This document shows positions 1-64,000 of a stretch of 64,000 bases of DNA, one piece after another. Below the pieces are notes generated by a model that did not search any database, had not been told where the DNA came from, and saw only the letters and a list, made by a program, of their open reading frames with translations. The stretch is from assembly GCF_050920415.1 (NCBI RefSeq), contig NZ_CP169309.1; one strand, written 5' to 3'. How positions within the stretch are numbered: the first letter of the stretch is position 1; every line of letters starts with the position of its first letter. The stretch is from Escherichia coli (GTDB taxonomy: Bacteria; Pseudomonadota; Gammaproteobacteria; Enterobacterales; Enterobacteriaceae). The translations under genes and the position numbers were made by a program.

Positions 1-11051: not shown

Positions 11052-12086
11052 TCAATATTTGATATACGCGTCCTGCACTTTGCCGCCAGCGATAGCCAAC
11101 ATTGCTTTCTGCGCGAATTCTTCGGGAATGCCTTGGGCTATCAGATCTGCGATTACTCTGCTGTTAACGGTACGGCGATGCTCTTTATCTGCAGCTCGGC
11201 GCGATTCTTCGTCGGCGATACGCTTCTGTTCGTCAAGGCGGGCTTTTTCTGCCGCCTCTTGGCGTCGGCGTTCCTCGGCAACGGCTTCTTCTTTTTCGCG
11301 TCGTGCACGCTGCTCTGCTTCAATTCGCTGACGTTCTGCTACTTCAGCACGTGCTTTTTCTTCCGCCGCCAGGCGTTCCGCAGCCTCAATTTCAGCTTTC
11401 GCTTTTTGTTCAGCTTCGAGCCTGGCCTGTTCAGCAGCTTCCCGGCGGATATTCTCTTCTCGCTCAATGCGCGCTTTTTCCTCCGCTTCTTTGCGAAGTC
11501 GCTCCAGCTCAGCGGCTTCATGCTCGCGTTTTTGAGCTACTGCGAGTGATTCTTCCAGTTTCTGGATGGTTGAATCCTTGGCTACTCCAGCTTCTGCTGC
11601 GTACTCCTGCCAACTTTCATCAAGTGCTACTGATTTAGCCTCTTGAATTCGTTCCTGAATATCAGATGATGGCAAGTAGTTTCCGGAGAGATCGATCACG
11701 TCAGCTAGTGCTCGCAAATTTGTCAGGCGTTGTTGCAGTGCTTCAGTGCGTAATTTCTCCGCATTTTCCCACTCGGTGAGTGGGCGGCGTACTTCATCAC
11801 GAAGCCGATCGCATTCGGTTACGAAGCGTCGTAACTCTGCTTCAACTACTTTCGGCTGTTCTTTCAGGCGTTTCAGATAATCACGTCCTGGTTTTTCTAC
11901 CGCTGTTTTACTTCTTGAAACCTTCGCAGCCAGAGATGCAATGCGCTTTCTGCCTTTGTCTGTGCTAATGTCAGGCACTTCATTAACACCTTCACGGATC
12001 TGCTCGAGAAACTTTTCCAGCCCTTTTTCAACGTAAATTCTTGGTGCCATGTCTGGTGTGATTTCGATGATTGATAATTCACTCAT
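11052..12086 (-). CDS. coiled-coil phage protein (E/A/R/K-rich C-terminal half)
   Basis: 344 aa, long EAxxRAxxE repeats; function unknown. Confidence 0.6.
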   Translation of the reverse strand: MSELSIIEITPDMAPRIYVEKGLEKFLEQIREGVNEVPDISTDKGRKRIASLAAKVSRSKTAVEKPGRDYLKRLKEQPKVVEAELRRFVTECDRLRDEVRRPLTEWENAEKLRTEALQQRLTNLRALADVIDLSGNYLPSSDIQERIQEAKSVALDESWQEYAAEAGVAKDSTIQKLEESLAVAQKREHEAAELERLRKEAEEKARIEREENIRREAAEQARLEAEQKAKAEIEAAERLAAEEKARAEVAERQRIEAEQRARREKEEAVAEERRRQEAAEKARLDEQKRIADEESRRAADKEHRRTVNSRVIADLIAQGIPEEFAQKAMLAIAGGKVQDAYIKY

Positions 12087-12244
12087 TTGCTAACCTCCTC
12101 CCATATCTCGTTATCGTTGGCCACATCGCGAGCTTCTTTGCTGACGAAAGCCCACTTAATGCCTTCCTGTAAGGTGCGGAACTTCCAGCTCATGAATCCG
12201 CATGCAGTAACGCAGTACCAACCGTTGATGATTTTCCACTGCAT
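12083..12244 (-). CDS. small Cys-containing protein (53 aa), first gene of leftward early operon
   Basis: MQWKIINGWYCVTACGFMSW...; GAGGT RBS; stop overlaps next ATG; not in ORF track (<60 aa). Confidence 0.4.
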   Translation of the reverse strand: MQWKIINGWYCVTACGFMSWKFRTLQEGIKWAFVSKEARDVANDNEIWEEVSK

Positions 12245-12263
12245 AACTTGTTACCTCGGTCTG

Positions 12264-12278
12264 TTACCGTTGAGGTAA
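12264..12278. promoter_or_regulatory. operator-like palindrome TTACC GTTGA GGTAA (OL-type)
   Basis: Upstream of leftward early operon; extra TTACC half-site at 12251-12255. Confidence 0.5.
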
Positions 12279-12325
12279 TAATTATGCGTATCTGGTTTGA
12301 TGTCAATAGATATGAGTTAAAAAAA

Positions 12326-12340
12326 TTACCCGTTAGGTAA
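12326..12340. promoter_or_regulatory. operator-like palindrome TTACC CGTTA GGTAA (OL-type)
   Basis: Between repressor terminator and leftward early operon. Confidence 0.5.
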
Positions 12341-12347
12341 TCGAATA

Positions 12348-12377
12348 GGCAATAAAAAAGCCGCCATAAGGCGGCTT
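12348..12377 (-). terminator. rho-independent terminator after repressor gene
   Basis: aagccgcc-ttat-ggcggctt hairpin then TTTTTTATT on minus strand. Confidence 0.7.
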
Positions 12378-12397
12378 ACTTACTGAAAAATATGATT

Positions 12398-12982
12398 TTA
12401 TTGTTTGTTTTTTTCGTTCTGGTTGATGACAAATTCAATGTAACTTTCGATCTTTGCCTTCTCTGTTTCAGGTAACAATGCGTAGCGCGAGCGGTCATAG
12501 TTGATAGTTGCAGGGTCATGCGGATGAATCAGTAGTTCATATCCGTGACGCCCGAATGCAGATGCAACATTCTCCAGGGTGGAAATGGAAACGCTGACCT
12601 CATTGTTTAACAGGCGGCTGATTGTCACCTGGGCGACGCCGGATGCGCGGTGAAGTTTTCCCTGTGTTGAAAGGTCGCGGCTTTCGCTCATCCAGCGTTC
12701 CAGGTTGTGAGCCGCCAGCTGACCAATGTCGCTTGGGCCGACAGGCTGAAAACCTTCCTGAGAAAGCGAGCGATCGATATCAAGCCAGTTACGGGGTTTA
12801 TTGGCGGCAGCTTCAATTTTTCGCGCAACCTGGTCGCCGATAACCTTCTTGCCAAGAGCCCAGCGGTTTACCAGATTTGCCTGAGTTCCAAGTTTTTCTG
12901 CCATCCGCGTCTGAACACCATTGAATTCACGGTCGATCAAGTCGTTGAGATTTTGCCTGCGGACGTCCTGGATACTTTTCAT
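12398..12982 (-). CDS. phage repressor, tandem HTH_XRE domains (CI-like, no peptidase domain)
   Basis: 194 aa; HTH at GVQTRMAEKLGTQANLVNRW and at HRASGVAQVTISRLLNNEVSVSISTLENVA; divergent from Cro-like gene. Confidence 0.65.
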   Translation of the reverse strand: MKSIQDVRRQNLNDLIDREFNGVQTRMAEKLGTQANLVNRWALGKKVIGDQVARKIEAAANKPRNWLDIDRSLSQEGFQPVGPSDIGQLAAHNLERWMSESRDLSTQGKLHRASGVAQVTISRLLNNEVSVSISTLENVASAFGRHGYELLIHPHDPATINYDRSRYALLPETEKAKIESYIEFVINQNEKNKQ

Positions 12983-13037
12983 TTTCTGGAAAATCGCCTC
13001 ATATATGAATCAGTAGATGATTCAATTTAAAGCAATA

Positions 13038-13052
13038 TTACCCAACAGGTAA
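13038..13052. promoter_or_regulatory. operator O1 (TTACC CAACA GGTAA)
   Basis: In repressor/cro divergent intergenic region. Confidence 0.55.
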
Positions 13053-13054
13053 AT

Positions 13055-13069
13055 GCACCTCATAGGTAA
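13055..13069. promoter_or_regulatory. operator O2 (GCACC TCATA GGTAA)
   Basis: 2-bp gap from O1. Confidence 0.5.
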
Positions 13070-13085
13070 CTATCCTTGATTTTTG

Positions 13086-13100
13086 TTACCTTATGGGTGA
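13086..13100. promoter_or_regulatory. operator O3 (TTACC TTATG GGTGA)
   Basis: ~35 bp upstream of cro-like start. Confidence 0.5.
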
Positions 13101-13136
13101 ATATTTATTATCTGAAATAAATATCAGGCAATAGCT

Positions 13137-13367
13137 ATGAGCGATAACGGACATTTCGATTTCAAAAAGCACTGGCTTGCACTTACTCCGGATGAGCGTG
13201 AAGCCTTCGCACAGGAAGCCGGAACGACGAGTCACTATATCCAGACTCACTTAACAGGTAAGCGAAAAATGCCAGGTAAAGTATTGATGAATGGGCTTTT
13301 TAAAGCCTGTAAAACAAGACAATGGCTGCGCTCAAAAGCAGAACTGGCATACTTCTTCTACTCATGA
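13137..13367 (+). CDS. Cro/YdaS-like HTH regulator
   Basis: 76 aa, divergent from repressor; ...TTSHYIQTHLTGKRKMP... HTH pattern. Confidence 0.6.
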   Translation: MSDNGHFDFKKHWLALTPDEREAFAQEAGTTSHYIQTHLTGKRKMPGKVLMNGLFKACKTRQWLRSKAELAYFFYS

Positions 13368-13388
13368 TATCCAGCTACAACCCTCTGT

Positions 13389-13412
13389 AGACCGCCATCC
13401 GGCGGTCTTTTC
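13389..13412 (+). terminator. rho-independent terminator after cro-like gene
   Basis: gaccgcc-atcc-ggcggtc then TTTTCAT. Confidence 0.65.
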
Positions 13413-13421
13413 ATATCTATT

Positions 13422-13436
13422 CGTACCTTAAAGGTA
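13422..13436. promoter_or_regulatory. operator-like palindrome GTACC TTAAA GGTAA ahead of replication operon
   Basis: Immediately after cro terminator. Confidence 0.5.
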
Positions 13437-13517
13437 ATAAAAAACCAAATCTGGTTGATCTTTTTTTTGTGTCAGCACAAAATAACCGTAATCCCAATAC
13501 TAATAACAGGGCTTACC

Positions 13518-13718
13518 ATGGAAATCATTACACGTATTGATGCCGCAAAGCGCGGACTTAAACGCTACTACACCGGAAAACCATGTAAGCACGGACATGA
13601 CAGTGAACGCTGGGTTTACAACGGACACTGTGTTGAGTGCACCATGGAATCAAACCGTCGCATTAGGGCAGAGATTAAGCAGATCATGATTAATTCCTCC
13701 CCACAACATTCAAGCTGA
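13518..13718 (+). CDS. small zinc-finger protein
   Basis: 66 aa from internal ATG; KPCKHGHDSERWVYNGHCVEC Cys/His cluster. Confidence 0.45.
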   Translation: MEIITRIDAAKRGLKRYYTGKPCKHGHDSERWVYNGHCVECTMESNRRIRAEIKQIMINSSPQHSS

Positions 13719-13733
13719 TAGCGGAGATTAATC

Positions 13734-14549
13734 ATGAGCAGACATGCAACAGATTGGGCCTGGGAGACAGATCCAGGCAGCTCATCATTAAAGCTCATAC
13801 TGCTCTCGATGGCTGACAGAGCCGATGAATATAACCTCTGCTACCCCAGCATAGAACGCCTCGTTAAAGACACTTGCCTGAATAAAAAAACCGTGCAGGC
13901 CGGGCTTATATCGCTCATGAAAATGGGGCTTATTTCAGATACCGGAGAGAGAAAGGGAGCGACGAAAAGAGTGCGGGTTTTCTCTCTTAATATAACCAAA
14001 AACGGGAACATTAAAGGCAACCGGGAAGGGAGTAATGAACCCGAAAACGGAAATGTTACCGAAAACGGGAATATACCCAAAAACGGGATGTTGAATGATC
14101 CCAAAAACGGGATGTTGAATGATCCCAAAAACGGGATCCAGAACCAGTCATATAACCAGTCATTTAACCAAGAGAGGGGGAGCAGGACAAAAACCGGGGA
14201 TTCTGTGCCTCATGACCCCGGCGCAAACAACGCCGTGATGAATAACTTTGTTCCTCCTGGTGGGCCAGGGCAATTAGGCAAATTTGTCATGCATGAACAA
14301 TGGCAACCATCAGATGACTTTCTTCGGAAAAGCTCATTGCAGGGAATCTACCTGGACAGTCTGCCAACGGCACAGGAACTTGCAGAGTTCAGAATTTACT
14401 GGATGGCTGAGGGTAAGGCATACCATCAGGCACAGTGGGAGCAGAAGCTGGCAAGGCGGCTGCAGATTAGCAGACAGAAGCAATCAACATTACCTGATAA
14501 CAACGTTCCGCACTGGAACAGCCCTGAAGCGTGGGAGGATTTCTTGTGA
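13734..14549 (+). CDS. replication initiator (lambda O-like role) with internal iterons
   Basis: 271 aa; N-terminal HTH-like domain; repeat-encoded ENGN/PKNG peptide stretch; directly upstream of P-like gene. Confidence 0.6.
   Translation: MSRHATDWAWETDPGSSSLKLILLSMADRADEYNLCYPSIERLVKDTCLNKKTVQAGLISLMKMGLISDTGERKGATKRVRVFSLNITKNGNIKGNREGSNEPENGNVTENGNIPKNGMLNDPKNGMLNDPKNGIQNQSYNQSFNQERGSRTKTGDSVPHDPGANNAVMNNFVPPGGPGQLGKFVMHEQWQPSDDFLRKSSLQGIYLDSLPTAQELAEFRIYWMAEGKAYHQAQWEQKLARRLQISRQKQSTLPDNNVPHWNSPEAWEDFL
13998..14141. repeat. iteron array (AAAACGGGA core, ~6 copies incl. two exact 24-bp tandem units at 14076-14099 and 14100-14123); putative ori
   Basis: Direct repeats read in sequence inside initiator gene. 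Confidence 0.6.
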
Positions 14550-15331
14550 ACAACGTTTTTACCGCGATACAAAACCGTGACGGAGAAGCCCTTTCTCGCA
14601 TGTCAGGTTATGAGCATCAATACGTCAACAATGACAATGTGGTGAACATGTCAGCAGAGAGGCTTGTTGATGCCCTTTTCAAACAGCTGAAACAACTGTT
14701 TCCGGCGGCAGTAGTAACCAACCTGAAGACGCCAGAGCAGGAAGTTGCTGCAAAACAGCAGTGGATTGCTGCGTTTGCCGAAGGTGGGATCCGAACCCGT
14801 GAACAGGTTTCTGCTGGTATGCGCCACGCTCGCGCCAGTGAGTCTCCGTTCTGGCCGTCGCCAGGGCAATTCATCAAGTGGTGTAAAGACAGCAAGATGG
14901 TTCTTGGCGTCACCATTGACGATGTGATGGCGGAGTTTCACCGGTACAGCAAGGAAAAAAGTTTATATCCTGGTGGTCCCGAAAGATTCCCGTGGCGACA
15001 TCCGGTTATGTACTGGGTCGTATGTGATACCCGCCGTGCAATGTATCAGCGCCAGCTTAGCGAGATTGAGGTTGAGAAACACGCGCGCAGGCTGCTCGAT
15101 GATTGGGCGAAAAAGGTGGCTTCCGGACAGCAGATACCCGATCCGGTGATCAGCATACAGGCAAAGCCAGAGCCCATGAGTACGCCTCCGGACACAGGGA
15201 GAGACGTTTACCATCCACCAGGGCGAAGTTTCGGGTGTATGCCTAACGCCGCCACCCTGGGGGGAATAACACCGGCGCAGTGGCTAATGGAGGAATACAG
15301 GCGGGGAAAGGCGGCAGGATTTATCAAGTAA
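14546..15331 (+). CDS. lambda P-like replicative helicase loader
   Basis: Alignable by eye to lambda P: ...QWIAAFAEGGIRTREQVSAGMRHAR...PFWPSPGQFIKWCK; GTG start overlaps initiator stop. Confidence 0.7.
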   Translation: MNNVFTAIQNRDGEALSRMSGYEHQYVNNDNVVNMSAERLVDALFKQLKQLFPAAVVTNLKTPEQEVAAKQQWIAAFAEGGIRTREQVSAGMRHARASESPFWPSPGQFIKWCKDSKMVLGVTIDDVMAEFHRYSKEKSLYPGGPERFPWRHPVMYWVVCDTRRAMYQRQLSEIEVEKHARRLLDDWAKKVASGQQIPDPVISIQAKPEPMSTPPDTGRDVYHPPGRSFGCMPNAATLGGITPAQWLMEEYRRGKAAGFIK

Positions 15332-15336
15332 TACCA

Positions 15337-15357
15337 GCGCGATAGCGCATTTTTTTA
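15337..15357 (+). terminator. weak terminator after replication genes
   Basis: short GC hairpin then TTTTTTT. Confidence 0.35.
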
Positions 15358-15368
15358 CGTCTCAATAA

Positions 15369-15383
15369 TTACCTATAAGGTAA
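15369..15383. promoter_or_regulatory. operator-like palindrome TTACC TATAA GGTAA
   Basis: Intergenic, upstream of 15449 operon. Confidence 0.5.
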
Positions 15384-15430
15384 CAAAATATTCTAAACTC
15401 TATTGATTTAGTGTCTTATGTGGTTTTTAA

Positions 15431-15445
15431 TTACCTCAGAGGTAA
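15431..15445. promoter_or_regulatory. operator-like palindrome TTACC TCAGA GGTAA overlapping RBS of next gene
   Basis: Ends 4 bp before ATG at 15449. Confidence 0.5.
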
Positions 15446-15448
15446 ATC

Positions 15449-15796
15449 ATGAGAAAACAGATACAGGCTCTTGGTCGACTCAAAACAGGCCAGATGAACA
15501 AAACAGAATCTGCGTATTGCCAGCACCTTGAGCAGCGTAAACGTGCAGGGGAAATCGCCTGGTATCGATTCGAGGGTATCAAGCTGCGGTTAGCTGACAA
15601 CACGTTCTATACGCCCGATTTCGCTGTGATGCTCGCCACCGGCGAGATGGAGCTGCACGAAGTGAAAGGGGGATTCTGGACCGATGACGCCAGAGTGAAA
15701 ACCAAAGTCGCCGCAGATCAGTATCCGTTCCGAATCATCGGGGTAACGGTTAAGCCAAAGAAAGCAGGTGGTGGCTGGAACATCGAAGAGTTCTGA
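15449..15796 (+). CDS. small PD-(D/E)XK-fold nuclease-like protein (VRR-NUC/resolvase-like)
   Basis: 115 aa; PDFAV...ELHEVKGG matches D...ExK signature. Confidence 0.45.
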   Translation: MRKQIQALGRLKTGQMNKTESAYCQHLEQRKRAGEIAWYRFEGIKLRLADNTFYTPDFAVMLATGEMELHEVKGGFWTDDARVKTKVAADQYPFRIIGVTVKPKKAGGGWNIEEF

Positions 15797-15857
15797 ATCG
15801 ACGATCTTTTTAGTTATCAATGTAATCAATAAGTTATGTGGATAAGCGAGGGTAAAG

Positions 15858-16697
15858 ATGGAAAGTAATATCAAAGGGTTAGTTTCCGCCGGGCATGAGA
15901 TGGCTTCGGAACTGAAAGCAGAATGTGGTGCCGTTGATATGCGCAGTGTGGCAAAGCTGATCAGCGATTTGGCAACGCAACTGGAAGTGCAACTGGTGCG
16001 TGCTAATGCGCAGGACGAAGACAACCAGAGAGCCATTGAGTCAATTAAACAGGCTGATTCGGCTGTTAAGTTGGCACACGAGAAGTTTTCGGCGCTGGCG
16101 GCGAAACGTGCAATTCCAGCAATGGAACGCCTGTTAATGTTGCCAGCTGATGATGATTTGTTAAGTGAACAGGAACTTAAAGATTACGGTGTGGATATTG
16201 ATGCGCTCAACGCCTTCAAATTTCTGGCCGGACCAGAAACCGTGCTGGCACTACTGGATGAACGGGAAAGAAACCAGCAATACATCAAACGCCGTGACCA
16301 GGAGAACGAGGATATTGCGCTAACGGTAGGGAAGCTGAGAGTTGAGCTTGAGGAAGCAAAATCAAAACTCAACGAGCAGCGTGAGTATTACGAAGGTGTT
16401 ATCTCGGATGGAAGTAAGCGCATAGCAGAACTGGAAGCGCGGGAAATAAAACCAGCCAAAGGTGAAGTTCTGGTCGTTGTATCTGGTTTTACTGGTTGCG
16501 GAAAAAGCGCCATTGCCGGGGAAATAGAAATCGCGATGAAGGCTATTGGTGTACCGGTTAAGTGGACTAATGGCGATGCAGAAAAGCGCATGACTGGCGC
16601 TGACTGGCTGACTGCGATTGAGATGTACAAACCAACTGTGCGCATCGTGGAAGTTAATGTGCCCCGCGCCGCTGGCATTCGCATCAAAGGAAAGTGA
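15858..16697 (+). CDS. Ead/Ea22-like phage protein
   Basis: 279 aa; recalled similarity to lambdoid Ea22 family. Confidence 0.45.
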   Translation: MESNIKGLVSAGHEMASELKAECGAVDMRSVAKLISDLATQLEVQLVRANAQDEDNQRAIESIKQADSAVKLAHEKFSALAAKRAIPAMERLLMLPADDDLLSEQELKDYGVDIDALNAFKFLAGPETVLALLDERERNQQYIKRRDQENEDIALTVGKLRVELEEAKSKLNEQREYYEGVISDGSKRIAELEAREIKPAKGEVLVVVSGFTGCGKSAIAGEIEIAMKAIGVPVKWTNGDAEKRMTGADWLTAIEMYKPTVRIVEVNVPRAAGIRIKGK

Positions 16698-16698
16698 T

Positions 16699-16920
16699 AT
16701 GGCTAACTCATTACTTGAAACCTGCAACAACTGGCAGATTCAGAGGGCGGAGATTTTATCTCGCAATCCAGATATGGCAATGACAATCGATAATCTGGAT
16801 ACGCTAATTGAACGTACCGTGCGTTCTGCAATTGATATAGCACGTCGAGTTGACTGGGATTTCAGAGAAGCGGAGCGGCTTGCTAAAGAGCAGGAGAAAG
16901 CAGCGGGTAAAGGAGACTGA
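16699..16920 (+). CDS. hypothetical protein
   Basis: ATG at 16699 two bases after upstream stop; 73 aa. Confidence 0.4.
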   Translation: MANSLLETCNNWQIQRAEILSRNPDMAMTIDNLDTLIERTVRSAIDIARRVDWDFREAERLAKEQEKAAGKGD

Positions 16921-16921
16921 T

Positions 16922-17119
16922 ATGGATAAAAACACCACTGCTTACTGGAATCTGTCACTTGATACCGAATGCCCAAAATGCGGTCACAATTTCGATCTGC
17001 TTTGTGATGCTGATTTCTGGGAGTTTTCTGGAGCTAAACAGGCATGTGAAGAAATAAAAGGTTACGAAACATGCTGTCCAGAATGTAACCATGAATTTAA
17101 AACAGATTTCGTGTATTGA
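16922..17119 (+). CDS. zinc-ribbon protein
   Basis: CPKCGH...CCPECNH; ATG two bases after upstream stop. Confidence 0.4.
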   Translation: MDKNTTAYWNLSLDTECPKCGHNFDLLCDADFWEFSGAKQACEEIKGYETCCPECNHEFKTDFVY

Positions 17120-17129
17120 GGCATAACAA

Positions 17130-17915
17130 ATGACCACTATTACCAGAGAACAGGCACAGAAAATTATTGAAGCAGCCGATGAGGTTATTAGTGCGCTGGC
17201 CGGAACTAACGAGGATGTTCACCCTGGTAGCGATAACATGCTACGCCTGTGGGATGACCTGAATGACCGTTACGCGCCGCCGGAAGTTGTGCGTGAGCTG
17301 GCGCGTATCGTGCTGGCATCGCTGGAAGCAGAACCAGTTGCTTATATTTTCAAACATCCGGCCGGGAAATTATTCTGGGCTTTAACGGATGAAAGCAATA
17401 AAGAGCAAGCGGACGTTATTCCTGTTTATGCTGCCGCGCCTGCGTCGGTTGTGCCGGATGATGCATCAGGGTCGCTTGCTTATGCTTACAAAGAGCTTAC
17501 GCCTGAGATTATGCGCGGTCATATCGCTGTATTCGAGCGATATGGAATAGCCCCAAACGATAGCATTACCACAATTCAGGCACTGCGAATCGCGCTGGAT
17601 GGCATAGAGCGGAGCGACGCCATGCTTCATGGTGCCGAACCCGTAAGCCAAACTTACAAGTTGAACGAGCTATCTGGCAACTATCCGGCAACTCCGGATA
17701 GTTGGATAAGCTGTAGTGAGCGAATGCCGGAAAAGAACAAGAACGTGCTTATTTCGGTGAATTTCGACAGCTCTCTGGTTGAACCGCTAATATGCTCCGC
17801 ACGCTATACCGGAAGCACATTCCGGCGAGGAGAAGCAACGATTAAGCCGGGTAATGGTATTGAGCAGGCAACTCACTGGATGCCGCTACCGGAACCGCCG
17901 CAGGAGGTGAAGTAA
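17130..17915 (+). CDS. DUF551-like phage protein
   Basis: C-terminal W.SCSERMPE...HWMPLPEPP motif. Confidence 0.5.
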   Translation: MTTITREQAQKIIEAADEVISALAGTNEDVHPGSDNMLRLWDDLNDRYAPPEVVRELARIVLASLEAEPVAYIFKHPAGKLFWALTDESNKEQADVIPVYAAAPASVVPDDASGSLAYAYKELTPEIMRGHIAVFERYGIAPNDSITTIQALRIALDGIERSDAMLHGAEPVSQTYKLNELSGNYPATPDSWISCSERMPEKNKNVLISVNFDSSLVEPLICSARYTGSTFRRGEATIKPGNGIEQATHWMPLPEPPQEVK

Positions 17916-18020
17916 TGAACAAGTGCAACGCTCTGCTTTATGCCATGGTGATTGGTTTCGGCCTGGCTGCTGGTATCCGGGTTTATATTGCCTGGGAGTC
18001 ATTAATCAATCTGGCGTGGA

Positions 18021-18368
18021 GTGCGATTCGTGGCTAAATCCCCCGCAGAACGCAAAGCCGCGCAGCGCGCTCGGCAGTCCGCCGCCGGTGAGCGCAAAAT
18101 TGAACTGGTGCTGGATAAGCAGGAGCAGGAAATGCTGGAGCGTAACTGTGCCGCCCGTCGCCCTGGTCGTGCGCCGTATGAAATGAGCGAATACATCGCG
18201 TTACTGATCCGCCAGGATGATGCACGCGTGCGCGGGCGTATAAAATCGATCAGCAGAAAACGTTGCGGTAAGTGCGGCGAGAGAGTTCCAGTTAATTCAT
18301 GCCCGTGTAATGGTGACTCGCAATGCTGGGTGACTAAAGGCTGGCATGAAACGAAATTAATAGTGTGA
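18021..18368 (+). CDS. hypothetical Cys-rich protein (start uncertain, GTG 18021 or 18030)
   Basis: ORF ending in palindrome; RKRCGKCGERVPVNSCPCNG cluster. Confidence 0.4.
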   Translation: MRFVAKSPAERKAAQRARQSAAGERKIELVLDKQEQEMLERNCAARRPGRAPYEMSEYIALLIRQDDARVRGRIKSISRKRCGKCGERVPVNSCPCNGDSQCWVTKGWHETKLIV

Positions 18369-18376
18369 CATGTCAC
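18364..18376. repeat. palindrome TGTGACATGTCAC, copy 1
   Basis: Perfect 13-bp palindrome; 42 bp before terminator hairpin. Confidence 0.6.
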
Positions 18377-18417
18377 GAGTAGATTATGCATGATGAATTT
18401 GATGGATTTTGAATACT

Positions 18418-18443
18418 GCCGCCAACTATGGCGGCTTTATTTT
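18418..18443 (+). terminator. rho-independent terminator before packaging operon
   Basis: gccgcc-aactat-ggcggc then TTTATTTT. Confidence 0.65.
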
Positions 18444-18454
18444 GCATGGTACTA

Positions 18455-18469
18455 TTACCACAACGGTAA
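18455..18469. promoter_or_regulatory. operator-like palindrome TTACC ACAAC GGTAA upstream of terS
   Basis: Flanked by partial half-sites (CTATTACCAC repeated). Confidence 0.5.
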
Positions 18470-18486
18470 CTATTACCACGGTGGTT

Positions 18487-19083
18487 ATGATGCCTGCTGA
18501 ACCTAAAACCTATAAACGCAAATCAACGCAATTTAAGCCGCTCACAGCAATGCAGGAGGCTTATTGCCAGTCATACATCAAAACGCCTGAAAACCAGACT
18601 CAGGCAGCGATTAACGCAGGATTCTCCCCAAACACAGCGGCAGTTAAAGCCAGTGTCATGATGCGCGATGAACGCATTCAGAAACGGATTGCCGAGTTGA
18701 TGGAGGAGCGCAACAAACGAATGCGCGTCAGTGCTGATTACGTTCTCATGCGCCTGGTGGAGATCGACCAGATGGACGTGATCGACATCCTCAACGACGA
18801 TGGGAGCCTTAAACCAATCCGTGAGTGGCCGAAAATCTGGCGCACTACGCTTAGTGGCTTTGATCTGTCGTCGACCATCATGAACATGAACGAGGATTCG
18901 ATAGAGACAATCCTCAAAAAAATTAAATGGCCTGACAAGGTGAAGAACCTTGAGCTGATTGGTAAGCATGTTGATGTCAACGCGTTCAAAGAACGTCTGG
19001 ATGTTAATGTGAATGTGACAATTGCTGATCGCATAGCAGCAGCCAGGAAGCGACTCAAAGAACGTCAGGATGGTAATCAGTGA
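18487..19083 (+). CDS. terminase small subunit
   Basis: 198 aa directly upstream of and overlapping large terminase; HTH-like N-terminus. Confidence 0.6.
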   Translation: MMPAEPKTYKRKSTQFKPLTAMQEAYCQSYIKTPENQTQAAINAGFSPNTAAVKASVMMRDERIQKRIAELMEERNKRMRVSADYVLMRLVEIDQMDVIDILNDDGSLKPIREWPKIWRTTLSGFDLSSTIMNMNEDSIETILKKIKWPDKVKNLELIGKHVDVNAFKERLDVNVNVTIADRIAAARKRLKERQDGNQ

Positions 19084-20555
19084 CAGATACAGCGTTATCT
19101 CCTGAAGAGCAGTTGATCGAGGATATTGCAGGGTTCACTCACGATCCGCTTGGCTATGCCCTCTATGCGTTCCCGTGGGGGGAAGAAGGGACTGAACTGG
19201 CACATGCTACCGGCCCACGTCAGTGGCAGGCTGATGCGTTCCGAGAGATACGTGATCACCTGCAGAATCCAGCGACGCGCTATCAGCCGCTTATGCTGGC
19301 ACGCGCTTCTGGTCACGGTATTGGTAAATCCGCATTCATCTCAATGCTGATCAACTGGGGCATGTCCACTTGCGAGGATTGTAAGGTCGTGGTGACCGCC
19401 AACACCGACAACCAGCTACGAACGAAGACCTGGCCGGAAATTATCAAGTGGTCGAACCTTGCTATCACGAAAGACTGGTTTACCTGTACCGCTACCGCGA
19501 TGTACAGCAATGATCCTGGGCACGACAAGCGGTGGCGAGCTGACGCAATCCCCTGGTCTGAGCACAACACTGAGGCATTCGCCGGACTACACAACGAGCG
19601 CAAACGCATCATCGTGGTATTCGATGAAGCGTCGAACATTGCGGATCTGGTGTGGGAAGTTGCTGAGGGTGCGCTTACGGACGAAGACACTGAGATTATC
19701 TGGGTGGCGTTCGGAAACCCTACACGTAACACCGGGCGTTTCCGCGAATGTTTCCGCAAATATAAACACCGCTGGAAAACTGCGCAGATTGACAGCCGGA
19801 CGGTGGAAGGCACTAACAAACAGCAGTTGCAGAAATGGGTTGATGACTACGGGGAAGACAGCGACTTCGTTAAAATCCGTGTGCGCGGCATATTCCCGGA
19901 TGCATCTGAATTGCAGTTTATCCCTACCGGACTTACTGACGAGGCAATGAAACGGGTGGTAACCGCTGCGCAGGTTGCACATGCTCCGGTGATAATCGGC
20001 GTTGACCCGGCATACTCCGGCGTTGATGACGCTGTGATATACCTGCGGCAGGGGCTGCATAGTAAGGTGCTGTGGACCGGCAACAAGACCACTGATGATC
20101 TGATTATGGCGAAGCGTATCGCTGACTTTGAAGACCAGTATCAGGCTGACGCGGTGTTCATCGACTTCGGTTACGGTACCGGGCTGAAGTCAATCGGTGA
20201 CGGTTGGGGGCGCACATGGCAACTTGTTCCGTTCGGTGGCGCGTCTACTGACCCGCAGATGCTCAACAAGCGTGGGGAGATGTTCAACTCATGCAAGACA
20301 TGGCTGAGGCTGGGCGGCATGCTGGATGACCAGGAAACAGCGGACGACCTGTCGGCGGCAGAGTACAAAGTTCGAGTGGACGGTAAAATCGTTATCGAAC
20401 CGAAGGAAGATATCAAGGAGCGGCTTGGGCGTTCGCCGGGTAAAGGCGATGCGCTACTGCTGACGTTTGCGTTCCCTGTGTCTAAGCGTCTGCGAATTCC
20501 CGGGCAGCAGAACCAGCAAGGCAAGGCCATTACAGATTACGATCCCTATGCTTAA
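19080..20555 (+). CDS. terminase large subunit
   Basis: 491 aa; ATPase then nuclease domain arrangement, position after terS. Confidence 0.8.
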   Translation: MTDTALSPEEQLIEDIAGFTHDPLGYALYAFPWGEEGTELAHATGPRQWQADAFREIRDHLQNPATRYQPLMLARASGHGIGKSAFISMLINWGMSTCEDCKVVVTANTDNQLRTKTWPEIIKWSNLAITKDWFTCTATAMYSNDPGHDKRWRADAIPWSEHNTEAFAGLHNERKRIIVVFDEASNIADLVWEVAEGALTDEDTEIIWVAFGNPTRNTGRFRECFRKYKHRWKTAQIDSRTVEGTNKQQLQKWVDDYGEDSDFVKIRVRGIFPDASELQFIPTGLTDEAMKRVVTAAQVAHAPVIIGVDPAYSGVDDAVIYLRQGLHSKVLWTGNKTTDDLIMAKRIADFEDQYQADAVFIDFGYGTGLKSIGDGWGRTWQLVPFGGASTDPQMLNKRGEMFNSCKTWLRLGGMLDDQETADDLSAAEYKVRVDGKIVIEPKEDIKERLGRSPGKGDALLLTFAFPVSKRLRIPGQQNQQGKAITDYDPYA

Positions 20556-20605
20556 TCCGTTAGCGGGGATAATGACGGAGATATCCTCTGGTGAGGATAA
20601 AACAA

Positions 20606-20629
20606 AGCCAGCTCATCGGCTGGCTGTTT
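20606..20629 (+). terminator. terminator after terminase
   Basis: agccagc-tcatcg-gctggct hairpin, short T-run. Confidence 0.5.
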
Positions 20630-20641
20630 GTGACATGTCAC
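20629..20641. repeat. palindrome TGTGACATGTCAC, copy 2
   Basis: Perfect 13-bp palindrome abutting terminator. Confidence 0.6.
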
Positions 20642-20645
20642 GGTG

Positions 20646-21017
20646 TTATTGCTCGCTTAACTTCTGCTTCAGCAAGTAACCTTCAAGCATCCAGATTTTG
20701 TTTACAGCATTCTGCCGGGCAATCTTCCGACCAATTTCCGCATCAAAGTTTTCCGGGCTTGCACAGGCGCTCTCTCCGGTGACGGTGAAGCCATTGCGCA
20801 GCACCAGAACGCAGAACGTCAGCAGAGAAAGTGATTCGTGCGGCTGGTAGTTTACCTCTCCGCCAGTATGTTTCGCTTTTATGGCTACGCCAAAGATACC
20901 ATCTTCTGCTGTGAAATATGCCTCCTGAGCAATAATACTCTCGATATGGTCTGGCGTAACGCGCGGCGCGGCTAAACCTTTAGCCTGAATTTCAGATTCA
21001 ATGTCTTTGTCACTCAT
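20646..21017 (-). CDS. hypothetical protein (opposite-strand moron between terminase and tRNA)
   Basis: 123 aa MSDKDIESEIQAKGLAAPRVTPDHI...; family not recognised. Confidence 0.5.
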   Translation of the reverse strand: MSDKDIESEIQAKGLAAPRVTPDHIESIIAQEAYFTAEDGIFGVAIKAKHTGGEVNYQPHESLSLLTFCVLVLRNGFTVTGESACASPENFDAEIGRKIARQNAVNKIWMLEGYLLKQKLSEQ

Positions 21018-21032
21018 AGTCTAATCTCACCT

Positions 21033-21060
21033 TAAAAAAATGCCCGGCGAACCGGGCGAA
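21033..21060 (-). terminator. terminator for tRNA transcript
   Basis: minus-strand cgcccgg-ttcg-ccgggc hairpin then TTTTTTT. Confidence 0.55.
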
Positions 21061-21220
21061 CTGGAAGCAATGAGTTATGCCTTCCGTGGCTGTACTGGTT
21101 TACAGCATGAAGCCATCGCAATGGCGTCCTGCTGTAAAAAGGGCGGTGATAGTCCTTCAAGGGAAACCATCACCGCCAAGCCCCTGGAACTTCTGGCATC
21201 ACGGTCCTTAGGCGTGATTC

Positions 21221-21297
21221 TGGCGTGGCATGCAGGATTCGAACCTGCGACCGACCGCTTAGAAGGCGGTTGCTCTGTCCAACTGAGCTAATGCCAC
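21221..21297 (-). tRNA. tRNA-Arg (anticodon UCU)
   Basis: Minus-strand cloverleaf: acceptor GTGGCAT/ATGCCAC, anticodon loop CUUCUAA, T-arm GGTTCGAATCC, 3' CCA. Confidence 0.85.
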
Positions 21298-21619
21298 AAC
21301 GCTGAGAGCACTTAGCCTGTTAAGGCGCCACACTTTGTCGCGGCTCCATAAATGCTCTCATCGTTGCACCCTCGTCTCTTCCGAGGCGTCACACCGAATC
21401 GCCGGGATGGTGAATCCCCGTGCGCGGAATAAAACCGCTCGACTTGCACATTCCGGCTACCTGGTTCGTTTGCCCGAGCAAGGGAGGGTGCCCATTAAAC
21501 GTATCCAGACCGCTATCGGCGCATGTGCCATACGCCGTACTGCTCAAAATAAAATCTCACTCCACCTGTTCAATTTAACGACAAGCCAGTCAGGTTAATA
21601 ACAGGAATGCACTCTCTGC

Positions 21620-21634
21620 TTACCTGAAAGGTAA
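21620..21634. promoter_or_regulatory. operator-like palindrome TTACC TGAAA GGTAA ahead of virion operon
   Basis: ~90 bp upstream of ORF 21725. Confidence 0.5.
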
Positions 21635-21724
21635 TAATTCGTGCGTTAAATGTCAACTGTCTACGATAAATAAATCATATGTGGTTAAATTGGTAATAAT
21701 TTAATTGCGTACGGAGTCATTGAT

Positions 21725-21931
21725 ATGTGCATGGGTAGCTCACCATCAGTGCCTGCAACACCAGAAGTTCAGGCAGCACCACAGGAGCAGGATGCCGCCG
21801 TTGTTGATGCCCGCGACGAAGAAACACGTCGCCGTCGCGCTGCTGCTGGTCGTAGTTCTACGCTGCTTACCGGTTCTCAGGGTGACACATCAACCGCTAA
21901 TACCAGCGGTAAAACGCTGCTTGGTCAGTAA
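21725..21931 (+). CDS. small protein preceding portal
   Basis: 68 aa; GGAG RBS with same ccggagtcattga leader as portal. Confidence 0.4.
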   Translation: MCMGSSPSVPATPEVQAAPQEQDAAVVDARDEETRRRRAAAGRSSTLLTGSQGDTSTANTSGKTLLGQ

Positions 21932-21945
21932 CCGGAGTCATTGAA

Positions 21946-23625
21946 ATGGCGGAAACAACTAAAGAGCGATTGAACAAACAGTTCGCACAACTTGAAAGCG
22001 AGCGTCAGTCGTTCGAGCCGCACTGGCGCGAGTTGAGTGATTACATCAACCCGCGTGGTTCCCGCTTTCTGACTTCTGAGGTCAACCGTAACGATCGACG
22101 CAATACACGCATTATTGATTCGACCGGGACTATGGCGGCGCGCACTCTCGCCAGCGGCATGATGTCAGGCATCACAAGCCCCGCGCGTCCGTGGTTTCGC
22201 CTGGCTACGCCAGATCCTGAAATGATGGATTATGGCCCTGTTAAGTTGTGGCTTGAGGCGGTGCAGAACCGCATGAACGATATGTTCAATAAGTCGAATC
22301 TCTATCAGTCGCTGCCGCAGTTATACGGAAGCCTCGGCACATACAGCACTGGTGCAATGGCGGTACTGGAGGATGACGATGACATCATTCGCACAATGCC
22401 ATTCCCGATAGGCAGTTACTACCTGGCTAACTCACCTCGTGGCAGTGTGGACACCTGTTTTCGCAAGTTCTCTATGACTGTTCGTCAGCTTGTTCAGGAG
22501 TTCGGGCTAAATAACGTCAGCGAATCCGTAAAAAGCATGTGGGAAAGCGGCACCTACGAGAAGTGGATTGAAGTGATGCATTCGGTTTACCCGAACATTG
22601 ACCGCGATACATCGAAGCTGGATAGCAAGAACAAGCCATTCAAATCGGTTTATTACGAGGTTGGCGGTGATAACGACAAGTTGTTGCGTGAGTCAGGATT
22701 CGATGAGTTTCCAATTATGGCTCCGCGCTGGGAAGTTAACGGCGAAGATGTTTATGGATCATCATGCCCGGGTATGCTGGCGCTTGGACCTGTTAAGGCA
22801 TTGCAGCTTCTCCAGAAGCGCAAGTCGCAGTTGATTGATAAAGCCACCAATCCGCCGATGATTGCTCCGACTTCCCTCAAGAATCAGCGCGCCTCCCTTC
22901 TTCCTGGCGACATCACGTATATCGATCAGATTACTGGTCAGGATGGTTTCAGGCCTGCTTATCTGGTTAACCCCAGTACAGCAGATCTGGTGGCAGACAT
23001 TCAGGACACTCGTCAAATCATTAACAGTGCCTACTTTGTCGATCTGTTCATGATGTTGCAGAACATCAATACCCGTTCGATGCCTGTTGAAGCGGTGATC
23101 GAAATGAAAGAAGAAAAACTTCTGATGTTGGGGCCGGTTCTGGAGCGTCTGAACGACGAATGTCTTAATCCTCTCATTGACCGCGCTTTCTCGATGATGG
23201 TGCGTAAAAACATGCTGCCGCCCCCGCCTGACGCGATGGAAGGTATGCCCCTGAAGGTCGAATACATTTCCGTCATGGCTCAGGCGCAGAAGTCTATCGG
23301 CCTGTCCAGTCTGGCGTCTACGGTCAACTTCATTGGTCAACTTGCGCAAGCGAAACCAGAAGCTCTCGACAAACTCAACGTTGATCAGGCAATCGATGCA
23401 TTCGCTGATATGTCCGGAGTGTCTCCAACCGTCATTGTTCCGCAGGAACAGGTTGAGCAGGCTCGCCAGCAACGGGCACAGCAACAACAGCAGCAACAAA
23501 TGATGGAGATGGGGATGGCGGCGGCACAGGGTGCCAAGACGCTAAGCGAAGCTAAAACTTCGGATCCGAGTGTTTTGTCAGCTATGGCGAATGCAGTTAG
23601 TGGTCAGGGTGGGCAATCACAATGA
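21946..23625 (+). CDS. portal (head-to-tail connector), T7 gp8-like
   Basis: 559 aa; C-terminal QQQ...MEMGMAAAQG tail resembles T7 gp8. Confidence 0.75.
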   Translation: MAETTKERLNKQFAQLESERQSFEPHWRELSDYINPRGSRFLTSEVNRNDRRNTRIIDSTGTMAARTLASGMMSGITSPARPWFRLATPDPEMMDYGPVKLWLEAVQNRMNDMFNKSNLYQSLPQLYGSLGTYSTGAMAVLEDDDDIIRTMPFPIGSYYLANSPRGSVDTCFRKFSMTVRQLVQEFGLNNVSESVKSMWESGTYEKWIEVMHSVYPNIDRDTSKLDSKNKPFKSVYYEVGGDNDKLLRESGFDEFPIMAPRWEVNGEDVYGSSCPGMLALGPVKALQLLQKRKSQLIDKATNPPMIAPTSLKNQRASLLPGDITYIDQITGQDGFRPAYLVNPSTADLVADIQDTRQIINSAYFVDLFMMLQNINTRSMPVEAVIEMKEEKLLMLGPVLERLNDECLNPLIDRAFSMMVRKNMLPPPPDAMEGMPLKVEYISVMAQAQKSIGLSSLASTVNFIGQLAQAKPEALDKLNVDQAIDAFADMSGVSPTVIVPQEQVEQARQQRAQQQQQQQMMEMGMAAAQGAKTLSEAKTSDPSVLSAMANAVSGQGGQSQ

Positions 23626-23918
23626 CAGATTACGAAGACGATCAACTGAAAGAAGAAAACGCCCGTAAGCAACGTGACATGGCACAACGTGAAATTGATG
23701 ACATTCGCTTTGTCATGAGCAGTGAACAGGGGCGTCGCGTTGTCTGGTCTGTGCTGGAGAAAGGCCGGGTGTTTTCCGCTATCTCTCCGATGGATGCTAT
23801 GGCAATGGCATTTAATGAGGGGCAACGCAATCTGGCGCTGGAACTGTTTCAGCGCGTTATGGCGCATTGCCCTGAACAGTATTTGAAGATGGCCAAAGAG
23901 GCCAGTGAACAGGAGTGA
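23622..23918 (+). CDS. hypothetical protein
   Basis: 98 aa, overlaps portal stop by 4 bp. Confidence 0.45.
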   Translation: MTDYEDDQLKEENARKQRDMAQREIDDIRFVMSSEQGRRVVWSVLEKGRVFSAISPMDAMAMAFNEGQRNLALELFQRVMAHCPEQYLKMAKEASEQE

Positions 23919-23920
23919 TC

Positions 23921-24616
23921 ATGAATTTATTTGAGCGTTTGCTGTATCGCCGTCTTTGCAATGAGCAACCAGTCGATGGTGGAGCAGCTCCGGCTGCGTC
24001 AGAACCGTCAGCGCCTGCAGGTGATAACCCTGCTCCAGTTGGTGATCCATCACAATCGGAAGGTGATAAGCCACAACCTGTTGCTGATGGCGATAAACCT
24101 GCTGATGACAAAAAGCCTGAAAACGATAAGCAGGATGAAAAAAAGGACGGCGATAAACCAGAGGGTGCGCCTGAGAAGTACGAGTTTCAGGCTGCCGAAG
24201 GCGTAGAGCTGGATACAGAAGCGTTGAAGGAATTCGAGCCGGTGGCGCGAGAACTTAACCTGACCAACGAGCAAGCGCAAAAGCTGGTTGATGCTTATCC
24301 GAAGATTCTGGCAGGTGTGCAGCAGCGCCAGGCAGAAGCCTGGCAGAAAACAACCGAGCAGTGGGCTGCTGATGTAAAAGCTGACAAAGAAATCGGTGGC
24401 GACAAGTTGATTTCTAACCTTAGCGCCGCACAGCGTGCGCTTGACCAGTTCGGGACACCTGAACTCAAAGAATATCTGAACACCACCGGGCTGGGTAATC
24501 ACCCTGATCTGGTCAAAACGTTCGTGAAAATCGGAAAGGCGATGTCTGAAGATGGCATGGTCACCGGTGGTAATGAAGGCCAGCGTAGTGCGGCCGAAGT
24601 GCTCTATGGCAAATAA
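23921..24616 (+). CDS. scaffolding protein
   Basis: Highly acidic, low complexity, between portal and capsid; AGGAG RBS. Confidence 0.6.
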   Translation: MNLFERLLYRRLCNEQPVDGGAAPAASEPSAPAGDNPAPVGDPSQSEGDKPQPVADGDKPADDKKPENDKQDEKKDGDKPEGAPEKYEFQAAEGVELDTEALKEFEPVARELNLTNEQAQKLVDAYPKILAGVQQRQAEAWQKTTEQWAADVKADKEIGGDKLISNLSAAQRALDQFGTPELKEYLNTTGLGNHPDLVKTFVKIGKAMSEDGMVTGGNEGQRSAAEVLYGK

Positions 24617-24630
24617 GAGAGGAAATGACA

Positions 24631-25617
24631 ATGGCTGTTAAAGGCTTAACTGCGCTAACGCTGGCTGACTGGGGTAAGCGCGTCGATCCAAACGGGAAAG
24701 TCGATAAGATTATCGAGCTTCTCGGTCAAACTAACCCGATCCTTCAGGATATGCCTTTTGTCGAAGGGAACCTTCCTACCGGACACCGAACCACCATTCG
24801 TTCTGGTTTACCTTCAGCTACCTGGCGTTTGCTGAACTATGGCGTACAGCCAAGCAAATCAACCACAGTGCAGGTAACCGATTCCGTTGGCATGCTGGAA
24901 ACCTATGCTGAAGTCGATAAGTCACTGGCTGATCTGAACGGCAATACCGCCGAATTCCGCCTGTCTGAAGACCGCGCATTTATTGAAGCGATGAATCAGC
25001 AGATGGCGCAGACGCTGTTTTATGGTGATTCCAGCGTTAACCCTCAGCAGTTTATGGGACTGTCCTCCCGCTATTCCAGCCTGTCTGCGGGTAATGCTCA
25101 GAACATCATTGATGCTGGTGGCACGGGTACAGATAACACCTCAATCTGGTTAGTGGTGTGGGGCGAAAACACCGTGCATGGCATCTTCCCGAAAGGGCAG
25201 AAGGCTGGCATCCAGATGGAAGATAAAGGCCAGGTGACACTGGAAGATGCTAATGGCGGCAAGTACGAAGGCTATCGCACCCATTATAAATGGGATAACG
25301 GACTTGCTCTGCGTGACTGGCGTTATGTTGTTCGCATTGCAAACATCGATGTCAGCAATCTTTCAGAACCTTCCTCTGCCGCAAATATTGCGAAGTTGAT
25401 GGTTAAAGCACTGCATCGCATTCCAAACCGTGGCATGGGCCGCCCGGTGTTCTACATGAACCGCACTGTAGGCCAGGCTCTTGATCTGCAATCTCTGGAG
25501 AAAACATCTCTGGCGATCAGCGTAAAAGAGACAGAAGGCGAGTGGTGGACTTCATTCCGTGGTGTACCAATCCGTGAAACTGATGCGCTTCTGGAAACAG
25601 AAGCCCGCGTGGTGTAA
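24631..25617 (+). CDS. major capsid protein
   Basis: ~330 aa, position after scaffold; start 24625 or 24631. Confidence 0.75.
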   Translation: MAVKGLTALTLADWGKRVDPNGKVDKIIELLGQTNPILQDMPFVEGNLPTGHRTTIRSGLPSATWRLLNYGVQPSKSTTVQVTDSVGMLETYAEVDKSLADLNGNTAEFRLSEDRAFIEAMNQQMAQTLFYGDSSVNPQQFMGLSSRYSSLSAGNAQNIIDAGGTGTDNTSIWLVVWGENTVHGIFPKGQKAGIQMEDKGQVTLEDANGGKYEGYRTHYKWDNGLALRDWRYVVRIANIDVSNLSEPSSAANIAKLMVKALHRIPNRGMGRPVFYMNRTVGQALDLQSLEKTSLAISVKETEGEWWTSFRGVPIRETDALLETEARVV

Positions 25618-25633
25618 CGCCTGTTATTAACCT

Positions 25634-25653
25634 GTGGGTCGTAACAGACCCAC
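25634..25653 (+). terminator. stable hairpin after capsid gene (no T-tract)
   Basis: gtgggtc-gtaaca-gacccac; position analogous to T7 T-phi. Confidence 0.35.
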
Positions 25654-25668
25654 TAATGGAGAAAGAAG

Positions 25669-26106
25669 ATGATCACCGACAAACTGTTGATGTTCTCCGA
25701 AGCTCAGGCGGTTACGAATACCGCGGCTTCTACTGACGTAATCGATCTCGGTCCAATTGACGGAAAACGTCGTGATATCGGCGTGGGTTACCCGCTTGAG
25801 TTTTGGGCGCTGGTTAACACAGCCGCCGCGGCAAGCGGTGATGCAACTGTAAACATCCAGTTGCAGACGAGTGAGAATAACAGCTCATGGACCACTATTT
25901 ATGATAGTGGCGCACTGGCAAAGACCGCCCTGACAGCAGGTAAACGAGTTGTTTCTGCAAAGGTGCCTGCCGGTGTTCAGCGATATCTGCGTGTTAACTA
26001 CTCCGTCGCAACTGGCCCACTAACGGCTGGCGAATTCACTGCTGGTATCAGTCTTGATGTTGATGCCAATACGCCGTATCCGATCCGCTCAAAAGTAACT
26101 GGTTAA
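25669..26106 (+). CDS. hypothetical virion protein (decoration-like)
   Basis: 145 aa, Gly/Ala/Thr-rich, in capsid gene block. Confidence 0.45.
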   Translation: MITDKLLMFSEAQAVTNTAASTDVIDLGPIDGKRRDIGVGYPLEFWALVNTAAAASGDATVNIQLQTSENNSSWTTIYDSGALAKTALTAGKRVVSAKVPAGVQRYLRVNYSVATGPLTAGEFTAGISLDVDANTPYPIRSKVTG

Positions 26107-26107
26107 G

Positions 26108-26452
26108 GTGATATCGATGTCAGGTGAGAAACCAAGATACCGCGTTATGCGCCTCTCTCATATCCATAACACTCTGTGGCCGGAGGGGGCAGAAATCGAA
26201 TACGAAGGTGAGCCTGGTAGCGCACTGGAACCTGTTAACGATGCAGCCAGACAGGCAAAAGCAAAGGTAGCAGGAAAGGTGACTATGGCAGCAACCAGCA
26301 CCAAAATCATCAACGATGTGTCAGATGATGGTGAACTGGATAAGCTCCGTGAAGAGTACGAATTGCTCTTTAACGAGGAGCCACACCATAACGCCAAAGC
26401 CGAAACGCTCCGCGAGAAGATCGCAGATAAGCGTAAAGAACTGGGCGTGTAA
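26108..26452 (+). CDS. hypothetical protein
   Basis: 114 aa in structural block. Confidence 0.4.
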   Translation: MISMSGEKPRYRVMRLSHIHNTLWPEGAEIEYEGEPGSALEPVNDAARQAKAKVAGKVTMAATSTKIINDVSDDGELDKLREEYELLFNEEPHHNAKAETLREKIADKRKELGV

Positions 26453-26502
26453 GCCTCGCGAATCAGACAAGGGGCTTCGGCCCCTTTATTGCAGGAGTGT
26501 AT

Positions 26503-26826
26503 ATGGAACTCGTAAACCTCAAAACCGGCACTGACAGCTACCAGGATGAGAGCGGAGAAACCAGAACTCGCGATGAATACCCGTGGGGGCTGTGCATCAC
26601 TCTTAATAACGACACATTGAATAAGCTGAAGGCACAACCTCAGGGCGTCGGAACAGAAGTGATGATAACTGCAAAGGCTGTTATTCGAGGCCTGTCTGCC
26701 AGAGAAACTGACGATGGTGTTAATCGCAGCGCCGATCTGCAGATCACTGATATGGCGATCGCTCCTGTTTCCAGGGATGTAGAAAAATCAGCGGCTGAAA
26801 CCCTGTACGGCAATGGGGGTGAGTAA
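26503..26826 (+). CDS. hypothetical protein
   Basis: ~107 aa; stop overlaps next start. Confidence 0.4.
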   Translation: MELVNLKTGTDSYQDESGETRTRDEYPWGLCITLNNDTLNKLKAQPQGVGTEVMITAKAVIRGLSARETDDGVNRSADLQITDMAIAPVSRDVEKSAAETLYGNGGE

Positions 26827-27431
26827 TGGCCTCTGTAGTAGAGATCTGCAATCGTGCGCTGTCCAATATTGGCAATAGCCGCAGCATTAACAGCCTGACG
26901 GAAGCCAGTAAGGAAGCGGGGGAATGTTCGCTGCACTTTGAGGCCTGCCGTGATGCTGTGCTTTCTGATTTTGACTGGAACTTTGCTACCAAACGCGTGG
27001 CGCTTGCAGATACGAGCAATCCACCGCCTGACTGGGAATATGCGTATCAGTACCCGTCAGATTGTCTGCGCATTACTGAAATTATGCTTCCTGGTGTACG
27101 CAATCCAACAGCAGCAATGCGCGTTCAGTACGAAGTTGGTGCAGACACCGACGGAACAGGAAAGTTGATCTACACAGACCAGCCGCAGGCATGGCTCAAG
27201 TATGTCTCTCGCGTTTCAGATGTGAACATGTTTGATGCCATTTTTATGGAGGCGTTGGCCTGGCGTCTTGCGGCAGCCATTAACATGGCGCTGACTGGGA
27301 ATGCGGATCTCGGTACATTTGCTCTCAATATGTACAATCGCGTGATTCTTAGTGCTGGCTCGCATAGCCAGAATGAATCACAGGAACCACAGCCACCGGT
27401 TGACGAGTTTACCATTGCGAGGTTGTCCTGA
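26826..27431 (+). CDS. tail tubular protein A (T7 gp11-like)
   Basis: 201 aa, size and N-terminal pattern like gp11; precedes gp12-like gene. Confidence 0.55.
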   Translation: MASVVEICNRALSNIGNSRSINSLTEASKEAGECSLHFEACRDAVLSDFDWNFATKRVALADTSNPPPDWEYAYQYPSDCLRITEIMLPGVRNPTAAMRVQYEVGADTDGTGKLIYTDQPQAWLKYVSRVSDVNMFDAIFMEALAWRLAAAINMALTGNADLGTFALNMYNRVILSAGSHSQNESQEPQPPVDEFTIARLS

Positions 27432-29902
27432 TGGCTATCAGTTGGATCCAGCCCAGCTTTGCCGGTGGTGAGATTGGACCGTCGTTGTACGGTCGTATCG
27501 ACATGGCGAAGTACCAGGTGGCATTGCGCAAGTGCGATAACTTTATCGTGCGGCAGTATGGCGGCGTTGAGAATCGACCTGGTACGCGTTTTGTCGGTGC
27601 CGCCAAATACCCAAATCGGAAATGCCGCCTGATCCCGTTCCAGTTCTCGACGGTTCAGACCTACGCTCTGGAGTTCGGACACCAGTACATGCGCGTTATC
27701 AAAGATGGTGCGTTGGTGCTGAACAGCAGCAATGTTATTTATGAAATTGCCACGCCATATACTGAAGCCGATCTGTTCCGAATTAAATTCACGCAAAGCG
27801 CCGACGTGCTTACGCTGGTTCACCCGGCATACCCGCCGAAAGAGTTGCGCCGCTATGCGCATGATAACTGGCAACTGGTTGATGTGGTAACGAAGAACGG
27901 GCCATTTGAAGATATCAATATTGACGAGTCAGTGACGGTTTATGCCAGCGCCAGCACCGGGACAATTACGTTAACGGCAAGCGCCTCTATTTTTGGCGCG
28001 GAGCAGGTAGGCAAATTGTTCTATCTGGAACAGCCTGCAGTGGATTCTGTGCCGGTATGGGAAACCAGTAAGAGTACGTCGATTGGCGATATTCGCCGTG
28101 CAGACAGTAACTACTATCGCGCCGTTACAGCAGGCAAAACAGGCACTTTGCGCCCTTCGCATACAGAAGGCACATCATGGGATGGCTGGGGCGGATCCGG
28201 TGATGATGATACCGGCATTGAGTGGGAGTATCTGCACAGTGGTTTTGGCATTGCCCGTATCTCTGCTGCAAATGGAACTACTGCAACTGCCGAGGTGATT
28301 TCCTATATCCCTTCGCAGGTCGTTGGCGAGGATAATGCCAGCTATAAATGGGCTAAATATGCCTGGAACAGTGTTAATGGTTATCCTGGCACTGTTGTTT
28401 ATTATCAACAACGTCTTTACTTCGCCGCATCGACTGCGTTCCCTCAGACTATCTGGGCCAGCCGTACTGGGGATTATAAGGATTTTGGCAAAAGCAATCC
28501 TACGCAGGATGATGACAGAATTATCTACACCTATGCCGGGCGTCAGGTTAATGAGATCCGTCACCTGATTGATGTAGGTTCGCTGGTGGCGCTGACTTCC
28601 GGAGGTGAGTACGTCATCACCGGCGACCAGAACAAAGTGTTAACCCCATCATCATTTGCATTTAGCTCTCAGGGATCAAATGGCTCAAGCAACGTCCCAC
28701 CAATTGCTGTGGCGAATATTGCTCTGTTCGTCCAGGAGAAAGGCAGTGTTGTCCGTGATCTGGCCTACTCATTCGATGTTGACGGCTATCAGGGGAACGA
28801 CCTTACTATCCTTGCCAATCATCTTTTTCAGAAGCACAGCATTGTTGACTGGTGCTTCTCTATTGTCCCTTACTCCAGCGCCTTCTGCATTCGTGATGAC
28901 GGTAAATTACTGGTGATGACCTATTTGCGTGATCAACAGGTTTTTGCATGGGCACCACAGTCCAGTACCGGAAAATATGAAAGCACATGCAGTATCAGCG
29001 AAGGAAATGAAGATGCGGTGTATTTCGTCGTTAACCGAACCGTTAACGGGCAAACAGTGAGATACATCGAGCGGCTGTCCAGCCGTTTATTTACCAGCGA
29101 TGAAGATGCTTTCTTTGTTGATTCTGGCCTTAGCTATGATGGAAGAAATACGTCTGACAGAACGATGACCATCACTGGTGGTTCTGGTGAATGGGATTAC
29201 CGCGTGGAATATACAATCAGTATTTCTGGTGGTGCGTACTTCACCAGTAGTGATGTCGGTGCGCAACTACAATTCCCTTATACCGGAACTGATCCTGATA
29301 CTGGCGATGAAGTGTCAAAAGAATTACGTTGCGACATTATTTCTGTAACCAGCAATACCGCTGTAGTGGTTCGTGCTAACAGGAACGTCCCGCCATCCCT
29401 CAGGAATGTGGCCACCACGAACTGGCAGATGGCGCGCCGGACATTTGGAGGCCTGTCTCATCTTGAAGGCCAGACCGTAAACATTCTCTCTGATGCGAAC
29501 GTGGAACCACAGAAAGTGGTTTCCGGAGGTGCCGTCACGCTGGAATCTCCGGGGGCTGTAGTGCACATCGGCCTGCCAATAACTGCTGAATTCGAAACAC
29601 TGGATATCAACATTAACGGACAGGAAACGCTGCTGGACAAAAAACAGGTGATCCCATCCGTTACTCTGGTTGTGAATGCCAGCCGCGGCATCTGGGCGAC
29701 TACGCCCGGCGGTAAATGGTACGAATATCCACAGCGTGAATTCGAGTTCTACGATGATCCTGTTGATGATGCTACCGGAAAAGTAGAAGTGAAACTGGAC
29801 AGTAACTGGGGCAAAAACGGACGTGTAAAAATCCGTCAGCTTGATCCGTTGCCGCTGTCTGTTCTTGCCGTTATTCCTCGCCTTACTGTTGGGGGATTCT
29901 GA
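27431..29902 (+). CDS. tail tubular protein B (T7 gp12-like)
   Basis: 823 aa; N-terminal pattern similar to T7 gp12. Confidence 0.65.
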   Translation: MAISWIQPSFAGGEIGPSLYGRIDMAKYQVALRKCDNFIVRQYGGVENRPGTRFVGAAKYPNRKCRLIPFQFSTVQTYALEFGHQYMRVIKDGALVLNSSNVIYEIATPYTEADLFRIKFTQSADVLTLVHPAYPPKELRRYAHDNWQLVDVVTKNGPFEDINIDESVTVYASASTGTITLTASASIFGAEQVGKLFYLEQPAVDSVPVWETSKSTSIGDIRRADSNYYRAVTAGKTGTLRPSHTEGTSWDGWGGSGDDDTGIEWEYLHSGFGIARISAANGTTATAEVISYIPSQVVGEDNASYKWAKYAWNSVNGYPGTVVYYQQRLYFAASTAFPQTIWASRTGDYKDFGKSNPTQDDDRIIYTYAGRQVNEIRHLIDVGSLVALTSGGEYVITGDQNKVLTPSSFAFSSQGSNGSSNVPPIAVANIALFVQEKGSVVRDLAYSFDVDGYQGNDLTILANHLFQKHSIVDWCFSIVPYSSAFCIRDDGKLLVMTYLRDQQVFAWAPQSSTGKYESTCSISEGNEDAVYFVVNRTVNGQTVRYIERLSSRLFTSDEDAFFVDSGLSYDGRNTSDRTMTITGGSGEWDYRVEYTISISGGAYFTSSDVGAQLQFPYTGTDPDTGDEVSKELRCDIISVTSNTAVVVRANRNVPPSLRNVATTNWQMARRTFGGLSHLEGQTVNILSDANVEPQKVVSGGAVTLESPGAVVHIGLPITAEFETLDININGQETLLDKKQVIPSVTLVVNASRGIWATTPGGKWYEYPQREFEFYDDPVDDATGKVEVKLDSNWGKNGRVKIRQLDPLPLSVLAVIPRLTVGGF

Positions 29903-30366
29903 TGATTGGTGTTCAAATTATTCCCGCAACCGAAGAGCATCTTCAGATGATTTTGCCGGATGTTCGTCAGGCTGATATTGACGAACTGTATGCGGTATCG
30001 CTGATGACTACCGAAGATGCGCTGCGTGTTGGTCTGCGCACTGCGACTATGGCCTGGTCAGGGTTCGCGAACGGAGAACTGGTAACCATGTTTGGTGTAT
30101 CTCCGGCGTCAATGATCGGTGGCAATGGTACGCCCTGGCTGGTCGGGACCAGCCGTATTGAAAAATATCAGAAGACATTTCTTCGCCACTGCCACCCTGT
30201 ATTGCGGCAGATGCTGGCAGTTTATCCGCGCCTGGAAAACTACGTCGACGAGCGAAACCATGTTGCCAAAGCATGGCTCCACTGGCTTGGATTCAGGCTT
30301 GAAGAAGCCGCGCCTTATGGTGCTCTTGGTCTTAATTTCCACAGATTTCACATGGAGAGAAAATAA
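29902..30366 (+). CDS. internal virion protein (gp13-like position)
   Basis: 154 aa; overlapping stop/start chain. Confidence 0.45.
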   Translation: MIGVQIIPATEEHLQMILPDVRQADIDELYAVSLMTTEDALRVGLRTATMAWSGFANGELVTMFGVSPASMIGGNGTPWLVGTSRIEKYQKTFLRHCHPVLRQMLAVYPRLENYVDERNHVAKAWLHWLGFRLEEAAPYGALGLNFHRFHMERK

Positions 30367-30911
30367 TGTGCGATCCGGTTATTGCTGGTGGCGCAATGCT
30401 CGCCATGAGTGGCATTCAGGCATACACCCAGTACCAACAGGGAAAGTATGCCTCGAAGGTTGCAGAAGCGAACGCAGATATAGCCACAGCTCAGGCAAAT
30501 GATGCAATAAATAGGGGTAACGCTGAAGCTGAGCAACGGCGCAGAGAGACCCGACAGCGGCTTGGTACACAGGCGGCGACAATGGGGGCGACCGGCGCCG
30601 ATTTATCTACAGGTAACGCGCTGGATATATTTGGTGACACTGCTCAGTTTGGCGCCCTTGATTCGCTGACGACGGTGAATAACGCGCAACGCGAGGCTTA
30701 CGGTTATCAGGTTCAGGCTGCTAACTATAAAGCAGAAGCCAGTTCAGCCCGTAAACAGGGGAATGTGGGAGCAGCAACAACATTGCTCACTGCGCCTCTG
30801 AAGGCATACGGTGCGTACCAGATGTTTGGTGGGACGTGGAGTCCGTTTACTCAAAGCACTCCTGCGCCAATCGGGGCAGCAGCAGGAACCAGATTACCTG
30901 GAGGATTATAA
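30366..30911 (+). CDS. internal virion protein (gp14-like position)
   Basis: 181 aa Ala/Gln-rich. Confidence 0.45.
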   Translation: MCDPVIAGGAMLAMSGIQAYTQYQQGKYASKVAEANADIATAQANDAINRGNAEAEQRRRETRQRLGTQAATMGATGADLSTGNALDIFGDTAQFGALDSLTTVNNAQREAYGYQVQAANYKAEASSARKQGNVGAATTLLTAPLKAYGAYQMFGGTWSPFTQSTPAPIGAAAGTRLPGGL

Positions 30912-33424
30912 TGCCAGTCGTACCAACAGTATCCGGACGTCAGGTTGAGAGCCGTGGAGTTCAGTCAGCAGGCTTGCAGACGTTTTCTCAGCCAGGTATT
31001 GGTGATGCTTTTGTTCGGGCAGGGGCAGAGACAATTGATGTTTTTGGTCAGGCAAAACAGCGTGCCAATATCGCTCTGGCTCAGGAGGCATCCCTTAAAC
31101 TCAGTCAGACAGGCAGCGATCTGCTGAATAACCCTGAAACAGGTTTGCTTAACCTGAAAGGGAAAAATGCTATTGGAAAAGGTCAGGAGTATACGCAGCA
31201 GTTTGATGCTCAGATCGAACAACTGGCTATGTCGCTGCCGGATGAACAGGCTCGTAATGCTTTCATGCAGCAGGCGCAGCAGCAGCGTATTCAGTTCACT
31301 ACGCAGGCCGGGCGGCACGAGATAGGGCAAATAAATGCCTACGAAGAAGGTCAGTTTCAGGCGACGCTGCTGAACAATGGTAAAAATGCCGCAGCATTGT
31401 ATGGCGACAATGCCGCATACGTATTGGCTAATAAGCAAACTTTCCAGCAAATTGAGGAGTACGGTGCTGCACATGGCTGGAGCGACGAGCAAATACAGGC
31501 CAAGAAAATCGAGTTTAAAGAGAAGGTTGCTGATGCAGCATTGTCCCAGTGGTCGGCAAACAATGCGATCTCATTTATCCAAAGTAATGGCGAGTTAAGC
31601 GATACTGCTGCTGGAGCTCGCCGTGCTGTAGCAGATAGTGACTCTTCCGAGCGTGCCCGTGGCATACGCAACAATAACCCAGGAAATCTCGAATACAGCA
31701 AAACTAATCCGTGGGTAGGCCAGACCGGTGATGATGGTCGATTTGCTAAATTCGAAACACCTGAACACGGGATTCGTGCATTAGGGCGGAACCTGATGTC
31801 GTATCAGAGGCAGGGTATTGATACCGTCAGCGAGATAATTAATCGCTGGGCACCGCCTACTGATAAAAATGACACTATGTCGTATATCAAAGCAGTGTGC
31901 GAACAACTTGGCGTTTCTGCTGATGAGCCTCTCGATGCATCTAATCCTGATACCCTGAAGGCGCTTTGTGCAGCCATTATCCATCATGAGAACGGTAGCC
32001 AGCCATACAGTGATCAGCAGTTAACTGCTGGTGTCAGTGCAGCACTTGGTTTATCAACAATTCCAACCAACACCAAACGCTATACCGGTAATGCAGCATT
32101 CGATGCGGCATCTCCTGAGGCGCAGGCAAGTTTTATGCGACAGGCGGATCAACTGCGTCGGCAGCAGCAGGCTGAATATAAAACGATGATTGACAGCCAG
32201 GTTCGCGATGCGACAGCTGCGTATATGCGTGGCGTTGAATTTCCTAACCCACCTGGTGAGGCTGATTTTATTGCAGCTTATGGAGTCAGAGAAGGAAAAC
32301 TGCGATATACCGAGTTCAGAAATACGCAAATCGCCGGACAGTATATAGGCTCTTTCCGCAACATGCCGACAAGCAGCATTACAGCATATGTTGAGCAATT
32401 ACGCCCGGATACTGGTGAGACAGGGGAGGGTTATGCGGCACGAGCCGCTCTTTATGACAACGTTGTGTCGGCTGCAAGTCAGGTGATAAAGCAGCGACAG
32501 GCTGATCCTGTACAGTTCTCTCTTGCCGCCGGACAGGCAAAGCCTATCGACATGAGCAATAAGGATAACTTTGGACAGAGCGTTGCCTTGCGTGCTGCTC
32601 AGGTCAGTGACCTTGCTAAGTCATATGGCACTCCACTGACGTTCTTTTCCAAAGACGAGGCCAATCAGATCGGTGTTTTCTTTCGTGATGCGCCCGTTTC
32701 CCAACAGGCAGCATATCTCGATACCATCAGGCAGAGCACTGGTGGTGGGCAGGTGTATATGTCAGCACTACAGCAGATCAGTGCCAACGCTCCATCTGCT
32801 GCCGTTGCCGGGATACTGATGGATAAGCCAGGTGGTATTTTGGCAGAAAAAAACTGGTTTAATCCGGATGTTTCCGTGTCTCCTGAAACCGCTGCGCAGA
32901 CAATTCTTGCTGGCGCGGCGGCTCGTAAAGGTACTGATGACGCGAAAGGTATTCCGATGCCTAAAGATGCTGATCTCCGCCTTGAGTTTTCTGACATGGT
33001 GAAGGATGCATTTGCTGGTGATGCTCAGGGGGCATCAATGGCATACGAGATCGCAAAGGACTATTACGCTGGTGTGATGGCGAAAAAAGGCGTGGTATCA
33101 GGCGAAATTGACAATGATATCTGGAAACAGGCTGTTAACGTAGCTACAGGTGGCGTGCATGACTATAACGGAATGGGGAATGTTCTTTTGCCGTGGGGAA
33201 TGTCTGCAGAGCAATTCGATAAGCAGGTTAATCAGGCTTGGAATGAACAAGTTGTTGGCACAGGGATAAAAACACCGCCTGGTCAGTATGGTTTGCAAAG
33301 TTACGGCGATAGTCAGTACCTGGTGAAACTTGGTACTGGTTATCTGCTAAAAGATGATGGTTCTCCCGTTGTTCTTGATCTGACACAGAAGCGTCAGAGA
33401 TTCTCCGGAGATATTCCGCAATGA
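30911..33424 (+). CDS. internal virion/ejection protein with candidate cell-wall hydrolase motif
   Basis: 837 aa; GIRNNNPGNLEY...GRFAKFETPEHGIRALGRNL segment. Confidence 0.55.
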   Translation: MPVVPTVSGRQVESRGVQSAGLQTFSQPGIGDAFVRAGAETIDVFGQAKQRANIALAQEASLKLSQTGSDLLNNPETGLLNLKGKNAIGKGQEYTQQFDAQIEQLAMSLPDEQARNAFMQQAQQQRIQFTTQAGRHEIGQINAYEEGQFQATLLNNGKNAAALYGDNAAYVLANKQTFQQIEEYGAAHGWSDEQIQAKKIEFKEKVADAALSQWSANNAISFIQSNGELSDTAAGARRAVADSDSSERARGIRNNNPGNLEYSKTNPWVGQTGDDGRFAKFETPEHGIRALGRNLMSYQRQGIDTVSEIINRWAPPTDKNDTMSYIKAVCEQLGVSADEPLDASNPDTLKALCAAIIHHENGSQPYSDQQLTAGVSAALGLSTIPTNTKRYTGNAAFDAASPEAQASFMRQADQLRRQQQAEYKTMIDSQVRDATAAYMRGVEFPNPPGEADFIAAYGVREGKLRYTEFRNTQIAGQYIGSFRNMPTSSITAYVEQLRPDTGETGEGYAARAALYDNVVSAASQVIKQRQADPVQFSLAAGQAKPIDMSNKDNFGQSVALRAAQVSDLAKSYGTPLTFFSKDEANQIGVFFRDAPVSQQAAYLDTIRQSTGGGQVYMSALQQISANAPSAAVAGILMDKPGGILAEKNWFNPDVSVSPETAAQTILAGAAARKGTDDAKGIPMPKDADLRLEFSDMVKDAFAGDAQGASMAYEIAKDYYAGVMAKKGVVSGEIDNDIWKQAVNVATGGVHDYNGMGNVLLPWGMSAEQFDKQVNQAWNEQVVGTGIKTPPGQYGLQSYGDSQYLVKLGTGYLLKDDGSPVVLDLTQKRQRFSGDIPQ

Positions 33425-35223
33425 GTTACTTTGGCCTTAATCCAGTAAACCAGAATCAGCAGCTTGACGAAGCAGCATCAAATCCAGCTGGCTTTAACAG
33501 CGATGTTGGTTTTTTCGACAATGCTGTAGGAGCGGCATTGTCTGGTTTGTACTCCGGGCTGGTGGCAAAGCCAGATCAGTTGCTCTGGGCAGGGATGGAT
33601 AAAATCGTATCCCCGATTGCTCAGTTTGTTAACGAAAACACCTCGCTCAATGACACTTCAGTTTCATACATTGCCGAGCAGAGAAAACTAGCAGAGCAGC
33701 AGGTTAAGCGGCTGACGCCTGATGCCGCGACAACCGGAACCGCCGGGCAGGTTCTTTATGGGTTGTTCGATATGGGCGGGCAGGCTGTTATCGGTACAAC
33801 GCTCGGTGGTCCGGCCGGAGGTGCTGCGGCGGTAACTTCGCTACAGGGTTTTTCTGAGTTTGAACGGCTGACAGCACAGGGTGTTGATTTCAGGACGGCG
33901 CAGGAAGCGGGATTAGTGCAGGGTATTACTGCTGGTGCCGGAACAATGATCCCTATGAGCCTCGGGTTACGTGCTGGTGGTGCGCTGGCGGAAGGTGTGG
34001 CGGCTCAGCTTGCGCGGACGGGTGAAAGTTCAGTGCGACGCGCCGCAGCAACAGCAGTAAGTGCAACGCCAGATATTGCCTATGCCGCAGGTACAAATAT
34101 TGCGTTCGGTATGGCACAGCGTGGGCTTACTGCAAAAACGCTTCGTGATGGTGGCTATAGCGAAATGGCTAACCAGTATGATGTGTTGGATCGACAGGCA
34201 ATTGCTATTGATGCTGTTCTTGGGGTGGCGTTTGGTGGTGTCGGCAGATTTATTAACTCTCGCGGCGAGTCTACAAGCGCACCAAATTTTTCACCAGTTG
34301 ATATTGATGCTGCACTGGCGGCGAATGCCGCTCATCATGCTGAAATTGATATTGCGCCCGGCGTGCCGATCAACGTGCTTTCGCGCAATTCTCACATTCA
34401 GGCTCTGCGAAAAGCTATGTCTGATGTTAGCCAGGGGAGACCTGTAGACGTTGCCAGCATTGTTGAGTCTGCATCTTTCAGTGAAATTCCTGGGCGCAAG
34501 AGTCTGCTGTCTCAGGCAGTTAATGAGGCTCTGTCATCTGTAGATGATGGAGTAACGGCGCGCGCTATAGAAAATCGGTTGCTTGAAGAACAGGCCGCGC
34601 AGCTTTTGCCGCGTGGAGATAGACAGGTTTACCAGTCTGAAATCGCTAATAGCCAACGAATTATTGAAAATCTCACTGAACAGCGTGCACAAATTCTTGC
34701 AGAAGAGCCAACCGGTAGCGGTAAAGCTTTGTCTCGTGCTCGATCAGATAAACAGGCCAGACTTCGTGATATTGATCAACGAATCCGGCAGGCACAAGAA
34801 CGCCTGGAATTTTCCCGTAACGCGTTGGCACCGCACGAGCCTGGAGGTCAGTTTTTTGAAGCTCGAGCAGAACTGGCACGGCGACAGCAGGCAGAAAGTG
34901 AACTTAATGCTCAGGCTGTTTCATTCTATAAAACAGCAGAGGTCAGGACGCCAGACGAAGTAGCTCCTTTTGAGCCCGGTAAGATATTGCAACAGACAGA
35001 ACAAAAAATGATGGCAGATCCGGCAGGAGATATTGATCTGCGTATAGCTGAAGACTCGCTGCTTGAATCACCTGACATGATAATCACCGTGCTGGATGAT
35101 GATGGTAATCCACAATCGCGCAGTGCGCGTGAAGTACTGGATGAAGCTAACAGGGAAAGTGAGCAGGCAATACAGGATTCCAGCCTGTTTGATGTTGCTG
35201 TGGCGTGTTTCTTGAGAGGTTAA
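33421..35223 (+). CDS. internal virion/ejection protein
   Basis: 600 aa, Ala/Gly-rich, overlaps flanking genes. Confidence 0.55.
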   Translation: MSYFGLNPVNQNQQLDEAASNPAGFNSDVGFFDNAVGAALSGLYSGLVAKPDQLLWAGMDKIVSPIAQFVNENTSLNDTSVSYIAEQRKLAEQQVKRLTPDAATTGTAGQVLYGLFDMGGQAVIGTTLGGPAGGAAAVTSLQGFSEFERLTAQGVDFRTAQEAGLVQGITAGAGTMIPMSLGLRAGGALAEGVAAQLARTGESSVRRAAATAVSATPDIAYAAGTNIAFGMAQRGLTAKTLRDGGYSEMANQYDVLDRQAIAIDAVLGVAFGGVGRFINSRGESTSAPNFSPVDIDAALAANAAHHAEIDIAPGVPINVLSRNSHIQALRKAMSDVSQGRPVDVASIVESASFSEIPGRKSLLSQAVNEALSSVDDGVTARAIENRLLEEQAAQLLPRGDRQVYQSEIANSQRIIENLTEQRAQILAEEPTGSGKALSRARSDKQARLRDIDQRIRQAQERLEFSRNALAPHEPGGQFFEARAELARRQQAESELNAQAVSFYKTAEVRTPDEVAPFEPGKILQQTEQKMMADPAGDIDLRIAEDSLLESPDMIITVLDDDGNPQSRSAREVLDEANRESEQAIQDSSLFDVAVACFLRG

Positions 35224-35786
35224 ATTAAATGAGACAGGAATGTATACAAGCGGTCCAGCAGGCGGCGCAGCGCACGTTAACGGCGCGAGAAATACAGAAC
35301 ATTGAAGACCGCATTTATCGCAATATGCGCTCCATTGCTCGTGATGACCCTATGTCGTGGCGACAACTTTCCGAGTCAGAGCGGCTGTATCGTGCAGCAC
35401 AATTGGCATCTGAAGAATTACAGCGAGAAGCGGCATTAAAGAAACGTCGTGTGGCTCTCACTATAGCTGCACGTCAGAGATTGGATAAATTTATCAATAG
35501 CTATCAAGGGGCTGATGGGAAACTTGGCGCTCTTAACCGTACTATAGCTTTTAATGCAGACGGTAAATCTAATTTCCTCTCTGTTGAATCCAGAACAAAA
35601 GCCACCCGTGATTATGCATTGAGTCAATTGCAGGAGGCATTCGAAGCAGTTGATCCTCGCTTTTTTGGTCTGTTTGAAGATGAAGCGGGCGTACGTAGAC
35701 TGGCCCCCTGAATCTCCAGACAACCAGTATCACTTAAATAAGTGATAGTCTTAATACTAGTTTTTAGACTAGTCATTGGAGAACAG

Positions 35787-36152
35787 ATGATTGATGTCTT
35801 AGGGCCGGAGAAACGCAGACGGCGTACCACACAGGAAAAGATCGCAATTGTTCAGCAGAGCTTTGAACCGGGGATGACGGTCTCCCTCGTTGCCCGGCAA
35901 CATGGTGTAGCAGCCAGCCAGTTATTTCTCTGGCGTAAGCAATACCAGGAAGGAAGTCTTACTGCTGTCGCCGCCGGAGAACAGGTTGTTCCTGCCTCTG
36001 AACTTGCTGCCGCCATGAAGCAGATTAAAGAACTCCAGCGCCTGCTCGGCAAGAAAACGATGGAAAATGAACTCCTCAAAGAAGCCGTTGAATATGGACG
36101 GGCAAAAAAGTGGATAGCGCACGCGCCCTTATTGCCCGGGGATGGGGAGTAA
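35787..36152 (+). CDS. insC: IS2 transposase OrfA
   Basis: [26 protein letters not shown]... matches recalled InsC. Confidence 0.9.
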
Positions 36153-37015
36153 GCTTAGTCAGCCGTTGTCTCCGGGTGTCGCGTGCGCAGTTGCACGTCA
36201 TTCTCAGACGAACCGATGACTGGATGGATGGCCGCCGCAGTCGTCACACTGATGATACGGATGTGCTTCTCCGTATACACCATGTTATCGGAGAGCTGCC
36301 CACGTATGGTTATCGTCGGGTATGGGCGCTGCTTCGCAGACAGGCAGAACTTGATGGTATGCCTGCGATCAATGCCAAACGTGTTTACCGGATCATGCGC
36401 CAGAATGCGCTGTTGCTTGAGCGAAAACCTGCTGTACCGCCATCGAAACGGGCACATACAGGCAGAGTGGCCGTGAAAGAAAGCAATCAGCGATGGTGCT
36501 CTGACGGGTTCGAGTTCTGCTGTGATAACGGAGAGAGACTGCGTGTCACGTTCGCGCTGGACTGCTGTGATCGTGAGGCACTGCACTGGGCGGTGACTAC
36601 TGGCGGCTTCAACAGTGAAACAGTACAGGACGTCATGCTGGGAGCGGTGGAACGCCGCTTCGGCAACGATCTTCCGTCGTCTCCAGTGGAGTGGCTGACG
36701 GATAATGGTTCATGCTACCGGGCTAATGAAACACGCCAGTTCGCCCGGATGTTGGGACTTGAACCGAAGAACACGGCGGTGCGGAGTCCGGAGAGTAACG
36801 GAATAGCAGAGAGCTTCGTGAAAACGATAAAGCGTGACTACATCAGTATCATGCCCAAACCAGACGGGTTAACGGCAGCAAAGAACCTTGCAGAGGCGTT
36901 CGAGCATTATAACGAATGGCATCCGCATAGTGCGCTGGGTTATCGCTCGCCACGGGAATATCTGCGGCAGCGGGCTTGTAATGGGTTAAGTGATAACAGA
37001 TGTCTGGAAATATAG
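36110..37015 (+). CDS. insD: IS2 transposase OrfB
   Basis: 301-aa ORF, DDE catalytic domain; matches recalled InsD. Confidence 0.9.
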
Positions 37016-39048
37016 GGGCAAATCCAGTACGTGACCTGGTATATGAAATGCGGGGGCAAAATACTGGCAATGCTAAAGCAAGAAAAGGTGCTAAGGCGTG
37101 GAGAGAAGTTACAGAGCTGCTGCGCCGCCGGTTTAATGATGCTGGTGGGGACATTGGCTATCTCGAAAACTGGGGGATCCCTCAACATCATTCTATGGAA
37201 AAGGTTGGGGCGGTATCAAAGGATAAGTGGGTTAGCGATGTTATAGGTAAGCTGGATCGCAAATATTATATCCGAGCCGATGGACAACTGATGAACGATG
37301 CCGAGTTGTCTGCATTTCTTGGAGAGGCTTATAACACGATCGCTACTGGTGGGCTGAATAAGCTTACTGATACCGGAATGCGAATTTCCGGCGCACGTGC
37401 TAACCGTGGTAATGCATCACGACAGATACATTTCAAAGATGCAGATTCCTATCTGCAATATCAGCAACTTTATGGCGATCGCTCTCTATGGGAAATCATG
37501 GTCGGTCACCTGGAAGGTATCAGTAAAGATATTGCACTGGTGGAAACATATGGCCCAAACCCCGATCATGTTTTCCGCTCTCTTCTTGATCAGGTGAAGG
37601 CAGAAACGGCAACAGCTAACCCGAGTAAAACCGGTAAAGTCGAGCGGCTGGCGAACAACACAGAGAATCTGTACAACTTTATTTCCGGAAAGACACAGCC
37701 TGTAGCAAATCCGCACATCGCGCGATGGTCTGACAATATCCGCAACTGGCTGGTTGCCAGCAGACTCGGATCCGCGTTGCTGTCATCGTTCTCTGATCTT
37801 GGAACCATGTATCTGTCTGCGAAGGTGACCAACCTTCCAATGAACCAGTTATTCCGCAACCAGCTTGAAGCTATGGACCCAACGAACCGTACTGAGCTTG
37901 CGCGGGCGCGCCGCGCTGGTCTGGCGATGGAATCTCTACTTGGCAGCGTTAACCGCTGGGCGATGGATAATATGGGGCCGTCAGTGTCTCGTTGGGCTGC
38001 AACGGCGGTAATGCGTGCCAGTGGGCTTACAGCATGGTCAGATGCGCACAAGCGCGCCTATGGCGTAACCATGATGGGAAGCCTGGGAGAAGTAGTGTCA
38101 CGGACACCAGACCTTCGTAGCCTCGATGACTCTGATTTTCGTATCCTGAAAAGCAAAGGGATTACTGACACAGACTGGAGCGTATGGAAGCTGGCGCAAC
38201 AGGAGGACTGGGGGAACGGTAATAATACGATGCTGACACCGGAAAGCATTATGCGTATCCCTGATTCAGCAGTTAAACATCTTGGTGAGCCTGAACGCGT
38301 GAAATTTGAGGCAATGCGTAAACTGCTCGGTGCCGTAACTGAAGAAGTTGATATGGCTGTTATTACACCGGGAGCACGTGAGCAACTGATAACCGGTTCT
38401 GGTATTCAGCGTGGAACATGGAAAGGTGAATTAACGAGAAGTGTTTTCCTGTTTAAATCGTTCCCTATCTCGGTGGTTATGCGTCACTGGTCACGCGCTA
38501 TGGGTATGCCGTCTGCTGGTGGGCGTGCGGCATATATTGCGACGTTTATTGCCAGCACGACCATTCTTGGCGCTTTGTCTCAGCAACTTAACGACCTTGC
38601 GTCTGGTCGTAATCATCGCGAGATGACAGGAGAAGATGCTGCTAAATTTTGGCTTGGTGCTCTACTGAAAGGTGGTGGTCTTGGCCTTTACGGTGACTTT
38701 TTATTGTCAGATCACACTAGGTACGGAAGCGGCGCGCTGGCGTCGATGCTTGGCCCGGTAGCTGGTCTGGTTGATGACGTAGTGAAGATTGCTCAGGGCA
38801 TACCGTTAAATGCTGTGGAAGGGAAGAATGAGCAGACTGGTGGTGATCTGGTTAAGCTGGGGAAGGGGCTGATGCCAGGTGCGAATCTCTGGTACTTGAA
38901 GGCGGCTCTCGATCACATGATCTTTAACCAGATGCAGGAGTATTTTTCACCAGGCTATTTGCGTAAAATGGAGCAACGTTCGAAGAAAGAGTTTAACCAG
39001 ACATACTGGTGGCGACCACAGGATGTCACTCCGCAATAAGGATGAGAA

Positions 39049-39189
39049 ATGATTGCTTTTATTCTTGTTGTGTTTGCGCTTGTTGCACTTGGCGTTATGA
39101 ACCGTAAATGTATCATTGACGATGGCGAATTTGCTGTTGCAGTTATTTTGATATTATCTGGTGTAGCAGGATACATAGGCTTGTCATAA
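39049..39189 (+). CDS. small hydrophobic membrane protein (46 aa)
   Basis: MIAFILVVFALVALGV...; AAGGATGAG RBS; not in ORF track. Confidence 0.3.
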   Translation: MIAFILVVFALVALGVMNRKCIIDDGEFAVAVILILSGVAGYIGLS

Positions 39190-39195
39190 CGTGAG

Positions 39196-39209
39196 TGTGA
39201 CATGTCACA
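39196..39209. repeat. palindrome TGTGACATGTCACA, copy 3
   Basis: Perfect 14-bp palindrome immediately before terminator. Confidence 0.6.
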
Positions 39210-39233
39210 GGCCGCTTTCGCGGCCTTTTCTTT
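39210..39233 (+). terminator. rho-independent terminator after virion-protein operon
   Basis: ggccgc-tttc-gcggcc then TTTTCTTT. Confidence 0.7.
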
Positions 39234-39507
39234 ATGTGGTTTGTTTTCGTAGTTGTTCGGCACAATAGTCGAGATGTGTTTGCAGATCCTGCATAGACAT
39301 CTGTGAGCTGGTGACGTAGTTAATCAGTGCAGTCAGTTCGGCAAGTGGGCCATCGACATTAAATCCATCCTTATCGAGATCCCGGAGTAATTTCATCAAG
39401 TGCGATCCTTCCACCAGTGACCTGACGCCTCCCGGCGTGTGAATCCTTTCGGTAAATCCCTCTTCCAGTGGATAGTGATACTGCTGCATCTTATCTTCTC
39501 CATGCAA
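39232..39507 (-). CDS. hypothetical protein (opposite-strand moron before tail fibre)
   Basis: 91 aa (or 85 from second ATG); family not recognised. Confidence 0.4.
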   Translation of the reverse strand: MHGEDKMQQYHYPLEEGFTERIHTPGGVRSLVEGSHLMKLLRDLDKDGFNVDGPLAELTALINYVTSSQMSMQDLQTHLDYCAEQLRKQTT

Positions 39508-39565
39508 TAACTGTATGTTTATACAGTATCAAATAATTTGTTTGCTATCCAGCACGTTTTGCGAA

Positions 39566-39580
39566 TCACCTGAAAGGTAA
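39566..39580. promoter_or_regulatory. operator-like palindrome TCACC TGAAA GGTAA
   Basis: Divergent region between moron and tail fibre; extra half-site near 39623. Confidence 0.5.
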
Positions 39581-39684
39581 TATCTGCTCACATTAACACT
39601 CTTTCCATCCATATATGGTTTTTCAGGTAATAGAATAACCAGATATGCGGCGCAACGGGTGCTGCGACTATCTGGAGATTTAAC

Positions 39685-41940
39685 ATGACGGTCTCAACCG
39701 AAGTTGACCACAACGAATACACAGGCAATGGCGTTACGACTTCATTCCCTTATACCTTTAGGGTTTTCAAGGAATCTGATCTGGTAGTGCAGGTGGTTGA
39801 CCTTGACGAAAATATCGCTGTGCTGGCTCTGGATACTGATTACACTGTCACTGGGGCTGGTGGATATAACGGCGGTAATGTAATTCTGTCGAAGGCGTTA
39901 GCTAACGGTTACCAGATTTCTATATCACGAGAGCTCCCGGTTACGCAGGAAACTGATTTGCGTAATCAGGGGAAGTTCTTTGCAGAAGTGCATGAGGATG
40001 CTTTTGATAAGCTAACGATGCTGATCCAGCAGGTTCGAAGTTGGTTTAGCTTGGCGCTGCGCAAGCCGTCATTCGTGGCAAATTATTATAACGCGCTGAA
40101 CAACTATATTCGAAACCTGAAAGACCCGGTAAACCCGCAGGATGCATCCACAAAGAATTATGTGGACAGTACGGTTTTATCGAATATCGACCATACAATC
40201 CGTGTTCCTGATTCTTATATCGATCCGCTGCCACCTCTCGCTCAACTTGAAGGAAGCATAATCGGCATCGCCAACGGTAAGCCCGTTCCGTTCCCTGTGC
40301 CTTCAGGAACGGCGGCTGACGTATTCAACCAGTTGGCCAGCAGCGCTGACGGGAAAGGTGATGCGCTGATAACAGTGAAGCAGCCTTACCAGGGGGCAAT
40401 TTCTCTTTCGCAGCATATAAAAAATGCACAAGCCATTAGTGTTGTTGATTTTGGAGCGACAATTGATGGAACGCTTCACCCTTTAAGCGAGATATTTTCA
40501 ACACTATCAGCTGCTCAGATGGTATATCCATTTGTTTCATCTCTATCTCAATCTGTTGATTATGCTGCGCTTCAGTCCGCATGTAACACGGGAAAAACAG
40601 TGCTTATTCCAAAGGGAACTGGTTACTATAATTCAACTATTTTTCTGAAAAACTCCGTTAGGATTGTTGGAGAGGGAACTGATACAATAAATAGAGCGCA
40701 ATCATTTATGTCTATTGTTGGTAATATTTCAGCCTTTGCTTTAGATCAAGGTGATTCCCTATCGACAAAAATGATTCAGATTTTTATTGATGGTCTTTAT
40801 ATTTTCTATGATCCAGGAACCACACCAACGAATCCTGAAAATGATGGTGGGAAAATTGCATTTAATTTCTACTCGACAATTCCAAATTCAACAAGCTTGG
40901 AAATGTCTGAAATTAAAAACTGTACAGTTCATGGTGCATGGTCATGCTTTAATGATCAGACTGGCACATACTTGACAAAACTTACGAATGTGTGGGCCAG
41001 AAACTGCCATAATGGTTTTACAAAAGGAACTGGCACTACCATTCTGATGGAAAGATGTTATACATCTGGATGTATATCACCATATCAGTTTGGTTCTGTC
41101 TTTGCAGCTACAATGATTAACTGTGCCATGGATGGATCAAATATTTCGTTAAACGCAGGTTCGCTTGGTGGGGCTGGCGTTCATGTTCTTAACACACATA
41201 GTTTTAACATTATTGGTTTTGATGCGGAGGGTAACACCATCTCTACAGATGGTTATGGAGAGGCAGCACTATTCCATTTCGAAAATAGTAGTGGTGGCAT
41301 TTCTGGCCTGACTGCACATCAGAACAGCATGCGAAGTGTTGCGCCAAGTGATGCTGGTGTAGTTTCCTACATCAGGGCGTCAGGTAGCAGCGATGTTAAA
41401 ATTGAGTCATCAGAAGATGATTTATCTGACACCAACACAGTTGCATATACTGGGTCTGGGTATCCCATCATGCTACATGCAACTGACACAGCTAAAATAA
41501 GCGTCTTTAATAGCAGATTCAGGGCGACTACCACTGGTACCCCTGTCTTAAGTACGCTAAGTACTGGTGATGTATCATGGTATGACTGCCCTAAAAAAAC
41601 AGGACTTATCGTAGATGGTTATTCACAAATAACATCTAAGGAAGGATTGCAAACATCATGCTTCTATACCAGTAAAGGCTCTACTGCTGTTGCTGAAAAT
41701 ACTCCGACAACACTTTTCTCTCTACCAGATTCGCAAGGTACTTACATTATTAGCGTATGGGTGGCTGGAAGCGGAGAAAATTACGCATCTACACAACTGG
41801 CAATGTATGATGGAGATAAGCTAATTCTTGTTGCGTTAAAAATAGCAGCATTTCTTAGTTTTTCAGCAACAGGGAGAATTGTAACCATTACAAGCCAGGT
41901 GGCAGGCACTTTAAACTGGACTTACACTAAAATAGGTTGA
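39685..41940 (+). CDS. tail fibre/tailspike with T7 gp17-like N-terminal adaptor domain
   Basis: 751 aa; N-terminal ...YTGNGVTTSFPYTFRVFKESDLVV...DTDYTV pattern; Gly/Ser/Thr-rich C-terminal region. Confidence 0.7.
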   Translation: MTVSTEVDHNEYTGNGVTTSFPYTFRVFKESDLVVQVVDLDENIAVLALDTDYTVTGAGGYNGGNVILSKALANGYQISISRELPVTQETDLRNQGKFFAEVHEDAFDKLTMLIQQVRSWFSLALRKPSFVANYYNALNNYIRNLKDPVNPQDASTKNYVDSTVLSNIDHTIRVPDSYIDPLPPLAQLEGSIIGIANGKPVPFPVPSGTAADVFNQLASSADGKGDALITVKQPYQGAISLSQHIKNAQAISVVDFGATIDGTLHPLSEIFSTLSAAQMVYPFVSSLSQSVDYAALQSACNTGKTVLIPKGTGYYNSTIFLKNSVRIVGEGTDTINRAQSFMSIVGNISAFALDQGDSLSTKMIQIFIDGLYIFYDPGTTPTNPENDGGKIAFNFYSTIPNSTSLEMSEIKNCTVHGAWSCFNDQTGTYLTKLTNVWARNCHNGFTKGTGTTILMERCYTSGCISPYQFGSVFAATMINCAMDGSNISLNAGSLGGAGVHVLNTHSFNIIGFDAEGNTISTDGYGEAALFHFENSSGGISGLTAHQNSMRSVAPSDAGVVSYIRASGSSDVKIESSEDDLSDTNTVAYTGSGYPIMLHATDTAKISVFNSRFRATTTGTPVLSTLSTGDVSWYDCPKKTGLIVDGYSQITSKEGLQTSCFYTSKGSTAVAENTPTTLFSLPDSQGTYIISVWVAGSGENYASTQLAMYDGDKLILVALKIAAFLSFSATGRIVTITSQVAGTLNWTYTKIG

Positions 41941-41950
41941 TGTTATGCGT

Positions 41951-41967
41951 GGGGAGCAATGCTCCCC
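41951..41967. terminator. hairpin between convergent tail-fibre and acyltransferase genes
   Basis: ggggagc-aat-gctcccc; no clear T-tract on either strand. Confidence 0.3.
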
Positions 41968-41975
41968 ATCATCAA

Positions 41976-43835
41976 TTAAAAAATAAATGGCTTGTCATTT
42001 TTTAATTTTTTCCCAAACTCCCTTGAGCCTTCTAGAGTGAAATGACTATTATCAAAGTAAAGATAATCACCTTTAGTAGAAAGGATGTCACAATTCATTG
42101 ACTTTCCGCACTGCTCGGCAAGCGTATCTATGTATTTATACGAATGCTGGTTGCTACCAAGATAGCCTTTTATCGTATTGTTAATTTCAACTCTACTATT
42201 GTCATAATACTTTTTAGAGTATTTATTTATCCCATCAACTGTGTTTACGCCAGATTTAAAAGCAGACTTAATTATTTCCATTGGCTGTGCCGTAAACTTC
42301 ATCTTAGGCCCAAATACAATAACTTCTCCTTTAGTCCTCTCCTGTATTTTGCCTATAGAGTAAAGCATCCCGAACAGATCGCCAACGCCATAATCATCAT
42401 GAAGGATTATAATGTTAGCTTCAGCTATGGCTGGAGATGAGATTACGTCATTGAATATTTTTTTGCACTTTTCTACATAGGGCATGTCGTTTGGTGTATA
42501 ACCAAAGTTTGAACATAAGTTTGTAGTTCTTATATAAGTTATATCACCCTTCATCCCATTTTCAGTAAGTGCATAAGTCAGATCTATGCCATGAGAATTA
42601 CCGATTATTACTATTTTTTTGTCACCTGTCTTCGGTACAGGGTGAGGCTTGTCTCCATCAACCCAATACCTGTTCATTTGTTCTTTTAGCTGTTCGGACG
42701 TCATTGTGGCAAACGAAAACCTTGATGGAATTCCAGATAGCAATAGTACAGCGAAGCACAAACCAACTACACCACCTACAGGTAGCACGATTGAAGTTAA
42801 TTCATTCAAGGACCTGCCGTTTTTAAATTTTGAAAGTGCCTTTCTTGAAGGGTTTTCAATTAAATAAAATGATGCGGCACCAATAAGAATTGATAAGGCA
42901 ACACCTGATACTGTATAAACCATATCATCCATCTTATTCATTGACATATATACAACTATGGGCCAGTGAACCAGATATACCGAGTATGAAATTTTCCCAA
43001 CCCATTGAGATAATGCATTATCAAGTAATAGGTTATCTTTACATCCAAGATAAATGACAAAGAAAGTAGAAACGACTGGTATTAAGGCAAGATACCCAGG
43101 CCACTTCATTAAGCTGTTAAGCAAGACTATCCCCGATACTGCAAAGGCTATGGCAATCCATCTAAATACAGCAGTGCGTTTTGAATTTTGTATAGTAGGA
43201 AGAAGGTAGGCAAGGCCGCCAGCCAGCATCTCCCAAGCTCTGCTTGACAGAAGATAAAATGCAGCGCCCTGATTATTATAAGAAAGATACACTGAGGCAG
43301 TAAATGATATAATTGCAAGGATGGCAACAACATACCTTATATGCTTAGCGCCCAATAGCTTTGCAATCACCATCATTATGATTGGATATACCATGTAAAA
43401 CTGCCACTCTACAGAAAGCGACCATGTATGAAGAAGCCATTTCTGCTTTGATGCAGTATCAAAATAATCAATGCTATGGTAATACTCAACGTTTGAGAAA
43501 AATAAAAGGCTACTTCTTACGTGTTGAGCCAGGTATTCATATTCAGAAGGTAAAAGAATGAAGTAACCAACTATCAGAACAGCAACTGAAACTACAGTTA
43601 AAGCAGGTATAATTCTTCTTGCCCTATCAAGATAAAATCCTAACAGTGAAAAGTTTCCATTAGATATCTTTGTGTAAATTATTCCAGTCATCAGATACCC
43701 TGATATAACAAAGAATATATCTACGCCTGAAAATCCACCAGAGAACCCTTTGACTCCGAAGTGATAAAGGACAACTGCCATAACAGCAATAGCCCTAAGC
43801 CCGCCTATATCTGTTCTGTATTTTAAAGAAGACAT
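41976..43835 (-). CDS. O-antigen acyltransferase (acyltransferase-3 membrane domain + C-terminal SGNH-like domain, OafA-like)
   Basis: 619 aa; N-terminal multi-TM with ...AVVLYHF...DIFFVISGYL...; lysogenic-conversion candidate. Confidence 0.75.
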   Translation of the reverse strand: MSSLKYRTDIGGLRAIAVMAVVLYHFGVKGFSGGFSGVDIFFVISGYLMTGIIYTKISNGNFSLLGFYLDRARRIIPALTVVSVAVLIVGYFILLPSEYEYLAQHVRSSLLFFSNVEYYHSIDYFDTASKQKWLLHTWSLSVEWQFYMVYPIIMMVIAKLLGAKHIRYVVAILAIISFTASVYLSYNNQGAAFYLLSSRAWEMLAGGLAYLLPTIQNSKRTAVFRWIAIAFAVSGIVLLNSLMKWPGYLALIPVVSTFFVIYLGCKDNLLLDNALSQWVGKISYSVYLVHWPIVVYMSMNKMDDMVYTVSGVALSILIGAASFYLIENPSRKALSKFKNGRSLNELTSIVLPVGGVVGLCFAVLLLSGIPSRFSFATMTSEQLKEQMNRYWVDGDKPHPVPKTGDKKIVIIGNSHGIDLTYALTENGMKGDITYIRTTNLCSNFGYTPNDMPYVEKCKKIFNDVISSPAIAEANIIILHDDYGVGDLFGMLYSIGKIQERTKGEVIVFGPKMKFTAQPMEIIKSAFKSGVNTVDGINKYSKKYYDNSRVEINNTIKGYLGSNQHSYKYIDTLAEQCGKSMNCDILSTKGDYLYFDNSHFTLEGSREFGKKLKNDKPFIF

Positions 43836-43871
43836 AATCGCTATCGTTTTGAGTAAGATGCATTAATGATA

Positions 43872-43886
43872 TCACCTTTAGGGTAA
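43872..43886. promoter_or_regulatory. operator-like palindrome TCACC TTTAG GGTAA
   Basis: Divergent region between acyltransferase and lysis cassette. Confidence 0.5.
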
Positions 43887-43991
43887 TTTCGTTAAGAGTT
43901 ATCCGATCAAATTTAATCCACATATGGTTTATTGTGTATGATGAACTCACCAACTAAGGGGGTTCTTTATGCACAATAAACGGTGGTCACT

Positions 43992-44396
43992 ATGGCGCAT
44001 GTGCTGACAACAGAGTCAGTAAATCAGGGGTTAAGCCTGACTGCACTGGCGTCCGTGTTCGTTGGTATACCGCCTGAGGTGGCTTTAGGTGCTCTTGCTG
44101 GTGCGGTAATTTTTGTTACCTCAGCGGTTGAGTATCCGATAAAGCGTAGGTTGCTCCTGGCGCTCCTAAGCTTCCTCTGCGGCGTTCTCTTCTATAAAGC
44201 GACAGCTTCCATTCTGATTGGCTTTGCCAGCCTGATACCAACGATTACGCAGGACTCTTTTGAGAAGGGCATTGTGTATTCCGCCGGGGCATTCGTGTCT
44301 GCAATCGTCGCTGTTCGCATTGGCATCTGGCTGTATCACCGTTCTGAAAATCCGCGCGACATGATCCCGGGGAGAAAAGACGATGACCAGTCCTGA
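43992..44396 (+). CDS. holin-like membrane protein
   Basis: Multi-TM, first gene of lysis cassette; start 43983 (GTG) or 43992 (ATG). Confidence 0.45.
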   Translation: MAHVLTTESVNQGLSLTALASVFVGIPPEVALGALAGAVIFVTSAVEYPIKRRLLLALLSFLCGVLFYKATASILIGFASLIPTITQDSFEKGIVYSAGAFVSAIVAVRIGIWLYHRSENPRDMIPGRKDDDQS

Positions 44397-44676
44397 TCTG
44401 CTTCTCATCCTTAACGCCGCTATCTGCGGTGGCATTGCAATCCGAGTGCTTCTGTTCCGCCGTGACGGGTCACGTCACCGCTGGTGGGGTGGGTGGCTCG
44501 CCTATCTGCTGATCGTCGTGGCAGCCAGCGTACCTATCCGGACTTTCTACGGGTACTACGTCAGCGCCGACTGGTCAGAAGTCATCATCAAAGCCGTGTT
44601 CCTGGCTGCGCTCATCAAGACAAAAGGGAACGTGGTGCAAATTTTCAAGATAACGAGGTCCCAGCATGGACATTAA
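44383..44676 (+). CDS. lysis-associated membrane protein (holin/antiholin candidate)
   Basis: 97 aa with TM segments, overlaps neighbours. Confidence 0.4.
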   Translation: MTSPDLLLILNAAICGGIAIRVLLFRRDGSRHRWWGGWLAYLLIVVAASVPIRTFYGYYVSADWSEVIIKAVFLAALIKTKGNVVQIFKITRSQHGH

Positions 44677-45295
44677 CCAATTCCAGCGTGCAGCTGGCAT
44701 CAGTGAGGTGCTGGCCGCGCGCTGGTACCTGCATATCACCGCAGCCATGAAAGAGTTTGGCATCGAGCAACCGCTGCACCAGGCGATGTTTATCGCGCAG
44801 GTGGGGCATGAGTCTACTGGTTTCACCCGGCTGCAGGAAAACTTCAACTACAGCGTTGCAGGGCTCGCAGGATTCGTCCGCGCCGGGCGACTTACTCAGG
44901 GTCAGGCCAACGCGCTGGGCCGCCGTGCTGGCGAGCCATCGTTACCGCTGGAGCGCCAGCGCGCGATCGCCAATCTGGCGTACAGCAAACGCATGGGGAA
45001 CAATGCCCCTGGTGATGGCTGGAATTACCGTGGCCGCGGACTTATCCAGATTACCGGTTTGAATAACTATCGTGATTGCGGAAACGTCCTGAAAGTGGAC
45101 CTGCTGGAGAATCCTGAACTGTTGGCGCAGGACGAATATGCGGCTCGTAGCGCGGCGTGGTTCTTCGCCAGCAAAGGATGCATGAAGTATACCGGCGATA
45201 TTGCACGTGTAACTCTGATTATCAATGGTGGCCGGAACGGCATCGACGACCGGCGCGCGCGGTACATCACTGCCAGTAAGGTGCTGGCGGTATGA
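44666..45295 (+). CDS. endolysin, glycoside hydrolase family 19-like
   Basis: FIAQVGHESTGF and GRGLIQITG signatures. Confidence 0.75.
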   Translation: MDINQFQRAAGISEVLAARWYLHITAAMKEFGIEQPLHQAMFIAQVGHESTGFTRLQENFNYSVAGLAGFVRAGRLTQGQANALGRRAGEPSLPLERQRAIANLAYSKRMGNNAPGDGWNYRGRGLIQITGLNNYRDCGNVLKVDLLENPELLAQDEYAARSAAWFFASKGCMKYTGDIARVTLIINGGRNGIDDRRARYITASKVLAV

Positions 45296-45774
45296 TCTGG
45301 GCATTCGCAAAAGCATACTGGAAACAGTTGCTTATCGTGGTGATGCTTGCTGTTCTGGTCATATCGGGAATTGTTTCCTGGAATGTACACGGCAGTCGTC
45401 AGTACGATGCCGGGTATGCGCAGGCGAAGGAAGACCGCAAAGCTGAAGATGAGATAGTTCGTCAGCACTACGAACAGGAGAAATCGATCAATGAACGTGA
45501 AGCGCAGCAGAGGATCGACCAGGCGCGCAATGATGCTCTTGATGCTGCCGCTCGCGCTGGCCGGTTGCAGCAACAACTCTTTGCCATCCGTGAGCAGCTC
45601 AGGCAGTATAACGCCATTGTCGGCGCTGGGACGTCAGCCGCAGACACCGGAGTTTTGCTTGCCGACGTGCTCAGCAAATCTCTCGAGAGAAACAGACAAC
45701 TGGCAGAGTATGCTGACCGGGCAGCCGAAGCCGGAAGAGTCTGCGAAAAACAATACGACACCCTGACCAGATAG
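45292..45774 (+). CDS. i-spanin (Rz-like)
   Basis: N-terminal TM then coiled coil; ATGA overlap with endolysin. Confidence 0.6.
   Translation: MIWAFAKAYWKQLLIVVMLAVLVISGIVSWNVHGSRQYDAGYAQAKEDRKAEDEIVRQHYEQEKSINEREAQQRIDQARNDALDAAARAGRLQQQLFAIREQLRQYNAIVGAGTSAADTGVLLADVLSKSLERNRQLAEYADRAAEAGRVCEKQYDTLTR
45530..45766 (+). CDS. o-spanin (Rz1-like) lipoprotein embedded in +1 frame
   Basis: MMLLMLPLALAGC lipobox, Pro-rich; entirely inside Rz-like gene. Confidence 0.5.
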   Translation: MMLLMLPLALAGCSNNSLPSVSSSGSITPLSALGRQPQTPEFCLPTCSANLSRETDNWQSMLTGQPKPEESAKNNTTP

Positions 45775-45802
45775 CATGGCATTTTTCATGGTACTGATTT
45801 CC

Positions 45803-45813
45803 GGTGACGGTAT
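45803..45813. repeat. GGTGACGGTAT, candidate integrase arm-type site (right arm)
   Basis: Same 11-mer as 6187-6197. Confidence 0.3.
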
Positions 45814-45884
45814 ATAAAACGGTACTAGAAAAATGAAGTTTTGGAAAAATGTTATCACTCAATTGGTTATGATTGTCGTAAATA

Positions 45885-45901
45885 ATTGAGTGGGAATGAT
45901 T
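45885..45901. repeat. attR core (ATTGAGTGGGAATGATT)
   Basis: Exact copy of 6047-6063. Confidence 0.65.
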
Positions 45902-45928
45902 TGATCCCTGCACTATGAATTAGCAAAA

Positions 45929-45954
45929 CCCTCTGTTACTACAGAGGGTTTTTA
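45929..45954 (+). terminator. native guaA-type terminator hairpin displaced by the prophage
   Basis: ccctctg-ttacta-cagaggg then TTTTT; same stem as phage-side copy at 6110. Confidence 0.6.
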
Positions 45955-45991
45955 TACTCACGAATCATAGGATTGAAGTTACTGACATCGC

Positions 45992-46531
45992 TTAGTTAAA
46001 CCAGCTGTCCGATTTGTTCTCTTCTGCTTTGCCCACGCTTTTCATCAGATCGCGACCGCCTTCAGTCATATTCCTGTTTGCGTCAGCTTCAGATTGCACC
46101 ACATCGGTTTGCGCAGCTTTGTGCTTCAGTTCCTGATCGATAAATTCGTTTTCTCGCTTAACGCGGGCTTCTTCTTTCGCCAGCGCCAGTTTTTGTTTCT
46201 GAATCTCTAAGCTGCGTAGCTCATCTTCATAACTTTGATCGCGTTTCTTGTCCGCAGTGGCTTCGGCGTCCAGTTTATCCTGACGAGCTTTCTTATTCGC
46301 CGCTGCCGTTGCCGCTCTTTTATTAGCCGCGGCCTGGGCGTTTGCGCGACGTTGCTTCTCTTGCTGGATTTCCCTGTTGCGCTCCGCGACCCATTCGTCA
46401 TGCTGCCTTTGCTCTTCATTTTTACCTTGCTGTTCCGCTTCTGCGACAGCAGAGAGTTGATCCTGCAATGATGAGGCGATAGCCGGATAGCTTAAGGAGG
46501 CTAAGATGGCGCAAAGAAAAACTTTCTTCAT
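45992..46531 (-). CDS. yfgI: periplasmic protein YfgI
   Basis: 179 aa with signal peptide; position between guaA and yfgH as in K-12. Confidence 0.75.
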   Translation of the reverse strand: MKKVFLCAILASLSYPAIASSLQDQLSAVAEAEQQGKNEEQRQHDEWVAERNREIQQEKQRRANAQAAANKRAATAAANKKARQDKLDAEATADKKRDQSYEDELRSLEIQKQKLALAKEEARVKRENEFIDQELKHKAAQTDVVQSEADANRNMTEGGRDLMKSVGKAEENKSDSWFN

Positions 46532-46546
46532 GACTCCTCCTGATTA

Positions 46547-47065
46547 TTAGCTCTTTTCAGGACATTTGGTATTTGGCTGAATACGCGTTTCGTTATACGT
46601 CGTGGTAATAACAACGGCTAAACCTGTCGTAAACTGGCACTCTTTACCCACCTGGGTGGAGGTATACACTTTGGTGCCTTCCTTATACGTTAGAGAAACA
46701 CCTTCCACTAAGGTTTTATCATTCACCATAGAACCTGCTGCCGCGCCAACAGCTCCGCCGCCAACTGCACCTGCCGTCGTTCCGGAATTGCTGCCAGACC
46801 CCACGTTGTGGCCGATAACACCGCCAGCGACTGCACCAATAAGCGCGCCGAAGGCTTGTGCGTTTCGTTTATTTTGGGAGTTGTCTACGGCAACTTTTGC
46901 GGGAAGAATGGAAATAATATTAACGGTTTTAGTTTCTTGTTTGGTATTCAGTTGATCGGTTTGATAAACATCGGCGGCATGATCATCAGCATTTGACTGG
47001 CATCCTGCCAGAGTGAATGACGCTAACATTGCCACAGGCAGAAGACATTTTTTAAATTTCATCAC
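46547..47065 (-). CDS. yfgH: glycine-zipper outer-membrane lipoprotein YfgH
   Basis: 172 aa, lipobox LAGC, Gly/Ala-rich repeats. Confidence 0.75.
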   Translation of the reverse strand: MMKFKKCLLPVAMLASFTLAGCQSNADDHAADVYQTDQLNTKQETKTVNIISILPAKVAVDNSQNKRNAQAFGALIGAVAGGVIGHNVGSGSNSGTTAGAVGGGAVGAAAGSMVNDKTLVEGVSLTYKEGTKVYTSTQVGKECQFTTGLAVVITTTYNETRIQPNTKCPEKS

Positions 47066-47375
47066 TATTCCTTGTTATACACATTACGAAAAATAAGACA
47101 TTTAAGATCATCAAAAGAGGAAAGTAAATGTATTGCGTATAAAGGAATAGATTAAATTTATTAAAATTCATGTGGAAAATAATTTATAAAAATACATCAT
47201 TAAAACATATGTATTAATTTTATATTTATTTCGCAGCCAAACAGGATAAACATCAGTCAGGACAAAGACGTAAAATTTAAGATGAAAGAATATCTGCCGC
47301 TTTGATAATCCCAAAGAGCAAAAGCATCCGACAGCGAGGTGCCGTTATGTTCTGTGAAAGTGGAGAAGGTAACCG

Positions 47376-47567
47376 CTAACGTTGTACCGGTGATTCGACG
47401 GAGAGTGTGGATTGCTGAGCTTCTTTTTTGCTCTGATGGTGCTGCCATGCACCGACGGACGAGTAGATAAAACGGCCAAAGAAGAAGATAAAGCTGATGA
47501 GCAGTACGATACGGGTCATGCGACTGTTAAATCGGTGTCGTTTTCGCATACTGGTTGCCTGACTCAC
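47376..47567 (-). CDS. yfgG: small membrane protein YfgG
   Basis: 63 aa, single TM. Confidence 0.55.
   Translation of the reverse strand: MSQATSMRKRHRFNSRMTRIVLLISFIFFFGRFIYSSVGAWQHHQSKKEAQQSTLSVESPVQR

Positions 47568-64000: not shown

Follow-up and report, generated by a model that had tools for sequence, protein, structure and literature searches.

Immunity region of an intact phiV10-type prophage in guaA of Escherichia coli, with a probable SPC32H-type switch of repressor, operators and LexA-controlled antirepressor

The window analyzed here, a stretch of 64,000 nucleotides from Escherichia coli contig NZ_CP169309.1 (assembly GCF_050920415.1), contains a complete 39.8-kb phiV10-like (Uetakevirus) prophage inserted in the 3' end of guaA. 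The region at 12264-13436 is very probably the immunity region of this intact prophage, operating a switch of the SPC32H type in which a repressor, Rep, acts on dispersed operators and is countered by an antirepressor, Ant, under the control of LexA. The repressor and antirepressor are homologous to a solved Rep-Ant complex, a LexA box precedes ant, and the terminators and a set of conserved operators are present. The region is the standard immunity region of phiV10/epsilon15-like phages and not an unusual variant, and it is already annotated and partly characterized in these phages. It is real but ordinary, because the switch has already been solved in the related Salmonella phage SPC32H.

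The gene guaA corresponds to an open reading frame at 4484-6061. A 17-bp att core (ATTGAGTGGGAATGATT), an exact repeat of the published phiV10/ZX5 core, lies at the 3' end of guaA and marks the left prophage end (attL, 6047-6063, plus strand), and an exact second copy marks the right end (attR, 45885-45901, plus strand). Integration at this end of guaA has been published for phages of the phiV10/ZX5 type (PMC9782041). The prophage has both att cores and its full set of genes, and a reading of it as a defective remnant was therefore rejected. The nucleotide identity of the region to phiV10, phiv142-3, ZX5 and others is 97-99 %, and phiV10 (DQ126339) matched the 1.8-kb query 12000-13800 with 98.7 % identity over 95 % of its length. 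Of 5426 complete E. coli genomes, 539 (about 10 %) carry the immunity region, and in these rep is annotated merely as a "helix-turn-helix domain-containing protein". An Rfam scan of the prophage gave tRNA alone, and therefore no known regulatory RNA is involved.

The repressor gene, rep (12398-12982, minus strand), encodes a protein of 194 aa that is 100 % identical to phiV10 p40 and, by homology, non-cleavable. The original prediction had described a tandem helix-turn-helix (HTH) repressor without a peptidase domain, and a DNA-binding fold was borne out by Pfam, which gave an HTH_3 match in the second domain (aa 106-147, E = 4.9e-5) and weaker HTH matches in the N-terminal part at aa 21-67 (YdaS_toxin, 4.7e-3; HTH_3, 0.14). 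The absence of a peptidase domain was confirmed as well; the C-terminal Peptidase_S24 domain that is the autocleavage feature of lambda CI/LexA-like repressors, with its Ser-Lys dyad and Ala-Gly cleavage site, had no Pfam match in Rep even at an independent E <= 10, and the C-terminal half aligns instead to the dimerization/tetramerization region of SPC32H Rep. A phmmer search of the PDB returned SPC32H Rep (5D50_A) as a full-length match (E = 4e-42, residues 1-190 aligned to 2-197). The AF2 model of Rep consists of two helical HTH-like bundles with a disordered linker between them, and its best structural matches were 5D50/5D4Z, followed by XRE-type HTH domains, with SinR-SinI (1b0n_A) as a structural neighbor. 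Identity to SPC32H Rep is 42 % overall; the DNA-binding domain, at 52 %, is better conserved than the dimerization and Ant-binding domains, at 34-42 %.

In SPC32H Rep the order of domains is DBD, MDD, and then a C-terminal tetramerization/Ant-binding domain, the N-terminal domain alone being the DNA-binding one and the middle HTH-like domain serving dimerization (PMC9986798). The tetramerization and Ant-binding domain comprises the C-terminal 45 residues (PMC9986798, PMC9638917) and shares the tetramerization fold of Rco and p53 (PMC9986798). The protein is a tetramer on DNA, which is bound by pairs of N-terminal domains, and tetrameric Ant and two Rep dimers bind each other (PMC9638917); the structural repression mechanism "has not been extensively characterized" (PMC9986798). 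The tandem HTH description of the E. coli repressor stands at the level of fold and profile, but the second domain of the solved homologue is described as a dimerization domain and not as a second reader of DNA. A Rep in which each HTH reads one half-site, so that a monomer acts as a pseudo-dimer, would agree with the HTH profile matches in both halves, the stronger Pfam match lying in the second domain, and with the two bundles and disordered linker of the AF2 model. We regard this as very unlikely, because the half-sites are identical inverted repeats, fitting two copies of one domain, and because N36, R40 and W41 of the N-terminal recognition helix are invariant across 22 homologues of Rep with identities as low as 42 %, in parallel with the invariant operator half-site, whereas the equivalent helix of the second domain keeps R123 alone. 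The division of labor in the solved homologue (PMC9986798), and the holding of DNA by N-terminal domain pairs of a tetramer (PMC9638917), speak against it in the same way.

Divergent from rep, as had been foreseen, is a gene for a Cro-like small regulator of 76 aa (13137-13367, plus strand), which matches phrog_35, "transcriptional repressor" (E = 5.6e-13), is 76 % identical to SPC32H_042, and had no significant match in a Pfam scan. The three operators expected between the two genes were found at their predicted positions. O1 (13038-13052), a perfect site, overlaps the -35 and spacer of a putative rep promoter read from the sequence (TTTACC-17-TTAAAT, minus strand); O2 (GCACCtcataGGTAA, 13055-13069), 17 bp from O1, has two mismatches here and is perfect at the conserved position in SPC32H, BUCT711 and epsilon15; and O3 (13086-13100, one mismatch) overlaps the predicted rightward promoter of the Cro-like gene (TTGTTA-17-TATTAT, 13083-13111, plus strand). 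Here and below, promoter assignments are consensus matches, and promoter-like sites were fewer in the scan than in shuffles. An intrinsic terminator of the rep transcript (12358-12377, minus strand; 8-bp GC-rich stem and T-run; dG -21.1 kcal/mol, z -5.9) and a second one after the Cro-like gene (13389-13408, plus strand; dG -15.0 kcal/mol, z -5.7) are both annotated in phiV10, and a further terminator closes the early-right region (18418-18435, plus strand; dG -16.2 kcal/mol, z -5.2). Both of the rep/cro terminators had been predicted, as had two operators beyond the first (12264 and 12326) and one after the second, ahead of the replication genes (13423), and the reading of a terminator-insulated layout with operator-guarded promoters after each terminator is supported. 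The two terminators and six nearby operators are kept in phiV10, Tyrion, BUCT711, SPC32H and epsilon15, except that in the Salmonella phages the post-cro site is degenerate.

The operator core, ATTACC-N5-GGTAAT, is present in 14 copies in the prophage, all of them intergenic and distributed over nine loci, and five related phages share the positions and spacings of the loci (17, 18 and 62 bp, with 63 bp once in BUCT711). The window has 16 matches to TTACC-N5-GGTAA with up to one mismatch, where 1.0 is expected and 100 shuffles gave 4 at most. The most over-represented 5-mer palindrome in four genomes was TTACC with a 5-nt spacer, and in SPC32H all 10 of 10 perfect sites are intergenic, where intergenic sequence makes up 6.8 % of the genome (P = 2e-12). 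Matches outside the prophage at 51403, 60545 and 63924 (one mismatch each) were treated as chance, because about one is expected. Within the prophage, occupancy is uncertain at 6197, 13055, 13086, 13423, 39566 and 43872, because these sites carry one or two mismatches. A literature search for Uetakevirus operator studies gave none besides the ZX5 paper.

The leftmost of these sites is operator-like (TTACCttaaaGGTAT, 6197-6211, one mismatch), has a terminator (6108-6131) on one side and the start of the integrase gene (6254) on the other, and recurs with the identical mismatch upstream of int in SPC32H, Tyrion, BUCT711 and epsilon15. The early-left unit has a promoter-proximal operator (12264-12278), a perfect TTACC-N5-GGTAA abutting the -10 of a predicted leftward promoter (TTGACA-17-AATTAT, 12306-12278, minus strand), and a promoter-distal operator (12326-12340) upstream of the -35, 62 bp from the proximal one, a spacing conserved in five phages (63 bp in BUCT711). 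The replication operon is preceded by a single operator (GTACC..GGTAA, 13423-13437, one mismatch), which is conserved in Tyrion and BUCT711. The post-replication pair begins with a perfect operator (15369-15383) after a weak terminator that is annotated in phiV10 (dG -8.4 kcal/mol), and its downstream member (15431-15445) contains the Shine-Dalgarno sequence of a DUF1064/resolvase-like gene (ATG at 15449); the 62 bp between the two are identical in all five phages. Two operators 18 bp apart (18455-18487) are located directly upstream of the terminase small-subunit gene, are also found in Tyrion and epsilon15, and correspond to a repressor site in the epsilon15 record. The operator at 21620-21634 abuts the -10 of a predicted leftward promoter (21663-21634) that faces a tRNA-Arg gene and a p03-like gene, and is conserved in SPC32H, Tyrion, BUCT711 and epsilon15. 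In the gap between ant and the tailspike gene, an operator with one mismatch (TCACC..GGTAA, 39566-39580) is perfect in SPC32H, Tyrion, BUCT711 and epsilon15, and is annotated as a repressor site in epsilon15. The last site (TCACC..GGTAA, 43872-43886) is operator-like, separates the lysis cassette from a divergent O-antigen acyltransferase-like gene, and has the identical variant in SPC32H and Tyrion and a perfect form in epsilon15.

The idea that divergent Reps (42-78 % identity) would go with different operators failed, since five genomes all use TTACC-N5-GGTAA; covariation was therefore unusable, and the parallel invariance of the recognition helix was relied on instead. In lambdoid phages operators are as a rule shared by the repressor and Cro, and the Cro-like protein is well conserved here (76 %), as are the sites, so that they might be bound mainly by this protein, or by a late regulator, for example the phrog_536 protein (18021-18368). 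We hold this to be highly improbable. Clusters of the sites flank rep on either side and cover its promoter, the epsilon15 curators labelled them repressor sites, and the invariant recognition helix of Rep parallels the invariant half-site. In ZX5, overexpression of the identical Rep left no free phage and lowered the transcripts of endolysin and holin by over 99.9 %, so that lysis genes far from the immunity region were silenced (PMC9782041). Rep is accordingly preferred as the main protein bound to the sites; the Cro-like protein might bind them too, alongside Rep or in competition with it.

The original prediction, noting the missing autocleavage domain, had also proposed induction through an antirepressor or another route, which it did not identify. 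An antirepressor is the route supported here, and its probable gene lies about 26 kb from rep. The 85-aa product of the gene at 39232-39489 (minus strand) matches PDB 5D50_E, "Anti-repressor protein" (E = 5e-48), and is 89 % identical to SPC32H Ant (86 aa) and 95 % identical to phiV10 p24. Its position and strand, between tail genes and tailspike, are those of SPC32H ant (SPC32H_020), and the interval holds just this gene and a 46-aa membrane ORF. A Pfam scan of Ant gave no significant family, its sequence aligns only to the last ~50 positions of PHROG 1760 (E = 5e-7), an antirepressor family 232 positions long, and most database entries of its homologues carry the label "hypothetical protein". 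A predicted LexA (SOS) box, CTGTATGTTTATACAG, occupies 39511-39526, upstream of ant and 21 bp from its start codon, with 17 of 20 matches to the consensus TACTGTATATATATACAGTA as read from the sequence, and CTGT-N8-ACAG is kept upstream of ant in all five aligned phages. A second CTGT-N8-ACAG at 21090-21105 (CTGTACTGGTTTACAG) was not counted as a LexA box, because its AT-less spacer is poor and a total of three such matches in the window does not exceed chance (4 of 100 shuffles). In the SPC32H studies attributed to Kim & Ryu in 2013 and Kim et al. in 2016, LexA reportedly binds the ant promoter while Rep stays uncleaved, and the Rep-Ant-LexA mechanism is said to have been established there both genetically and structurally.

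A lambda-like layout, with divergent repressor and cro and three operators, would also suit induction of the lambda type, by RecA-stimulated self-cleavage of Rep or another direct SOS route, the gene at 39232-39489 then being irrelevant; this is exceedingly unlikely, given that Peptidase_S24 is absent from Rep at any threshold, that the fold and sequence of Rep match those of the non-cleaved SPC32H protein, and that the prophage carries a conserved homologue of Ant together with a LexA box. It is just as hard to credit that the inducer is a Bro-N/KilAC-type "anti-repressor" (ZX5 ORF4, phiV10 p23) and not the 85-aa protein. In favor of such an inducer, ZX5 ORF4 overexpression gave fewer lysogens and lower repressor transcripts (PMC9782041), and phiV10 p23 carries the annotation "putative anti-immunity protein". 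Against it, ORF4 had a modest effect, the prophage lacks a gene of this kind, the tail-tailspike interval holding just ant and the 46-aa membrane ORF and PHROG scans of the early genes giving no Bro-type protein, and the partner in the solved Rep complex is the 86-aa Ant.

By analogy with SPC32H, the switch with Rep, operators and a LexA-controlled Ant would work as follows. During lysogeny Rep would be made from its own promoter, on a transcript ending at the 12358-12377 terminator, and its N-terminal HTH domain would bind the palindromic ATTACC-N5-GGTAAT operators, each of the two N-terminal domain pairs of a presumed Rep tetramer being able to hold one operator. Operators lie on or beside the predicted promoters of what would be essentially every unit, namely early-left, cro, replication, middle genes and terminase, as well as the tRNA unit, ant/tailspike, the oac/lysis region and int. 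With intrinsic terminators between most transcription units, Rep would silence each unit directly. As Rep has no autocleavage domain, the inducer would be ant, 26 kb away, with the LexA box in its promoter region. DNA damage would remove LexA, Ant would be made, and it would bind the C-terminal part of Rep and release it from DNA. Operator occupancy and the oligomeric state of Rep are here taken from the SPC32H literature or from position, and the same sources suggest the control of ant by LexA and the action of Ant on a phiV10-type Rep. Ant is 89-91 % identical to its SPC32H counterpart but Rep only 42 %, and cognate recognition between the two proteins is an assumption.

Three further points may be new to description. 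First, with about 14 operators at nine conserved loci, Rep may be a genome-wide silencer, and the two promoter-bracketing pairs at exactly 62 bp, or about six helical turns, are suggestive of one tetramer clamping a micro-loop around the promoter. Second, ant may be under a double lock, the Rep operator at 39566 being placed, on the strand of ant, upstream of the LexA box at a distance of 40-55 bp. Third, operator core, recognition helix and Ant are nearly constant, against a divergence to 42 % identity in the remainder of Rep, and this would predict cross-immunity and cross-induction among the Uetakeviruses of E. coli, Salmonella, Klebsiella and Enterobacter. Taken jointly, a genome-wide silencer with 62-bp looping, a double lock on ant and cross-immunity/cross-induction are a tentative proposal that we would sooner doubt than accept. 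A LexA-controlled ant would explain the induction of these O-antigen-modifying prophages by DNA-damaging antibiotics. The analysis adds little new biology, as the GenBank entries of phiV10 and epsilon15 already list the repressor, the terminators and dispersed repressor sites; it corrects the impression, given by the ZX5 paper and several annotations, that a Bro-N protein is the antirepressor of the phiV10-type family.

Among known systems, SinR/SinI of B. subtilis and Rco/Rap of pLS20 also combine an XRE-type DNA-binding domain at the N-terminus and C-terminal oligomerization with a small-protein antagonist, but this is an analogy of architecture alone, with no close sequence homology and different biological contexts. 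The prophage resembles lambda in its divergent repressor and cro, in the three operators between them, and in the operators on the leftward early promoter, and differs from it in a Rep without an S24 domain, in operators over about nine loci that include late, int and lysis regions, and in terminator-bounded units carrying their own operators; a non-exhaustive search of the prophage gave no N or Q antiterminator. The GfoR/GfhR-GfoA/GfhA systems of Gifsy-1/-3 and CI-Tum of phage 186 pair a non-cleavable repressor with a small antirepressor outside the immunity region that LexA controls directly (PMC3121763). The logic proposed here is identical, and the Ant system is not filed under the Tum/GfoA family; the repressor architecture differs, no dinI-like gene is next to ant, and Ant has no detectable relationship to Tum/GfoA as judged from Pfam/PHROG profiles.

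In epsilon15 (AY150271.2), seven dispersed sites of the gp38 repressor are annotated and coincide with loci described here: before terminase, before gp3, in the gap between gp19 and the tailspike gene, three to the left of rep, and one post-replication. The record is without the rep-cro trio, the int site and the holin-proximal site, all of which were found in epsilon15 by the scan, and labels gp19 (Ant) hypothetical. The p40/p41 region of phiV10 has a Rep of 100 % identity, with terminators and a two-HTH repressor annotated in the record, which calls p24 "hypothetical" and annotates neither operators nor a LexA box. An extra Bro-N gene, p23, is absent from the E. coli prophage, which has in turn an extra 344-aa early-left gene (11052-12086) compared with phiV10 that is shared with phiv142-3. 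The SPC32H system differs in its host, Salmonella against E. coli here, in a Rep of only 42 % identity, in a third, distal early-left operator that it has in common with epsilon15 and that the E. coli prophage lacks, and in the central 8 nt of the LexA box, which here are the reverse complement of the SPC32H version. It nevertheless corresponds closely, with full-length homology of Rep (E = 4e-42), 89 % identity of Ant, like gene positions and strands, a LexA box upstream of ant, and a shared operator core with the same nine loci and spacings.

The 17-bp sequence ATTGAGTGGGAATGATT occurs exactly twice in the window, at 6047-6063, where it overlaps the 3' end of guaA (ORF 4484-6061; NCBIfam GMP synthase, E = 5.5e-251), and at 45885-45901. 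This att core and this insertion point have been published for phages phiV10, epsilon15 and vB_EcoP_ZX5 (PMC9782041). The immunity region at 12264-13436 is part of a prophage, the 39.8 kb between the two copies. The gene order across the prophage is that of the genus Uetakevirus, running from the integrase through an early operon that reads leftward (methylase, RecT, exonuclease), the repressor, a Cro-like gene, replication genes and middle genes to the genes for terminase, head and tail, the tailspike, a gene resembling O-antigen acyltransferases and the lysis cassette. A 1.8-kb query (12000-13800 of the window) matched phage phiv142-3 over its full length at 97.6% identity and phiV10 over 95% of the query at 98.7% identity, and 539 of the 5426 complete E. 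coli genomes carry the region 12264-13436 at 95% identity or higher. The early-left operon also encodes a 344-aa protein (11052-12086, minus strand; phrog_1376, unknown function) whose central region is long, charged (E/R/K/A-rich) and repeat-like; the start of its gene lies just beyond the phiV10-aligned stretch and is spanned by the phiv142-3 alignment.

The repressor, Rep, is encoded by the ORF at 12398-12982 on the minus strand. The Pfam scan gave HTH_3 at residues 106-147 (E = 4.9e-5), weaker HTH-type matches at residues 21-67 and no Peptidase_S24 even at E<=10, in agreement with the original prediction of a 194-aa repressor with two HTH motifs and no peptidase domain, and PHROG transcriptional-repressor profiles matched both halves of the protein. 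Rep is 100% identical to phiV10 p40, entered in the phiV10 GenBank record as 'putative transcriptional repressor, two helix-turn-helix motifs'. Searched against PDB sequences, it matched 5D50 chain A, the repressor of the Salmonella phage SPC32H, over the full length (E = 4e-42, 42% identity). In the AlphaFold model (mean pLDDT 80) a disordered linker connects two helical HTH-like bundles, and the C-terminal segment that comes after them finishes in a long helix; the structures closest to the model are 5D50 and 5D4Z, with XRE-type HTH domains (among them SinR, C.Esp1396I and DdrO) next. SPC32H Rep is a tetramer on DNA, in which the palindrome-reading domain pairs are drawn from different dimers, and tetrameric antirepressor (Ant) binds two Rep dimers (PMC9638917). 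The predicted second HTH is thus genuine as a fold; summaries of the SPC32H structure give it a dimerising and not an operator-reading role in the characterised homologue. An alignment of 22 homologues, down to 42% identity, agrees with the N-terminal domain as the operator reader: N36, R40 and W41 are invariant in its recognition helix (residues 35-43), whereas R123 alone is invariant in the equivalent helix of the middle domain. When the identical protein was overexpressed in ZX5, transcripts for endolysin and holin fell by >99.9% and free phage was abolished (PMC9782041).

Induction through an antirepressor or another route had been proposed without a gene being located, and an Ant homologue was found about 26 kb away as an 85-aa ORF (39232-39489, minus strand) in the gap that separates the last tail gene from the tailspike. 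It matched 5D50 chain E, 'Anti-repressor protein' (E = 5e-48), in the PDB and is 89% identical to SPC32H Ant, with the same position and strand. A LexA-box sequence, CTGTATGTTTATACAG, lies at 39511-39526, 21 bp upstream of the ant start codon; counting the flanking bases, 17 of 20 positions agree with the LexA consensus of E. coli, and the CTGT-N8-ACAG frame upstream of ant is conserved in phiV10, SPC32H, Tyrion and BUCT711. SPC32H Rep reportedly stays uncleaved in the SOS response and is inactivated by Ant, while LexA is said to repress ant at a site overlapping the ant promoter, and a LexA-box point mutation reportedly makes the sister phage SPC32N constitutively lytic. With a Rep homologue, an Ant homologue and a LexA box, the window holds all three sequence components of the SPC32H switch. 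No Bro-N type 'anti-repressor' (as phiV10 p23, Tyrion gp20 or ZX5 ORF4) was found in the prophage. The 'anti-repressor' label is attached to the Bro-N protein in phiV10 (p23), Tyrion (gp20) and ZX5 (ORF4; PMC9782041), and phiV10 (p24), epsilon15 (gp19) and most NCBI entries list the homologue of the structurally proven Ant as 'hypothetical protein'; the Tyrion annotation truncates this homologue to a 54-aa ORF, although the full 86-aa frame is open.

The window has 16 matches to the operator TTACC-N5-GGTAA at no more than one mismatch, where 1.0 would be expected and the highest count among 100 shuffles was 4; they include 12264, 12326, 13038, 13086 and 13423. All three palindromes predicted between rep and cro (O1, O2 and O3, at 13038, 13055 and 13086) were recovered, O2 with two mismatches, as were those predicted left of the rep terminator (12264, 12326) and after the cro terminator (13423). 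The O2 position, 17 bp from O1, is conserved, and the equivalent site is perfect in SPC32H, BUCT711 and epsilon15. The prophage carries 14 operator sites, all intergenic; the others are upstream of int (6197), after the replication genes (15369, 15431), before the terminase (18455, 18473), before a leftward tRNA unit (21620), in the ant-tailspike gap (39566) and in the acyltransferase-lysis gap (43872). Counting 5-mer palindromes without bias in this prophage, SPC32H, Tyrion and BUCT711 brought out a single outlier, TTACC spaced by 5 nt (7-10 perfect copies, against <=2 for any other), and in SPC32H 10/10 perfect sites fall within the intergenic 6.8% of the genome (binomial P = 2e-12). Pooled, the 46 perfect sites give ATTACC-N5-GGTAAT as a 17-bp consensus whose centre is A/T-rich. 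Five phages share the loci and the spacings: the early-left pair is 62 bp apart (63 bp in BUCT711), the post-replication pair exactly 62 bp apart in 5/5 phages, the rep-cro trio spaced by 17 bp and then 30-31 bp, and the pair before the terminase 18 bp apart. The dispersed layout was already known, the epsilon15 GenBank record having seven dispersed 'protein_bind: repressor, lysogeny' features at corresponding loci. The phased 62-bp pairs may form promoter micro-loops, each held by one Rep tetramer, and the conserved operator beside the ant promoter may provide a double lock of Rep plus LexA.

The Cro-like gene predicted to diverge from the repressor is the 76-aa ORF at 13137-13367 (plus strand), whose product matched PHROG 35 'transcriptional repressor' (E = 5.6e-13) and no Pfam family in the Pfam scan. 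Terminators expected after each gene were located at 12358-12377 (minus strand; -21.1 kcal/mol) and 13389-13408 (plus strand; -15.0 kcal/mol), with folding z-scores near -5.8; both are already annotated in the phiV10 record. Most operator clusters have an intrinsic terminator ahead of them, at 6108-6131, 12358-12377, 13389-13408, ~15337-15352 (weak) or 18418-18435, so the proposed terminator-insulated, operator-guarded units are borne out, in a pattern reaching far past the immunity region. A predicted early-left promoter, near-consensus TTGACA-17-AATTAT (12306..12278, minus strand), lies between operators 12264 and 12326.

Several further features were noted. The small terminase subunit ORF, called mechanically, starts at TTG 18409, as in phiV10 p01 (224 aa), which would put the strong terminator 18418-18435 and two operators within coding sequence; the ATG pair 18490/18493, giving a protein sized like the SPC32H and epsilon15 homologues, is the likelier start. 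The last early-right gene (18021-18368, plus strand; PHROG 536 'transcriptional regulator', E = 4.6e-54) corresponds in position to epsilon15 gp49, last early-right gene, labelled 'similar to N15 gp46', and is a candidate late-gene activator because it is placed just ahead of the terminator and operator pair preceding the terminase. Between the terminase and portal genes, the leftward unit (20646-21663, minus strand) has a promoter-like site (21663..21634) abutting operator 21620-21634, an untranslated stretch of about 320 nt, tRNA-Arg(TCT) at 21221-21297, stem-loops at 21142-21177 and 21042-21057, and a 123-aa gene (20646-21017; phrog_322, unknown function); the arrangement is conserved in SPC32H and epsilon15, whose record annotates an RNase III site there. 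The gene for the replication initiator (13734-14549) contains three tandem repeat arrays side by side at 14039-14170 (18 bp x2.8; 24 bp x2.6, 100% identity; 12 bp x2.4); they encode the repeated peptide PKNGMLND and resemble origin iterons lying inside an O-like initiator gene, the arrangement found in lambda. In the ant-tailspike gap, a block ATTCTATTACC...AACCATATATG (~39590-39640), conserved in 5/5 phages, has a lone TTACC half-site adjoining a TAGAAT -10-like hexamer on the tailspike strand and may be part of the tailspike promoter.

The analysis established homology, motifs, positions and conservation, and from SPC32H we infer DNA occupancy, a Rep tetramer, a LexA response and Rep-Ant contact in this variant. 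In the lysogen, rep would be transcribed leftward from a predicted TTTACC-17-TTAAAT promoter overlapping O1, its transcript ending ahead of the early-left promoter. Rep tetramers would occupy the operators, of which O3 overlaps the predicted cro promoter; 62-bp pairs flank the putative early-left and middle promoters, and the downstream operator of the middle pair contains the ribosome-binding site of the next gene. Because terminators separate the units and each has its own operators, Rep would hold each off directly. On DNA damage, LexA would become inactive, ant would be expressed, and Ant would bind the C-terminal region of Rep and free Rep from the DNA. Between this prophage and SPC32H/epsilon15, Ant is 87-91% identical and Rep 42-43% (34-42% in the dimerising and Ant-binding domains); between E. 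coli and Salmonella phages the Cro-like protein is 76% identical, and the operator core and Rep recognition helix are unchanged. Such a pattern is a hint that phages of the genus may cross-induce or be cross-immune, or that recombination exchanges rep alleles.

Among known systems, the region is not of the lambda CI / S24 family, since Rep has no S24 domain. The 186 Tum and Gifsy GfoA systems work in the same way, through a LexA-controlled antirepressor outside the immunity region (PMC3121763), and no evidence of homology to either was found. By sequence, on the homology of Rep, the homology and synteny of Ant and the presence of the LexA box, the region is assigned to the SPC32H-type Rep/Ant switch, a system already characterised.

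Follow-up and report, generated by a model that had tools for sequence, protein, structure and literature searches.

A probable vegetative replication origin within the initiator gene of a phiV10-like Escherichia coli prophage

The DNA analysed (the window; 64,000 nucleotides) is a stretch of E. coli-type chromosome with a prophage, which is bounded by an integrase gene (6254-7504) at one end and an O-antigen acetylase gene (41976-43835) at the other. Positions 13400-15400 share 97-98% DNA identity with phiV10, vB_EcoP_PAS61, and phiv142-3, which are temperate podoviruses of the genus Uetakevirus. In the phiV10 RefSeq record, the first of the two genes described here is labelled "replication initiation protein" (DnaT family) and the second "putative replication protein P"; the record annotates no origin. 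The genes and features of the locus are as follows.

13734..14549, + strand: replication initiator gene, an ORF of 271 aa (PHROG 1032; Pfam HTH_36 and DnaT)
13734..13997, + strand: region coding for the N-terminal winged-helix domain (aa 1-88; AlphaFold2 pLDDT 87-98)
13993..14008, + strand: iteron 1, TAACCAAAAACGGGAA, with degenerate arms, polymorphic among relatives
14038..14053, + strand: iteron 2, AACCCGAAAACGGAAA, with one mismatch in the core
14056..14071, + strand: iteron 3, TTACCGAAAACGGGAA
14074..14089, + strand: iteron 4, TACCCAAAAACGGGAT, nearly invariant among 78 same-length relatives
14098..14113, + strand: iteron 5, ATCCCAAAAACGGGAT, nearly invariant in relatives
14122..14137, + strand: iteron 6, ATCCCAAAAACGGGAT, nearly invariant in relatives
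14141..14176, + strand: three tandem 12-mers, GAACCAGTCATA / TAACCAGTCATT / TAACCAAGAGAG, a candidate unwinding or single-strand element
14274..14498, + strand: region coding for the DnaT-like C-terminal domain (aa 181-255; PDB sequence matches)
14546..15331, + strand: lambda-P-like helicase loader gene (PHROG 109; BLASTP match to lambda P)

The initiator matched PHROG 1032, "replication initiation protein", with an E-value of 3.6e-108, and its gene was 97-98% identical at the DNA level to phiV10 gp43 and its relatives. Two Pfam domains were detected in the protein, HTH_36 at aa 18-67 (E 3.9e-10) and DnaT at aa 184-252 (E 2e-15). In an AlphaFold2 model built from a 70-sequence alignment, the N-terminal domain has an H-H-H-H plus beta-hairpin topology, and Foldseek gave weak matches of this domain to MarR-type and plasmid Rep winged-helix proteins (E 0.01-0.1). 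This domain is presumed to be the iteron-binding module. The following linker (aa ~90-180) has a pLDDT below 50 and is predicted to be disordered; both the iterons, which encode aa 88-135, and the 12-mers, which encode aa 136-148, fall within it. The C-terminal domain, which was also modelled with confidence, matched the C-terminal domain of DnaT in PDB sequence searches (4ou6, 6aep, and 2ru8; E 1e-19 to 1e-21). Foldseek matched it to 4ou6_C, with a target-normalised TM-score of 0.85 and 53% identity, and it superposes on the ssDNA-binding domain of E. coli/Salmonella DnaT (4ou6, 6aeq).

Assignment of the whole initiator as a DnaT equivalog (NCBIfam NF002770) was rejected, as it scored 84.9 bits against a cutoff of 201; the match covered only positions 86-169 of the 179 in the profile. 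The protein is clearly homologous to DnaT in its C-terminal domain alone. It had been called an O-like initiator in an earlier reading of the locus, made without database searches (the sequence-only reading). That description holds for the architecture of the protein but not for membership of the lambda O family, according to both Pfam and BLASTP. Pfam returned HTH_36 and DnaT only, not Phage_rep_O, and BLASTP against lambda O was not significant (E 0.07). PHROG 277 (lambda O) was absent among the PHROG matches of the initiator, and an hhalign alignment of the N-terminal domain with lambda O had a probability of 0.8%. The sole connection is that PHROG 678 and 345 match the N-terminal part of each protein, which hints at a very remote kinship.

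The gene that follows was confirmed as a homologue of lambda P, as had been proposed. Its product matched PHROG 109, "P-like helicase loader" (E 7.2e-92), and was 31% identical to lambda P over 201 aa in BLASTP (E 2e-35). With the start set from the phiV10 annotation and the sequence, its GTG codon overlaps the initiator stop codon by 4 nt, as GTGA.

Within the initiator gene, six direct repeats with the core AAAACGG(G/A)A span 13993-14137. The exact 9-mer AAAACGGGA occurs five times (at 13999, 14062, 14080, 14104, and 14128), and a copy with one mismatch, AAAACGGAA, lies at 14044, all on the + strand. No further exact copy of AAAACGGGA was found on either strand of the whole 64-kb window. Tandem Repeats Finder, a check suggested in the sequence-only reading, gave three arrays: CCCAAAAACGGGATGTTGAATGAT as a 24-bp unit repeated 2.6 times with 100% matches (14076-14137), an 18-bp unit over 14039-14088, and AACCAGTCATAT as a 12-bp unit repeated 2.4 times (14142-14170). 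The two 24-bp tandem units of that reading (14076-14099 and 14100-14123) and its downstream duplication of AACCAGTCAT were found where it had placed them. As it had also noted, the repeats lie inside the ORF at 13734-14549 and encode a repetitive PKNG/ENGN peptide (...TKNGN...EPENGNVTENGNIPKNGMLNDPKNGMLNDPKNGIQNQSYNQSFNQ). Its estimate of ~20-24 bp for the spacing needs correction: the repeats are there, but they are not uniformly spaced, the start-to-start distances of the cores being 45, 18, 18, 24, and 24 bp.

Iterons 5 and 6 are hyphenated dyads in which perfect 5-bp inverted arms, ATCCC/GGGAT, flank AAAAAC. All six cores in the window share one reading frame; their Asn is encoded by AAC in all six copies and their Gly by GGG in five. 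The array is A-rich on the + strand, and the GC/AT-skew profile of the region has no informative skew switch. No host DnaA box was found within or beside the initiator gene or the array. A reading of the array as structured ssDNA or RNA was rejected, as the fold of 13985-14180 had a z-score of -0.38 against shuffled sequences. Terminator-like matches on the minus strand (14084-14127) were likewise set aside as a by-product of adjacent iteron arms and the T-run complementary to the A-tract. Upstream of the array, at 13443-13456, there is a single iteron-like palindrome.

The array is followed by the three 12-mers, which have the form (G/T)AACCAGTCAT(A/T)(A/T); phiV10 carries one additional 12-mer. 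The right flank of the array (14140-14176) is 62% A+T, compared with 77% for the lambda tract, and its least stable 30-mer (14147-14176) has a dG of -34.9 kcal/mol, compared with -30.3 for lambda. For instability, this 30-mer is among the top 3.9% in the window and the top 1.8% in the gene. No 30-mer of the gene is less stable than the one at the left edge of the array (13987-14016). With a weak tract on the right and the least stable 30-mer on the left, the right flank is only a candidate unwinding site, and the DNA might open on either side.

We then compared the repeats among close relatives, in which their absence would have counted against the sequence-only reading. Searching for related loci with the whole initiator gave only relatives at 95-99% identity, which suit a study of polymorphism but not of covariation; a word-indexed protein search likewise gave close relatives alone. 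The gene measures 792-852 nt in 83 near-identical DNA relatives and contains 5-8 cores in each of them; its length differs always by entire 18- or 24-bp units. Copy numbers range from 5 to 12 in the 120 closest protein clusters, and none of these is without the repeats, so that all close relatives, DNA and protein, keep 5-12 copies. Since the repeats encode a disordered linker, whole 18- and 24-bp units could come and go with the protein still intact, which would account for this copy-number polymorphism. When single-base polymorphism was counted over the 78 relatives of the same length, only 3 variable sites were found in the 101 nt comprising the three rightmost iterons and the 12-mers, compared with 22 in the preceding 84 nt. 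Variable positions cluster in iterons 1-3 and in the 45-bp gap that separates the first two. This pattern fits lambda, where the most important iterons are those that adjoin the unwinding region (PMC7466680). Concerted evolution among the tandem 24-bp copies, rather than purifying selection, might however account for their low polymorphism.

More distant relatives separate the array from the other parts of the gene. The sibling phages TL-2011b, ZX5, and Tyrion keep the DnaT-like C-terminal domain and the P gene, have other, unrelated N-terminal domains, and have no such repeats. Relatives that share only the N-terminal domain were found by tblastn with this domain alone: Edno5 (from Edwardsiella), Her (Vibrio), Acb75 and LZ35 (Acinetobacter), PPompW (E. 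coli), Bcep176 (Burkholderia), and EBPR podovirus 1, at 42-56% identity. Their C-terminal domains are of other kinds, and the next gene encodes P or a DnaB-type helicase or is unannotated; for example, the Edno5 initiator has a lambda-O-type C-terminal domain and is followed by a P gene, while a DnaB-type helicase gene comes next in Acb75 and LZ35. Every one of these phages has an array of CC(A/G)AA(A/T)(A/T)(C/T)GG immediately after the N-terminal domain, with the core appearing as ATCCCAAAATTGGGAT, CCCGAAAACGGTAC, ACCCAAATTTGGGT, ACCCAAAAACGGGA, or GTCCCGAAAACGGGAC. At 28-32% identity in the N-terminal domain, Stx2a_F451, Aeromonas 56 (Asa56), ZF40, and Pseudomonas phi2 have quite different dyad repeats at the same place, which is the pattern expected for pairs of initiators and iterons. 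From these sequences, we conclude that the repeats are inherited with the N-terminal domain, irrespective of which C-terminal domain it is joined to and of which helicase or loader gene comes next.

The reading frame of the repeats also varies among these relatives. In Bcep176 and the EBPR phage, core spacings of 17, 22, 23, 25, and 34 bp place the core in all three frames. In homologues whose repeats stay in frame, the encoded peptide changes from PKNG to PKIG to PKFG, and meanwhile the DNA keeps or gains palindromy. An exhaustive search with the N-terminal domain in a library of 1.84 billion proteins yielded 3704 representative homologues, and we counted the three frame translations of the repeat in the 120 full-length proteins among the best 150 of these, as follows.

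P[KE][NIF]G: 236 in aa 81-200, 1 elsewhere (120 proteins)
[TSAP]QKR: 60 in aa 81-200, 2 elsewhere (120 proteins)
PKT[GEDVA]: 36 in aa 81-200, 0 elsewhere (120 proteins)

The motif was present in at least two frames in 58 of these 120 proteins. An independent DNA set was assembled from IMG/VR, comprising 35 non-redundant loci picked by N-domain similarity alone, with six closer sequences as the query. In these loci, the core regular expression occurred 155 times in the 360 nt covering the end of the N-terminal domain and the following sequence, compared with 8 times in 78 kb elsewhere. At least three copies of the core were present in 30 of the 35 loci, and at least two frames were used in 24.

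These data bear on whether the repeats might be nothing more than a low-complexity, slippage-prone PKNG/ENGN linker, with functionless DNA and an origin elsewhere. The repeats do encode a predicted disordered linker, their copy number shifts by in-frame 18- and 24-bp units as slippage predicts, and all six copies in the window are in one frame. However, in distant homologues the spacing is not a multiple of three and the core is read in two or three frames, which makes an explanation by the peptide only untenable. Moreover, radical substitutions of the middle residue (N/I/F) leave the DNA dyad intact or improve it, the codons in the window are fixed (Asn AAC, 6/6; Gly GGG, 5/6), and the array travels with the N-terminal domain, not with linker length or the C-terminal domain. 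We therefore regard a peptide-only role as highly improbable; across these homologues, selection evidently acts on the repeats as DNA, not as peptide.

We consider it likely that the vegetative replication origin of this phiV10-like (Uetakevirus) prophage consists of the array at 13993-14137 together with the 12-mers at 14141-14176. With similar confidence, we place this origin in the linker-coding part of the prophage's own initiator gene. The proposal of lambda-style iterons within the initiator gene is thus supported by their position in the linker, their dyads, their inheritance together with the N-terminal domain, and their conservation in several frames. The locus shares three features with such origins: at least three dyad-containing direct repeats (six copies here) lie in mid-ORF between two domains, the iteron type goes with the N-terminal domain in the comparative data, and a loader of the lambda P family adjoins the initiator gene. 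The same sites could instead serve the initiator mainly for autoregulation, as a roadblock before the loader gene, or for handcuffing, with opening and loading taking place elsewhere. In favour of this are the lack of a strongly AT-rich tract next to the array, the known double use of plasmid iterons as control elements, and the single iteron-like palindrome upstream, at 13443-13456. We nevertheless find a mainly regulatory role unlikely, as the 64-kb window has no second cluster of cores and, in the 35 loci, only 8 cores lie beyond the post-domain segment in 78 kb. In addition, in most homologues no stretch of the gene, or almost none, is less stable than the conserved 12/13-mers, and the position of the array is that taken as the origin in lambda, P22, and L (PMC6022878; bioRxiv 10.1101/2020.10.05.325894).

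The comparison with lambda ori suggested in the sequence-only reading revealed the same plan, with iterons in the initiator linker and a P gene next (PMC7466680, PMC6022878). The lambda initiator gene, too, has in its middle a set of hyphenated dyads centred on an A-tract, with the DNA-binding N-terminal domain encoded on one side and the partner-binding C-terminal domain on the other, and a P-type loader gene overlaps its stop codon by 4 nt. The iterons in the lambda record are ATCCCTCAAAACGAGGGA-like (ATCCCTC-AAAAC-GAGGGA). They have 7-bp arms in 18-bp sites, compared with 5-bp arms in 16-bp sites in the prophage; the spacing is irregular in both, at about 18-24 bp. Lambda has 4 iterons, Stx phages 6, and phiV10-like relatives 5-12. 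Unlike lambda, the prophage does not have a 39-40-bp tract of ~77% A+T to the right of its iterons but has the three strand-specific 12-mers, with 62% A+T, and the C-terminal domain of its initiator resembles host DnaT rather than that of lambda O.

A further precedent is found in the gene 18 origins of P22 and phage L, where sequence evidence of the kind presented here has led to iterons within initiator genes of a non-lambda type being taken for the likely origin (bioRxiv 10.1101/2020.10.05.325894). These phages show that lambdoid initiators of differing families may each have their own in-gene iterons, although their repeat sequences differ from those of the prophage and the partner is a DnaB-type helicase, gp12, not a P-type loader.

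In RK2 oriV, R6K, pPS10, and oriC, short tandem repeats of ~12-13 nt constitute the DNA-unwinding element. Iteron plasmids likewise combine direct repeats that bind the initiator with short tandem repeats beside them and a winged-helix initiator, and Foldseek gave weak matches of the prophage initiator to the plasmid Rep structures 5kbj and 4pql. In contrast to iteron plasmids, the prophage origin would lie inside the initiator ORF, and its initiator has one winged-helix domain, not two. The prophage 12-mers also differ from the elements of iteron plasmids and oriC in not being AT-rich and in having no DnaA box in or beside the array. E. coli DnaT binds ssDNA and acts in primosome assembly. 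The C-terminal ~75 residues of the initiator are homologous to its ssDNA-binding domain, but the initiator does not have the N-terminal part of DnaT; it has a winged-helix domain instead and is encoded in a phage replication operon.

A working model of initiation can be drawn from these parallels. An early rightward transcript would give rise to the initiator and the P-like loader, with translational coupling suggested by the gene order and the GTGA overlap. Dimers of the N-terminal domain would then bind the 16-bp dyads ATCCC-AAAAAC-GGGAT, the three rightmost sites best; dimer binding is suggested by the dyad symmetry, the co-inheritance of domain and repeats, and the analogy with lambda O. 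The resulting multi-site nucleoprotein complex, with bends at the A-tracts, could stress and melt the adjacent low-stability segment of (G/T)AACC 12-mers. The DnaT-like C-terminal domain might hold the opened strand, dock the complex of P-like loader and DnaB, or both, and the host DnaB helicase would then be loaded. We infer binding, opening, and loading from lambda (PMC6022878, PMC7466680) and from the role of the C-terminal domain of E. coli DnaT (4ou6).

No description of this origin was found in the literature searched, although the original epsilon15 and phiV10 genome papers might mention the repeats. Iterons inside an initiator gene are a known design, familiar from textbook lambda, and in this respect the result confirms rather than surprises. 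It locates a probable origin for phiV10-like temperate phages of E. coli, including those that infect O157:H7. It also suggests, from sequence comparison, that the label "primosomal protein/DnaT", widely used in E. coli genomes, is misleading for these proteins, which would be initiators that bind a phage origin. The order of elements, with a winged-helix N-terminal domain followed by CC(A/G)AA(A/T)(A/T)(C/T)GG iterons and then by GAACC 12/13-mers, provides a rule for finding origins, which flags candidates in many uncultivated phage genomes. Possible uses include constructing mini-replicons, predicting incompatibility or exclusion among prophages that share a host, and interpreting length polymorphism in the gene.

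The more novel side result, as judged from the homologues, is the GAACC 12/13-mer repeat beside the iterons, which is strand-specific and family-wide. Nearly all homologues have 2-4 9-13-mers containing GAACC or GAATC in the matching position, in differing frames, and these repeats persist even where the iterons differ. By analogy with known origins, we infer that the 12-mers are part of the origin, most likely as its unwinding or single-strand element. A bolder proposal, which we offer only tentatively, is that the (G/T)AA(C/T)C 12/13-mers represent a new sequence-specific origin element for unwinding or helicase loading, read as ssDNA. If this were true, the element would replace the simple AT-rich tract of lambda, resembling the 13-mers of oriC and RK2, and would be common to thousands of representative HTH_36-type phage initiators.

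The 12/13-mers might otherwise be a linker at a module boundary, where modules of N-terminal domain and iterons recombine with C-terminal modules, and have no role in the origin. Such a joint would suit the divergence of C-terminal domains right after the 12/13-mers and the presence of the DnaT-like C-terminal domain in only ~8 of 150 representatives that share the N-terminal domain. It would not, however, call for a motif that recurs two to four times at intervals of 9-13 nt (sometimes 17-21 nt) in differing frames. Strand specificity is also strict. In the 64-nt right flanks of 11 loci, GAACC was observed 19 times, compared with 0.8 expected from the rest of the genes, and GGTTC was not found in the same flanks; this test was post hoc, the enrichment having been noticed and tested on the same data. 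Retention of the motif in phages of Burkholderia, Pseudomonas, Vibrio, Acinetobacter, and enterics, despite other iterons and irrespective of the kind of C-terminal domain, helicase, or loader, exceeds what a joint needs, and we consider a mere recombination joint rather improbable. In the independent set of 35 loci, GAACC was observed 34 times, compared with 2.2 expected.

The genes between 6254 and 43835 of the window belong to a phiV10-like prophage integrated in the host chromosome. The genes that mark its layout, together with the small open reading frame (ORF) that precedes the initiator gene, are as follows.

6254-7504: integrase gene (PHROG 1)
9049-9930, minus strand: RecT-like gene
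9927-10748, minus strand: RecE-like gene
13518-13718: small ORF of 66 aa, directly 5' of the initiator gene (PHROG 1081, E 8e-43)
39685-41940: tailspike gene
41976-43835, minus strand: O-antigen acetylase gene (serotype-converting moron)

A tRNA-Arg(TCT) gene also lies within the prophage (21221-21297, minus strand). Here two abutting ORFs encode the exonuclease VIII-like function (9927-10748) and the RecT-like function (9049-9930), whereas a single RecE-RecT fusion protein is annotated in the phiV10 RefSeq record (L001, 1-1394).

Three sibling Uetakeviruses, TL-2011b (L004), ZX5 (L006) and Tyrion (L005), carry alternative initiators. In these proteins the N-terminal domain differs (PHROG 2509/9474 or 1408/16167), while the DnaT-like C-terminal domain and the P-like loader are unchanged. 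These initiators cleanly illustrate mosaic exchange, with the junction placed precisely between the two domains. With the settings used, no obvious iteron array was found in the linkers of the three sibling initiators.

Among 78 relatives of the same length, the most polymorphic stretch of the initiator gene was 14023-14033, where 9 of 11 nucleotides were variable. This stretch falls in the 45-bp gap that separates iterons 1 and 2 (…AACCGGGAAGGGAGTAATG…), and could be what is left of an iteron that has decayed.

A single iteron-like palindrome, AACCAAATCTGGTT, was observed 5' of the initiator gene at 13443-13456, in the intergenic region between a terminator (13389-13408) and the 66-aa ORF. 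The palindrome might serve the initiator as an operator, or it might match the iterons by chance; no general upstream iteron-like site was found in the 35 independent IMG/VR loci. The 66-aa ORF itself contains four Cys/His residues in a CxxH…CxxC-like pattern, and it is conserved in phiV10, as gp42.

We also counted DnaA-box-like 9-mers, defined as TTATCCACA with at most one mismatch. The whole window contained 27 of them, approximately two-fold the shuffle mean of 13.3 and a number reached by no shuffle. None was located inside the initiator gene. Two perfect boxes were present, at 3154-3162 and 15837-15845, the latter (minus strand) being the one nearest to the initiator gene.

Segments of the phiV10 type were also detected in two large phage records, those of Escherichia phage BP9 (L003, PP488543.1, 134103-137076; 138 kb), which is classified as a lytic Vequintavirus, and phage PH444 (H1, PP350014.1; 115 kb). 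Each record holds a repressor fragment and the replication module at 97-98% identity to temperate phiV10-type phage, and in BP9 the segment is located at the extreme end of the record. Both occurrences have the look of a chimeric assembly or of contamination with prophage DNA, and not of real gene transfer.

Follow-up and report, generated by a model that had tools for sequence, protein, structure and literature searches.

A repeated 12-bp palindrome at operon ends of an epsilon15-like prophage as the probable operator of a phage-encoded ribbon-helix-helix protein

Our analysis of a 64-kb stretch of Escherichia coli DNA (the window) points to the palindrome GTGACATGTCAC as a regulatory site that is probably the cognate operator of a 112-aa protein encoded by the prophage itself. 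This prediction combines the co-occurrence of gene and site across phages with the modelled fold of the protein, a ribbon-helix-helix domain joined to a zinc ribbon. To our knowledge, epsilon15-like phages have no recognised late-gene regulator. In the searchable literature we found no paper that mentions the 12-mer or a variant of it in connection with phages, and neither the site nor the 112-aa protein is described there; the ZX5 paper covers the repressor, anti-repressor and integrase only.

The palindrome and its position

An exact search of the window located GTGACATGTCAC, a perfect 12-bp palindrome, at 18365-18376, 20630-20641 and 39197-39208, and a scan of the whole window found no copy beyond those starting at 18365, 20630 and 39197. 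No other perfect 12-bp palindrome is repeated in the window. Under a first-order Markov model, 0.004 copies are expected by chance and the probability of three or more is ~1e-8, confirming the claim of a preliminary description that the threefold repeat exceeds chance. That description had reported perfect palindromes of 13 or 14 bp, all with a flanking G. A 14-bp palindrome, TGTGACATGTCACA, is indeed present at copy 3 and only there, but the T-led 13-mer is not palindromic and the true unit is the 12-mer; TGTGAC is preceded by G at two of the copies (1 and 3) and by T at copy 2. The half-sites GTGAC and GTCAC surround a 2-bp centre, giving the consensus GTGAC-NN-GTCAC. The three copies and their neighbouring features are listed below.

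18030-18368 (mechanical ORF from 18021), plus strand: gene for the 112-aa protein, candidate binder of the motif, epsilon15 gp49 / phiV10p55 family
18365-18376, no strand assigned: copy 1 of GTGACATGTCAC; bases 2-4 supply the TGA stop codon (18366-18368) of the ribbon-helix-helix gene
18418-18445, plus strand: intrinsic terminator that closes the early-right operon; hairpin 18418-18435 and T-tract, 41 nt past copy 1
20598-20625, minus strand only: intrinsic terminator near copy 2; hairpin 20625-20606 with tail TTGTTTT, downstream in the moron direction
20630-20641, no strand assigned: copy 2 of GTGACATGTCAC; 4 nt past the stop of the minus-strand moron and 4 nt ahead of the minus-strand terminator hairpin
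20646-21017, minus strand: moron ORF of 123 aa (PHROG 322), filling an exchangeable minus-strand slot
39049-39189, plus strand: ORF for a 46-aa membrane protein (phiV10p21 equivalent); final gene of the virion operon and last one ahead of copy 3
39197-39208, no strand assigned: copy 3 of GTGACATGTCAC; 7 nt past the stop of the 46-aa ORF and adjoining a terminator hairpin
39209-39236, plus strand: intrinsic terminator at copy 3; hairpin 39209-39226 and T-tract, 0 nt past copy 3

At all three copies, the order on the transcribed strand is stop codon, motif and terminator hairpin. The distances of 41, 4 and 0 nt bear out the earlier statement that each copy lies near a rho-independent terminator. 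The placement of every copy at an operon boundary also stands, although copy 2 goes with the 3′ end of the minus-strand moron, and not with that of terL as had been proposed. Copies 2 and 3 are found at convergent gene junctions, where each adjoining hairpin is scored as a terminator for one direction of transcription and not for the other. In the records of phiV10 and Tyrion the sequence is opened within copy 1. This does not mark a physical genome end: the depositors simply began the record directly past the stop codon of the last gene, and the epsilon15 record opens elsewhere.

Conservation and linkage of gene and site

The prophage in the window is phiV10/epsilon15-like (Uetakevirus), and the preliminary description had staked its proposal on conservation of the motif at equivalent positions in related prophages. 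Such conservation is observed: the identical 12-mer occupies the three equivalent positions in epsilon15, phiV10, SPN1S and Tyrion, in which the flanking DNA is only ~75-82% identical, and it is kept at the gene end in 77 of 80 IMG/VR loci. Column identity is 1.00 over the 12-mer and ~0.5 by 14-20 nt downstream. The unit at copy 3 was found in more than 120 IMG/VR contigs, where it is adjoined by more than 20 unrelated upstream gene ends.

The association of gene and site extends well beyond this group. Distant homologues of the 112-aa protein (30-60% identity) occur in phages of the P2-like, N15-like and Mu-like types and in phages of Pantoea and Vibrio. Their genes, too, contain GTGAC-NN-GTCAC or have it close by, in many cases with the same phasing relative to the stop codon. 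The motif begins 1 nt ahead of the TGA stop in epsilon15-like phages, and it does so likewise in Pantoea AH07 (60% identity, centre CT), Yersinia P2-like 201.16 (45%, GC), N15-like phiKO2/MStein/PhiR46_1 (~39%, TG) and Vibrio 10N.237 (35%, AG). In Mu-like members the motif is in frame and codes for V-T-G-H, while in further lineages it lies 31-419 nt downstream of the gene or 3 nt ahead of the gene's own ATG. Outside the epsilon15-like group the site can also immediately precede the ribosome-binding site of the following gene, terS among them. In two Vibrio-type lineages a copy precedes the ATG of terS by 23-31 nt, and a second one is located upstream of holin. One batch of 14 distant loci (79.7 kb) contained 13 matches to the consensus against ~0.08 expected, and the co-occurrence of gene and site, which spans at least seven phage lineages, is far above chance; at 6 of the 29 surveyed loci the homologue has no GTGAC-NN-GTCAC within ~3 kb. 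By sequence comparison, the gene and its site form a conserved module. In its ancestral layout the stop codon of the gene is part of the site (G-TGA-C...), and the Uetakeviruses have two more copies.

The 112-aa protein and related DNA-binding proteins

In the predicted structure of the 112-aa protein, a basic helix at the N-terminus is followed by a ribbon-helix-helix domain and a zinc-ribbon-like segment with four cysteines (Cys4). The AlphaFold2 monomer has a pLDDT of 91, and the modelled protein shows the strand-helix-helix fold by which ribbon-helix-helix proteins are recognised. In this respect it resembles Arc, Mnt, CopG, MetJ, the ParD/MazE antitoxins and TraM, which are also small strand-helix-helix proteins with a short symmetric site (predicted here for the phage protein). 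The strand of the phage protein forms only in the dimer model. In that model, a linker-fused dimer with a core pLDDT of 80-90 and a pTM of 0.69, the coil at residues 22-28 and 160-166 becomes strand. Unlike the classic regulators, the phage protein has an extra basic N-terminal helix with invariant residues and a C-terminal Cys4 module, and its proposed site overlaps the stop codon or falls at the 3′ end of the gene, beside terminators instead of in a promoter. Such a 3′ location of the operator relative to the regulator gene is atypical for ribbon-helix-helix repressors, which counts against the pairing. The invariant residues R8 and R13 sit in the basic N-terminal helix and the strand is variable, in parallel with the invariant half-sites and variable centre of the DNA motif.

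Family assignment was obtained from PHROG 536 only, labelled 'transcriptional regulator'. Pfam, even at E ≤ 10, and NCBIfam gave no match to the protein and thus no membership in a curated ribbon-helix-helix family; a PDB sequence search returned nothing usable, and a BFVD fold search was uninformative. A profile of the long helix and zinc segment (C-x2-C...C) aligns to TraR and YbiI of the DksA/TraR zinc-finger proteins with E = 0.04-0.07. Proteins of the DksA/TraR family bind the secondary channel of RNA polymerase, and the match may be taken as a weak lead to RNA polymerase contact by the 112-aa protein.

Proposed action and alternative explanations

We propose that a dimer of the 112-aa protein binds both GTGAC half-sites, which would leave the central two bases free to vary. 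The protein may be made last from the early-right operon and might then act on RNA polymerase as it crosses operon boundaries, both of which we suggest with low confidence. The favoured effect would be read-through, i.e. terminator-proximal antitermination, so that transcription would continue from the early genes into terS-terL and from the virion operon into the tailspike gene. The site of a late regulator or antiterminator had been among the earlier suggestions and is the one that the evidence favours, given the coupling of the motif to a ribbon-helix-helix gene across very different phages and its position just upstream of terminators. Read-through specifically is nonetheless a tentative choice. 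At copy 2 the hairpin precedes the motif on the plus strand, so read-through there would produce antisense terL RNA, which counts against such an effect. The late operons of epsilon15 are annotated with their own repressor-controlled promoters, and matching ATTACC-N5-GGTAA sites precede terS in the window, so read-through is not obviously needed. In addition, a DNA-bound protein is displaced by the polymerase that transcribes through it, which also weighs against this model.

The layout recalls lambda Q/QBE, with the regulator gene last in the early-right operon, followed by a DNA site, a terminator and the late genes, with a zinc-containing DNA binder (predicted here) and with the site ~30-70 bp behind the termination point. 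In lambda, however, the site lies between the −35 and −10 elements of the late promoter that precedes the terminator. Membership in the Q/QBE class was rejected, as the protein has no Pfam Q-family match and a sigma-70 promoter with GTGACA as its −35 element is matched weakly at copy 1 (9/12), the only promoter-like match, and not at copy 3. The phage module also differs in having three sites, one of which faces the opposite strand.

The nearest alternative retains the same protein-operator pair and reverses its effect, so that the bound dimer would act as a roadblock or insulator, strengthening operon ends and keeping polymerase out of convergent units or late genes. This seems unlikely to us, even though ribbon-helix-helix proteins are typically repressors, copies 2 and 3 lie at convergent junctions beside one-way terminators, and the site in N15-like and Vibrio-type phages immediately precedes the ribosome-binding site of the next gene. 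A block made early ahead of terS and holin contradicts the temporal order of the lytic cycle, and efficient intrinsic terminators are already in place. At copy 2, moreover, a stalled polymerase would halt inside the DNA that codes for the hairpin, so that the two elements would not cooperate.

Less probable still is that the motif acts in RNA, as a short 3′-UTR hairpin (GUGA-CNNG-UCAC) read by the arginine-rich N-terminal helix or by a host factor. Such an element would influence termination, the stability of the transcript or the translation of the gene that follows. In the direction of transcription the motif always precedes a terminator hairpin, and it is often directly ahead of a ribosome-binding site, lying in one locus (L093) between the Shine-Dalgarno sequence and the ATG. 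At two others (L105 and L108), two imperfect copies make one long inverted repeat that could fold as a strong hairpin. The N-terminus of the protein, ERKAAQRARQ, presumably resembles arginine-rich RNA-binding peptides, which also speaks for this explanation. Against it, the predicted fold is of a type that binds double-stranded DNA, and a nut/boxB-type hairpin of the 12-mer alone reaches only −2.7 kcal/mol and goes unused in the minimum-energy fold around copy 3. The stem is invariant and does not covary, which fits base-specific reading of duplex DNA. Given the same hairpin energy, the earlier idea of an RNA processing site is weak as well.

Exploitation by the phage of a site for a host protein such as MatP, SlmA or CRP is very unlikely. 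The phages that bear the module infect Enterobacterales, Vibrio and Aeromonas, which we take to be also the range of MatP. A likeness to a pair of CRP half-sites had been pointed out, with a spacing of 4 bp in place of 6 bp. The CRP site is TGTGA-N6-TCACA, and the resemblance is real, but the motif has N4 and nothing connects it to CRP. The matS site, whose half-sites are identical to those of the motif, has 13 bp, GTGAC[AG]N[TC]GTCAC, with a 3-bp R-N-Y spacer (PMC3603311, PMC3116907), whereas all copies of the motif have 12 bp with a 2-bp spacer of any sequence. Homology to MatP was not supported by hhalign (probability 0.35%, with an approximate MatP query sequence) or by the PDB profile search, which returned no MatP. 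The overlap in ribbon-helix-helix fold is the only link, and the phage protein has a zinc module in place of the four-helix bundle and coiled coil of MatP. The SlmA site GTGAGTACTCAC (PMC3603311, PMC3116907) is likewise a 12-bp palindrome with outer GTGA...TCAC and the same spacing, but its inner four bases are GTAC and those of the motif are CATG. SlmA, a TetR-family protein, prefers G, T, A and G at half-site positions 1, 2, 4 and 5 (strongly so for the G at 5), followed by a pyrimidine at 6 (PMC3020112); the motif half-site G-T-G-A-C-A has C at 5 and A at 6. A host site would also leave unexplained why the motif tracks one phage gene, in stop-codon phase, across unrelated phages.

Least likely is a recombination or packaging signal, i.e. 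a cassette-exchange boundary or a terminase site flanking terS-terL, as had also been suggested. Sequence similarity does break directly past the motif at copies 1 and 2, which bracket terS-terL, and at least six unrelated ORFs have been swapped with ORF precision beside copy 2, which together with its terminator forms the conserved 3′ end of the minus-strand slot; the slot of L073 keeps only the half-site GTGACAT. However, the other slot boundary, a ribosome-binding site and terminator, is equally conserved without the motif, so homologous recombination in the flanks suffices to explain the swapping. No recombinase is consistently linked, the gene-site pair lies far from the terminase genes in AH07 and phiKO2, and copy 3 is unrelated to packaging. 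An integron-type cassette site was rejected on similar grounds: attC sites span 57-141 bp as imperfect inverted repeats and have an integron integrase linked to them, whereas the core here is 12 bp, the opposite slot boundary has no repeat and no integrase is linked to the slot.

Returning to the operator proposal, its broadest form is an undescribed, widespread phage module in which a ribbon-helix-helix and zinc-ribbon factor, recruited by a matS-like 12-bp palindrome, switches polymerase passage at operon boundaries. The palindromes would coincide with stop codons and shortly precede intrinsic terminators or ribosome-binding sites. We consider this form improbable as a whole. If true, it would be a DNA-tethered, terminator-proximal (anti)termination unlike that of N/nut, Q/QBE, put RNA or RfaH/ops. 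In a variant of this view the protein is a phage counterpart of MatP that might bridge its sites or interfere with host matS/MatP. With half-sites nearly identical to those of matS, the motif also prompts one to ask about cross-talk with the proteins that organise the host chromosome. The prophage type that carries the module is common in E. coli, with the gene and copy-1 region present in 669 of 5426 complete genomes. A gene-site module common to podo-, myo- and siphoviruses, P2-, Mu- and N15-like phages among them, would indicate a shared and unstudied form of operon-boundary control.

Motif copies and their layout in the window

The prophage in the window is phiV10/epsilon15-like (genus Uetakevirus) and carries a perfect 12-bp palindrome, GTGACATGTCAC, at three positions, hereafter copies 1, 2 and 3.

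Motif copies and associated features in the window (position; strand where assigned; feature)
18030-18368; plus; linked ORF of 112 aa that ends in copy 1, assigned to PHROG 536 (label 'transcriptional regulator')
18365-18376; copy 1, whose TGA (18366-18368) is the stop codon of the final early-right operon gene
18418-18435; plus; terminator hairpin, 41 nt past copy 1
18454-18469 and 18472-18487; ATTACC-N5-GGT(A/T)A palindromes, also found at 12325, 13037, 15368 and 15430
20606-20625; hairpin adjoining copy 2, scoring as a terminator on the minus strand only
20630-20641; copy 2, after terL
21221-21297; tRNA-Arg(TCT), with the minus-strand slot downstream
39197-39208; copy 3, 7 nt past the stop of a 46-aa membrane ORF closing the virion operon
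39209-39226; plus; terminator abutting copy 3

This is the only 12-bp palindrome repeated within the window, which holds no exact copy beyond the three sites; a first-order Markov model predicts 0.004 copies of the 12-mer (P(>=3) ~1e-8). The preliminary description had reported three palindromes of 13/14 bp, each with a flanking G. The three sites stand, but the perfect unit is 12 bp and extends to 14 bp at copy 3 only. A T directly precedes the 12-mer at every copy; beyond it stands G at copies 1 and 3 and T at copy 2, so the flanking G is not general. Two near-copies, one-mismatch GTGACATGGCAC within the ORF after the portal gene (23674-23685; present in phiV10, absent from epsilon15, SPN1S and Tyrion) and GTGACGGGTCAC within the predicted holin ORF (44462-44473; absent from phiV10), were treated as chance; neither is kept across the group. 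The latter is a fourth match (GTGAC-GG-GTCAC) to the general pattern GTGAC-NN-GTCAC, for which ~0.06 matches are expected per window, and is probably fortuitous.

When each copy is read on its own transcribed strand, all three share one layout of stop codon, motif and terminator. On the minus strand, copy 2 lies 4 nt past a moron stop (20646-20648) and is followed after 4 nt by the hairpin and TTTGTTTT. The placement at operon boundaries beside terminators proposed earlier holds at all three copies, except that the copy 2 hairpin, though located after terL, scores as a terminator on the strand of the moron only. Past copy 1, the order is terminator, two ATTACC-N5-GGT(A/T)A sites and terS. Sites of this kind in the window match those that the epsilon15 record labels 'repressor' (ATTACC-N5-GGTAAT), and the two that follow the copy-1 terminator and precede terS suggest that the packaging operon is under direct repressor control. 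These ATTACC-N5-GGT(A/T)A sites are probably the first palindrome of the preliminary description.

Copy 1 and its terminator are separated by 41 nt (18377-18417) that end in ...DEFDGF*, left over from a 70-aa gene. Some relatives have this gene intact (locus L026, 1087-1320), starting 9 nt past the motif (GTGACATGTCAC-gaaggtgtt-ATG). The C-terminal peptide of that gene recurs in a remnant ORF at copy 2 of locus L016. In Klebsiella phage Kp4865-1 (L100, 12709-12760), copy 1 is followed immediately by a sigma-70 promoter close to consensus (TTGACT...TATACT), which a LexA-box-like TACTGT-N8-ACAGTA overlaps, a junction whose sequence suggests insertion of an SOS-controlled moron. A 525-aa ORF and, after it, one of 416 aa stand at the left border of the phage genes (4484-7504), a pair consistent with integration next to guaA, the location described for the related phage ZX5 (PMC9782041).

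Conservation among Uetakevirus-like phages

Conservation in related prophages, named as a check in the preliminary description, was borne out, as the identical 12-mer occupies all three equivalent positions in epsilon15, phiV10, SPN1S and Tyrion, whose terminase DNA is just 75-82% identical to the window. The motif is annotated in none of these four records, and copy 1 is split across the record ends of phiV10 and Tyrion as a result of the depositors' choice to begin the record just past the final stop codon. Among 80 IMG/VR loci retrieved with the protein upstream of copy 1, 77 carry the 12-mer at the gene end, with a column identity of 1.00 over the 12 bases and ~0.5 from +14. The copy-3 unit, in which a GGCCGC hairpin follows the motif within 1-3 nt, is present in more than 120 IMG/VR contigs; its hairpin loops vary, and the gene ends that adjoin the motif upstream are unrelated and number more than 20. 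TL-2011b carries the copy-3 unit after its ant gene and is without copy 2. SPN1S (L006) has an additional one-mismatch copy, GTGACATGTCAT (26722-26733), the TGA of which serves as stop codon for the Rz spanin gene where the lysis operon ends; the equivalent place in the window (45770-45785) is degenerate.

A minus-strand expression slot has copy 2 at its fixed 3′ end. The slot comprises tRNA-Arg(TCT), two minus-strand hairpins, a conserved RBS and ATG, a variable ORF, TAA-CACC, the motif and the terminator. A comparison of the ORF region (20646-21060, minus strand, in the window) across loci L007-L086 revealed at least six unrelated ORFs, exchanged with start-to-stop-precise junctions between the conserved RBS (aaGGTGAgat-ATG) and the conserved TAA-CACC-motif-terminator. 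The slot is empty in L073, with just GTGACAT left, and retains an 8-codon remnant (MKYEFDGF*) in L016 and L067. Copy 2 is missing where the whole slot has been replaced directly after terL.

The linked gene and its distant homologues

The 112-aa protein is named 'hypothetical protein' by the NCBI pipeline, has no match in Pfam or NCBIfam, is covered by no curated family, and belongs to a small family (~150 representatives at 50% identity). Its predicted fold is typical of dimeric DNA binders, with modest fold similarity. With a family HMM, homologues sharing 30-60% identity were surveyed in phages of unrelated types; for distant homologues the survey covered ~20 lineages picked by availability. 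GTGAC-NN-GTCAC starts one base before the TGA of the gene in Pantoea myovirus AH07 (centre CT), Yersinia P2-like 201.16 (GC), the N15-like phiKO2, MStein-2023a and PhiR46_1 (TG), Vibrio phage 10N.237 (AG), and Klebsiella and Citrobacter Uetakevirus-like phages (AT). Two Mu-like members, with the gene immediately ahead of gemA, carry the motif in frame, where it encodes V-T-G-H in a C-terminal extension (L095, 4349-4360; L109, 3325-3336; protein P0177), indicating that the site is kept even where the stop codon is unused. Other lineages place the motif 31-419 nt downstream of the gene or 3 nt before its own ATG. Two Vibrio-type lineages have one copy ahead of the holin gene and another 23-31 nt upstream of the terS start.

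The pattern was absent at 6 of the 29 homologue loci surveyed. One batch of 14 loci (79.7 kb) contained 13 matches, against an expectation of ~1 per 1.05 Mb for a pattern of ten specified bases that is its own reverse complement. Since a non-coding 10-base pattern has stayed with the gene even where the encoded protein has fallen to ~35% identity, the motif is, on this comparative evidence, under selection together with the linked gene. At the level of sequence, gene and site are shown to be a conserved module.

In one homologue lineage, two imperfect 12-mers, GTGTCCGGTCAC ... GTGACCGGACAC, combine into a single long perfect inverted repeat just past the gene (L105, ~600-640; L108, ~670-710; L106, 3353-3390). 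A tetramer site is one possible role of this repeat, a strong RNA hairpin another, and the two may be combined. In AH07 (L087, 34430-34441), an exact GTGACATGTCAC within an annotated Q-like antitermination gene encodes C-V-T-C-H of a Cys motif and is probably a coding coincidence.

Proposed function and alternatives

The site is symmetric, and each copy sits either between a stop codon and a terminator or immediately ahead of the ribosome-binding site of the following gene. We propose that a dimer of the linked protein would bind the 12-mer and that the protein would control polymerase passage across operon boundaries, as its gene is encoded last in the early-right operon, the sites lie in the polymerase path at operon ends, and other lineages have sites before terS and holin. 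As to the direction of this effect, promotion of read-through is tentatively favoured, because an early-made block before the late genes would oppose the lytic programme and because the motif precedes exactly the two clear plus-strand terminators, between the early genes and terS-terL and between the virion operon and the tailspike gene. However, copy 2 faces a minus-strand unit, the late operons seem to possess repressor-controlled promoters of their own, and a DNA-bound factor would be displaced by the very polymerase to be modified. A roadblock or insulator built from the same protein-site pair is a more doubtful reading, and an RNA-level role of the motif is unlikely. Taken as RNA, the 12-mer would form a weak hairpin, at just -2.7 kcal/mol, and this hairpin does not feature in the minimum-energy fold computed around copy 3.

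Several look-alikes were ruled out. A CRP site, which the motif had been said to resemble, requires a 6-bp spacer and is excluded by spacing. The SlmA site GTGAGTACTCAC has the same outer GTGA/TCAC as the motif, equally spaced, but at positions 5 and 6, where the motif has C and A, SlmA shows a strong preference for G and for a pyrimidine, respectively (PMC3020112). The half-sites of the 13-bp matS, GTGAC[AG]N[TC]GTCAC (PMC3603311, PMC3116907), are identical to those of the motif, but its spacer is one base longer, and no sequence homology of the phage protein to MatP was found. A promoter with GTGACA as a -35-like hexamer was dismissed, as a -10-like partner, itself a weak match, occurs at copy 1 only.

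Neither the 12-mer nor its centre variants were found in a phage context in the literature searched. Ribbon-helix-helix regulators with palindromic operators are already known; the system described here is unusual in the zinc module predicted to be added to a ribbon-helix-helix protein, in a putative operator that sits on the regulator's own stop codon, and in its terminator-proximal motif copies.

Follow-up and report, generated by a model that had tools for sequence, protein, structure and literature searches.

An Acb4-family gene in an exchangeable slot between terL and tRNA-Arg of a phiV10-like Escherichia coli prophage

The gene and its expression signals

The window analysed here, a 64,000-nt stretch of an E. 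coli chromosome, carries a phiV10-like (Uetakevirus) prophage integrated adjoining guaA. Between the prophage genes for the large terminase subunit (terL) and a tRNA-Arg lies a minus-strand CDS of the PF13876 (Acb4) family (20646..21017, ATG start, TAA stop) that encodes a 123-aa protein. We reproduced the coordinates, strand and length given in a preliminary description of this DNA, and our translation is the one quoted there. The ORF is a real gene and not a chance reading frame. Between the window and the homologue of phage epsilon15, 39 of the 177 nucleotides in the last 59 codons are changed, with only 4 residue changes; alleles found at the same position in close relatives differ by up to 17 nucleotides over these codons, with 0–2 amino-acid changes. 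Because so few residues change despite so many nucleotide substitutions, we conclude from these alignments that the C-terminal half of the protein is under strong purifying selection.

The tRNA-Arg gene (anticodon UCU; 21221..21297, minus strand; ARAGORN; Rfam tRNA model, 72.2 bits) is located upstream of the ORF and was the only match in an Rfam scan of positions 20400..22000. The preliminary description had presented the 123-aa gene as antisense to all the late genes around it. The ORF does lie on the minus strand, but the tRNA-Arg shares that strand, so the two are better regarded as one leftward unit than as a case of an isolated antisense gene. The minus-strand leader between tRNA and start codon contains a hairpin with arms at 21099-21116 and 21121-21138, a terminator-like hairpin with a 14-bp stem followed by CTTTTT (21142-21177) and, in a terminator scan, a hairpin resembling an intrinsic terminator, GCCCGG-TTCG-CCGGGC with A and seven T behind it (21057..21034). 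The T-run of the last abuts the Shine-Dalgarno site AAGGTGAG (21033..21026, minus strand), which we read from the sequence 8 nt 5' of the ATG. For the entire leader the computed folding energy is –78.4 kcal/mol (z = –3.45 versus shuffled sequences). In epsilon15 the hairpin before the Shine-Dalgarno site reads GCCCAC-TTCG-GTGGGC and is annotated as a rho-independent terminator; its two base-pair changes relative to the window are compensatory, which argues that the hairpin itself is under selection. An 83-aa ORF on the plus strand (21040..21291), annotated as PhiV10p04 in phiV10, overlaps the leader hairpins and the tRNA-Arg in antisense orientation and is most likely a spurious gene call.

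On the other side of the gene, the hairpin AGCCAGC...GCTGGCT (20606..20625, both strands) is common to the converging transcripts of terL and the 123-aa gene and has T-rich tails on both strands. In the scan it scores as a terminator on the minus strand; in the plus-strand reading GTTTGTG comes after it, and this is where the terL terminator is annotated, on the plus strand, in the phiV10 record. Just 3 nt past the stop codon stands a 14-nt palindrome, TGTGACATGTCACG (plus strand, 20629..20642), which forms part of a conserved 3' boundary described below. The gene is bracketed as the preliminary description had it, with the terL terminator and palindrome on one flank and the tRNA-side terminator on the other. 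Three near-perfect copies of the palindrome, with the consensus TGTGACATGTCAC(A/G), occur at operon ends in the window (18364..18377, 20629..20642 and 39196..39209) versus 0.27 expected, and a weak copy is found at 23673..23686. Each near-perfect copy adjoins an intrinsic-terminator-like hairpin on one strand. A CRP site was considered for the palindrome: its half-sites are CRP-like, but they are spaced by N4 rather than N6, and hence we do not call it a CRP site. The palindrome may serve as a site for a regulator or mark a boundary of recombination.

A sigma-70 scan of the interval between the tRNA, or the upstream terminator, and the ATG found no promoter. A self-contained promoter-gene-terminator arrangement was dropped on these grounds: the terminator at 20606..20625 is present, but an own promoter was not found. 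The gene appears to use a conserved shared leader for its expression. Upstream of the tRNA we read from the sequence a candidate leftward promoter on the minus strand, TTGACA (21656..21651) and TACCTT (21633..21628) separated by a 17-nt spacer; the scan tool reports an overlapping site, TAGACA-18-AATTAT. The candidate –10 element is contained in an operator-like palindrome, TTACCTTTCAGGTAA (TTACC-N5-GGTAA; 21634..21620, minus strand). This motif has seven copies in the window versus 0.13 expected, each 15 nt long, at 12264, 12326, 13038, 15369, 15431, 18455 and 21620, and the repressor binding site annotated in the epsilon15 record has the same motif. The copies flank a gene for an HTH repressor-like protein (12398..12982, minus strand) and precede terS and the portal/tRNA region. 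This distribution of motifs suggests that the repressor directly controls several operons, late ones included.

The arrangement TTGACA-17-TACCTT plus operator is kept in epsilon15 with a different spacer sequence, and, as epsilon15 has no tRNA, no gene other than the Acb4 homologue lies downstream of the candidate promoter there. Given the conserved promoter/operator and the selected hairpin, we propose a single leftward unit, in which the promoter/operator would be followed by a leader of ~320 nt, tRNA-Arg, the hairpins and the 123-aa gene. The conserved leftward promoter, overlapped by the repressor-operator motif, probably drives both the tRNA and the gene. Read-through of the leader terminators, which we infer for expression of the gene, is the weakest link of this account, and two terminator-like hairpins between the candidate promoter and the start codon are odd for a protein that must act stoichiometrically.

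One operator copy bears on the annotation of terS. The terS ORF (18409..19083, plus strand) starts with TTG at 18409, as annotated in phiV10 and RefSeq, and the copy at 18455..18469 lies inside it, whereas terS of epsilon15 begins after its operator. Hence, the true start is probably later, at an ATG pair near 18487 (MMPAEP...), which would give a protein of ~198 aa.

Relationship to the Acb4 family

The preliminary description could not place the protein in any known family. We found that it covers the whole profile of PF13876 (Phage_gp49_66; N4 Gp49 / Sf6 gene 66; E = 3.3e–35, model positions 1-82 of 82) and matches PHROG 322 at 9.6e–63; its RefSeq name is 'Gp49 family protein'. Relatives number at least 8000 in a 90%-clustered database, all with PF13876, and form 5080 clusters when grouped at 50% identity (E ≤ 1e–3); 623 phage records encode one. 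An NCBIfam search gave no match, none of the PADLOC defence models matched at E ≤ 1, and no Tad2 match appeared in the Pfam and PDB-sequence searches.

The founding member of the family, Acb4 (anti-CBASS 4), discovered in Bacillus phage SPO1, is 96 aa long; its tetramer sequesters four 3'3'-cGAMP molecules (PDB 9E4W), and in vivo the protein is enough by itself to overcome a CBASS operon, as shown by Chang et al. (bioRxiv 10.1101/2024.12.30.630793). The same 2024 study identified PF13876 as the Acb4 family, with 1,331 homologues. Eight diverse further homologues were purified, of which 8/8 bind 3'3'-cGAMP and 0/8 c-di-GMP; those from Gram-negative hosts additionally bind 3'3'-cAA, and AF3 gave confident tetramers for all eight modelled (bioRxiv 10.1101/2024.12.30.630793). 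Table S3 of that work includes the phiV10 protein Q287B5, which is identical to the window protein at 121 of 123 positions, together with the proteins of epsilon15, Sf6 and N4 (bioRxiv 10.1101/2024.12.30.630793). On these sequence grounds the 123-aa protein is a member of the published Acb4 family. Since the family is published and a near-identical orthologue stands in its table, the gene itself is already known. The anti-defence function that the preliminary description had guessed at agrees with PF13876 being a family of anti-CBASS sponges, and the protein proved to be neither a virion nor a housekeeping protein.

Structural comparisons agree with this assignment. A single-sequence search of the PDB retrieved 9e4w_A at E = 0.0068. 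With a profile built from 50 homologues, SPO1-type sequences left out, 9e4w_A was the only significant match (1.4e–7). As the preliminary description had proposed, we ran a structure prediction followed by Foldseek. The template-free AlphaFold2 model (pLDDT 93.1, pTM 0.81) retrieves chains of 9E4W as all of its top 13 matches, with probability 1.00. The 123-aa protein folds like the Acb4 protomer: the arrangement is dsRBD-like, with helices flanking a set of three antiparallel beta-strands. Mapping of the 9E4W pocket through the alignment showed that stacking and hydrophobic residues are kept (F48->F77, F62->F91, I66->I95, L89->L116 and V56->C85). In contrast, the guanine-edge reader E49 is replaced by T78, and the phosphate contacts are replaced as well (Y57->A86, T70->I99, K81->M110); the equivalent of K36, another guanine reader of SPO1 Acb4, is ambiguous in the alignment. 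With the guanine-reading and phosphate-contact residues replaced, ligand preference may differ from that of SPO1 Acb4. The loss of guanine-specific contacts would fit the broader specificity of homologues from Gram-negative hosts.

The window protein is 27 residues longer than SPO1 Acb4. It has a conserved N-terminal extension (residues 1-28, consensus IE.EIQAKGLTAPRVTP) and a variable helix/loop insert of ~30 residues between strands beta1 and beta2 (residues ~37-65), both of which SPO1 Acb4 lacks; the conserved core (beta2, beta3 and the long helix) occupies residues 65-123. The two genes also differ in their carriers: SPO1 is a virulent myovirus, whereas the window gene belongs to a temperate phage of a Gram-negative host and is prophage-borne. 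Acb4 of phage N4 (gp48; the 'N4 Gp49' of the Pfam name) likewise has E. coli as its host and is 45% identical to the window protein over 107 residues. It shares the T and C of the window protein at the positions of SPO1 E49 and V56, but its N-terminal extension is shorter by the first ~18 residues, and it has a Cys/Gly-rich tail at the C-terminus instead. Its gene is located in an anti-signalling hot spot of N4-like phages, whereas the window gene adjoins terminase. Knock-down and ectopic expression showed N4 Acb4 to be both necessary and sufficient for the triggering of Panoptes, a guard system that senses depletion of cyclic dinucleotides (PMC12657230).

The phiV10 orthologue named above, PhiV10p03, and the Acb4 homologue of epsilon15, p50, are encoded in the same slot as the window gene. 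The protein of Sf6 gene 66 shares 67% identity with the window protein; over the last 60 residues the two differ in a single conservative R/K change. PhiV10p03, p50 and Sf6 gp66 are hypothetical proteins in public records. Where such records say "hypothetical" or "Gp49 family protein", the label can now read probable anti-CBASS sponge. The corrected label is relevant to phiV10-group phages for E. coli O157 typing and therapy and to predicting which hosts they can overcome.

A slot with exchangeable contents

We fetched 80 viral contigs whose TerL is at least 99% identical to that of the window, and compared the interval between terL and tRNA-Arg, the cargo slot (20556..21220 in the window; loci L005-L084, L003, L004 and the window). 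The slot was measured from the terL stop codon to the tRNA in the 79 loci that have both anchors (78 relatives plus the window). Of the fetched contigs 75 qualified; the other four loci are those of the window, phiV10, SPN1S and one further sequence, and in most of the 79 TerL is ≥99% identical. The shortest slot measures 316 nt and the longest 1127 nt, and there are five alternative contents, one of which is no cargo gene at all. Acb4-family genes occupy 33 of the 79 loci (26 DNA alleles), a gene for a 139/140-aa protein of PHROG 4846 is found at 27, one for a ~272-aa protein of PHROG 4780 with membrane and coiled-coil segments at 10, and one for a 113-aa protein of PHROG 27507 at 5, all on the minus strand. 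The remaining contents, seen at 4/79 loci, are a 316-nt interval with only an 8-codon mini-ORF. At one locus the 140-aa and 113-aa genes stand in tandem, and the slot of Salmonella phage SPN1S contains a lipoprotein gene. In Klebsiella phage ST512-KPC3phi13.3 the slot protein is Tad2-like (PF11195, E = 2.4e–25) and matches Tad2, ModTad2 and AcrIIA7 in the PDB at 1e–13 to 1e–16.

The boundaries of the slot were compared in 14 representative variants. On the 5' side, the tRNA, the hairpins and the GC hairpin with its seven T are kept in every variant. The Shine-Dalgarno sequence is kept or nearly so in 13 of the 14, the exception (L020) being a slot with the 272-aa cargo, and the ATG of the cargo starts within a few bases of this conserved leader. 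On the 3' side, CACCG-TGACATGTCACA-AACAG and the shared terminator follow directly after the stop codon, except in both representatives with the 272-aa cargo (L020 and L079). The ORF is thus swapped exactly between a conserved terminator/Shine-Dalgarno leader and a conserved palindrome/terminator flank. The preliminary description had treated the gene as a moron. In that its presence varies at the same position among close relatives, it is an accessory gene in a variable slot; the promoter of its own that a classical moron has was not found between the upstream terminator and the start codon. A literature search for the slot between terL and tRNA-Arg found no description in the searchable literature. 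The slot polymorphism is the new part of this work, the Acb4 gene itself being of an already published kind, and the slot illustrates neatly how, in nature, one ORF can replace another exactly while the expression signals around it are conserved.

Exchange is also seen within the gene. The Acb4 alleles are mosaic: the N-terminus comes in two types and the insert in at least four, and the C-terminal 59 residues hardly vary; in the window the variable part corresponds to 20831..21017 and the near-invariant part to 20646..20822. This pattern indicates either that recombination has occurred within the gene or that the insert, which lies beside the predicted pocket, is under diversifying pressure.

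In cargo-less slots of 316 nt (L030, L022), the mini-ORF MKYEFDGF stands behind the conserved Shine-Dalgarno site. Its motif, GAATT(C/T)GATGGATTTTGA, is seen again next to the palindrome copy that precedes terS (18390..18415 in the window), and a diverged version follows the Acb4 homologue of epsilon15 (L002 2150..2185). The motif may be left over from the ancestral slot, or it may belong to a repeated element.

The three uncharacterised cargo families gave no Pfam, PADLOC or NCBIfam match of substance. For the 140-aa protein we found no match in Pfam, PDB-sequence, PADLOC or NCBIfam searches; its AF2 model reached a pLDDT of 80.8, and Foldseek against the PDB returned nothing better than E = 5. 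The 113-aa protein has no Pfam or PDB match. PADLOC and NCBIfam matches of the 272-aa protein (SMC, JetC, DndD; 12-21 bits) are weak coiled-coil similarities, which we treated as compositional. Sequence fragments of the uncharacterised cargos were absent from the supplements of the Sorek-lab sponge-discovery preprint.

Two of the slot contents, Acb4 and the Tad2-like protein, belong to known signal-sponge families. Tad2 (PF11195 / DUF2829) is, like Acb4, a small tetrameric signal sponge, but of unrelated fold and family, and it binds gcADPR-type Thoeris signals. In other phages Tad2 is often fused to Acb4, and the two also share anti-signalling hot spots. The hot spot of N4-like phages resembles the present slot in being a defined intergenic position that holds alternative sponge genes (Acb4, Tad2 and others) along with genes of unknown function (bioRxiv 10.64898/2026.06.04.730250). 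The present slot differs in that it belongs to Uetakevirus-like temperate podoviruses and usually a single ORF is exchanged, exactly. It is conceivable, though we would favour the opposite, that the slot is a dedicated, repressor-controlled site for anti-defence cassettes that extends from the conserved terminator/Shine-Dalgarno leader to the TGTGACATGTCACA-plus-terminator flank. If so, the cargos of PHROG 4846, 27507 and 4780 would be candidates for new anti-defence proteins, perhaps even for new signal sponges, and the Acb4 alleles might adjust their ligand range through the hypervariable insert. A short and sharply bounded slot that holds two known signal-sponge families next to three families without a Pfam or defence-model match gives a cheap guilt-by-association route to new immune-evasion genes.

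Proposed role, alternatives and further features of the window

Overall, we suggest that the 123-aa protein is an Acb4-family viral sponge, encoded in an exchangeable slot and expressed under repressor control, that sequesters CBASS signals; we put the probability of this reading at roughly 0.8. Judged by analogy with SPO1 Acb4 and the homologues that were assayed, it would form a homotetramer, with pockets at the subunit interfaces that bind and sequester the cyclic dinucleotides produced by CBASS cyclases on infection (3'3'-cGAMP, and probably also cUA or cAA). The effector of CBASS would then stay inactive, and the phage would complete its cycle. Tetramer formation, ligand binding and specificity, and CBASS inhibition are thus expected of the 123-aa protein from its relatives. 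Its gene would be co-transcribed with the tRNA from the repressor-controlled leftward promoter, with transcription reading through the leader terminators, so that the sponge would be made after infection or induction and not in a stable lysogen; this use of the promoter and this timing are what the arrangement of the predicted signals leads us to expect.

The protein might instead share the family and fold of Acb4 while having another main ligand (of c-di-AMP type, a cyclic trinucleotide, a Thoeris signal or other) or gaining an extra function through its extension. We consider this unlikely, although several observations lean that way. Besides the pocket replacements described above and the broader, 3'3'-cAA-including range of homologues from Gram-negative hosts, an Acb4-Sequestin fusion binds 3'3'-cGAMP only weakly but does bind 2'3'-cAA, and the insert beside strand beta2 is hypervariable among alleles of the same slot. 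Extensions of Acb4 proteins may bring added functions (Chang et al., bioRxiv 10.1101/2024.12.30.630793). However, all eight homologues assayed so far bind 3'3'-cGAMP, and N4 Acb4, which behaves as a cyclic-dinucleotide sponge in vivo, has the same residues at the replaced positions (T55, C62).

A different kind of account makes the gene a moron for lysogenic conversion or host protection: expressed from the prophage, it would aid the lysogen, by excluding phages or modulating the host, rather than help the phage evade immunity. The phage is temperate and sits integrated beside guaA, and its slot also receives cargo that looks membrane- or exclusion-related (the 272-aa protein with transmembrane and coiled-coil segments, the SPN1S lipoprotein). 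Yet no PADLOC defence model matched the protein, and the family has demonstrated anti-defence activity. Moreover, the –10 element of the sole candidate promoter lies inside the repressor-operator motif, which predicts silence in lysogens, and a constitutive sponge would disarm the host's own CBASS and trigger guards of the Panoptes type. We therefore find host protection improbable, clearly more so than a change of ligand. Lower still ranks a role as a dsRBD-like RNA-binding protein acting on the nearby tRNA and leader hairpins or on host RNA; the protomer fold is dsRBD-like, but we give this account hardly any weight beside a sponge for CBASS signals.

Two further features of the window fall outside the slot. 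Just after the tailspike gene (39685..41940) we found a gene for a 619-aa membrane protein of the acyltransferase-3 type (41976..43835, minus strand), which we take to resemble the O-antigen acetyltransferase conversion gene of phiV10-type phages. Farther along, an IS3-family-like transposase pair (49043..50256, minus strand) lies within 47919..51475. Judging from the translations only, it appears to split a host gene of membrane-sensor/EAL-domain type (c-di-GMP phosphodiesterase-like) into an N-terminal part (47919..49040) and an EAL part (50321..51475).

Follow-up and report, generated by a model that had tools for sequence, protein, structure and literature searches.

In eukaryotes, a tRNA-like structure (mascRNA) just downstream of MALAT1 lets RNase P define the 3′ end of that RNA beside a protective terminal structure. 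In the tRNA cluster of phage T4, stable RNAs to which no function is assigned (species 1 and 2) are co-transcribed with the tRNAs and freed by tRNA-processing enzymes; they are not known from early promoters of temperate phages. The c4 RNA of phage P1 and the CI RNA of P4 are regulatory RNAs matured by RNase P; they are ~77 nt long, are tRNA-like substrates themselves and act by antisense pairing. Lambda nut sites and rrn leaders carry boxA (GCUCUUUA), which serves NusB/NusE in single-stranded form; nut sites come as a pair, nutL and nutR, and their boxB, a hairpin to which the phage N protein binds, has a 5 nt loop, GAAGA. The put RNA of HK022 and HK639, which works in cis to bring about processive antitermination, is ~70 nt long and has two stems, and occurs as putL and putR, one per early operon; HK639 is annotated with putL only. 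A put RNA stays functional even after its connection to the complex through the nascent transcript has been lost (PMC9378689).

The DNA analysed here is a stretch of 64,000 nucleotides from Escherichia coli (the window). Within it, positions 21663–20600 of a phiV10-like prophage constitute, on sequence grounds, a single leftward early transcription unit that is mostly non-coding and has a predicted promoter. It runs from this promoter, with its operator-like palindrome, through an 80-nt leader, a 174-nt core and a long hairpin (P6), together a folded RNA of 240 bases, a tRNA-Arg(UCU), a trailer hairpin and two intrinsic terminators to an accessory gene. The order of promoter, core, P6, tRNA or tRNA-like module, conserved terminators and genes is constant across carriers. 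The features of the unit are the following:

21620–21663, minus strand: predicted sigma-70-like promoter of the leftward unit (promoter scan)
21656–21651 and 21633–21628, minus strand: first promoter option, −35 TTGACA, 17 nt spacer, −10 TACCTT
21663–21634, minus strand: second promoter option, TAGACA, 18 nt, AATTAT
21634–21620, minus strand: palindrome TTACCTttcAGGTAA over the −10, resembling an operator
21540–21619, minus strand: 5′ leader with two hairpins (folding; comparison with relatives)
21366–21539, minus strand: pseudoknotted core of the RNA family, 174 nt (covariance model R1 and pair counts)
21537–21517, minus strand: helix P1, loop GGCAC
21513–21506 with 21463–21456, minus strand: helix P2, closing a variable hairpin
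21461–21443, minus strand: invariant 19-nt strand GGUAGCCGGAAUGUGCAAG
21438–21424, minus strand: helix P3
21419–21404, minus strand: helix P4, loop UUCACCA
21412–21409 (CACC) with 21395–21392 (GGUG), minus strand: pseudoknot
21386–21370, minus strand: helix P5, loop GAAGAGA
21298–21366, minus strand: long hairpin P6, CAACGAUGAGAGC...(44-nt tip)...GCUCUCAGCGUU(G), MFE −36 kcal/mol
21221–21297, minus strand: tRNA-Arg, anticodon UCU (reads AGA), CCA encoded (ARAGORN; Rfam)
21198–21218, minus strand: 3′ trailer hairpin AUCACGCC...GACCGUGAU (folding)
21133–21177, minus strand: intrinsic terminator T1, GGCGGUGAUGG...CUAUCACCGCC then CUUUUUAC, 14 pairs (terminator scan)
21099–21138, minus strand: hairpin UUACAGCAGGACGCCAUUGCGAUGGCUUCAUGCUGUAA between T1 and T2 (folding), kept in two relatives (L008 and L136)
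21033–21057, minus strand: intrinsic terminator T2, GCCCGGUUCGCCGGGC then AUUUUUUU (terminator scan); GCCCGG...CCGGGC plus T7 at 21057–21042
20646–21017, minus strand: cargo gene, 123 aa, Phage_gp49_66 family, PF13876 (ORF list; Pfam E=3e-35)
20598–20625, minus strand: terminator T3 (terminator scan), which closes the leftward unit opposite the end of the terminase large-subunit gene

The core is the sole match to covariance model R1 in the window (138 bits, E=3e-42), and single copies per locus were found in 57 loci. The conserved structure comprises helices P1–P5, two pseudoknots and P6. Among 58 distinct relatives, standard pairs occupied 98.5% of pair cells, compared with 25–44% in slid controls; compensatory (double) changes were found at 13 core pairs, and none of 500 shuffles matched the observed core pairing. 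Core length varies from 151 to 180 nt with the five helices and pseudoknots present, and conservation is aptamer-like, the junctions being invariant and the stems variable in length. The 19-nt invariant strand, together with compensatory changes across phages of Escherichia, Salmonella, Klebsiella, Enterobacter and Stenotrophomonas, shows that a specific fold is under purifying selection. The fold z-score of the 5′ flank is −2.8 on either strand, and many of the G·U pairs would become A·C on the opposite strand, which places the conserved RNA on the minus strand, that of the tRNA. The family, its strand and its anatomy are regarded as very well established.

A preliminary description of this DNA had recognised that the 5′ side of the tRNA is structured, which agrees with the conserved helices. 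It had also proposed a long-range pairing between gcaccctc and gagggtgc (placed one base off their actual positions, 21366–21373 and 21484–21491), which does not belong to the conserved fold: one arm is the 3′ strand of P5, paired locally with covariation, and the other lies within a variable hairpin that relatives lack. The widespread family, the true fold and the identity of the 3′ hairpins as conserved terminators of the unit were all absent from that account.

In a search of window positions 19500–23000 and seven relatives with the covariance models of Rfam 15 (E≤1), neither the core nor P6 nor the tRNA-like module was matched; at permissive thresholds, the only matches in the window and these relatives were the tRNA and unrelated C4, isrK and int-alpA. 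The core has no cloverleaf and was not called as a tRNA by ARAGORN or Rfam. No paper on the element was found in the literature searched, although an earlier passing mention is possible.

Of 5426 complete E. coli genomes, 1839 (about a third) carry the element, unannotated by RefSeq. It is common to very different temperate phages (phiV10-like, lambda-like and P1-like), and moves as a block among unrelated phages and genome positions. In phiV10-like phages, it lies between terminase and portal. In lambdoid phages lacking N, it is found just past the early-left promoter (pL), downstream of cI; at 52 loci it stands behind a cI-type repressor gene, its terminator and oL-like operators, the place of nutL or putL. 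In phage P1, it is beside trnI/ban, 2.4 kb into the ban operon, which also carries tRNAs and a dicF-like RNA, and no terminator is predicted between the element and ban. In phage SopranoGao, it follows the lysis genes. The pL, trnI/ban and SopranoGao settings make the terminase–portal position incidental and lend no support to the packaging-related structure suggested originally. No partner gene co-occurs with the element, and its neighbouring and downstream genes share no function across contexts.

In the 140 nt upstream of the element, 31 of 101 distinct loci have a sigma-70-like promoter in the sense direction (antisense, 3/101; control regions, 7/101). The distance from the −10 to helix P1 is 6–55 nt in lambdoid relatives, and 6–8 nt in several lineages; in the window, helix P1 begins ~90 nt past the predicted −10. 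The layout TTGAC(A/C)-17-TACC(T/C)T is kept in all phiV10/epsilon15-like relatives, and the epsilon15 record has a repressor site annotated at the place homologous to the window palindrome. The same annotator labelled the leader stem as an RNase III site. The leader derives from a P6-like stem cassette and is degenerate in the window; Klebsiella and Enterobacter relatives retain an intact cassette upstream of the core, which in them has a P6-like stem on either side. In L008 and a further locus, L006, AAC-AUGAAAGCGCAC...GUGCGCUUCCAG-GUGUG encloses a variable insert.

The 3′ strand of P6 stops exactly at the 5′ end of the tRNA, and its final pair uses G+1 of the tRNA. Across 58 variants, the stem covaries strongly and the tip ranges from 11 to 134 nt. 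The tip in the window is 92–94% identical to those of mEp460, cdtI and Stx2c phages, and T-arm-like pieces are present in some tips and in downstream modules. A guide-RNA role for this hypervariable tip was considered and rejected, as its matches were other copies of the element and otherwise chance hits of 18 nt.

The tRNA-Arg(UCU) is the one tRNA found by ARAGORN in the whole window (anticodon TCT), at the position given in the preliminary description, and matches the Rfam tRNA family (RF00005) with 72.2 bits (E=4e-15; gathering score 29), a match limited to the tRNA and excluding its flanks. Comparison of codon usage, as had been advised, gave 5.2 AGA per 1000 codons in the prophage, compared with 1.2 in the right flank. 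Among 122 distinct loci, 29 have a tRNA-Arg(UCU) behind the element and in the same orientation, and 76% of distinct loci lack a true tRNA. In relatives, the slot holds degenerate tRNA-like modules that retain only acceptor and T-arm features, with 40–150 nt of variable sequence in place of the anticodon region, suggesting selection for RNase P cutting. Either a tRNA, or a module with the acceptor GUGGUGA/UCACCAC and a T-like hairpin, was found in 70 of 113 distinct contexts. GUU|GUGG is invariant at the slot. The element thus has the sequence and structure features of an RNase P substrate, namely an acceptor stacked on a T-arm, G(+1) and U(−1), and cleavage is predicted. The trailer hairpin is kept with compensatory changes behind tRNAs and tRNA-like modules alike (versions in relatives are CACGCCUCAGGACCGUG, CACGUAGCCAGCGUG and CACGUUAGGACCGUG).

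Two of the roles first suggested for this region fit these results. A co-transcribed small RNA is consistent with a conserved RNA on the tRNA strand that starts ~80 nt past a sigma-70-like promoter and ends at the 5′ end of the tRNA, and a processing substrate is consistent with U(−1)/G(+1) and with the acceptor and T-arm features retained by the modules of relatives.

The stem-loops noted earlier on the 3′ side, and terminators there, are confirmed: the hairpin GGCGGTGAT...ATCACCGCC at 21177–21142, with 14 pairs, is followed by CTTTTTAC, and T2 lies beyond it. The stem tacagcatg...catgctgta was only partly right. Its 'tacagc...gctgta' portion folds at 21138–21099, but the second arm reads cctgctgta, an 8/9 match. 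T1 is part of the conserved unit, as UUGGCGGU...ACCGCC-CUUUUUAC is also found in Klebsiella, Salmonella and lambdoid relatives. T2 ends 16–24 nt ahead of the next start codon, leaving no space for a promoter there, and L008 has the same layout ahead of a different gene. The 123-aa cargo protein belongs to PHROG 322, to which PHROG assigns no function; in Klebsiella phage ST512-KPC3phi13.3, the slot holds a DUF2829 gene instead. Cargo genes past the terminators vary, and the RNA block stays conserved. The position of T3 is annotated as a terminator in phiV10. A strict terminator finder gave 0.74 sense and 0.20 antisense sites per 600 nt downstream of the element; a permissive finder showed no sense-strand enrichment there and was discarded as non-discriminating. 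In mEp460, the first early-left gene comes after two terminator-like hairpins; its cI, Cro and CII were identified, and none of its first five early-left ORFs is an antiterminator (N-like) gene. Epsilon15 has lost the core together with the tRNA and one half of T1 but keeps T2 before its gene, so the unit is dispensable there.

The element resembles put in lying, in lambdoid phages without N, just downstream of the early-left promoter, in having no evident phage protein partner, and in being followed by terminators and then early genes. As a lead only, ACGGCG...CAUGCG(U/C)CG is shared by helix P1 and stem I of put; the CAUG in it, invariant in helix P1, corresponds to put U28, which is seated in a pocket of the β′ zinc-binding domain. 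In contrast to the short two-stem put RNA, the element consists of a 174-nt core and P6 and contains two pseudoknots and five or six helices; it occurs in one copy per phage and not as a left and right pair, has a tRNA or tRNA-like module attached, and is also found outside lambdoid early operons (P1, phiV10-like phages, SopranoGao). Model R1 found no match in HK022 or HK639 at E≤10, nor did nhmmer, and the best Smith–Waterman local alignment between element and put was no better than those of shuffles. By sequence, structure and copy number, membership of the put family was rejected: the early-promoter location without N is found in the lambdoid relatives, but the sequence and structure similarity and the two copies are not.

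Like c4 and CI, the element is a phage RNA of P1-like and lambdoid phages that would be cut from a longer early or immunity transcript, with RNase P as the expected enzyme. It differs in using a separate tRNA or tRNA-like substrate, and the RNA released would be large and pseudoknotted. The Rfam C4 model does not match the element, and matches elsewhere in mEp460. MALAT1 and the T4 RNAs have no sequence relation to the element, at which cleavage is predicted.

The position in the leader after pL recalls nut sites and rrn leaders. The 3′ strand of P6 is often UGCUCUUU, similar to boxA, but it is a helix strand that covaries and becomes UGCGCUU or GUCAUCUU with compensation. The purine-rich loop of P5 (7 nt) recalls that of boxB (5 nt). 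Each locus has a single boxB-like hairpin, GCGCAGGCUGAUGCGC, invariably next to the element, as a D-arm-like part of the tRNA-like module, and no second site was found in the rightward operon. With no N gene, a single hairpin per locus within the tRNA-like module and a boxA-like string that is a covarying stem, the nut-site reading was rejected.

Core and P6 together probably represent a new class of phage 'host-takeover' RNA, though with no great certainty: a fold of riboswitch or ribozyme grade, made first from early promoters, freed by RNase P at a built-in tRNA-like handle, and then targeting conserved host machinery, be it RNA polymerase, as an antiterminator unrelated to put, or, in trans, another target such as a defence sensor or RNase.

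For the action itself, we tentatively propose, at somewhat short of an even chance, an early RNA that is freed by RNase P and suppresses termination through an action on RNA polymerase, by a logic like that of HK022 put. The core would fold as it exits RNA polymerase and bind the elongating enzyme, making it termination-resistant, and transcription from the early promoter could thereby run through the terminators of the unit itself into the genes beyond. RNase P cutting at GUU|GUGG would both mature the tRNA and set the 3′ end of a core+P6 RNA of ~240–320 nt, sealed by P6. Such release is compatible with antitermination because severed put RNA still works (PMC9378689). The conserved fold with its covarying P6, present once per phage, the promoter-proximal position in place of nutL or putL, and the lack of N in carriers, with no antiterminator among the early-left ORFs searched in mEp460, all favour antitermination. 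So do the terminators downstream, both in the window and in mEp460 and by the strict finder, and the retention of T1 in both phage types ahead of variable cargo. Against it are the lack of significant similarity to put of HK022 or HK639 by covariance model, nhmmer or local alignment, the single copy, which leaves the rightward operon without one, and the location in phage P1, far inside the ban operon with no terminator predicted before ban. In phiV10-like phages, read-through would go antisense into the terminase genes; epsilon15 lacks the core and tRNA and half of T1, yet retains T2 before a gene; and the permissive finder showed no enrichment. Processing signals built into the unit and a 3′ end sealed by a hairpin are traits of a free stable RNA, and a site acting in cis has no need of them.

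The main rival is a free, stable, trans-acting early RNA with no role in termination, which we consider unlikely but a serious contender. The unit would be a self-contained non-coding 'moron', with promoter, RNA, tRNA-like processing signal and terminator; RNase P, possibly with RNase III at the P6-like stems, would free core+P6, which would bind or block a conserved host machine or defence sensor. Retention of the acceptor and T-arm with replacement of the anticodon region is what selection for RNase P alone would produce, and P6-like stems on either side of the core in Klebsiella and Enterobacter relatives, as well as the unit's own conserved terminator, are in keeping with a released RNA. 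The mobility of the block among unrelated phages and positions, its dispensability in epsilon15, the riboswitch- or ribozyme-grade invariant strands and pseudoknots, and a phage P1 operon that already has tRNAs and a dicF-like RNA fit as well. However, a trans-acting RNA leaves early-left expression through T1/T2 in the N-less lambdoid carriers unexplained, there is no co-occurring partner gene, and a search for targets complementary to the variable P6 tip found none.

If the element were a leader that senses a ligand or factor, as a riboswitch or attenuator does, and so determined whether early transcription stops at T1/T2, this would account for aptamer-like conservation, a leader position and downstream terminators. 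It is improbable: the terminators are 190–320 nt past the core, with P6 and the tRNA between, so no overlapping expression platform is visible; the downstream genes have no common function; and most family members have no U-tract after P5. With unrelated downstream genes and no adjoining terminator/anti-terminator visible, assignment as a riboswitch was rejected.

Yet more doubtful is the absence of any independent function, in which case the flanks would be no more than leader and trailer to a phage tRNA gene, or what decay has left of a former tRNA array. The element does adjoin tRNAs in phiV10-like and P1 phages, and there are T-arm-like pieces in some tips and modules, but most distinct loci are without a true tRNA, the core is neither a cloverleaf nor detected as tRNA, and its fold is under purifying selection across phages of five genera, so that this reading is disfavoured.

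That the region encodes a small protein, for instance in the 87-aa ORF at 21335–21598 on the plus strand or the ORFs annotated in mEp460 and phiV10, can be dismissed despite the hypothetical proteins annotated across the element in some GenBank records, since not one frame stays open throughout the family, the lengths of the core are spread over all three classes modulo 3 (26, 18 and 14 sequences), single-base indels occur within conserved blocks, variability lacks three-base periodicity and the G·U-rich covarying helices point to RNA, as the preliminary description also held in judging the ORFs not protein-like.

P1, lambdoid and Stx-converting phages are among the best-studied genetic systems, and the covariation-supported element they carry still has no Rfam family or RefSeq annotation. 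In many of these phages, it occupies the regulatory heart of the genome, directly past the repressor gene and early-left promoter. If it modifies polymerase, it would be a second, structurally unrelated route to RNA-only antitermination, and would explain how lambdoid phages without N, Stx2c and some Stx2a phages among them, switch on their early genes, a point of relevance to the induction of toxin phages. A trans-acting element would instead be a new kind of early phage effector RNA. On either reading, a role as tRNA-like 'handle' would explain why tRNA-Arg(UCU) is frequent at this site, and would be a bacterial counterpart of mascRNA-type 3′-end formation.

The prophage in the window is phiV10/epsilon15-like (Uetakevirus), and the interval around its tRNA shares 98.7% identity with phage phiV10 as well as with the O157 typing phages 9 and 10. 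The features of this locus are as follows.

19080-20555, plus strand: terminase large-subunit gene, on one side of the interval
21017-20646, minus strand: PF13876 Phage_gp49_66 gene, the next gene on the tRNA strand
21057-21042, minus strand: second terminator, then AU7
21138-21099, minus strand: additional hairpin between the first and second terminators
21177-21142, minus strand: strong first terminator, then CUUUUUAC
21218-21198, minus strand: trailer hairpin 3′ of the tRNA
21221-21297, minus strand: tRNA-Arg(TCT) called by ARAGORN, the sole tRNA in the 64 kb
21366-21298, minus strand: P6, a long hairpin
21539-21366, minus strand: the element, a 174-nt pseudoknotted core RNA
21725-21931, plus strand: ORF of 68 aa (PHROG 831, like epsilon15 gp3)
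21946-23625, plus strand: portal gene, on the other side of the interval

A tRNA-Arg(UCU) followed by stem-loops and a terminator had been proposed in the preliminary description, and both stand: the tRNA is found by ARAGORN and by Rfam (72 bits), and four features lie on its 3′ side. Rfam returned nothing else between 19500 and 23000 at E ≤ 1. The tRNA itself is ordinary and already known; the prophage has 5.2 AGA per 1000 codons and the right flank 1.2, and leaders of strongly transcribed operons are a common site of phage tRNAs. The 68-aa ORF, which starts MCMGSS and is Ala/Pro/Gln-rich, is conserved 5′ of the portal gene.

The anatomy of the unit (promoter, leader, core, P6, tRNA or tRNA-like module, trailer hairpin, terminators) is solid. 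An alignment of 58 distinct cores supports the following fold.

P1: CGGCRUAU/AUGYGCCG, with loop GGCAC
P2: GC..UCYG/CRGG..GC, closing a variable hairpin
P3: a second variable hairpin
P4: 4 bp, with loop UUCACCA
Pseudoknot: CACC of the P4 loop with a downstream GGUG
P5: CCUCG/CGAGG, with loop GAAGAGA

Standard pairs fill 98.5% of 1796 cells, compared with 25-44% after sliding the partners 1-3 columns out of register; two-sided changes affect 13 pairs (124 cells), and none of 500 shuffles reached any of the pairing measures. In the lambdoid subgroup, an A-U replaces one C-G pair of the P4-loop pseudoknot. A second pseudoknot is possible between GCAC of the P1 loop and GUGC of the invariant strand, both of which are invariable and so show no covariation either way. 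G·U pairs are frequent (U15·G25 in 56 of 58 sequences, U52·G112 in 57 of 58) and, read from the opposite strand, would become A·C, placing the RNA on the minus strand, that of the tRNA. A covariance model built from the alignment scores the window copy at 138 bits (E=3e-42) and finds exactly one copy there and one per locus in 57 others. The pairing of gcaccctc with gagggtgc suggested earlier, which joins the 3′ strand of P5 to a hairpin missing in relatives, is not conserved, while the view that the flanking ORFs are not protein-like was upheld: core length takes all three remainders modulo 3, none of the frames stays open in every member, and sequence variability shows no periodicity of three bases. 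Some members (L009, L034, L041, L042, L045, L117) have an extra conserved module between P5 and P6, GCCAUUCACGCUAAGCAUC...GGUGCUUAGCGGGACUGGAAGAGUUACCACUUGGAGACGGUCC...

BLAST of 21290-21640 returned, besides the expected phiV10-like phages, unannotated intergenic stretches of unrelated phages at about 80% identity: lambdoid phages (mEp460, cdtI, 2H10, Ayreon, many Stx2c and some Stx2a converting phages), P1, P7, D6, SJ46 and RCS47, phages of Klebsiella, Enterobacter and Salmonella, and one Stenotrophomonas phage. An invariant 19-nt string, GGUAGCCGGAAUGUGCAAG, occurs exactly in at least 120 viral contigs and at 24 loci of species-representative genomes, nearly all Enterobacterales. It is also present on short contigs of two metagenome bins (L140 and L154, labelled Bacillota and Lachnospiraceae), which are probably mis-binned enterobacterial phage fragments. 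The element is carried by 1839 of 5426 complete E. coli genomes, on chromosomes and P1-like plasmids; no RefSeq feature underlies it in 40 of 40 records among the matches listed for these genomes. Searches of Rfam, RefSeq annotation and the literature found no family, annotation or paper, an older mention of the region being possible.

P6 is a long helix 3′ of P5, CAAC-GAUGAGAGC... ...GCUCUCAGC-GUUG, with a hypervariable tip of 11-134 nt and richly covarying strands (GAUGAGAGC/GCUCUCAGC, CAAAAGAGC/GCUCUUUUUG, AGGUAAGAGCA/UGCUCUUUCC, AUGAGAGCGCAC/GUGCGCUCCCAG). Its 3′ end is always GUU|GUGG, where GUGG begins a true tRNA-Arg(UCU) in the window and at 29 of 122 distinct loci. Most other full-length units have a tRNA-like module in this slot, with these parts.

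Acceptor stem: GUGGUGA/UCACCAC
D-arm-like hairpin: GCGCAGGCUGAUGCGC, covarying to GACGGGGCUGACCGUC and others
Anticodon-arm position: 40-150 nt of unrelated sequence
T-arm-like hairpin: GCCGG-AGAUCAGCA-CCGGC or the canonical GCCGG-UUCGAUU-CCGGC
3′ end: ACCA in some

Four such modules (L002, i.e., mEp460, 2860-3003, minus strand; L046; L031; L091) are 96-190 nt long, a long variable insert replacing the anticodon arm, and neither ARAGORN nor Rfam calls them. The features retained, U(-1) and G(+1) among them, are those of a minimal substrate of RNase P, from which we infer that RNase P cleavage would set the 3′ end of the core and P6 RNA. These modules may constitute a separate class of RNase P 'handles'. 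Klebsiella and Enterobacter relatives carry a second P6-like stem 5′ of the core, and in the epsilon15 record a P6-like stem upstream of the core is marked by the annotator as an RNase III site.

The position of the element is promoter-proximal: in 31 of 101 distinct upstream regions a sigma-70-like promoter is found on the sense strand no more than 140 nt upstream (3 antisense, 7 in control regions), and distances from the -10 to P1 cluster at 6-8, about 54 and about 96 nt. The predicted leftward promoter of the window (TTGACA-17-TACCTT or TAGACA-18-AATTAT) overlaps at its -10 a palindrome, TTACCTttcAGGTAA, and a half-site, ATTATTACC, recurs within 21620-21700. Both are likely repressor operators of a divergent control region that also serves the gp3/portal operon; at the corresponding position, the epsilon15 record has an annotated repressor site. 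In 52 lambdoid loci the nearest upstream gene is a same-strand cI-type S24 repressor, followed by its terminator, operators repeating those at oR, the promoter and the element. Transcription from pL therefore reaches the element first, at the position of nutL and N in lambda and of putL in HK022. Phage mEp460 has recognisable cI, Cro and CII, and its first five early-left ORFs include no antiterminator. Its Rfam matches to isrK-like and C4 antisense RNAs in or beside the Rha antirepressor region (5351-5539, plus strand) suggest that this lambdoid phage carries an immunity module of the P1 c4/ant type. In P1 the element lies 15 nt past trnI and before ban, in the ban operon, which is under C1 control and includes two further tRNAs and a dicF-like region. 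The annotated dicF-like region (L004 5300-5401, minus strand), with a strong terminator (5316-5338, minus strand), lies upstream of trnA/trnT, tciABC, trnI and the element, so that ban expression must already pass a terminator.

Downstream, the trailer hairpin and then the terminator UUGGCGGU...ACCGCC-CUUUUUAC are conserved in phiV10-like and lambdoid contexts, and two terminator-like hairpins, missed by the terminator scan and a strict finder, were seen by eye between the unit and the first ORF of mEp460. The PF13876 gene starts 16-24 nt past the second terminator, leaving no room for its own promoter. Among phiV10-like phages the block 21027-21729 is conserved and the gene past the terminators varies: PF13876 in the window versus a DUF2829-annotated protein in Klebsiella phage ST512-KPC3phi13.3 (L008 1635-2156, minus strand). 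The site behind the two terminators looks like one where accessory genes are swapped between otherwise collinear phages.

For the function of the RNA we tentatively favour a put-like role in antitermination, since it is made directly after an early promoter that is probably under repressor control, N is missing from its lambdoid carriers, and conserved terminators follow the RNA and precede genes without their own promoter; unit and terminators travel together, as in the classic pairing of an antiterminator with terminators. A cut by RNase P would be no obstacle, as put RNA keeps its activity when untethered (PMC9378689). The element is unlike put in architecture and copy number, and a covariance model, nhmmer and local alignment found nothing to place it in the put family; a first stem common to both, ACGGCG...CAUGCGYCG, is a lead only. 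The main rival, a free trans-acting early RNA, appears somewhat less probable. It would fit the built-in processing handle, sealed 3′ hairpin, own terminator, moron-like mobility and dispensability of the unit, but leaves early-left expression in N-less carriers unexplained. Dispensability is seen in epsilon15, where a deletion that starts in P2 and ends midway through the first terminator has taken away the remainder of the core, P6, tRNA-Arg and the terminator's 5′ half; of the core, P1 and the beginning of P2 alone survive (L136 2638-2723, minus strand). Among the other readings, those of a riboswitch and of a passive tRNA flank are weak, and that of a coding gene is refuted. We rate the RNA flanking the tRNA as a new family, of a kind that has precedents, either in promoter-proximal phage leader RNA or in tRNA-linked processed RNA.

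What the first reader, a model, noticed from the sequence alone, without database searches (positions are those of the whole stretch)
21946..41940. T7-like virion module in a temperate phage with no RNA polymerase gene
Gene order is portal, scaffold, capsid, tail tubular A and B, four internal virion proteins and a tail fibre with a gp17-like N-terminus, as in T7 genes 8-17. The rest of the genome is lambdoid, the terminase genes sit upstream of the portal, three extra small genes are inserted after the capsid gene, and no phage RNA polymerase is present. Transcription would therefore rely on host polymerase, which fits the operator-guarded promoters.
Basis: inference. Interest (0 to 1): 0.6.

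Follow-up and report, generated by a model that had tools for sequence, protein, structure and literature searches.

The report
IS2-broken phiV10/epsilon15-type podovirus prophage
The region is the virion gene block of an ordinary phiV10/epsilon15-type (Uetakevirus) prophage inserted at the end of guaA; its distant kinship to the T7 tail and DNA-ejection genes, and its lack of a phage RNA polymerase, are real but already published, and here an IS2 insertion has broken one essential virion gene.

Summary
Window 21946-41940 encodes, on the + strand, portal, scaffold candidate, capsid, adaptor (tubular A), nozzle (tubular B), internal virion proteins and a tailspike. This is collinear with T7 genes 8-17. 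Terminase lies upstream and there is no phage RNA polymerase.

It is not new. The block is 98% identical in DNA to phage phiV10 (genus Uetakevirus, type epsilon15). The prophage (6047-45901) uses the published 17-bp att core at the 3' end of guaA.

T7 kinship is real for these parts:
- portal (Pfam PF12236)
- IVP-A (same PHROG as T7 gp13)
- tailspike anchor (PHROG families shared with T7 gp17)

The capsid (epsilon15 gp7/BPP-1 family), two decoration proteins and the terminase match no T7 family by sequence. Hardies et al. 2016 already described this relationship.

- There are five internal-protein genes, not four.
- Two of the "three extra small genes" are capsid cement/staple proteins.
- The "fibre" is probably a tailspike with a swapped receptor-binding domain.
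- IS2 (35696-37026) splits the T7 gp16-type gene, so the prophage is probably defective.

Ten operator-like palindromes lie in intergenic regions ahead of the early, replication-distal, morphogenesis, tailspike and lysis gene blocks (one inside the annotated terS start).

The parts
6047..6063 (.). attL core ATTGAGTGGGAATGATT, overlapping the last codons and stop of guaA
   Evidence: 17-bp exact repeat with 45885-45901. The same sequence is published as attP/attB of phiV10, epsilon15 and vB_EcoP_ZX5 (PMC9782041). guaA identified.
18409..20555 (+). terminase small (18409-19083) and large (19080-20555) subunits, upstream of the portal
   Evidence: phrog_51 at 2.6e-58; phrog_5902 and phrog_2. Equivalent to phiV10 p01/p02.
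21620..21634 (.). operator-like palindrome TTACCTGAAAGGTAA ahead of the morphogenesis operon
   Evidence: The pattern TYACC-N5-GGTRA occurs 11 times against 0.14 expected. epsilon15 has an annotated repressor site at the same relative place.
21946..23625 (+). portal protein, T7 gp8 family
   Evidence: Pfam PF12236 at 4.6e-187. PDB 8ck0 Carin-1 portal at 2e-179. Reciprocal PHROG hits with T7 gp8.
23622..23918 (+). 98-aa conserved protein of unknown role (epsilon15 gp5 homologue)
   Evidence: phrog_528. 99% identical to phiV10 p08.
23915..24616 (+). 233-aa scaffold candidate (epsilon15 gp6 homologue; legacy label 'protease')
   Evidence: phrog_458 'protease'. No Pfam or NCBIfam peptidase match. 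It sits between portal and capsid. The capsid protein has no long prodomain, so a separate scaffold is expected; this step is inference.
24625..25617 (+). major capsid protein, epsilon15 gp7 / BPP-1 family (no detectable sequence similarity to T7 gp10)
   Evidence: Pfam PF20911 at 2.3e-149. PDB 3j4u BPP-1 at 9.5e-129 and 3j40 epsilon15 gp7 at 2e-85. No similarity to T7 gp10.
25669..26106 (+). 145-aa capsid cement/decoration protein, BPP-1 type
   Evidence: PDB 3j4u_H cementing protein at 5.4e-24; 8cjz_B Carin-1 decoration protein at 4.9e-21.
26108..26452 (+). 114-aa conserved protein of unknown role (epsilon15 gp9 position)
   Evidence: phrog_590. No PDB match.
26497..26826 (+). 109-aa capsid staple protein, epsilon15 gp10 type
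   Evidence: PDB 3j40_N gp10 at 1.3e-20.
26826..27431 (+). head-to-tail adaptor (tail tubular protein A, T7 gp11 fold)
27431..29902 (+). tail nozzle (tail tubular protein B, T7 gp12 fold)
29902..30366 (+). internal virion protein A (T7 gp13 homologue)
   Evidence: phrog_308 at 6.2e-62. T7 gp13 falls in the same phrog_308 at 1.1e-42.
30366..30911 (+). internal virion protein B (T7 gp14-type core protein)
   Evidence: phrog_418 'internal virion protein'. The 100% identical protein in E. coli FT130 is named 'virion core protein, T7 gp14 family' in RefSeq. Direct BLASTP to T7 gp14 is not significant.
30911..33424 (+). 837-aa internal/ejection protein with a lytic transglycosylase domain (epsilon15 gp15)
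   Evidence: phrog_992, with matches starting at ORF residue 26. Residues 274-423 match PDB 9vvp Gp29 at 2e-37 and endolysin 7q47. The start is as in phiV10 p18.
33421..35223 (+). 600-aa internal virion protein candidate (epsilon15 gp16)
   Evidence: phrog_1145. 97% identical to phiV10 p19. Proposed as an IVP-C equivalent by synteny in PMC4819975.
35229..35695 (+). 5' fragment of the 824-aa internal virion protein D gene (T7 gp16 / epsilon15 gp17 type), cut by IS2
   Evidence: phrog_684 positions 1-161 of 840. Removing IS2 and one GTACG copy restores an 824-aa ORF 99.4% identical to phiV10 gp20. The IVP-D assignment is from PMC4819975.
35696..37026 (+). IS2 (1331 bp), flanked by the 5-bp target duplication GTACG at 35691-35695 and 37027-37031
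   Evidence: Terminal sequences and duplication read directly. Two IS3-family transposase ORFs. No complete E. coli genome shares this junction.
37032..39039 (+). 3' fragment of the internal virion protein D gene
   Evidence: phrog_684 positions 157-831 of 840. Restored-ORF test.
39566..39580 (.). operator-like palindrome TCACCTGAAAGGTAA ahead of the tailspike gene
   Evidence: epsilon15 has an annotated repressor site ahead of gene 20.
39685..41940 (+). tailspike: conserved T7 gp17-type N-terminal anchor (about residues 1-160) plus an exchanged receptor-binding domain, predicted to be a beta-helix
   Evidence: The anchor shares phrog_1640, 8460 and 27277 with the T7 gp17 N-terminus. hhalign is collinear, E 0.016. 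Homologues at 62% identity carry PF03906. Residues 212-356 match the N-terminal parts of solved tailspikes (LKA1 gp49, phi297 gp27, Sf6). A pectate-lyase-like Pfam hit is weak, E 0.0087. DNA similarity to phiV10 ends at 40166. 98% identical to the FT130 prophage protein.
41976..43835 (-). 619-aa O-antigen acetylase (low-GC moron), in place of the shorter phiV10 oac
   Evidence: phrog_6705 at 9.3e-179. GC 0.37. The phiV10 oac position is shown.
45885..45901 (.). attR core ATTGAGTGGGAATGATT
   Evidence: An empty site (guaA followed directly by yfgI) is seen in strain MFDS1022581.

Best explanation
Window 21946-41940 is the morphogenesis block of a phiV10/epsilon15-type (genus Uetakevirus) temperate podovirus. 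The prophage spans 6047-45901 and is integrated at the 3' end of guaA.

Inferred working of the intact virion:
- A T7 gp8-family portal carries a dodecameric gp11-type adaptor and a hexameric gp12-type nozzle.
- Six trimeric tailspikes dock on these through a gp17-type N-terminal anchor and recognise O-antigen.
- Internal proteins (gp13- and gp14-type, a transglycosylase-bearing protein, a 600-aa protein and a gp16-type protein) are packed in the head. They are ejected to build a trans-envelope channel for the DNA.
- The head shell is an epsilon15/BPP-1-type HK97-fold capsid with cement and staple proteins. It is filled by a terminase unrelated by sequence family to T7's (headful packaging is my inference and was not tested).

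All transcription uses the host RNA polymerase. Ten copies of a TYACC-N5-GGTRA palindrome lie in the immunity region and ahead of the late gene blocks. They would let the prophage repressor silence early and late genes directly.

In this copy IS2 splits the gp16-type gene. The prophage therefore most likely cannot make infectious particles.

Shown here: gene identities, fold matches, att sites, IS2 anatomy, absence of an RNA polymerase gene, and operator over-representation. Inferred: stoichiometries, the ejection mechanism, repressor binding and loss of infectivity.
For: - DNA identity is 98% to phiV10, vB_EcoP_ZX5 and relatives over 13.8 kb. Whole-prophage collinearity with phiV10 is shown. 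I summed length times identity over the alignments by hand: about 81% of the 38.5-kb IS2-free prophage.
- The att core is identical to the published attP, and an empty attB exists.
- The portal is in Pfam PF12236.
- PHROGs are shared with T7 gp8, gp13 and gp17.
- The RefSeq name 'T7 gp14 family' is attached to the identical 181-aa protein.
- The capsid, cement and staple proteins match solved BPP-1 and epsilon15 chains.
- There is no T7 RNA polymerase hit.
- The operator pattern occurs 11 times against 0.14 expected, and epsilon15's annotated repressor sites have the same sequence and positions.
- IS2 excision in silico restores a protein 99.4% identical to phiV10 gp20.
- Literature: Hardies et al. 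2016 relate epsilon15 gp11-gp17 to T7 tubular A/B and internal virion proteins (PMC4819975).
Against: - Direct BLASTP of the portal, capsid, adaptor, nozzle, 181-aa protein and tailspike against their T7 counterparts is not significant.
- Pfam finds nothing for the adaptor or nozzle. Kinship for these two therefore rests on predicted structures.
- No strong sigma-70 consensus promoter was found next to the two late operators scanned. Late transcription may need an activator.
- The scaffold assignment is positional only.
- Loss of infectivity from the IS2 insertion is argued from my recollection, not checked in a paper, that T7 gene 16 mutants make non-infective particles. It was not tested.
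Confidence: 0.93

Rival explanations
1. It is a true T7-family (Autographiviridae) phage that recently lost its RNA polymerase and picked up lysogeny genes.
For: Gene order matches T7 genes 8-17. The portal, gp13-type protein and gp17-type anchor share families with T7.
Against: Similarity to T7 proteins is undetectable by BLASTP. The capsid and terminase belong to other sequence families. The closest relatives are all temperate and belong to the epsilon15 group, including the solved BPP-1 virion proteins; epsilon15 itself lacks a polymerase. Hardies et al. place the epsilon15/T7 split very deep.
Confidence: 0.02
2. The virion module is P22-like (Lederbergvirus type) rather than T7-like.
Confidence: 0.02
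3. The prophage is still fully functional: the two fragments of the split gp16-type gene complement each other, or the gene is dispensable.
For: All other genes are intact and 95-100% identical to phiV10. The 3' fragment has an in-frame ATG at 37000 inside the IS2 end. The tailspike gene lies behind its own operator-bearing intergenic region.
Against: The insertion removes continuity at residue 156 of 824 and adds a stop after four foreign codons. The gene is conserved across the epsilon15 group as the T7 gp16 equivalent. The phiV10 Bro-N anti-repressor gene is also missing.
Confidence: 0.07

Closest known systems
Escherichia phage phiV10 (Uetakevirus phiV10) and close relatives such as vB_EcoP_ZX5, phiv142-3 and PAS61
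   Same: 98% DNA identity across terminase through the internal protein genes. Structural proteins are 95-100% identical. The att core, guaA integration site, immunity region and tRNA-Arg(UCU) are the same.
   Different: - IS2 lies in the gp20 homologue.
- The tailspike receptor-binding domain is exchanged; only the first ~160 aa are conserved.
- A 619-aa acetylase replaces the shorter oac.
- The Bro-N anti-repressor region is absent.
- Parts of the recombination region and the 16-18 kb early region differ.
- By my hand sum, about 81% of the genome is identical, which I believe is below the usual 95% species threshold.
Salmonella phage epsilon15 (type of the group; solved capsid 3J40) and Bordetella phage BPP-1 (solved capsid 3J4U)
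   Same: Gene-for-gene order gp1-gp20. The adaptor is 85% and the nozzle 88% identical to epsilon15. Operator palindromes are the same. The capsid, cement and staple proteins match the solved chains.
   Different: The capsid protein scores much higher against the BPP-1 chain (E 9.5e-129) than against epsilon15 gp7 (E 2e-85; 43% identity). The 600-aa and 824-aa proteins are only 28-32% identical to epsilon15 gp16 and gp17.
Escherichia phage T7 genes 8-17 (Autographiviridae)
   Same: - Same order: portal, scaffold position, capsid, adaptor, nozzle, internal proteins, fibre.
- Portal in the same Pfam family.
- gp11 and gp12 folds.
- gp13 in the same PHROG.
- gp17-type anchor.
   Different: - No RNA polymerase, and a temperate lifestyle.
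- Terminase lies upstream and matches different PHROG families.
- The capsid is in a different sequence family, and there are decoration proteins that I believe T7 lacks.
- The transglycosylase domain sits on the third internal protein rather than on the gp16 equivalent.
- An extra 600-aa protein is present.
- A probable tailspike replaces the fibre.
Solved epsilon15-group and allied tails: Cobetia phage Carin-1 (8CK0/8CK1/8CJZ) and Legionella LME-1 (9EFK)
   Same: These are the best sequence and structure matches for the portal, adaptor, nozzle, decoration protein and tailspike anchor.
   Different: They infect different hosts and identity is only 20-46%. Their lifestyles and remaining genes were not examined here.

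Membership tests
Genus Uetakevirus (epsilon15/phiV10-like temperate podoviruses) | Nucleotide identity of about 70% or more over the genome to a member (ICTV genus convention, from my knowledge) | tested here: met
   Ten collinear blastn segments cover about 32.2 kb of the 38.5-kb IS2-free prophage at 84-98% identity to phiV10. My hand sum gives about 81% overall.
Genus Uetakevirus (epsilon15/phiV10-like temperate podoviruses) | epsilon15-type gene order gp1-gp20 with orthologous structural proteins | tested here: met
   The 13 proteins from portal to the 600-aa protein and the restored 824-aa protein align one-to-one with phiV10 (95-100%) and epsilon15 (28-88%). The terminase genes and the tailspike anchor are shared as well.
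Genus Uetakevirus (epsilon15/phiV10-like temperate podoviruses) | Integration by a P4-type integrase at the 3' end of guaA with core ATTGAGTGGGAATGATT | tested here: met
   Core repeats at 6047-6063 and 45885-45901. Integrase matches phrog_1. Published attP in PMC9782041.
Genus Uetakevirus (epsilon15/phiV10-like temperate podoviruses) | Short-tailed (podovirus) particle morphology | not testable with these tools
   Needs electron microscopy. It is predicted from the adaptor and nozzle folds and from the absence of tail tube, sheath and tape-measure genes.
Autographiviridae (T7-like phages) | Phage-encoded single-subunit RNA polymerase | tested here: not met
   tblastn of T7 gp1 against the window gives a best E of 1.2. 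No ORF in the prophage is large enough and left without another PHROG family match.
Autographiviridae (T7-like phages) | T7-type portal, gp11 adaptor and gp12 nozzle | tested here: met
Autographiviridae (T7-like phages) | T7-type capsid protein and terminase, with terminase downstream of the fibre gene | tested here: not met
   The capsid is PF20911/phrog_212, against T7 phrog_267. Terminase lies upstream at 18409-20555 and matches phrog_51, 5902 and 2.
Lambdoid phages | Lambda-type gene order: immunity, replication, Q antiterminator, lysis, then terminase and head/tail genes | tested here: not met
   CI/Cro-like, O/P-like, RecET-like and resolvase modules are present. The lysis cassette (43983-45774) follows the tailspike and lies next to attR. 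No Q-type antiterminator was found among the ORFs searched.
P22-like phages (Lederbergvirus) | P22-type portal and gp4/gp10/gp26 tail | tested here: not met

The most novel reading that the evidence does not exclude
The ten TYACC-N5-GGTRA palindromes include single sites ahead of the packaging, morphogenesis, tailspike and lysis blocks. They could mean that phiV10-type phages silence every late operon directly with the prophage repressor. That would be a distributed-operator circuit with no lambda-style antitermination cascade. Sites of this kind are annotated in the epsilon15 record, but I found no report of their being tested in the papers I read. A second open point is whether the phiV10-type capsid carries both a BPP-1-type cement protein and an epsilon15-type staple protein at once.
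Probability: 0.35. Interest if true: 0.3.

Novelty: already known. Interest (0 to 1): 0.1.

Why it matters
It matters little beyond correct annotation. The region should be labelled a defective Uetakevirus (phiV10-like) prophage at guaA.

The modest points of value are:
- a naturally IS2-inactivated copy of the gp16-type ejection protein gene
- another example of tailspike receptor-domain and O-antigen acetylase exchange, which is useful for serogroup-specific receptor-binding protein catalogues (PMC10408124)
- a clean set of putative repressor operators ahead of late operons that could be tested experimentally

Tried and rejected
- Pairwise BLASTP of the portal, capsid, adaptor, nozzle, 181-aa protein and tailspike against T7 gp8, gp10, gp11, gp12, gp14 and gp17 found nothing significant. 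Kinship had to be tested with profiles and predicted structures.
- Pfam gave no hit for the adaptor, nozzle or 233-aa protein, and only E 0.38 for Phage_T7_tail.
- NCBIfam gave nothing for ten structural proteins.
- Sequence-profile searches of the PDB with family alignments did not reach T7 gp11 or gp12.
- My first operator pattern used a 7-base spacer and found nothing; the correct spacer is 5.
- The consensus promoter scan near two late operators found no + strand candidate beside either operator.
- A literature search by PDB codes returned irrelevant papers.
- Loci L002 and L005 were not visible to the Python sandbox, so those comparisons were done with the compare and translate tools.
- Siphovirus or myovirus origin was rejected. 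The only 'tape measure' PHROG hit is the shared transglycosylase domain.

Full report
**What is there**

The + strand of 21946-41940 carries a tight series of ORFs. PHROG, Pfam and PDB searches identify them:
- portal, 21946-23625
- a 98-aa protein
- a 233-aa scaffold candidate
- major capsid protein, 24625-25617
- three small proteins of 145, 114 and 109 aa
- adaptor (tubular A), 26826-27431
- nozzle (tubular B), 27431-29902
- five internal-protein genes of 154, 181, 837, 600 and 824 aa
- tailspike, 39685-41940

Terminase small and large subunit genes lie upstream at 18409-20555.

**Identity of the element**

The 13.8-kb block from portal to the IS2 site is 98% identical in DNA to phage phiV10, vB_EcoP_ZX5, phiv142-3, PAS61 and O157 typing phages. 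It is 75-82% identical to Enterobacter phage Tyrion and to Salmonella phages including epsilon15.

Alignment with the whole phiV10 genome shows a circularly permuted, collinear prophage from 6047 to 45901. The ends carry the 17-bp repeat ATTGAGTGGGAATGATT. The left copy overlaps the stop codon of guaA. This is the published attP/attB of phiV10, epsilon15 and ZX5 (PMC9782041). Strain MFDS1022581 has a 100% identical flank and an empty site, with guaA followed directly by yfgI.

By my hand sum of the alignments, overall identity to phiV10 is about 81% of the IS2-free prophage. That is genus level (Uetakevirus) but, I believe, below the species threshold.

**How T7-like is it?**

Direct BLASTP against T7 gp8, gp10, gp11, gp12, gp14 and gp17 is not significant. 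Deeper tests separate two classes.

Related to T7:
- The portal is in Pfam PF12236, the T7 gp8 family (E 4.6e-187). T7 gp8 and the window portal hit each other's PHROGs.
- The 154-aa protein lies in the same PHROG as T7 gp13.
- The 181-aa protein is 100% identical to a RefSeq protein named 'virion core protein, T7 gp14 family'.
- The tailspike N-terminus shares three PHROGs with the T7 gp17 N-terminus. It aligns collinearly by hhalign (E 0.016), and relatives at 62% identity carry PF03906.

Not T7-like by sequence:
- The capsid protein is in the epsilon15 gp7 family (PF20911). It matches BPP-1 3J4U at 9.5e-129 and epsilon15 3J40 at 2e-85.
- The 145-aa protein is the BPP-1-type cement protein and the 109-aa protein is the epsilon15 gp10 staple.
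- The terminase subunits match different PHROG families from T7's.
- The transglycosylase domain sits on the 837-aa protein rather than on the gp16 equivalent.

**Prior knowledge**

Hardies et al. 2016 (PMC4819975) already joined the epsilon15 and T7 tubular B families by HMM-HMM comparison. [quoted passage not shown] They named epsilon15 gp17 the IVP-D (T7 gp16) homologue and gp15/gp16 the IVP-C candidates.

The epsilon15 RefSeq record itself cites an HHpred hit of gp11 to T7 tubular protein A, and annotates repressor sites ahead of late genes. Uetakevirus prophages in E. coli have already been surveyed for tailspike anchor/receptor-domain modularity and for the O-antigen modification gene that follows the tailspike gene (PMC10408124).

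**No RNA polymerase; operators**

tblastn with T7 RNA polymerase finds nothing. Every sizeable ORF in the prophage matches some other PHROG family.

The palindrome TYACC-N5-GGTRA occurs 11 times in the window against 0.14 expected, and ten copies are inside the prophage. Their positions are:
- two pairs flanking the repressor gene: 12264 and 12326; 13038 and 13086
- a pair after the P-like gene: 15369 and 15431
- single sites at the start of terS (18455), ahead of the morphogenesis operon (21620), ahead of the tailspike (39566) and ahead of the lysis cassette (43872)

The epsilon15 sites annotated as repressor-binding have the same sequence and positions. However, a simple consensus scan found no strong sigma-70 promoter beside the two late sites I scanned, so an activator may be involved.

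'Lambdoid' describes the immunity, O/P-like replication and RecET-like modules. It does not describe the overall order, because the lysis cassette lies next to attR.

**State of this copy**

A 1331-bp IS2 lies at 35696-37026, flanked by the duplication GTACG. It splits the 824-aa gp16-type gene after codon 156. Removing it in silico restores a protein 99.4% identical to phiV10 gp20.

No complete E. coli genome in the collection shares this junction. Strain FT130 carries an IS2-free relative with the same tailspike (98% identical) and an equally long acyltransferase gene at the same position.

DNA similarity of the tailspike gene to phiV10 stops at 40166. The remainder is about 52% identical to tailspikes of unrelated coliphages. 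It is followed by a low-GC 619-aa O-antigen acetylase in place of the phiV10 oac. The phiV10 Bro-N anti-repressor region is missing. I infer that the prophage is defective for producing infectious particles.

**Verdict**

They describe the well-known epsilon15/phiV10 architecture, so novelty is 'already known' and interest is low.

Noticed in passing
window 21221-21297 (- strand); L001 (phiV10) 2853-2929: A tRNA-Arg (anticodon UCU) gene lies on the minus strand between the terminase and portal genes (ARAGORN; Rfam 72 bits). phiV10 has the same gene, where it overlaps the annotated CDS PhiV10p04. No tRNA feature appears in the phiV10 RefSeq table. The first 25 kb of epsilon15 has none.
   Followed up: partly
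window 47919-51475: Downstream of the prophage the host gene pdeF (yfgF) appears split by an IS3-family element. The transposase ORFs are 49043-49930 and 49930-256 on the minus strand, i.e. 49043-50256. A 373-aa 5' part and a 384-aa EAL-domain 3' part flank the element. pdeF is one 2.2-kb gene in strain MFDS1022581.
   Followed up: partly
window 100-6046: The host flank (ratA-like adhesin, xseA, guaB, guaA) is only 90-95% identical to 5407 of 5425 complete E. coli genomes. It is 100% identical to one (MFDS1022581) and 95-99% identical to 17. The host may belong to a divergent or cryptic Escherichia lineage, or this region may be recombinant.
   Followed up: no
window 35696-37026: This IS2 copy is only about 97-98% identical to the IS2 copies found in complete E. 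coli genomes over its first ~200 bp. The ORF beginning at an ATG inside the right IS2 end (37000) runs in frame into the 3' part of the interrupted virion gene.
   Followed up: no
window 39232-39684 versus L001 (phiV10) 19530-20543: About 1 kb of phiV10 carrying the Bro-N anti-repressor gene (p23) and p22 is absent here. The window joins phiV10 coordinate 19530 directly to 20543. The homologous Bro-N protein acted as an anti-repressor in vB_EcoP_ZX5 (PMC9782041), so induction behaviour may differ.
   Followed up: partly
window 24625-26826: The capsid protein scores much higher against the solved BPP-1 capsid chain (E 9.5e-129) than against epsilon15 gp7 (E 2e-85; 43% identity). The adaptor and nozzle, in contrast, are 85-88% identical to epsilon15. 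This points to a head-gene exchange within the epsilon15 group. Both a BPP-1-type cement protein and an epsilon15-type staple protein are encoded.
   Followed up: partly
window 63924-63938: One further match to the operator pattern (TTACCGACGAGGTGA) lies outside the prophage, near the end of the window. It is probably chance, since shuffles give up to one.
   Followed up: no
window 18455-18469: An operator-like palindrome lies 46 nt inside the annotated terS ORF (start 18409). In epsilon15 the equivalent site is upstream of terS, and the PHROG match begins at residue 29. The true terS start may therefore be further downstream.
   Followed up: no

Follow-up and report, generated by a model that had tools for sequence, protein, structure and literature searches.

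A stem-loop located at positions 25,634–25,653 of the + strand, between the major capsid and cement genes of a prophage, is most likely an ordinary mRNA-protecting structure. The analysis covered a 64,000-nt stretch of Escherichia coli DNA, here termed the window, and comparison with related phages indicates that the hairpin is under selection and that its base-pairing has been kept by evolution. It is not an intrinsic terminator. We assign a probability of about one half to the proposal that it works passively, as a stabiliser of intercistronic mRNA of the malE-malF type at which 3'-5' exonucleases are stopped; both the exonuclease-barrier activity and its effect on mRNA ratios are inferred.

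The prophage that carries the hairpin is of the phiV10/epsilon15 type. The upstream cistron (24,625–25,617, + strand, 330 aa, corresponding to phiV10p10) had been taken for the major capsid gene in the first-pass annotation, and phmmer bears this out with matches to the BPP-1 major capsid protein (MCP; 3j4u_A, E=9.5e-129) and to epsilon15 gp7 (3j40_A, 2e-85), together with a match to PHROG 212, 'major head protein' (3.8e-113). This gene starts 8 nt past an upstream protease-homologous ORF, and the promoter scan found no promoter-like site ahead of it. The downstream cistron (25,669–26,106, + strand, 145 aa) encodes no low-copy protein but a homologue of the BPP-1 cementing or capsid decoration protein, and corresponds to phiV10p11 and epsilon15 gp8; its product matches PDB entries 3j4u_H (1.5e-25) and 8cjz_B (1.6e-22) and PHROG 427, and no internal promoter was predicted for it, manual inspection yielding only poor hexamers. 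The ribosome-binding region of the cement gene (25,654–25,668, + strand) contains a Shine-Dalgarno (SD) sequence, GGAG, at 25,658–25,661, 7 nt before the ATG. This SD is unpaired beside the hairpin, the region is almost invariant in relatives and the Tyrion annotation lists a ribosome-binding site (RBS) at the equivalent position.

Between the capsid TAA (25,615–25,617) and the hairpin lies a gap of 16 nt (25,618–25,633, + strand), which is occupied by an AU-rich, single-stranded linker, CGCCTGTTATTAACCT, that is near-invariant among enterobacterial relatives. The 7-bp stem pairs GTGGGTC (25,634–25,640) with GACCCAC (25,647–25,653), five of the seven pairs being G-C, and closes the hexaloop GTAACA (25,641–25,646), which presents a UAAC core between G and A. 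The 8 nt on the 3' side of the stem, TAATGGAG, include two T. The sequence is, in short, exactly as first described: a GC-rich 7-bp stem 16 nt past the capsid stop, without a T-tract.

Taken in isolation, such a stem says little. The hairpin has a folding energy of -13.6 kcal/mol (z = -2.26), and when the 54-nt intergenic stretch was shuffled 200 times, five of the products folded equally well. Perfect 7-bp hairpins with at least five GC pairs are called 30 times across the whole window, against 6.2 ± 2.7 in shuffles, so that a lone 7-bp stem is unremarkable. The number of 7-bp stems expected by chance in a single 51-nt spacer is about 0.02. What places the hairpin beyond chance is that compensatory substitutions keep its pairing in relatives. 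Its sequence is unique in the window, with no further copies in the 64 kb at up to three mismatches and no second covariance-model match either there or in the whole of phiV10, which rules out a member of the REP/BIME class. A search of the phage for other hairpins with xTAAYx loops found no family, and an Rfam 15 scan of positions 24,000–27,500 (E<=10) returned no relevant match, only two meaningless lncRNA matches. Pairing of the linker with the SD in the minimum-free-energy fold is worth only -0.6 kcal/mol, both sides being invariant in relatives, and a second upstream helix across the stop codon, seen in single-sequence folds, was discarded when the corresponding folds of relatives did not reproduce it.

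Covariation was assessed on two alignments. In the first, of 13 relatives aligned without gaps, 96.7% of cells pair, double changes are present at two pairs and the covariation score is 0.245 against 0.142 for shuffled alignments (0/500 shuffles reach the observed value). The second was built with a covariance model from 21 distinct enterobacterial versions, because MAFFT alone mis-registers the hairpins of Klebsiella, Rahnella and Buttiauxella. Here, 97.3% of cells are paired and compensatory double changes occur at six of the seven pairs, with a covariation score of 0.547 against 0.263 (again reached in none of 500 shuffles), and pairing collapses to 22–56% in all slid registers. RNAalifold returns the 25,634–25,653 helix alone. 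Intermediate pair states are also found, U.G in one relative (L066) and G.U in Tyrion. On the + strand of the 21 versions, G.U cells outnumber C.A cells by 7 to 1, and this bias, together with the presence of RNA tetraloop families, argues that the hairpin is an RNA formed on the sense strand. The loops are often of the GNRA (GUAA, GGAA, GAAA, GCGA, GUGA), UNCG (UUCG, UGCG) or UNAC/UMAC (UAAC, UUAC, UCAC) type, or xUAAYx. Compared with Tyrion and PAT1, the substitutions in the window cluster in the hairpin and hardly touch the linker and RBS, whereas the flanking genes show a third-codon identity of only 0.43–0.67 to these two phages.

A survey of 206 loci yielded 77 unique MCP-to-cement intergenic regions, which are bimodal: either the spacer is short and the SD abuts the stop codon, or it is long and holds a hairpin. 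Fifteen of the 77 are shorter than 25 nt and have no structure; among the 52 of at least 40 nt, 46 carry one strong, simple hairpin. In 45 of these 46 the hairpin lies 3–22 nt past the capsid stop, the exception being a locus with a 148-nt spacer (L121), and 13–36 nt separate it from the ATG, so that its position is tied more closely to the capsid stop than to the RBS that follows. All enterobacterial versions start 15–18 nt past the stop, with constant distances of 4–5 nt from hairpin to SD and 14–18 nt from hairpin to ATG; those of the BPP-1 clade start only 3–7 nt past it. Distant relatives such as BPP-1, BcepC6B and many prophages present unrelated GC hairpins at the capsid/cement junction and, outside the enterobacteria, the linker is short and GC-rich. 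On the other hand, epsilon15, AF, Ab31 and many others have no hairpin at all, only a 9–20-nt spacer with a ribosome-binding site; the structure is dispensable.

The same relatives bear on termination. With a U-tract defined as five or more U among the 8 nt that follow the GC core, none of the 64 distinct hairpin versions has one. In the window the stem-loop is GC-rich, but its tail, UAAUGGAG, holds 2 U in 8 nt, and a consensus terminator scan did not flag positions 25,634–25,653. A terminator-like hairpin, AAGGGGC-TTCG-GCCCCTT followed by TATT, is located instead at 26,469–26,490 (+ strand), between the gp9-like and gp10-like genes and 835 nt past the capsid/cement hairpin (about 0.8–0.85 kb). 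Its conservation is 100% across EC.W1-9, Tyrion, Kp phi3.2 and PAT1; the epsilon15 annotation places a rho-independent terminator at the equivalent gp9/gp10 junction, and BPP-1, AF and Ab31 have U-tract terminators at theirs. Of 157 distinct loci, 133 have a U-tract hairpin downstream, the median distance being +801 nt. Given that the same genomes use U-tracts downstream, their absence from the capsid/cement hairpin looks selected and not a peculiarity of the host. T7 gene 10 has its own promoter; the capsid gene here has no dedicated one. The likeness to T-phi, the terminator after T7 gene 10, that had been drawn for the hairpin is not supported, and it is the terminator at 26,469–26,490 that constitutes the positional and structural T-phi analogue of the capsid module. 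A further difference from T-phi is that transcription is presumably carried out by the host RNA polymerase, no RNA polymerase being listed among the 64 annotated phiV10 features.

As a passive stabiliser, the hairpin would form in the late polycistronic mRNA transcribed from the + strand and would act by its stability, not by its sequence. At 16 nt past the stop it should escape the reach of the terminating ribosome. Placed where the capsid cistron ends, it would bar PNPase and RNase II, which degrade RNA in the 3'-5' direction. Once RNase E had cut further downstream, the capsid segment would stay capped by the stem-loop and outlast the distal part of the message. Capsid mRNA would thereby be raised over that of later genes, while some 18 kb of essential late genes would still be transcribed; attenuation on the way from the capsid module into the tail genes would be left to the U-tract terminator at 26,469–26,490. 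For a structure that stops exonucleases, seven base pairs at the energy given above is a low value, and the BPP-1-clade hairpins would be partly melted by the terminating ribosome because they start so close to the stop. Moreover, cryo-EM work on BPP-1 reportedly has the cementing protein roughly equimolar with the capsid protein, and such an equimolar need would weaken the rationale for favouring capsid mRNA here, the next gene being a cementing-protein homologue. The earlier suggestion of expression tuning or processing stands in part: the hairpin is best understood as serving differential expression or the processing of transcripts, but a capsid-versus-downstream effect at this particular junction is less obvious when the next gene product is homologous to BPP-1 3j4u_H.

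The closest precedent is provided by the conserved protective 3' structures that shape differential decay in E. coli operons, for which malE-malF is the model (Dar & Sorek 2018; PMC5927463). Like the malE-malF element, the hairpin is a stable stem-loop just past the cistron that needs most message, and like the Dar-Sorek structures it lacks a U-tract and is structurally conserved among enterobacteria, the mechanism put forward for them being a block of PNPase and RNase II after an RNase E cut. The differences are that the hairpin is not a REP, being unique in the window and unlike the REP consensus, that it belongs to a phage late operon and is intergenic, most Dar-Sorek structures being located within the ORF that follows, and that its barrier activity is proposed. 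Transcript data for any Uetakevirus (phiV10, epsilon15) were not found in the literature.

An unlikely yet still credible alternative to the passive stabiliser reverses the polarity of protection, in the manner of papBA: RNase E would cut within the linker and the hairpin would then cap the 5' end of the cement mRNA against 5'-end-dependent RNase E, and it may also protect the RBS, 4 nt further on, against pairing with upstream sequence or against ribosomes that come from the capsid cistron. The AU-rich linker directly 5' of the hairpin, UGUUAUUAAC, is frozen in enterobacteria, where the distances from hairpin to SD and ATG are constant and the SD is left unpaired, and the intergenic bimodality fits as well, coupling being likely in the short-spacer form. 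However, the linker is only a partial match to the RNase E consensus, RN↓WUU, and an upstream cut would leave the capsid mRNA unprotected at its 3' side, which is counter-intuitive for the most abundant virion protein. The non-enterobacterial data also weigh against this proposal, with a short, GC-rich linker, a variable distance to the ATG and a hairpin that hugs the stop. There is precedent for RNase E cleavage upstream of an intercistronic hairpin stabilising the downstream message (PMC5927463), and papBA itself resembles the present arrangement in having an AU-rich single strand and then a hairpin shortly before the RBS of a gene for a structural subunit; in the phage, however, an abundant product is encoded upstream too, the combination of AU linker and hairpin is confined to the enterobacterial clade and cleavage is putative.

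We consider it rather improbable that the hairpin is a weak, factor-assisted or partial terminator, or a pause hairpin, releasing some RNA polymerases as a T-phi-like attenuator would. E. coli RNA polymerase is well known to terminate poorly at hairpins without a U-tract, and the tail composition, the 64 U-tract-less versions, the proper U-tracts 0.8 kb downstream in the same genomes and the silent consensus scan all count against termination; in addition, the phiV10 annotators list nine terminators, none of them at the hairpin. The proposal draws on position, since a GC-rich hairpin immediately past the capsid gene is what T7 and LUZ100 present, with strong terminators at exactly that place and a presumed enrichment of capsid message (PMC10134795). 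It also finds some support in the junction of one distant relative (L133), which carries a canonical U-tract terminator, GGCCCGCC-TGCAT-GGCGGGCC-TTCTTTTG, and in the mccA-mccB operon, where an intergenic hairpin sets a high ratio of upstream to downstream transcript (PMC4231749). The mccA-mccB element is, however, a bona fide, ribosome-dependent intrinsic terminator, and the capsid hairpin lacks terminator features.

The linker has peculiarities that a purely passive barrier does not account for. It is identical to the window in Tyrion (16/16) and nearly so in PAT1 (14/16), and its 15-mer core, CCTGTTATTAACCTG, recurs once in the phage, as an inverted copy at 21,591–21,605 on the - strand. This second copy lies 14 nt from an operator-like palindrome, TTACC-N5-GGTAA, in the divergent regulatory region upstream of gp3/portal, and, read in the sense direction, it belongs to the leader of a leftward transcript that is under operator control and carries tRNA-Arg. 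It is matched at 14 of 15 positions in phiV10, is absent from Tyrion and PAT1 at up to three mismatches and is not followed by a hairpin.

We hold it to be improbable that the hairpin is part of a specifically recognised RNA, nut/boxB-like (linker plus GNRA-fold loop) or a translational operator, to which a phage or host protein would bind and so alter elongation through the downstream terminator or repress cement translation. The xUAACx hexaloop is of the UMAC type, with a GNRA-like fold, and resembles phi21 boxB, in which the loop CUAACC sits on a short GC stem and is bound by the N peptide (PMC12550061). The same CUAACC loop is present in one relative (L144), and the GUAACA loop of the window recurs in the BPP-1 clade (L107, L138). 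Furthermore, the linker stands at a boxA-to-boxB-like spacing, its 15-mer is found again in the leftward transcript leader and late transcription must pass the conserved terminator 835 nt downstream. Nonetheless, the loops vary among close relatives and include UGAU, UUCU, ACUC and AGGU, which do not adopt the GNRA fold, the stems are wholly different between relatives and no second such hairpin exists in the phage, while epsilon15, AF and Ab31 have the terminator without the hairpin. There is no convincing boxA either: the linker (CGCCUGUUA) has six of the nine bases of boxA (CGCUCUUUA) and, in common with the rrn boxA, only UUAAC, and a scan for boxA (CGCUCUUUA / UGCUCUUUAACAA; up to three mismatches to a 13-mer and one to an 8-mer) gave no match in the linker. 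A near-perfect rrn boxA at 26,364 was discarded, as it falls within a coding region and neither PAT1 nor epsilon15 conserves it. Finally, a late structural operon is an atypical place for nut sites, that of phi21 belonging to an early operon. It is equally a long shot that the motif CCUGUUAUUAACCU(G) and the covarying GNRA/UMAC-loop hairpin make up a two-part element, a nut-like or operator-like device in a structural operon, that would bring a factor of phage or host origin to the late transcript during its elongation or once it is processed; the effect might be to let transcription through the terminator 835 nt further on, or to coordinate the synthesis of capsid and cement proteins.

It is very improbable that the element acts as double-stranded DNA, as a site for a dimeric DNA-binding protein. 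The 7-6-7 inverted repeat is operator-like, and the small linker palindrome GTTA-T-TAAC has its second copy beside the epsilon15-type annotated repressor operator TTACC-N5-GGTAA, but the half-sites are not conserved (GTGGGTC, AGCGGCCCG, ACGGGCTGG, TGGGCTGC) and total length varies from 18 to 22 nt, G.U-compatible states favour the + strand (7 vs 1), RNA-specific tetraloop families are enriched and no promoter is predicted nearby. A functionless inverted repeat arisen by chance, for which one might invoke the many 7-bp stems in 64 kb, the modest z of -2.26 and the many relatives that manage without a hairpin, is effectively refuted by covariation at six of seven pairs, with 97% of cells paired in 21 versions where neighbouring synonymous sites are near saturation; the independent hairpins at the capsid/cement junction in dozens of lineages also count against it.

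Two further candidates were rejected. An RNase III processing site of the T7 R-site type needs a duplex of some 20 bp or longer and is excluded, as the stem has only 7 bp and those of relatives reach at most 11 bp apart from the 148-nt L121 spacer; the processing site that had been suggested cannot be of this kind. A stimulator of frameshifting or readthrough was dismissed because the hairpin lies past the stop codon and readthrough would add only eight codons, up to an in-frame TAA in the loop. Hairpins of comparable placement are on record in other phages: Tuerk et al. (1988) are said to have described intercistronic C(UUCG)G hairpins in T4, and Hayashi et al. (1989) reportedly found mRNA-stabilising hairpins in phiX174. 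These are extra-stable tetraloop structures between late cistrons, presumed to stabilise the upstream message or to terminate weakly, and they have no sequence relationship to the capsid hairpin.

The hairpin opens no new field, but it corrects the easy assumption that a hairpin past a capsid gene must be the equivalent of T-phi. It is absent from the annotations of phiV10 and its relatives, to which it can be added, and engineers of phages or operons may find in it a small stabilising part, free of a terminator, with which to tune expression. With dozens of covarying versions and clean losses in close relatives, the junction also offers a natural experiment on intercistronic stabilisers. If the passive-stabiliser reading is true, podophages of the BPP-1/epsilon15 type would use two RNA devices within about 0.9 kb, a U-tract-less hairpin that guards the capsid message and a canonical terminator that then throttles transcription of the tail genes.

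The window contains a phiV10-type prophage (Uetakevirus, epsilon15-like) that is 98-99% identical to phiV10, TL-2011b, PAS61 and others over positions 24000-27000. ORF 24625..25617 encodes the major capsid protein (MCP), matching the BPP-1 MCP (3j4u_A, 9.5e-129) and epsilon15 gp7 (3j40_A, 2e-85), and the downstream 145-aa protein is homologous to the BPP-1 cementing protein (3j4u_H, 1.5e-25) and to the capsid decoration protein 8cjz_B. Because the gap to the protease-homologous ORF upstream is 8 nt and no promoter-like sites were predicted 5' of the capsid gene, this gene has no promoter of its own. The first-pass annotation had described a GC-rich 7-bp stem 16 bp past the capsid stop, without a T-tract, and the sequence agrees exactly. 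On the + strand, gtgggtc (25634-25640) pairs with gacccac (25647-25653) around the loop gtaaca, starting 16 nt past the TAA at 25615-25617; the sequence 3' of the stem (TAATGGAG) is not rich in T, and the SD of the next ORF (GGAG, 25658-25661) lies 4 nt 3' of the hairpin, ahead of a start at 25669. The hairpin has an energy of -13.6 kcal/mol as RNA, and the 54-nt spacer folds with z = -2.26, equalled in 5 of 200 shuffles. No Rfam family matches the locus, a terminator scan made no call at the site and none of the nine putative terminators annotated in the phiV10 record lies there.

Comparison with related phages, the check proposed in the first-pass annotation, bears the structure out, since pairing is kept with compensatory changes. 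A first alignment of phiV10, EC.W1-9, Tyrion (Enterobacter), a Klebsiella prophage and PAT1 (Salmonella) displays such changes at stem positions 6 (U-A to C-G) and 1 (G-C to A-U), and in the Klebsiella prophage the stem is wholly different, 9 bp long and capped by a GUAA loop. Further versions were drawn from 80 IMG/VR loci and 43 loci of species-representative genomes. A gap-free alignment of 13 sequences has 96.7% of cells paired, double changes at 2/7 pairs and a covariation score (0.245, against 0.142 shuffled) reached by none of 500 shuffles. The covariance-model alignment (21 distinct sequences) is fitted to the structure and its figures are thus somewhat inflated, though the gap-free subset agrees in direction: 97.3% of cells are paired, double changes occur at six of the seven pairs and the score (0.547, against 0.263) is again reached by 0/500 shuffles. 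RNAalifold returned precisely this 7-bp helix and no other, and slid registers of the covariance-model alignment all fall to 22-56% paired. Evolutionary intermediates are present (U.G in the locus L066, G.U in Tyrion), and the few broken versions (L012, L045, L159) are metagenomic singletons. Substitutions that separate the window from Tyrion or PAT1 cluster in the hairpin and the flanks are frozen, with third-codon identity of the adjacent genes at only 0.43-0.67. This pattern shows that the hairpin is under selection. Many of its loops belong to structured RNA families, namely GNRA (GUAA, GGAA, GAAA, GCGA, GUGA), UNCG (UUCG, UGCG), UNAC/UMAC (UAAC, UUAC, UCAC) and hexaloops with a UAAY core.

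We surveyed 206 loci from enterobacteria, Bordetella, Burkholderia, Pseudomonas, Sphingomonas, Mesorhizobium and many MAGs, which yielded 77 unique MCP-to-cement spacers of bimodal length. A strong simple hairpin (-9 kcal/mol or below) is found in 46 of the 52 spacers of 40 nt or more, in none of the 10 of 25-39 nt and in none of the 15 under 25 nt, where the SD abuts the stop (epsilon15, Ab31, Acinetobacter 4316 and others). A post-capsid hairpin recurs throughout the lineage. Its sequences are unrelated between clades (CGGGGGCGG-GCGA-CCGCCCCCG in BPP-1, GGGCGGCGC-UGCG-GCGCCGUUC in BcepC6B), and gain and loss are frequent, even between close relatives; the loci L137 and L138, whose cement proteins are 82% and 86% identical to that of BPP-1, have spacers of 18 and 58 nt. 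The hairpin begins 3-22 nt past the stop in 45 of 46 hairpin-bearing spacers and its end lies 13-36 nt short of the ATG; it hence tracks the capsid stop, not the next RBS. The exception, L121 (Sphingomonas sp. QA11), is an extreme outlier whose 148-nt spacer folds as a single very long near-perfect hairpin (-74.7 kcal/mol). In phage EC.W1-9 (L002), a mosaic breakpoint relative to window positions 25317-25968 falls in or close to the spacer: third-codon identity to the window rises from 0.59 across the final 300 nt of the capsid gene to 0.91 across the initial 300 nt of the cement gene.

The first-pass annotation had likened the hairpin to T-phi, the T7 terminator after gene 10, a comparison that fails when one rule, a count of U residues over the 8 nt past the GC core, is applied to both sites. 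Five or more are present in 0/64 distinct versions of the capsid-proximal hairpin (range 0-4), against 133 of 157 loci for a hairpin further downstream (300-1300 nt; median +801 nt, counted from the start of the cement gene). In the window the latter is AAGGGGC-UUCG-GCCCCUU followed by UAUU (26469-26490, +); it separates the gp9-like gene from the gp10-like one, is not annotated in phiV10 and is 100% identical in four divergent relatives (EC.W1-9, Tyrion, the Klebsiella prophage and PAT1). At the equivalent junction the epsilon15 record annotates a rho-independent terminator, and BPP-1 (GGGGGC-UUCGU-GCCCCC-GCUUUUUCUU), AF and Ab31 all carry textbook terminators. As these phages and hosts use U-tracts where they terminate, the consistently U-tract-less hairpin stands out as a different class of element, and the T-phi analogy applies to the terminator at 26469-26490 instead. 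About 105 nt 5' of this terminator, inside the gp9-like gene, TGCTCTTTAACGA (26364-26376, +) differs from the rrn boxA TGCTCTTTAACAA at a single position; it codes for ELLFNE and is kept in Tyrion and the Klebsiella prophage and absent from PAT1 and epsilon15. A second one-mismatch match lies at 16892 (- strand).

The 16-nt linker between stop and hairpin (25618-25633, +, CGCCTGTTATTAACCT) is conserved beyond any neutral sequence nearby (16/16 in Tyrion). Its 15-mer core CCTGTTATTAACCTG (25620-25634, +), which contains the mini-palindrome GTTA-T-TAAC, has one further exact copy in the prophage, inverted at 21591-21605 (-), for which we estimate a chance expectation of ~1e-4. The phiV10 version of this copy matches at 14/15 positions; Tyrion and PAT1 have none in their corresponding regions, even allowing up to three mismatches, and no hairpin was found 3' of it. 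The pair flanks the gp3-portal-protease-capsid block. A palindrome 14 nt from the copy (TTACC-TTTCA-GGTAA, 21634-21620, -) matches the annotated 'repressor' operators of epsilon15 (12-27 and 2931-2947). It overlaps the -10 element of a promoter-like site that points leftward (TTGACA 21656-21651, 17-nt spacer, TACCTT 21633-21628), which suggests a leftward transcript under operator control in the gap between terminase and portal. The predicted transcript would carry the sense-oriented 15-mer and read into a tRNA-Arg (anticodon TCT, 21221-21297, -) inside the prophage, after which terminator-like hairpins lie on the same strand (21177-21142 and 21057-21042). Elsewhere, a 24-nt iteron-like direct repeat (GAATnnnCCCAAAAACGGGATGTT) occurs in four copies, three in tandem, at 13988-14140 (+), within the early/replication region. 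The terminator-like hairpin AACCCTCTG..CAGAGGGTTTTT is duplicated 39.8 kb apart (6110-6129 and 45929-45948), probably marking att-derived prophage boundaries, and positions 1-5000, the left flank, are chromosomal (guaB/xseA/guaA).

The best-supported reading, to which we assign a probability of about 0.5, is a passive RNA-stability element like that of malE-malF, here a stable stem-loop at the capsid cistron's 3' end, although we infer the step from structure to activity. After an RNase E cut downstream, the hairpin would stall PNPase and RNase II and leave the capsid mRNA segment longer-lived; E. coli operons widely contain such conserved 'protective structures' (PMC5927463). A papBA-type role for the cement gene, as a 5' cap or translational insulator, seems doubtful: the AU-rich, frozen linker and the constant hairpin-to-SD distance (4-5 nt) in enterobacteria speak for it, but distances vary outside them and such a role would be costly to capsid mRNA. 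Terminators are documented immediately 3' of the capsid gene in T7-like phages (PMC10134795), yet with these U counts a weak or partial terminator is unlikely. A specifically recognised boxB-like or operator element is improbable. The loop is of the xUAACx type (UMAC fold), as is the phi21 boxB hexaloop CUAACC (PMC12550061), and the distant BPP-1 clade has GUAACA again (L107, L138); together with the linker repeat and operator-like neighbour, this permits a nut-like or operator-like reading but does not support it. Against it, boxA similarity is poor, loops vary among close relatives and relatives without the hairpin keep the terminator. A DNA palindrome is hardly credible beside the non-conserved stem sequences and variable total length (18 to 22 nt), which argue against a protein operator, and beside a 7 to 1 excess of G.U or U.G over C.A cells in the covariance-model alignment, which fits an RNA on the + (sense) strand, and so is a chance inverted repeat beside the covariation, even if a lone 7-bp stem is weak evidence because the whole window yields 30 perfect 7-bp hairpin calls with at least 5 GC (6.2 +/- 2.7 in shuffles).

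Of the roles first proposed, a processing site of the RNase III type is rejected on a stem of only 7 bp, and tuning of capsid versus downstream expression stands in part: a selected RNA hairpin plausibly shapes relative expression, not via T-phi-like termination, and strong tuning is counted against because the next gene encodes a cement-protein homologue, possibly needed in similar amounts, and because many relatives lack the hairpin. The mRNA-stabilising hairpin favored here was unannotated until now and is of an already known, intercistronic kind. A minor puzzle, the frozen and duplicated linker motif, is attached to it; its evolutionary record is unusually clean.
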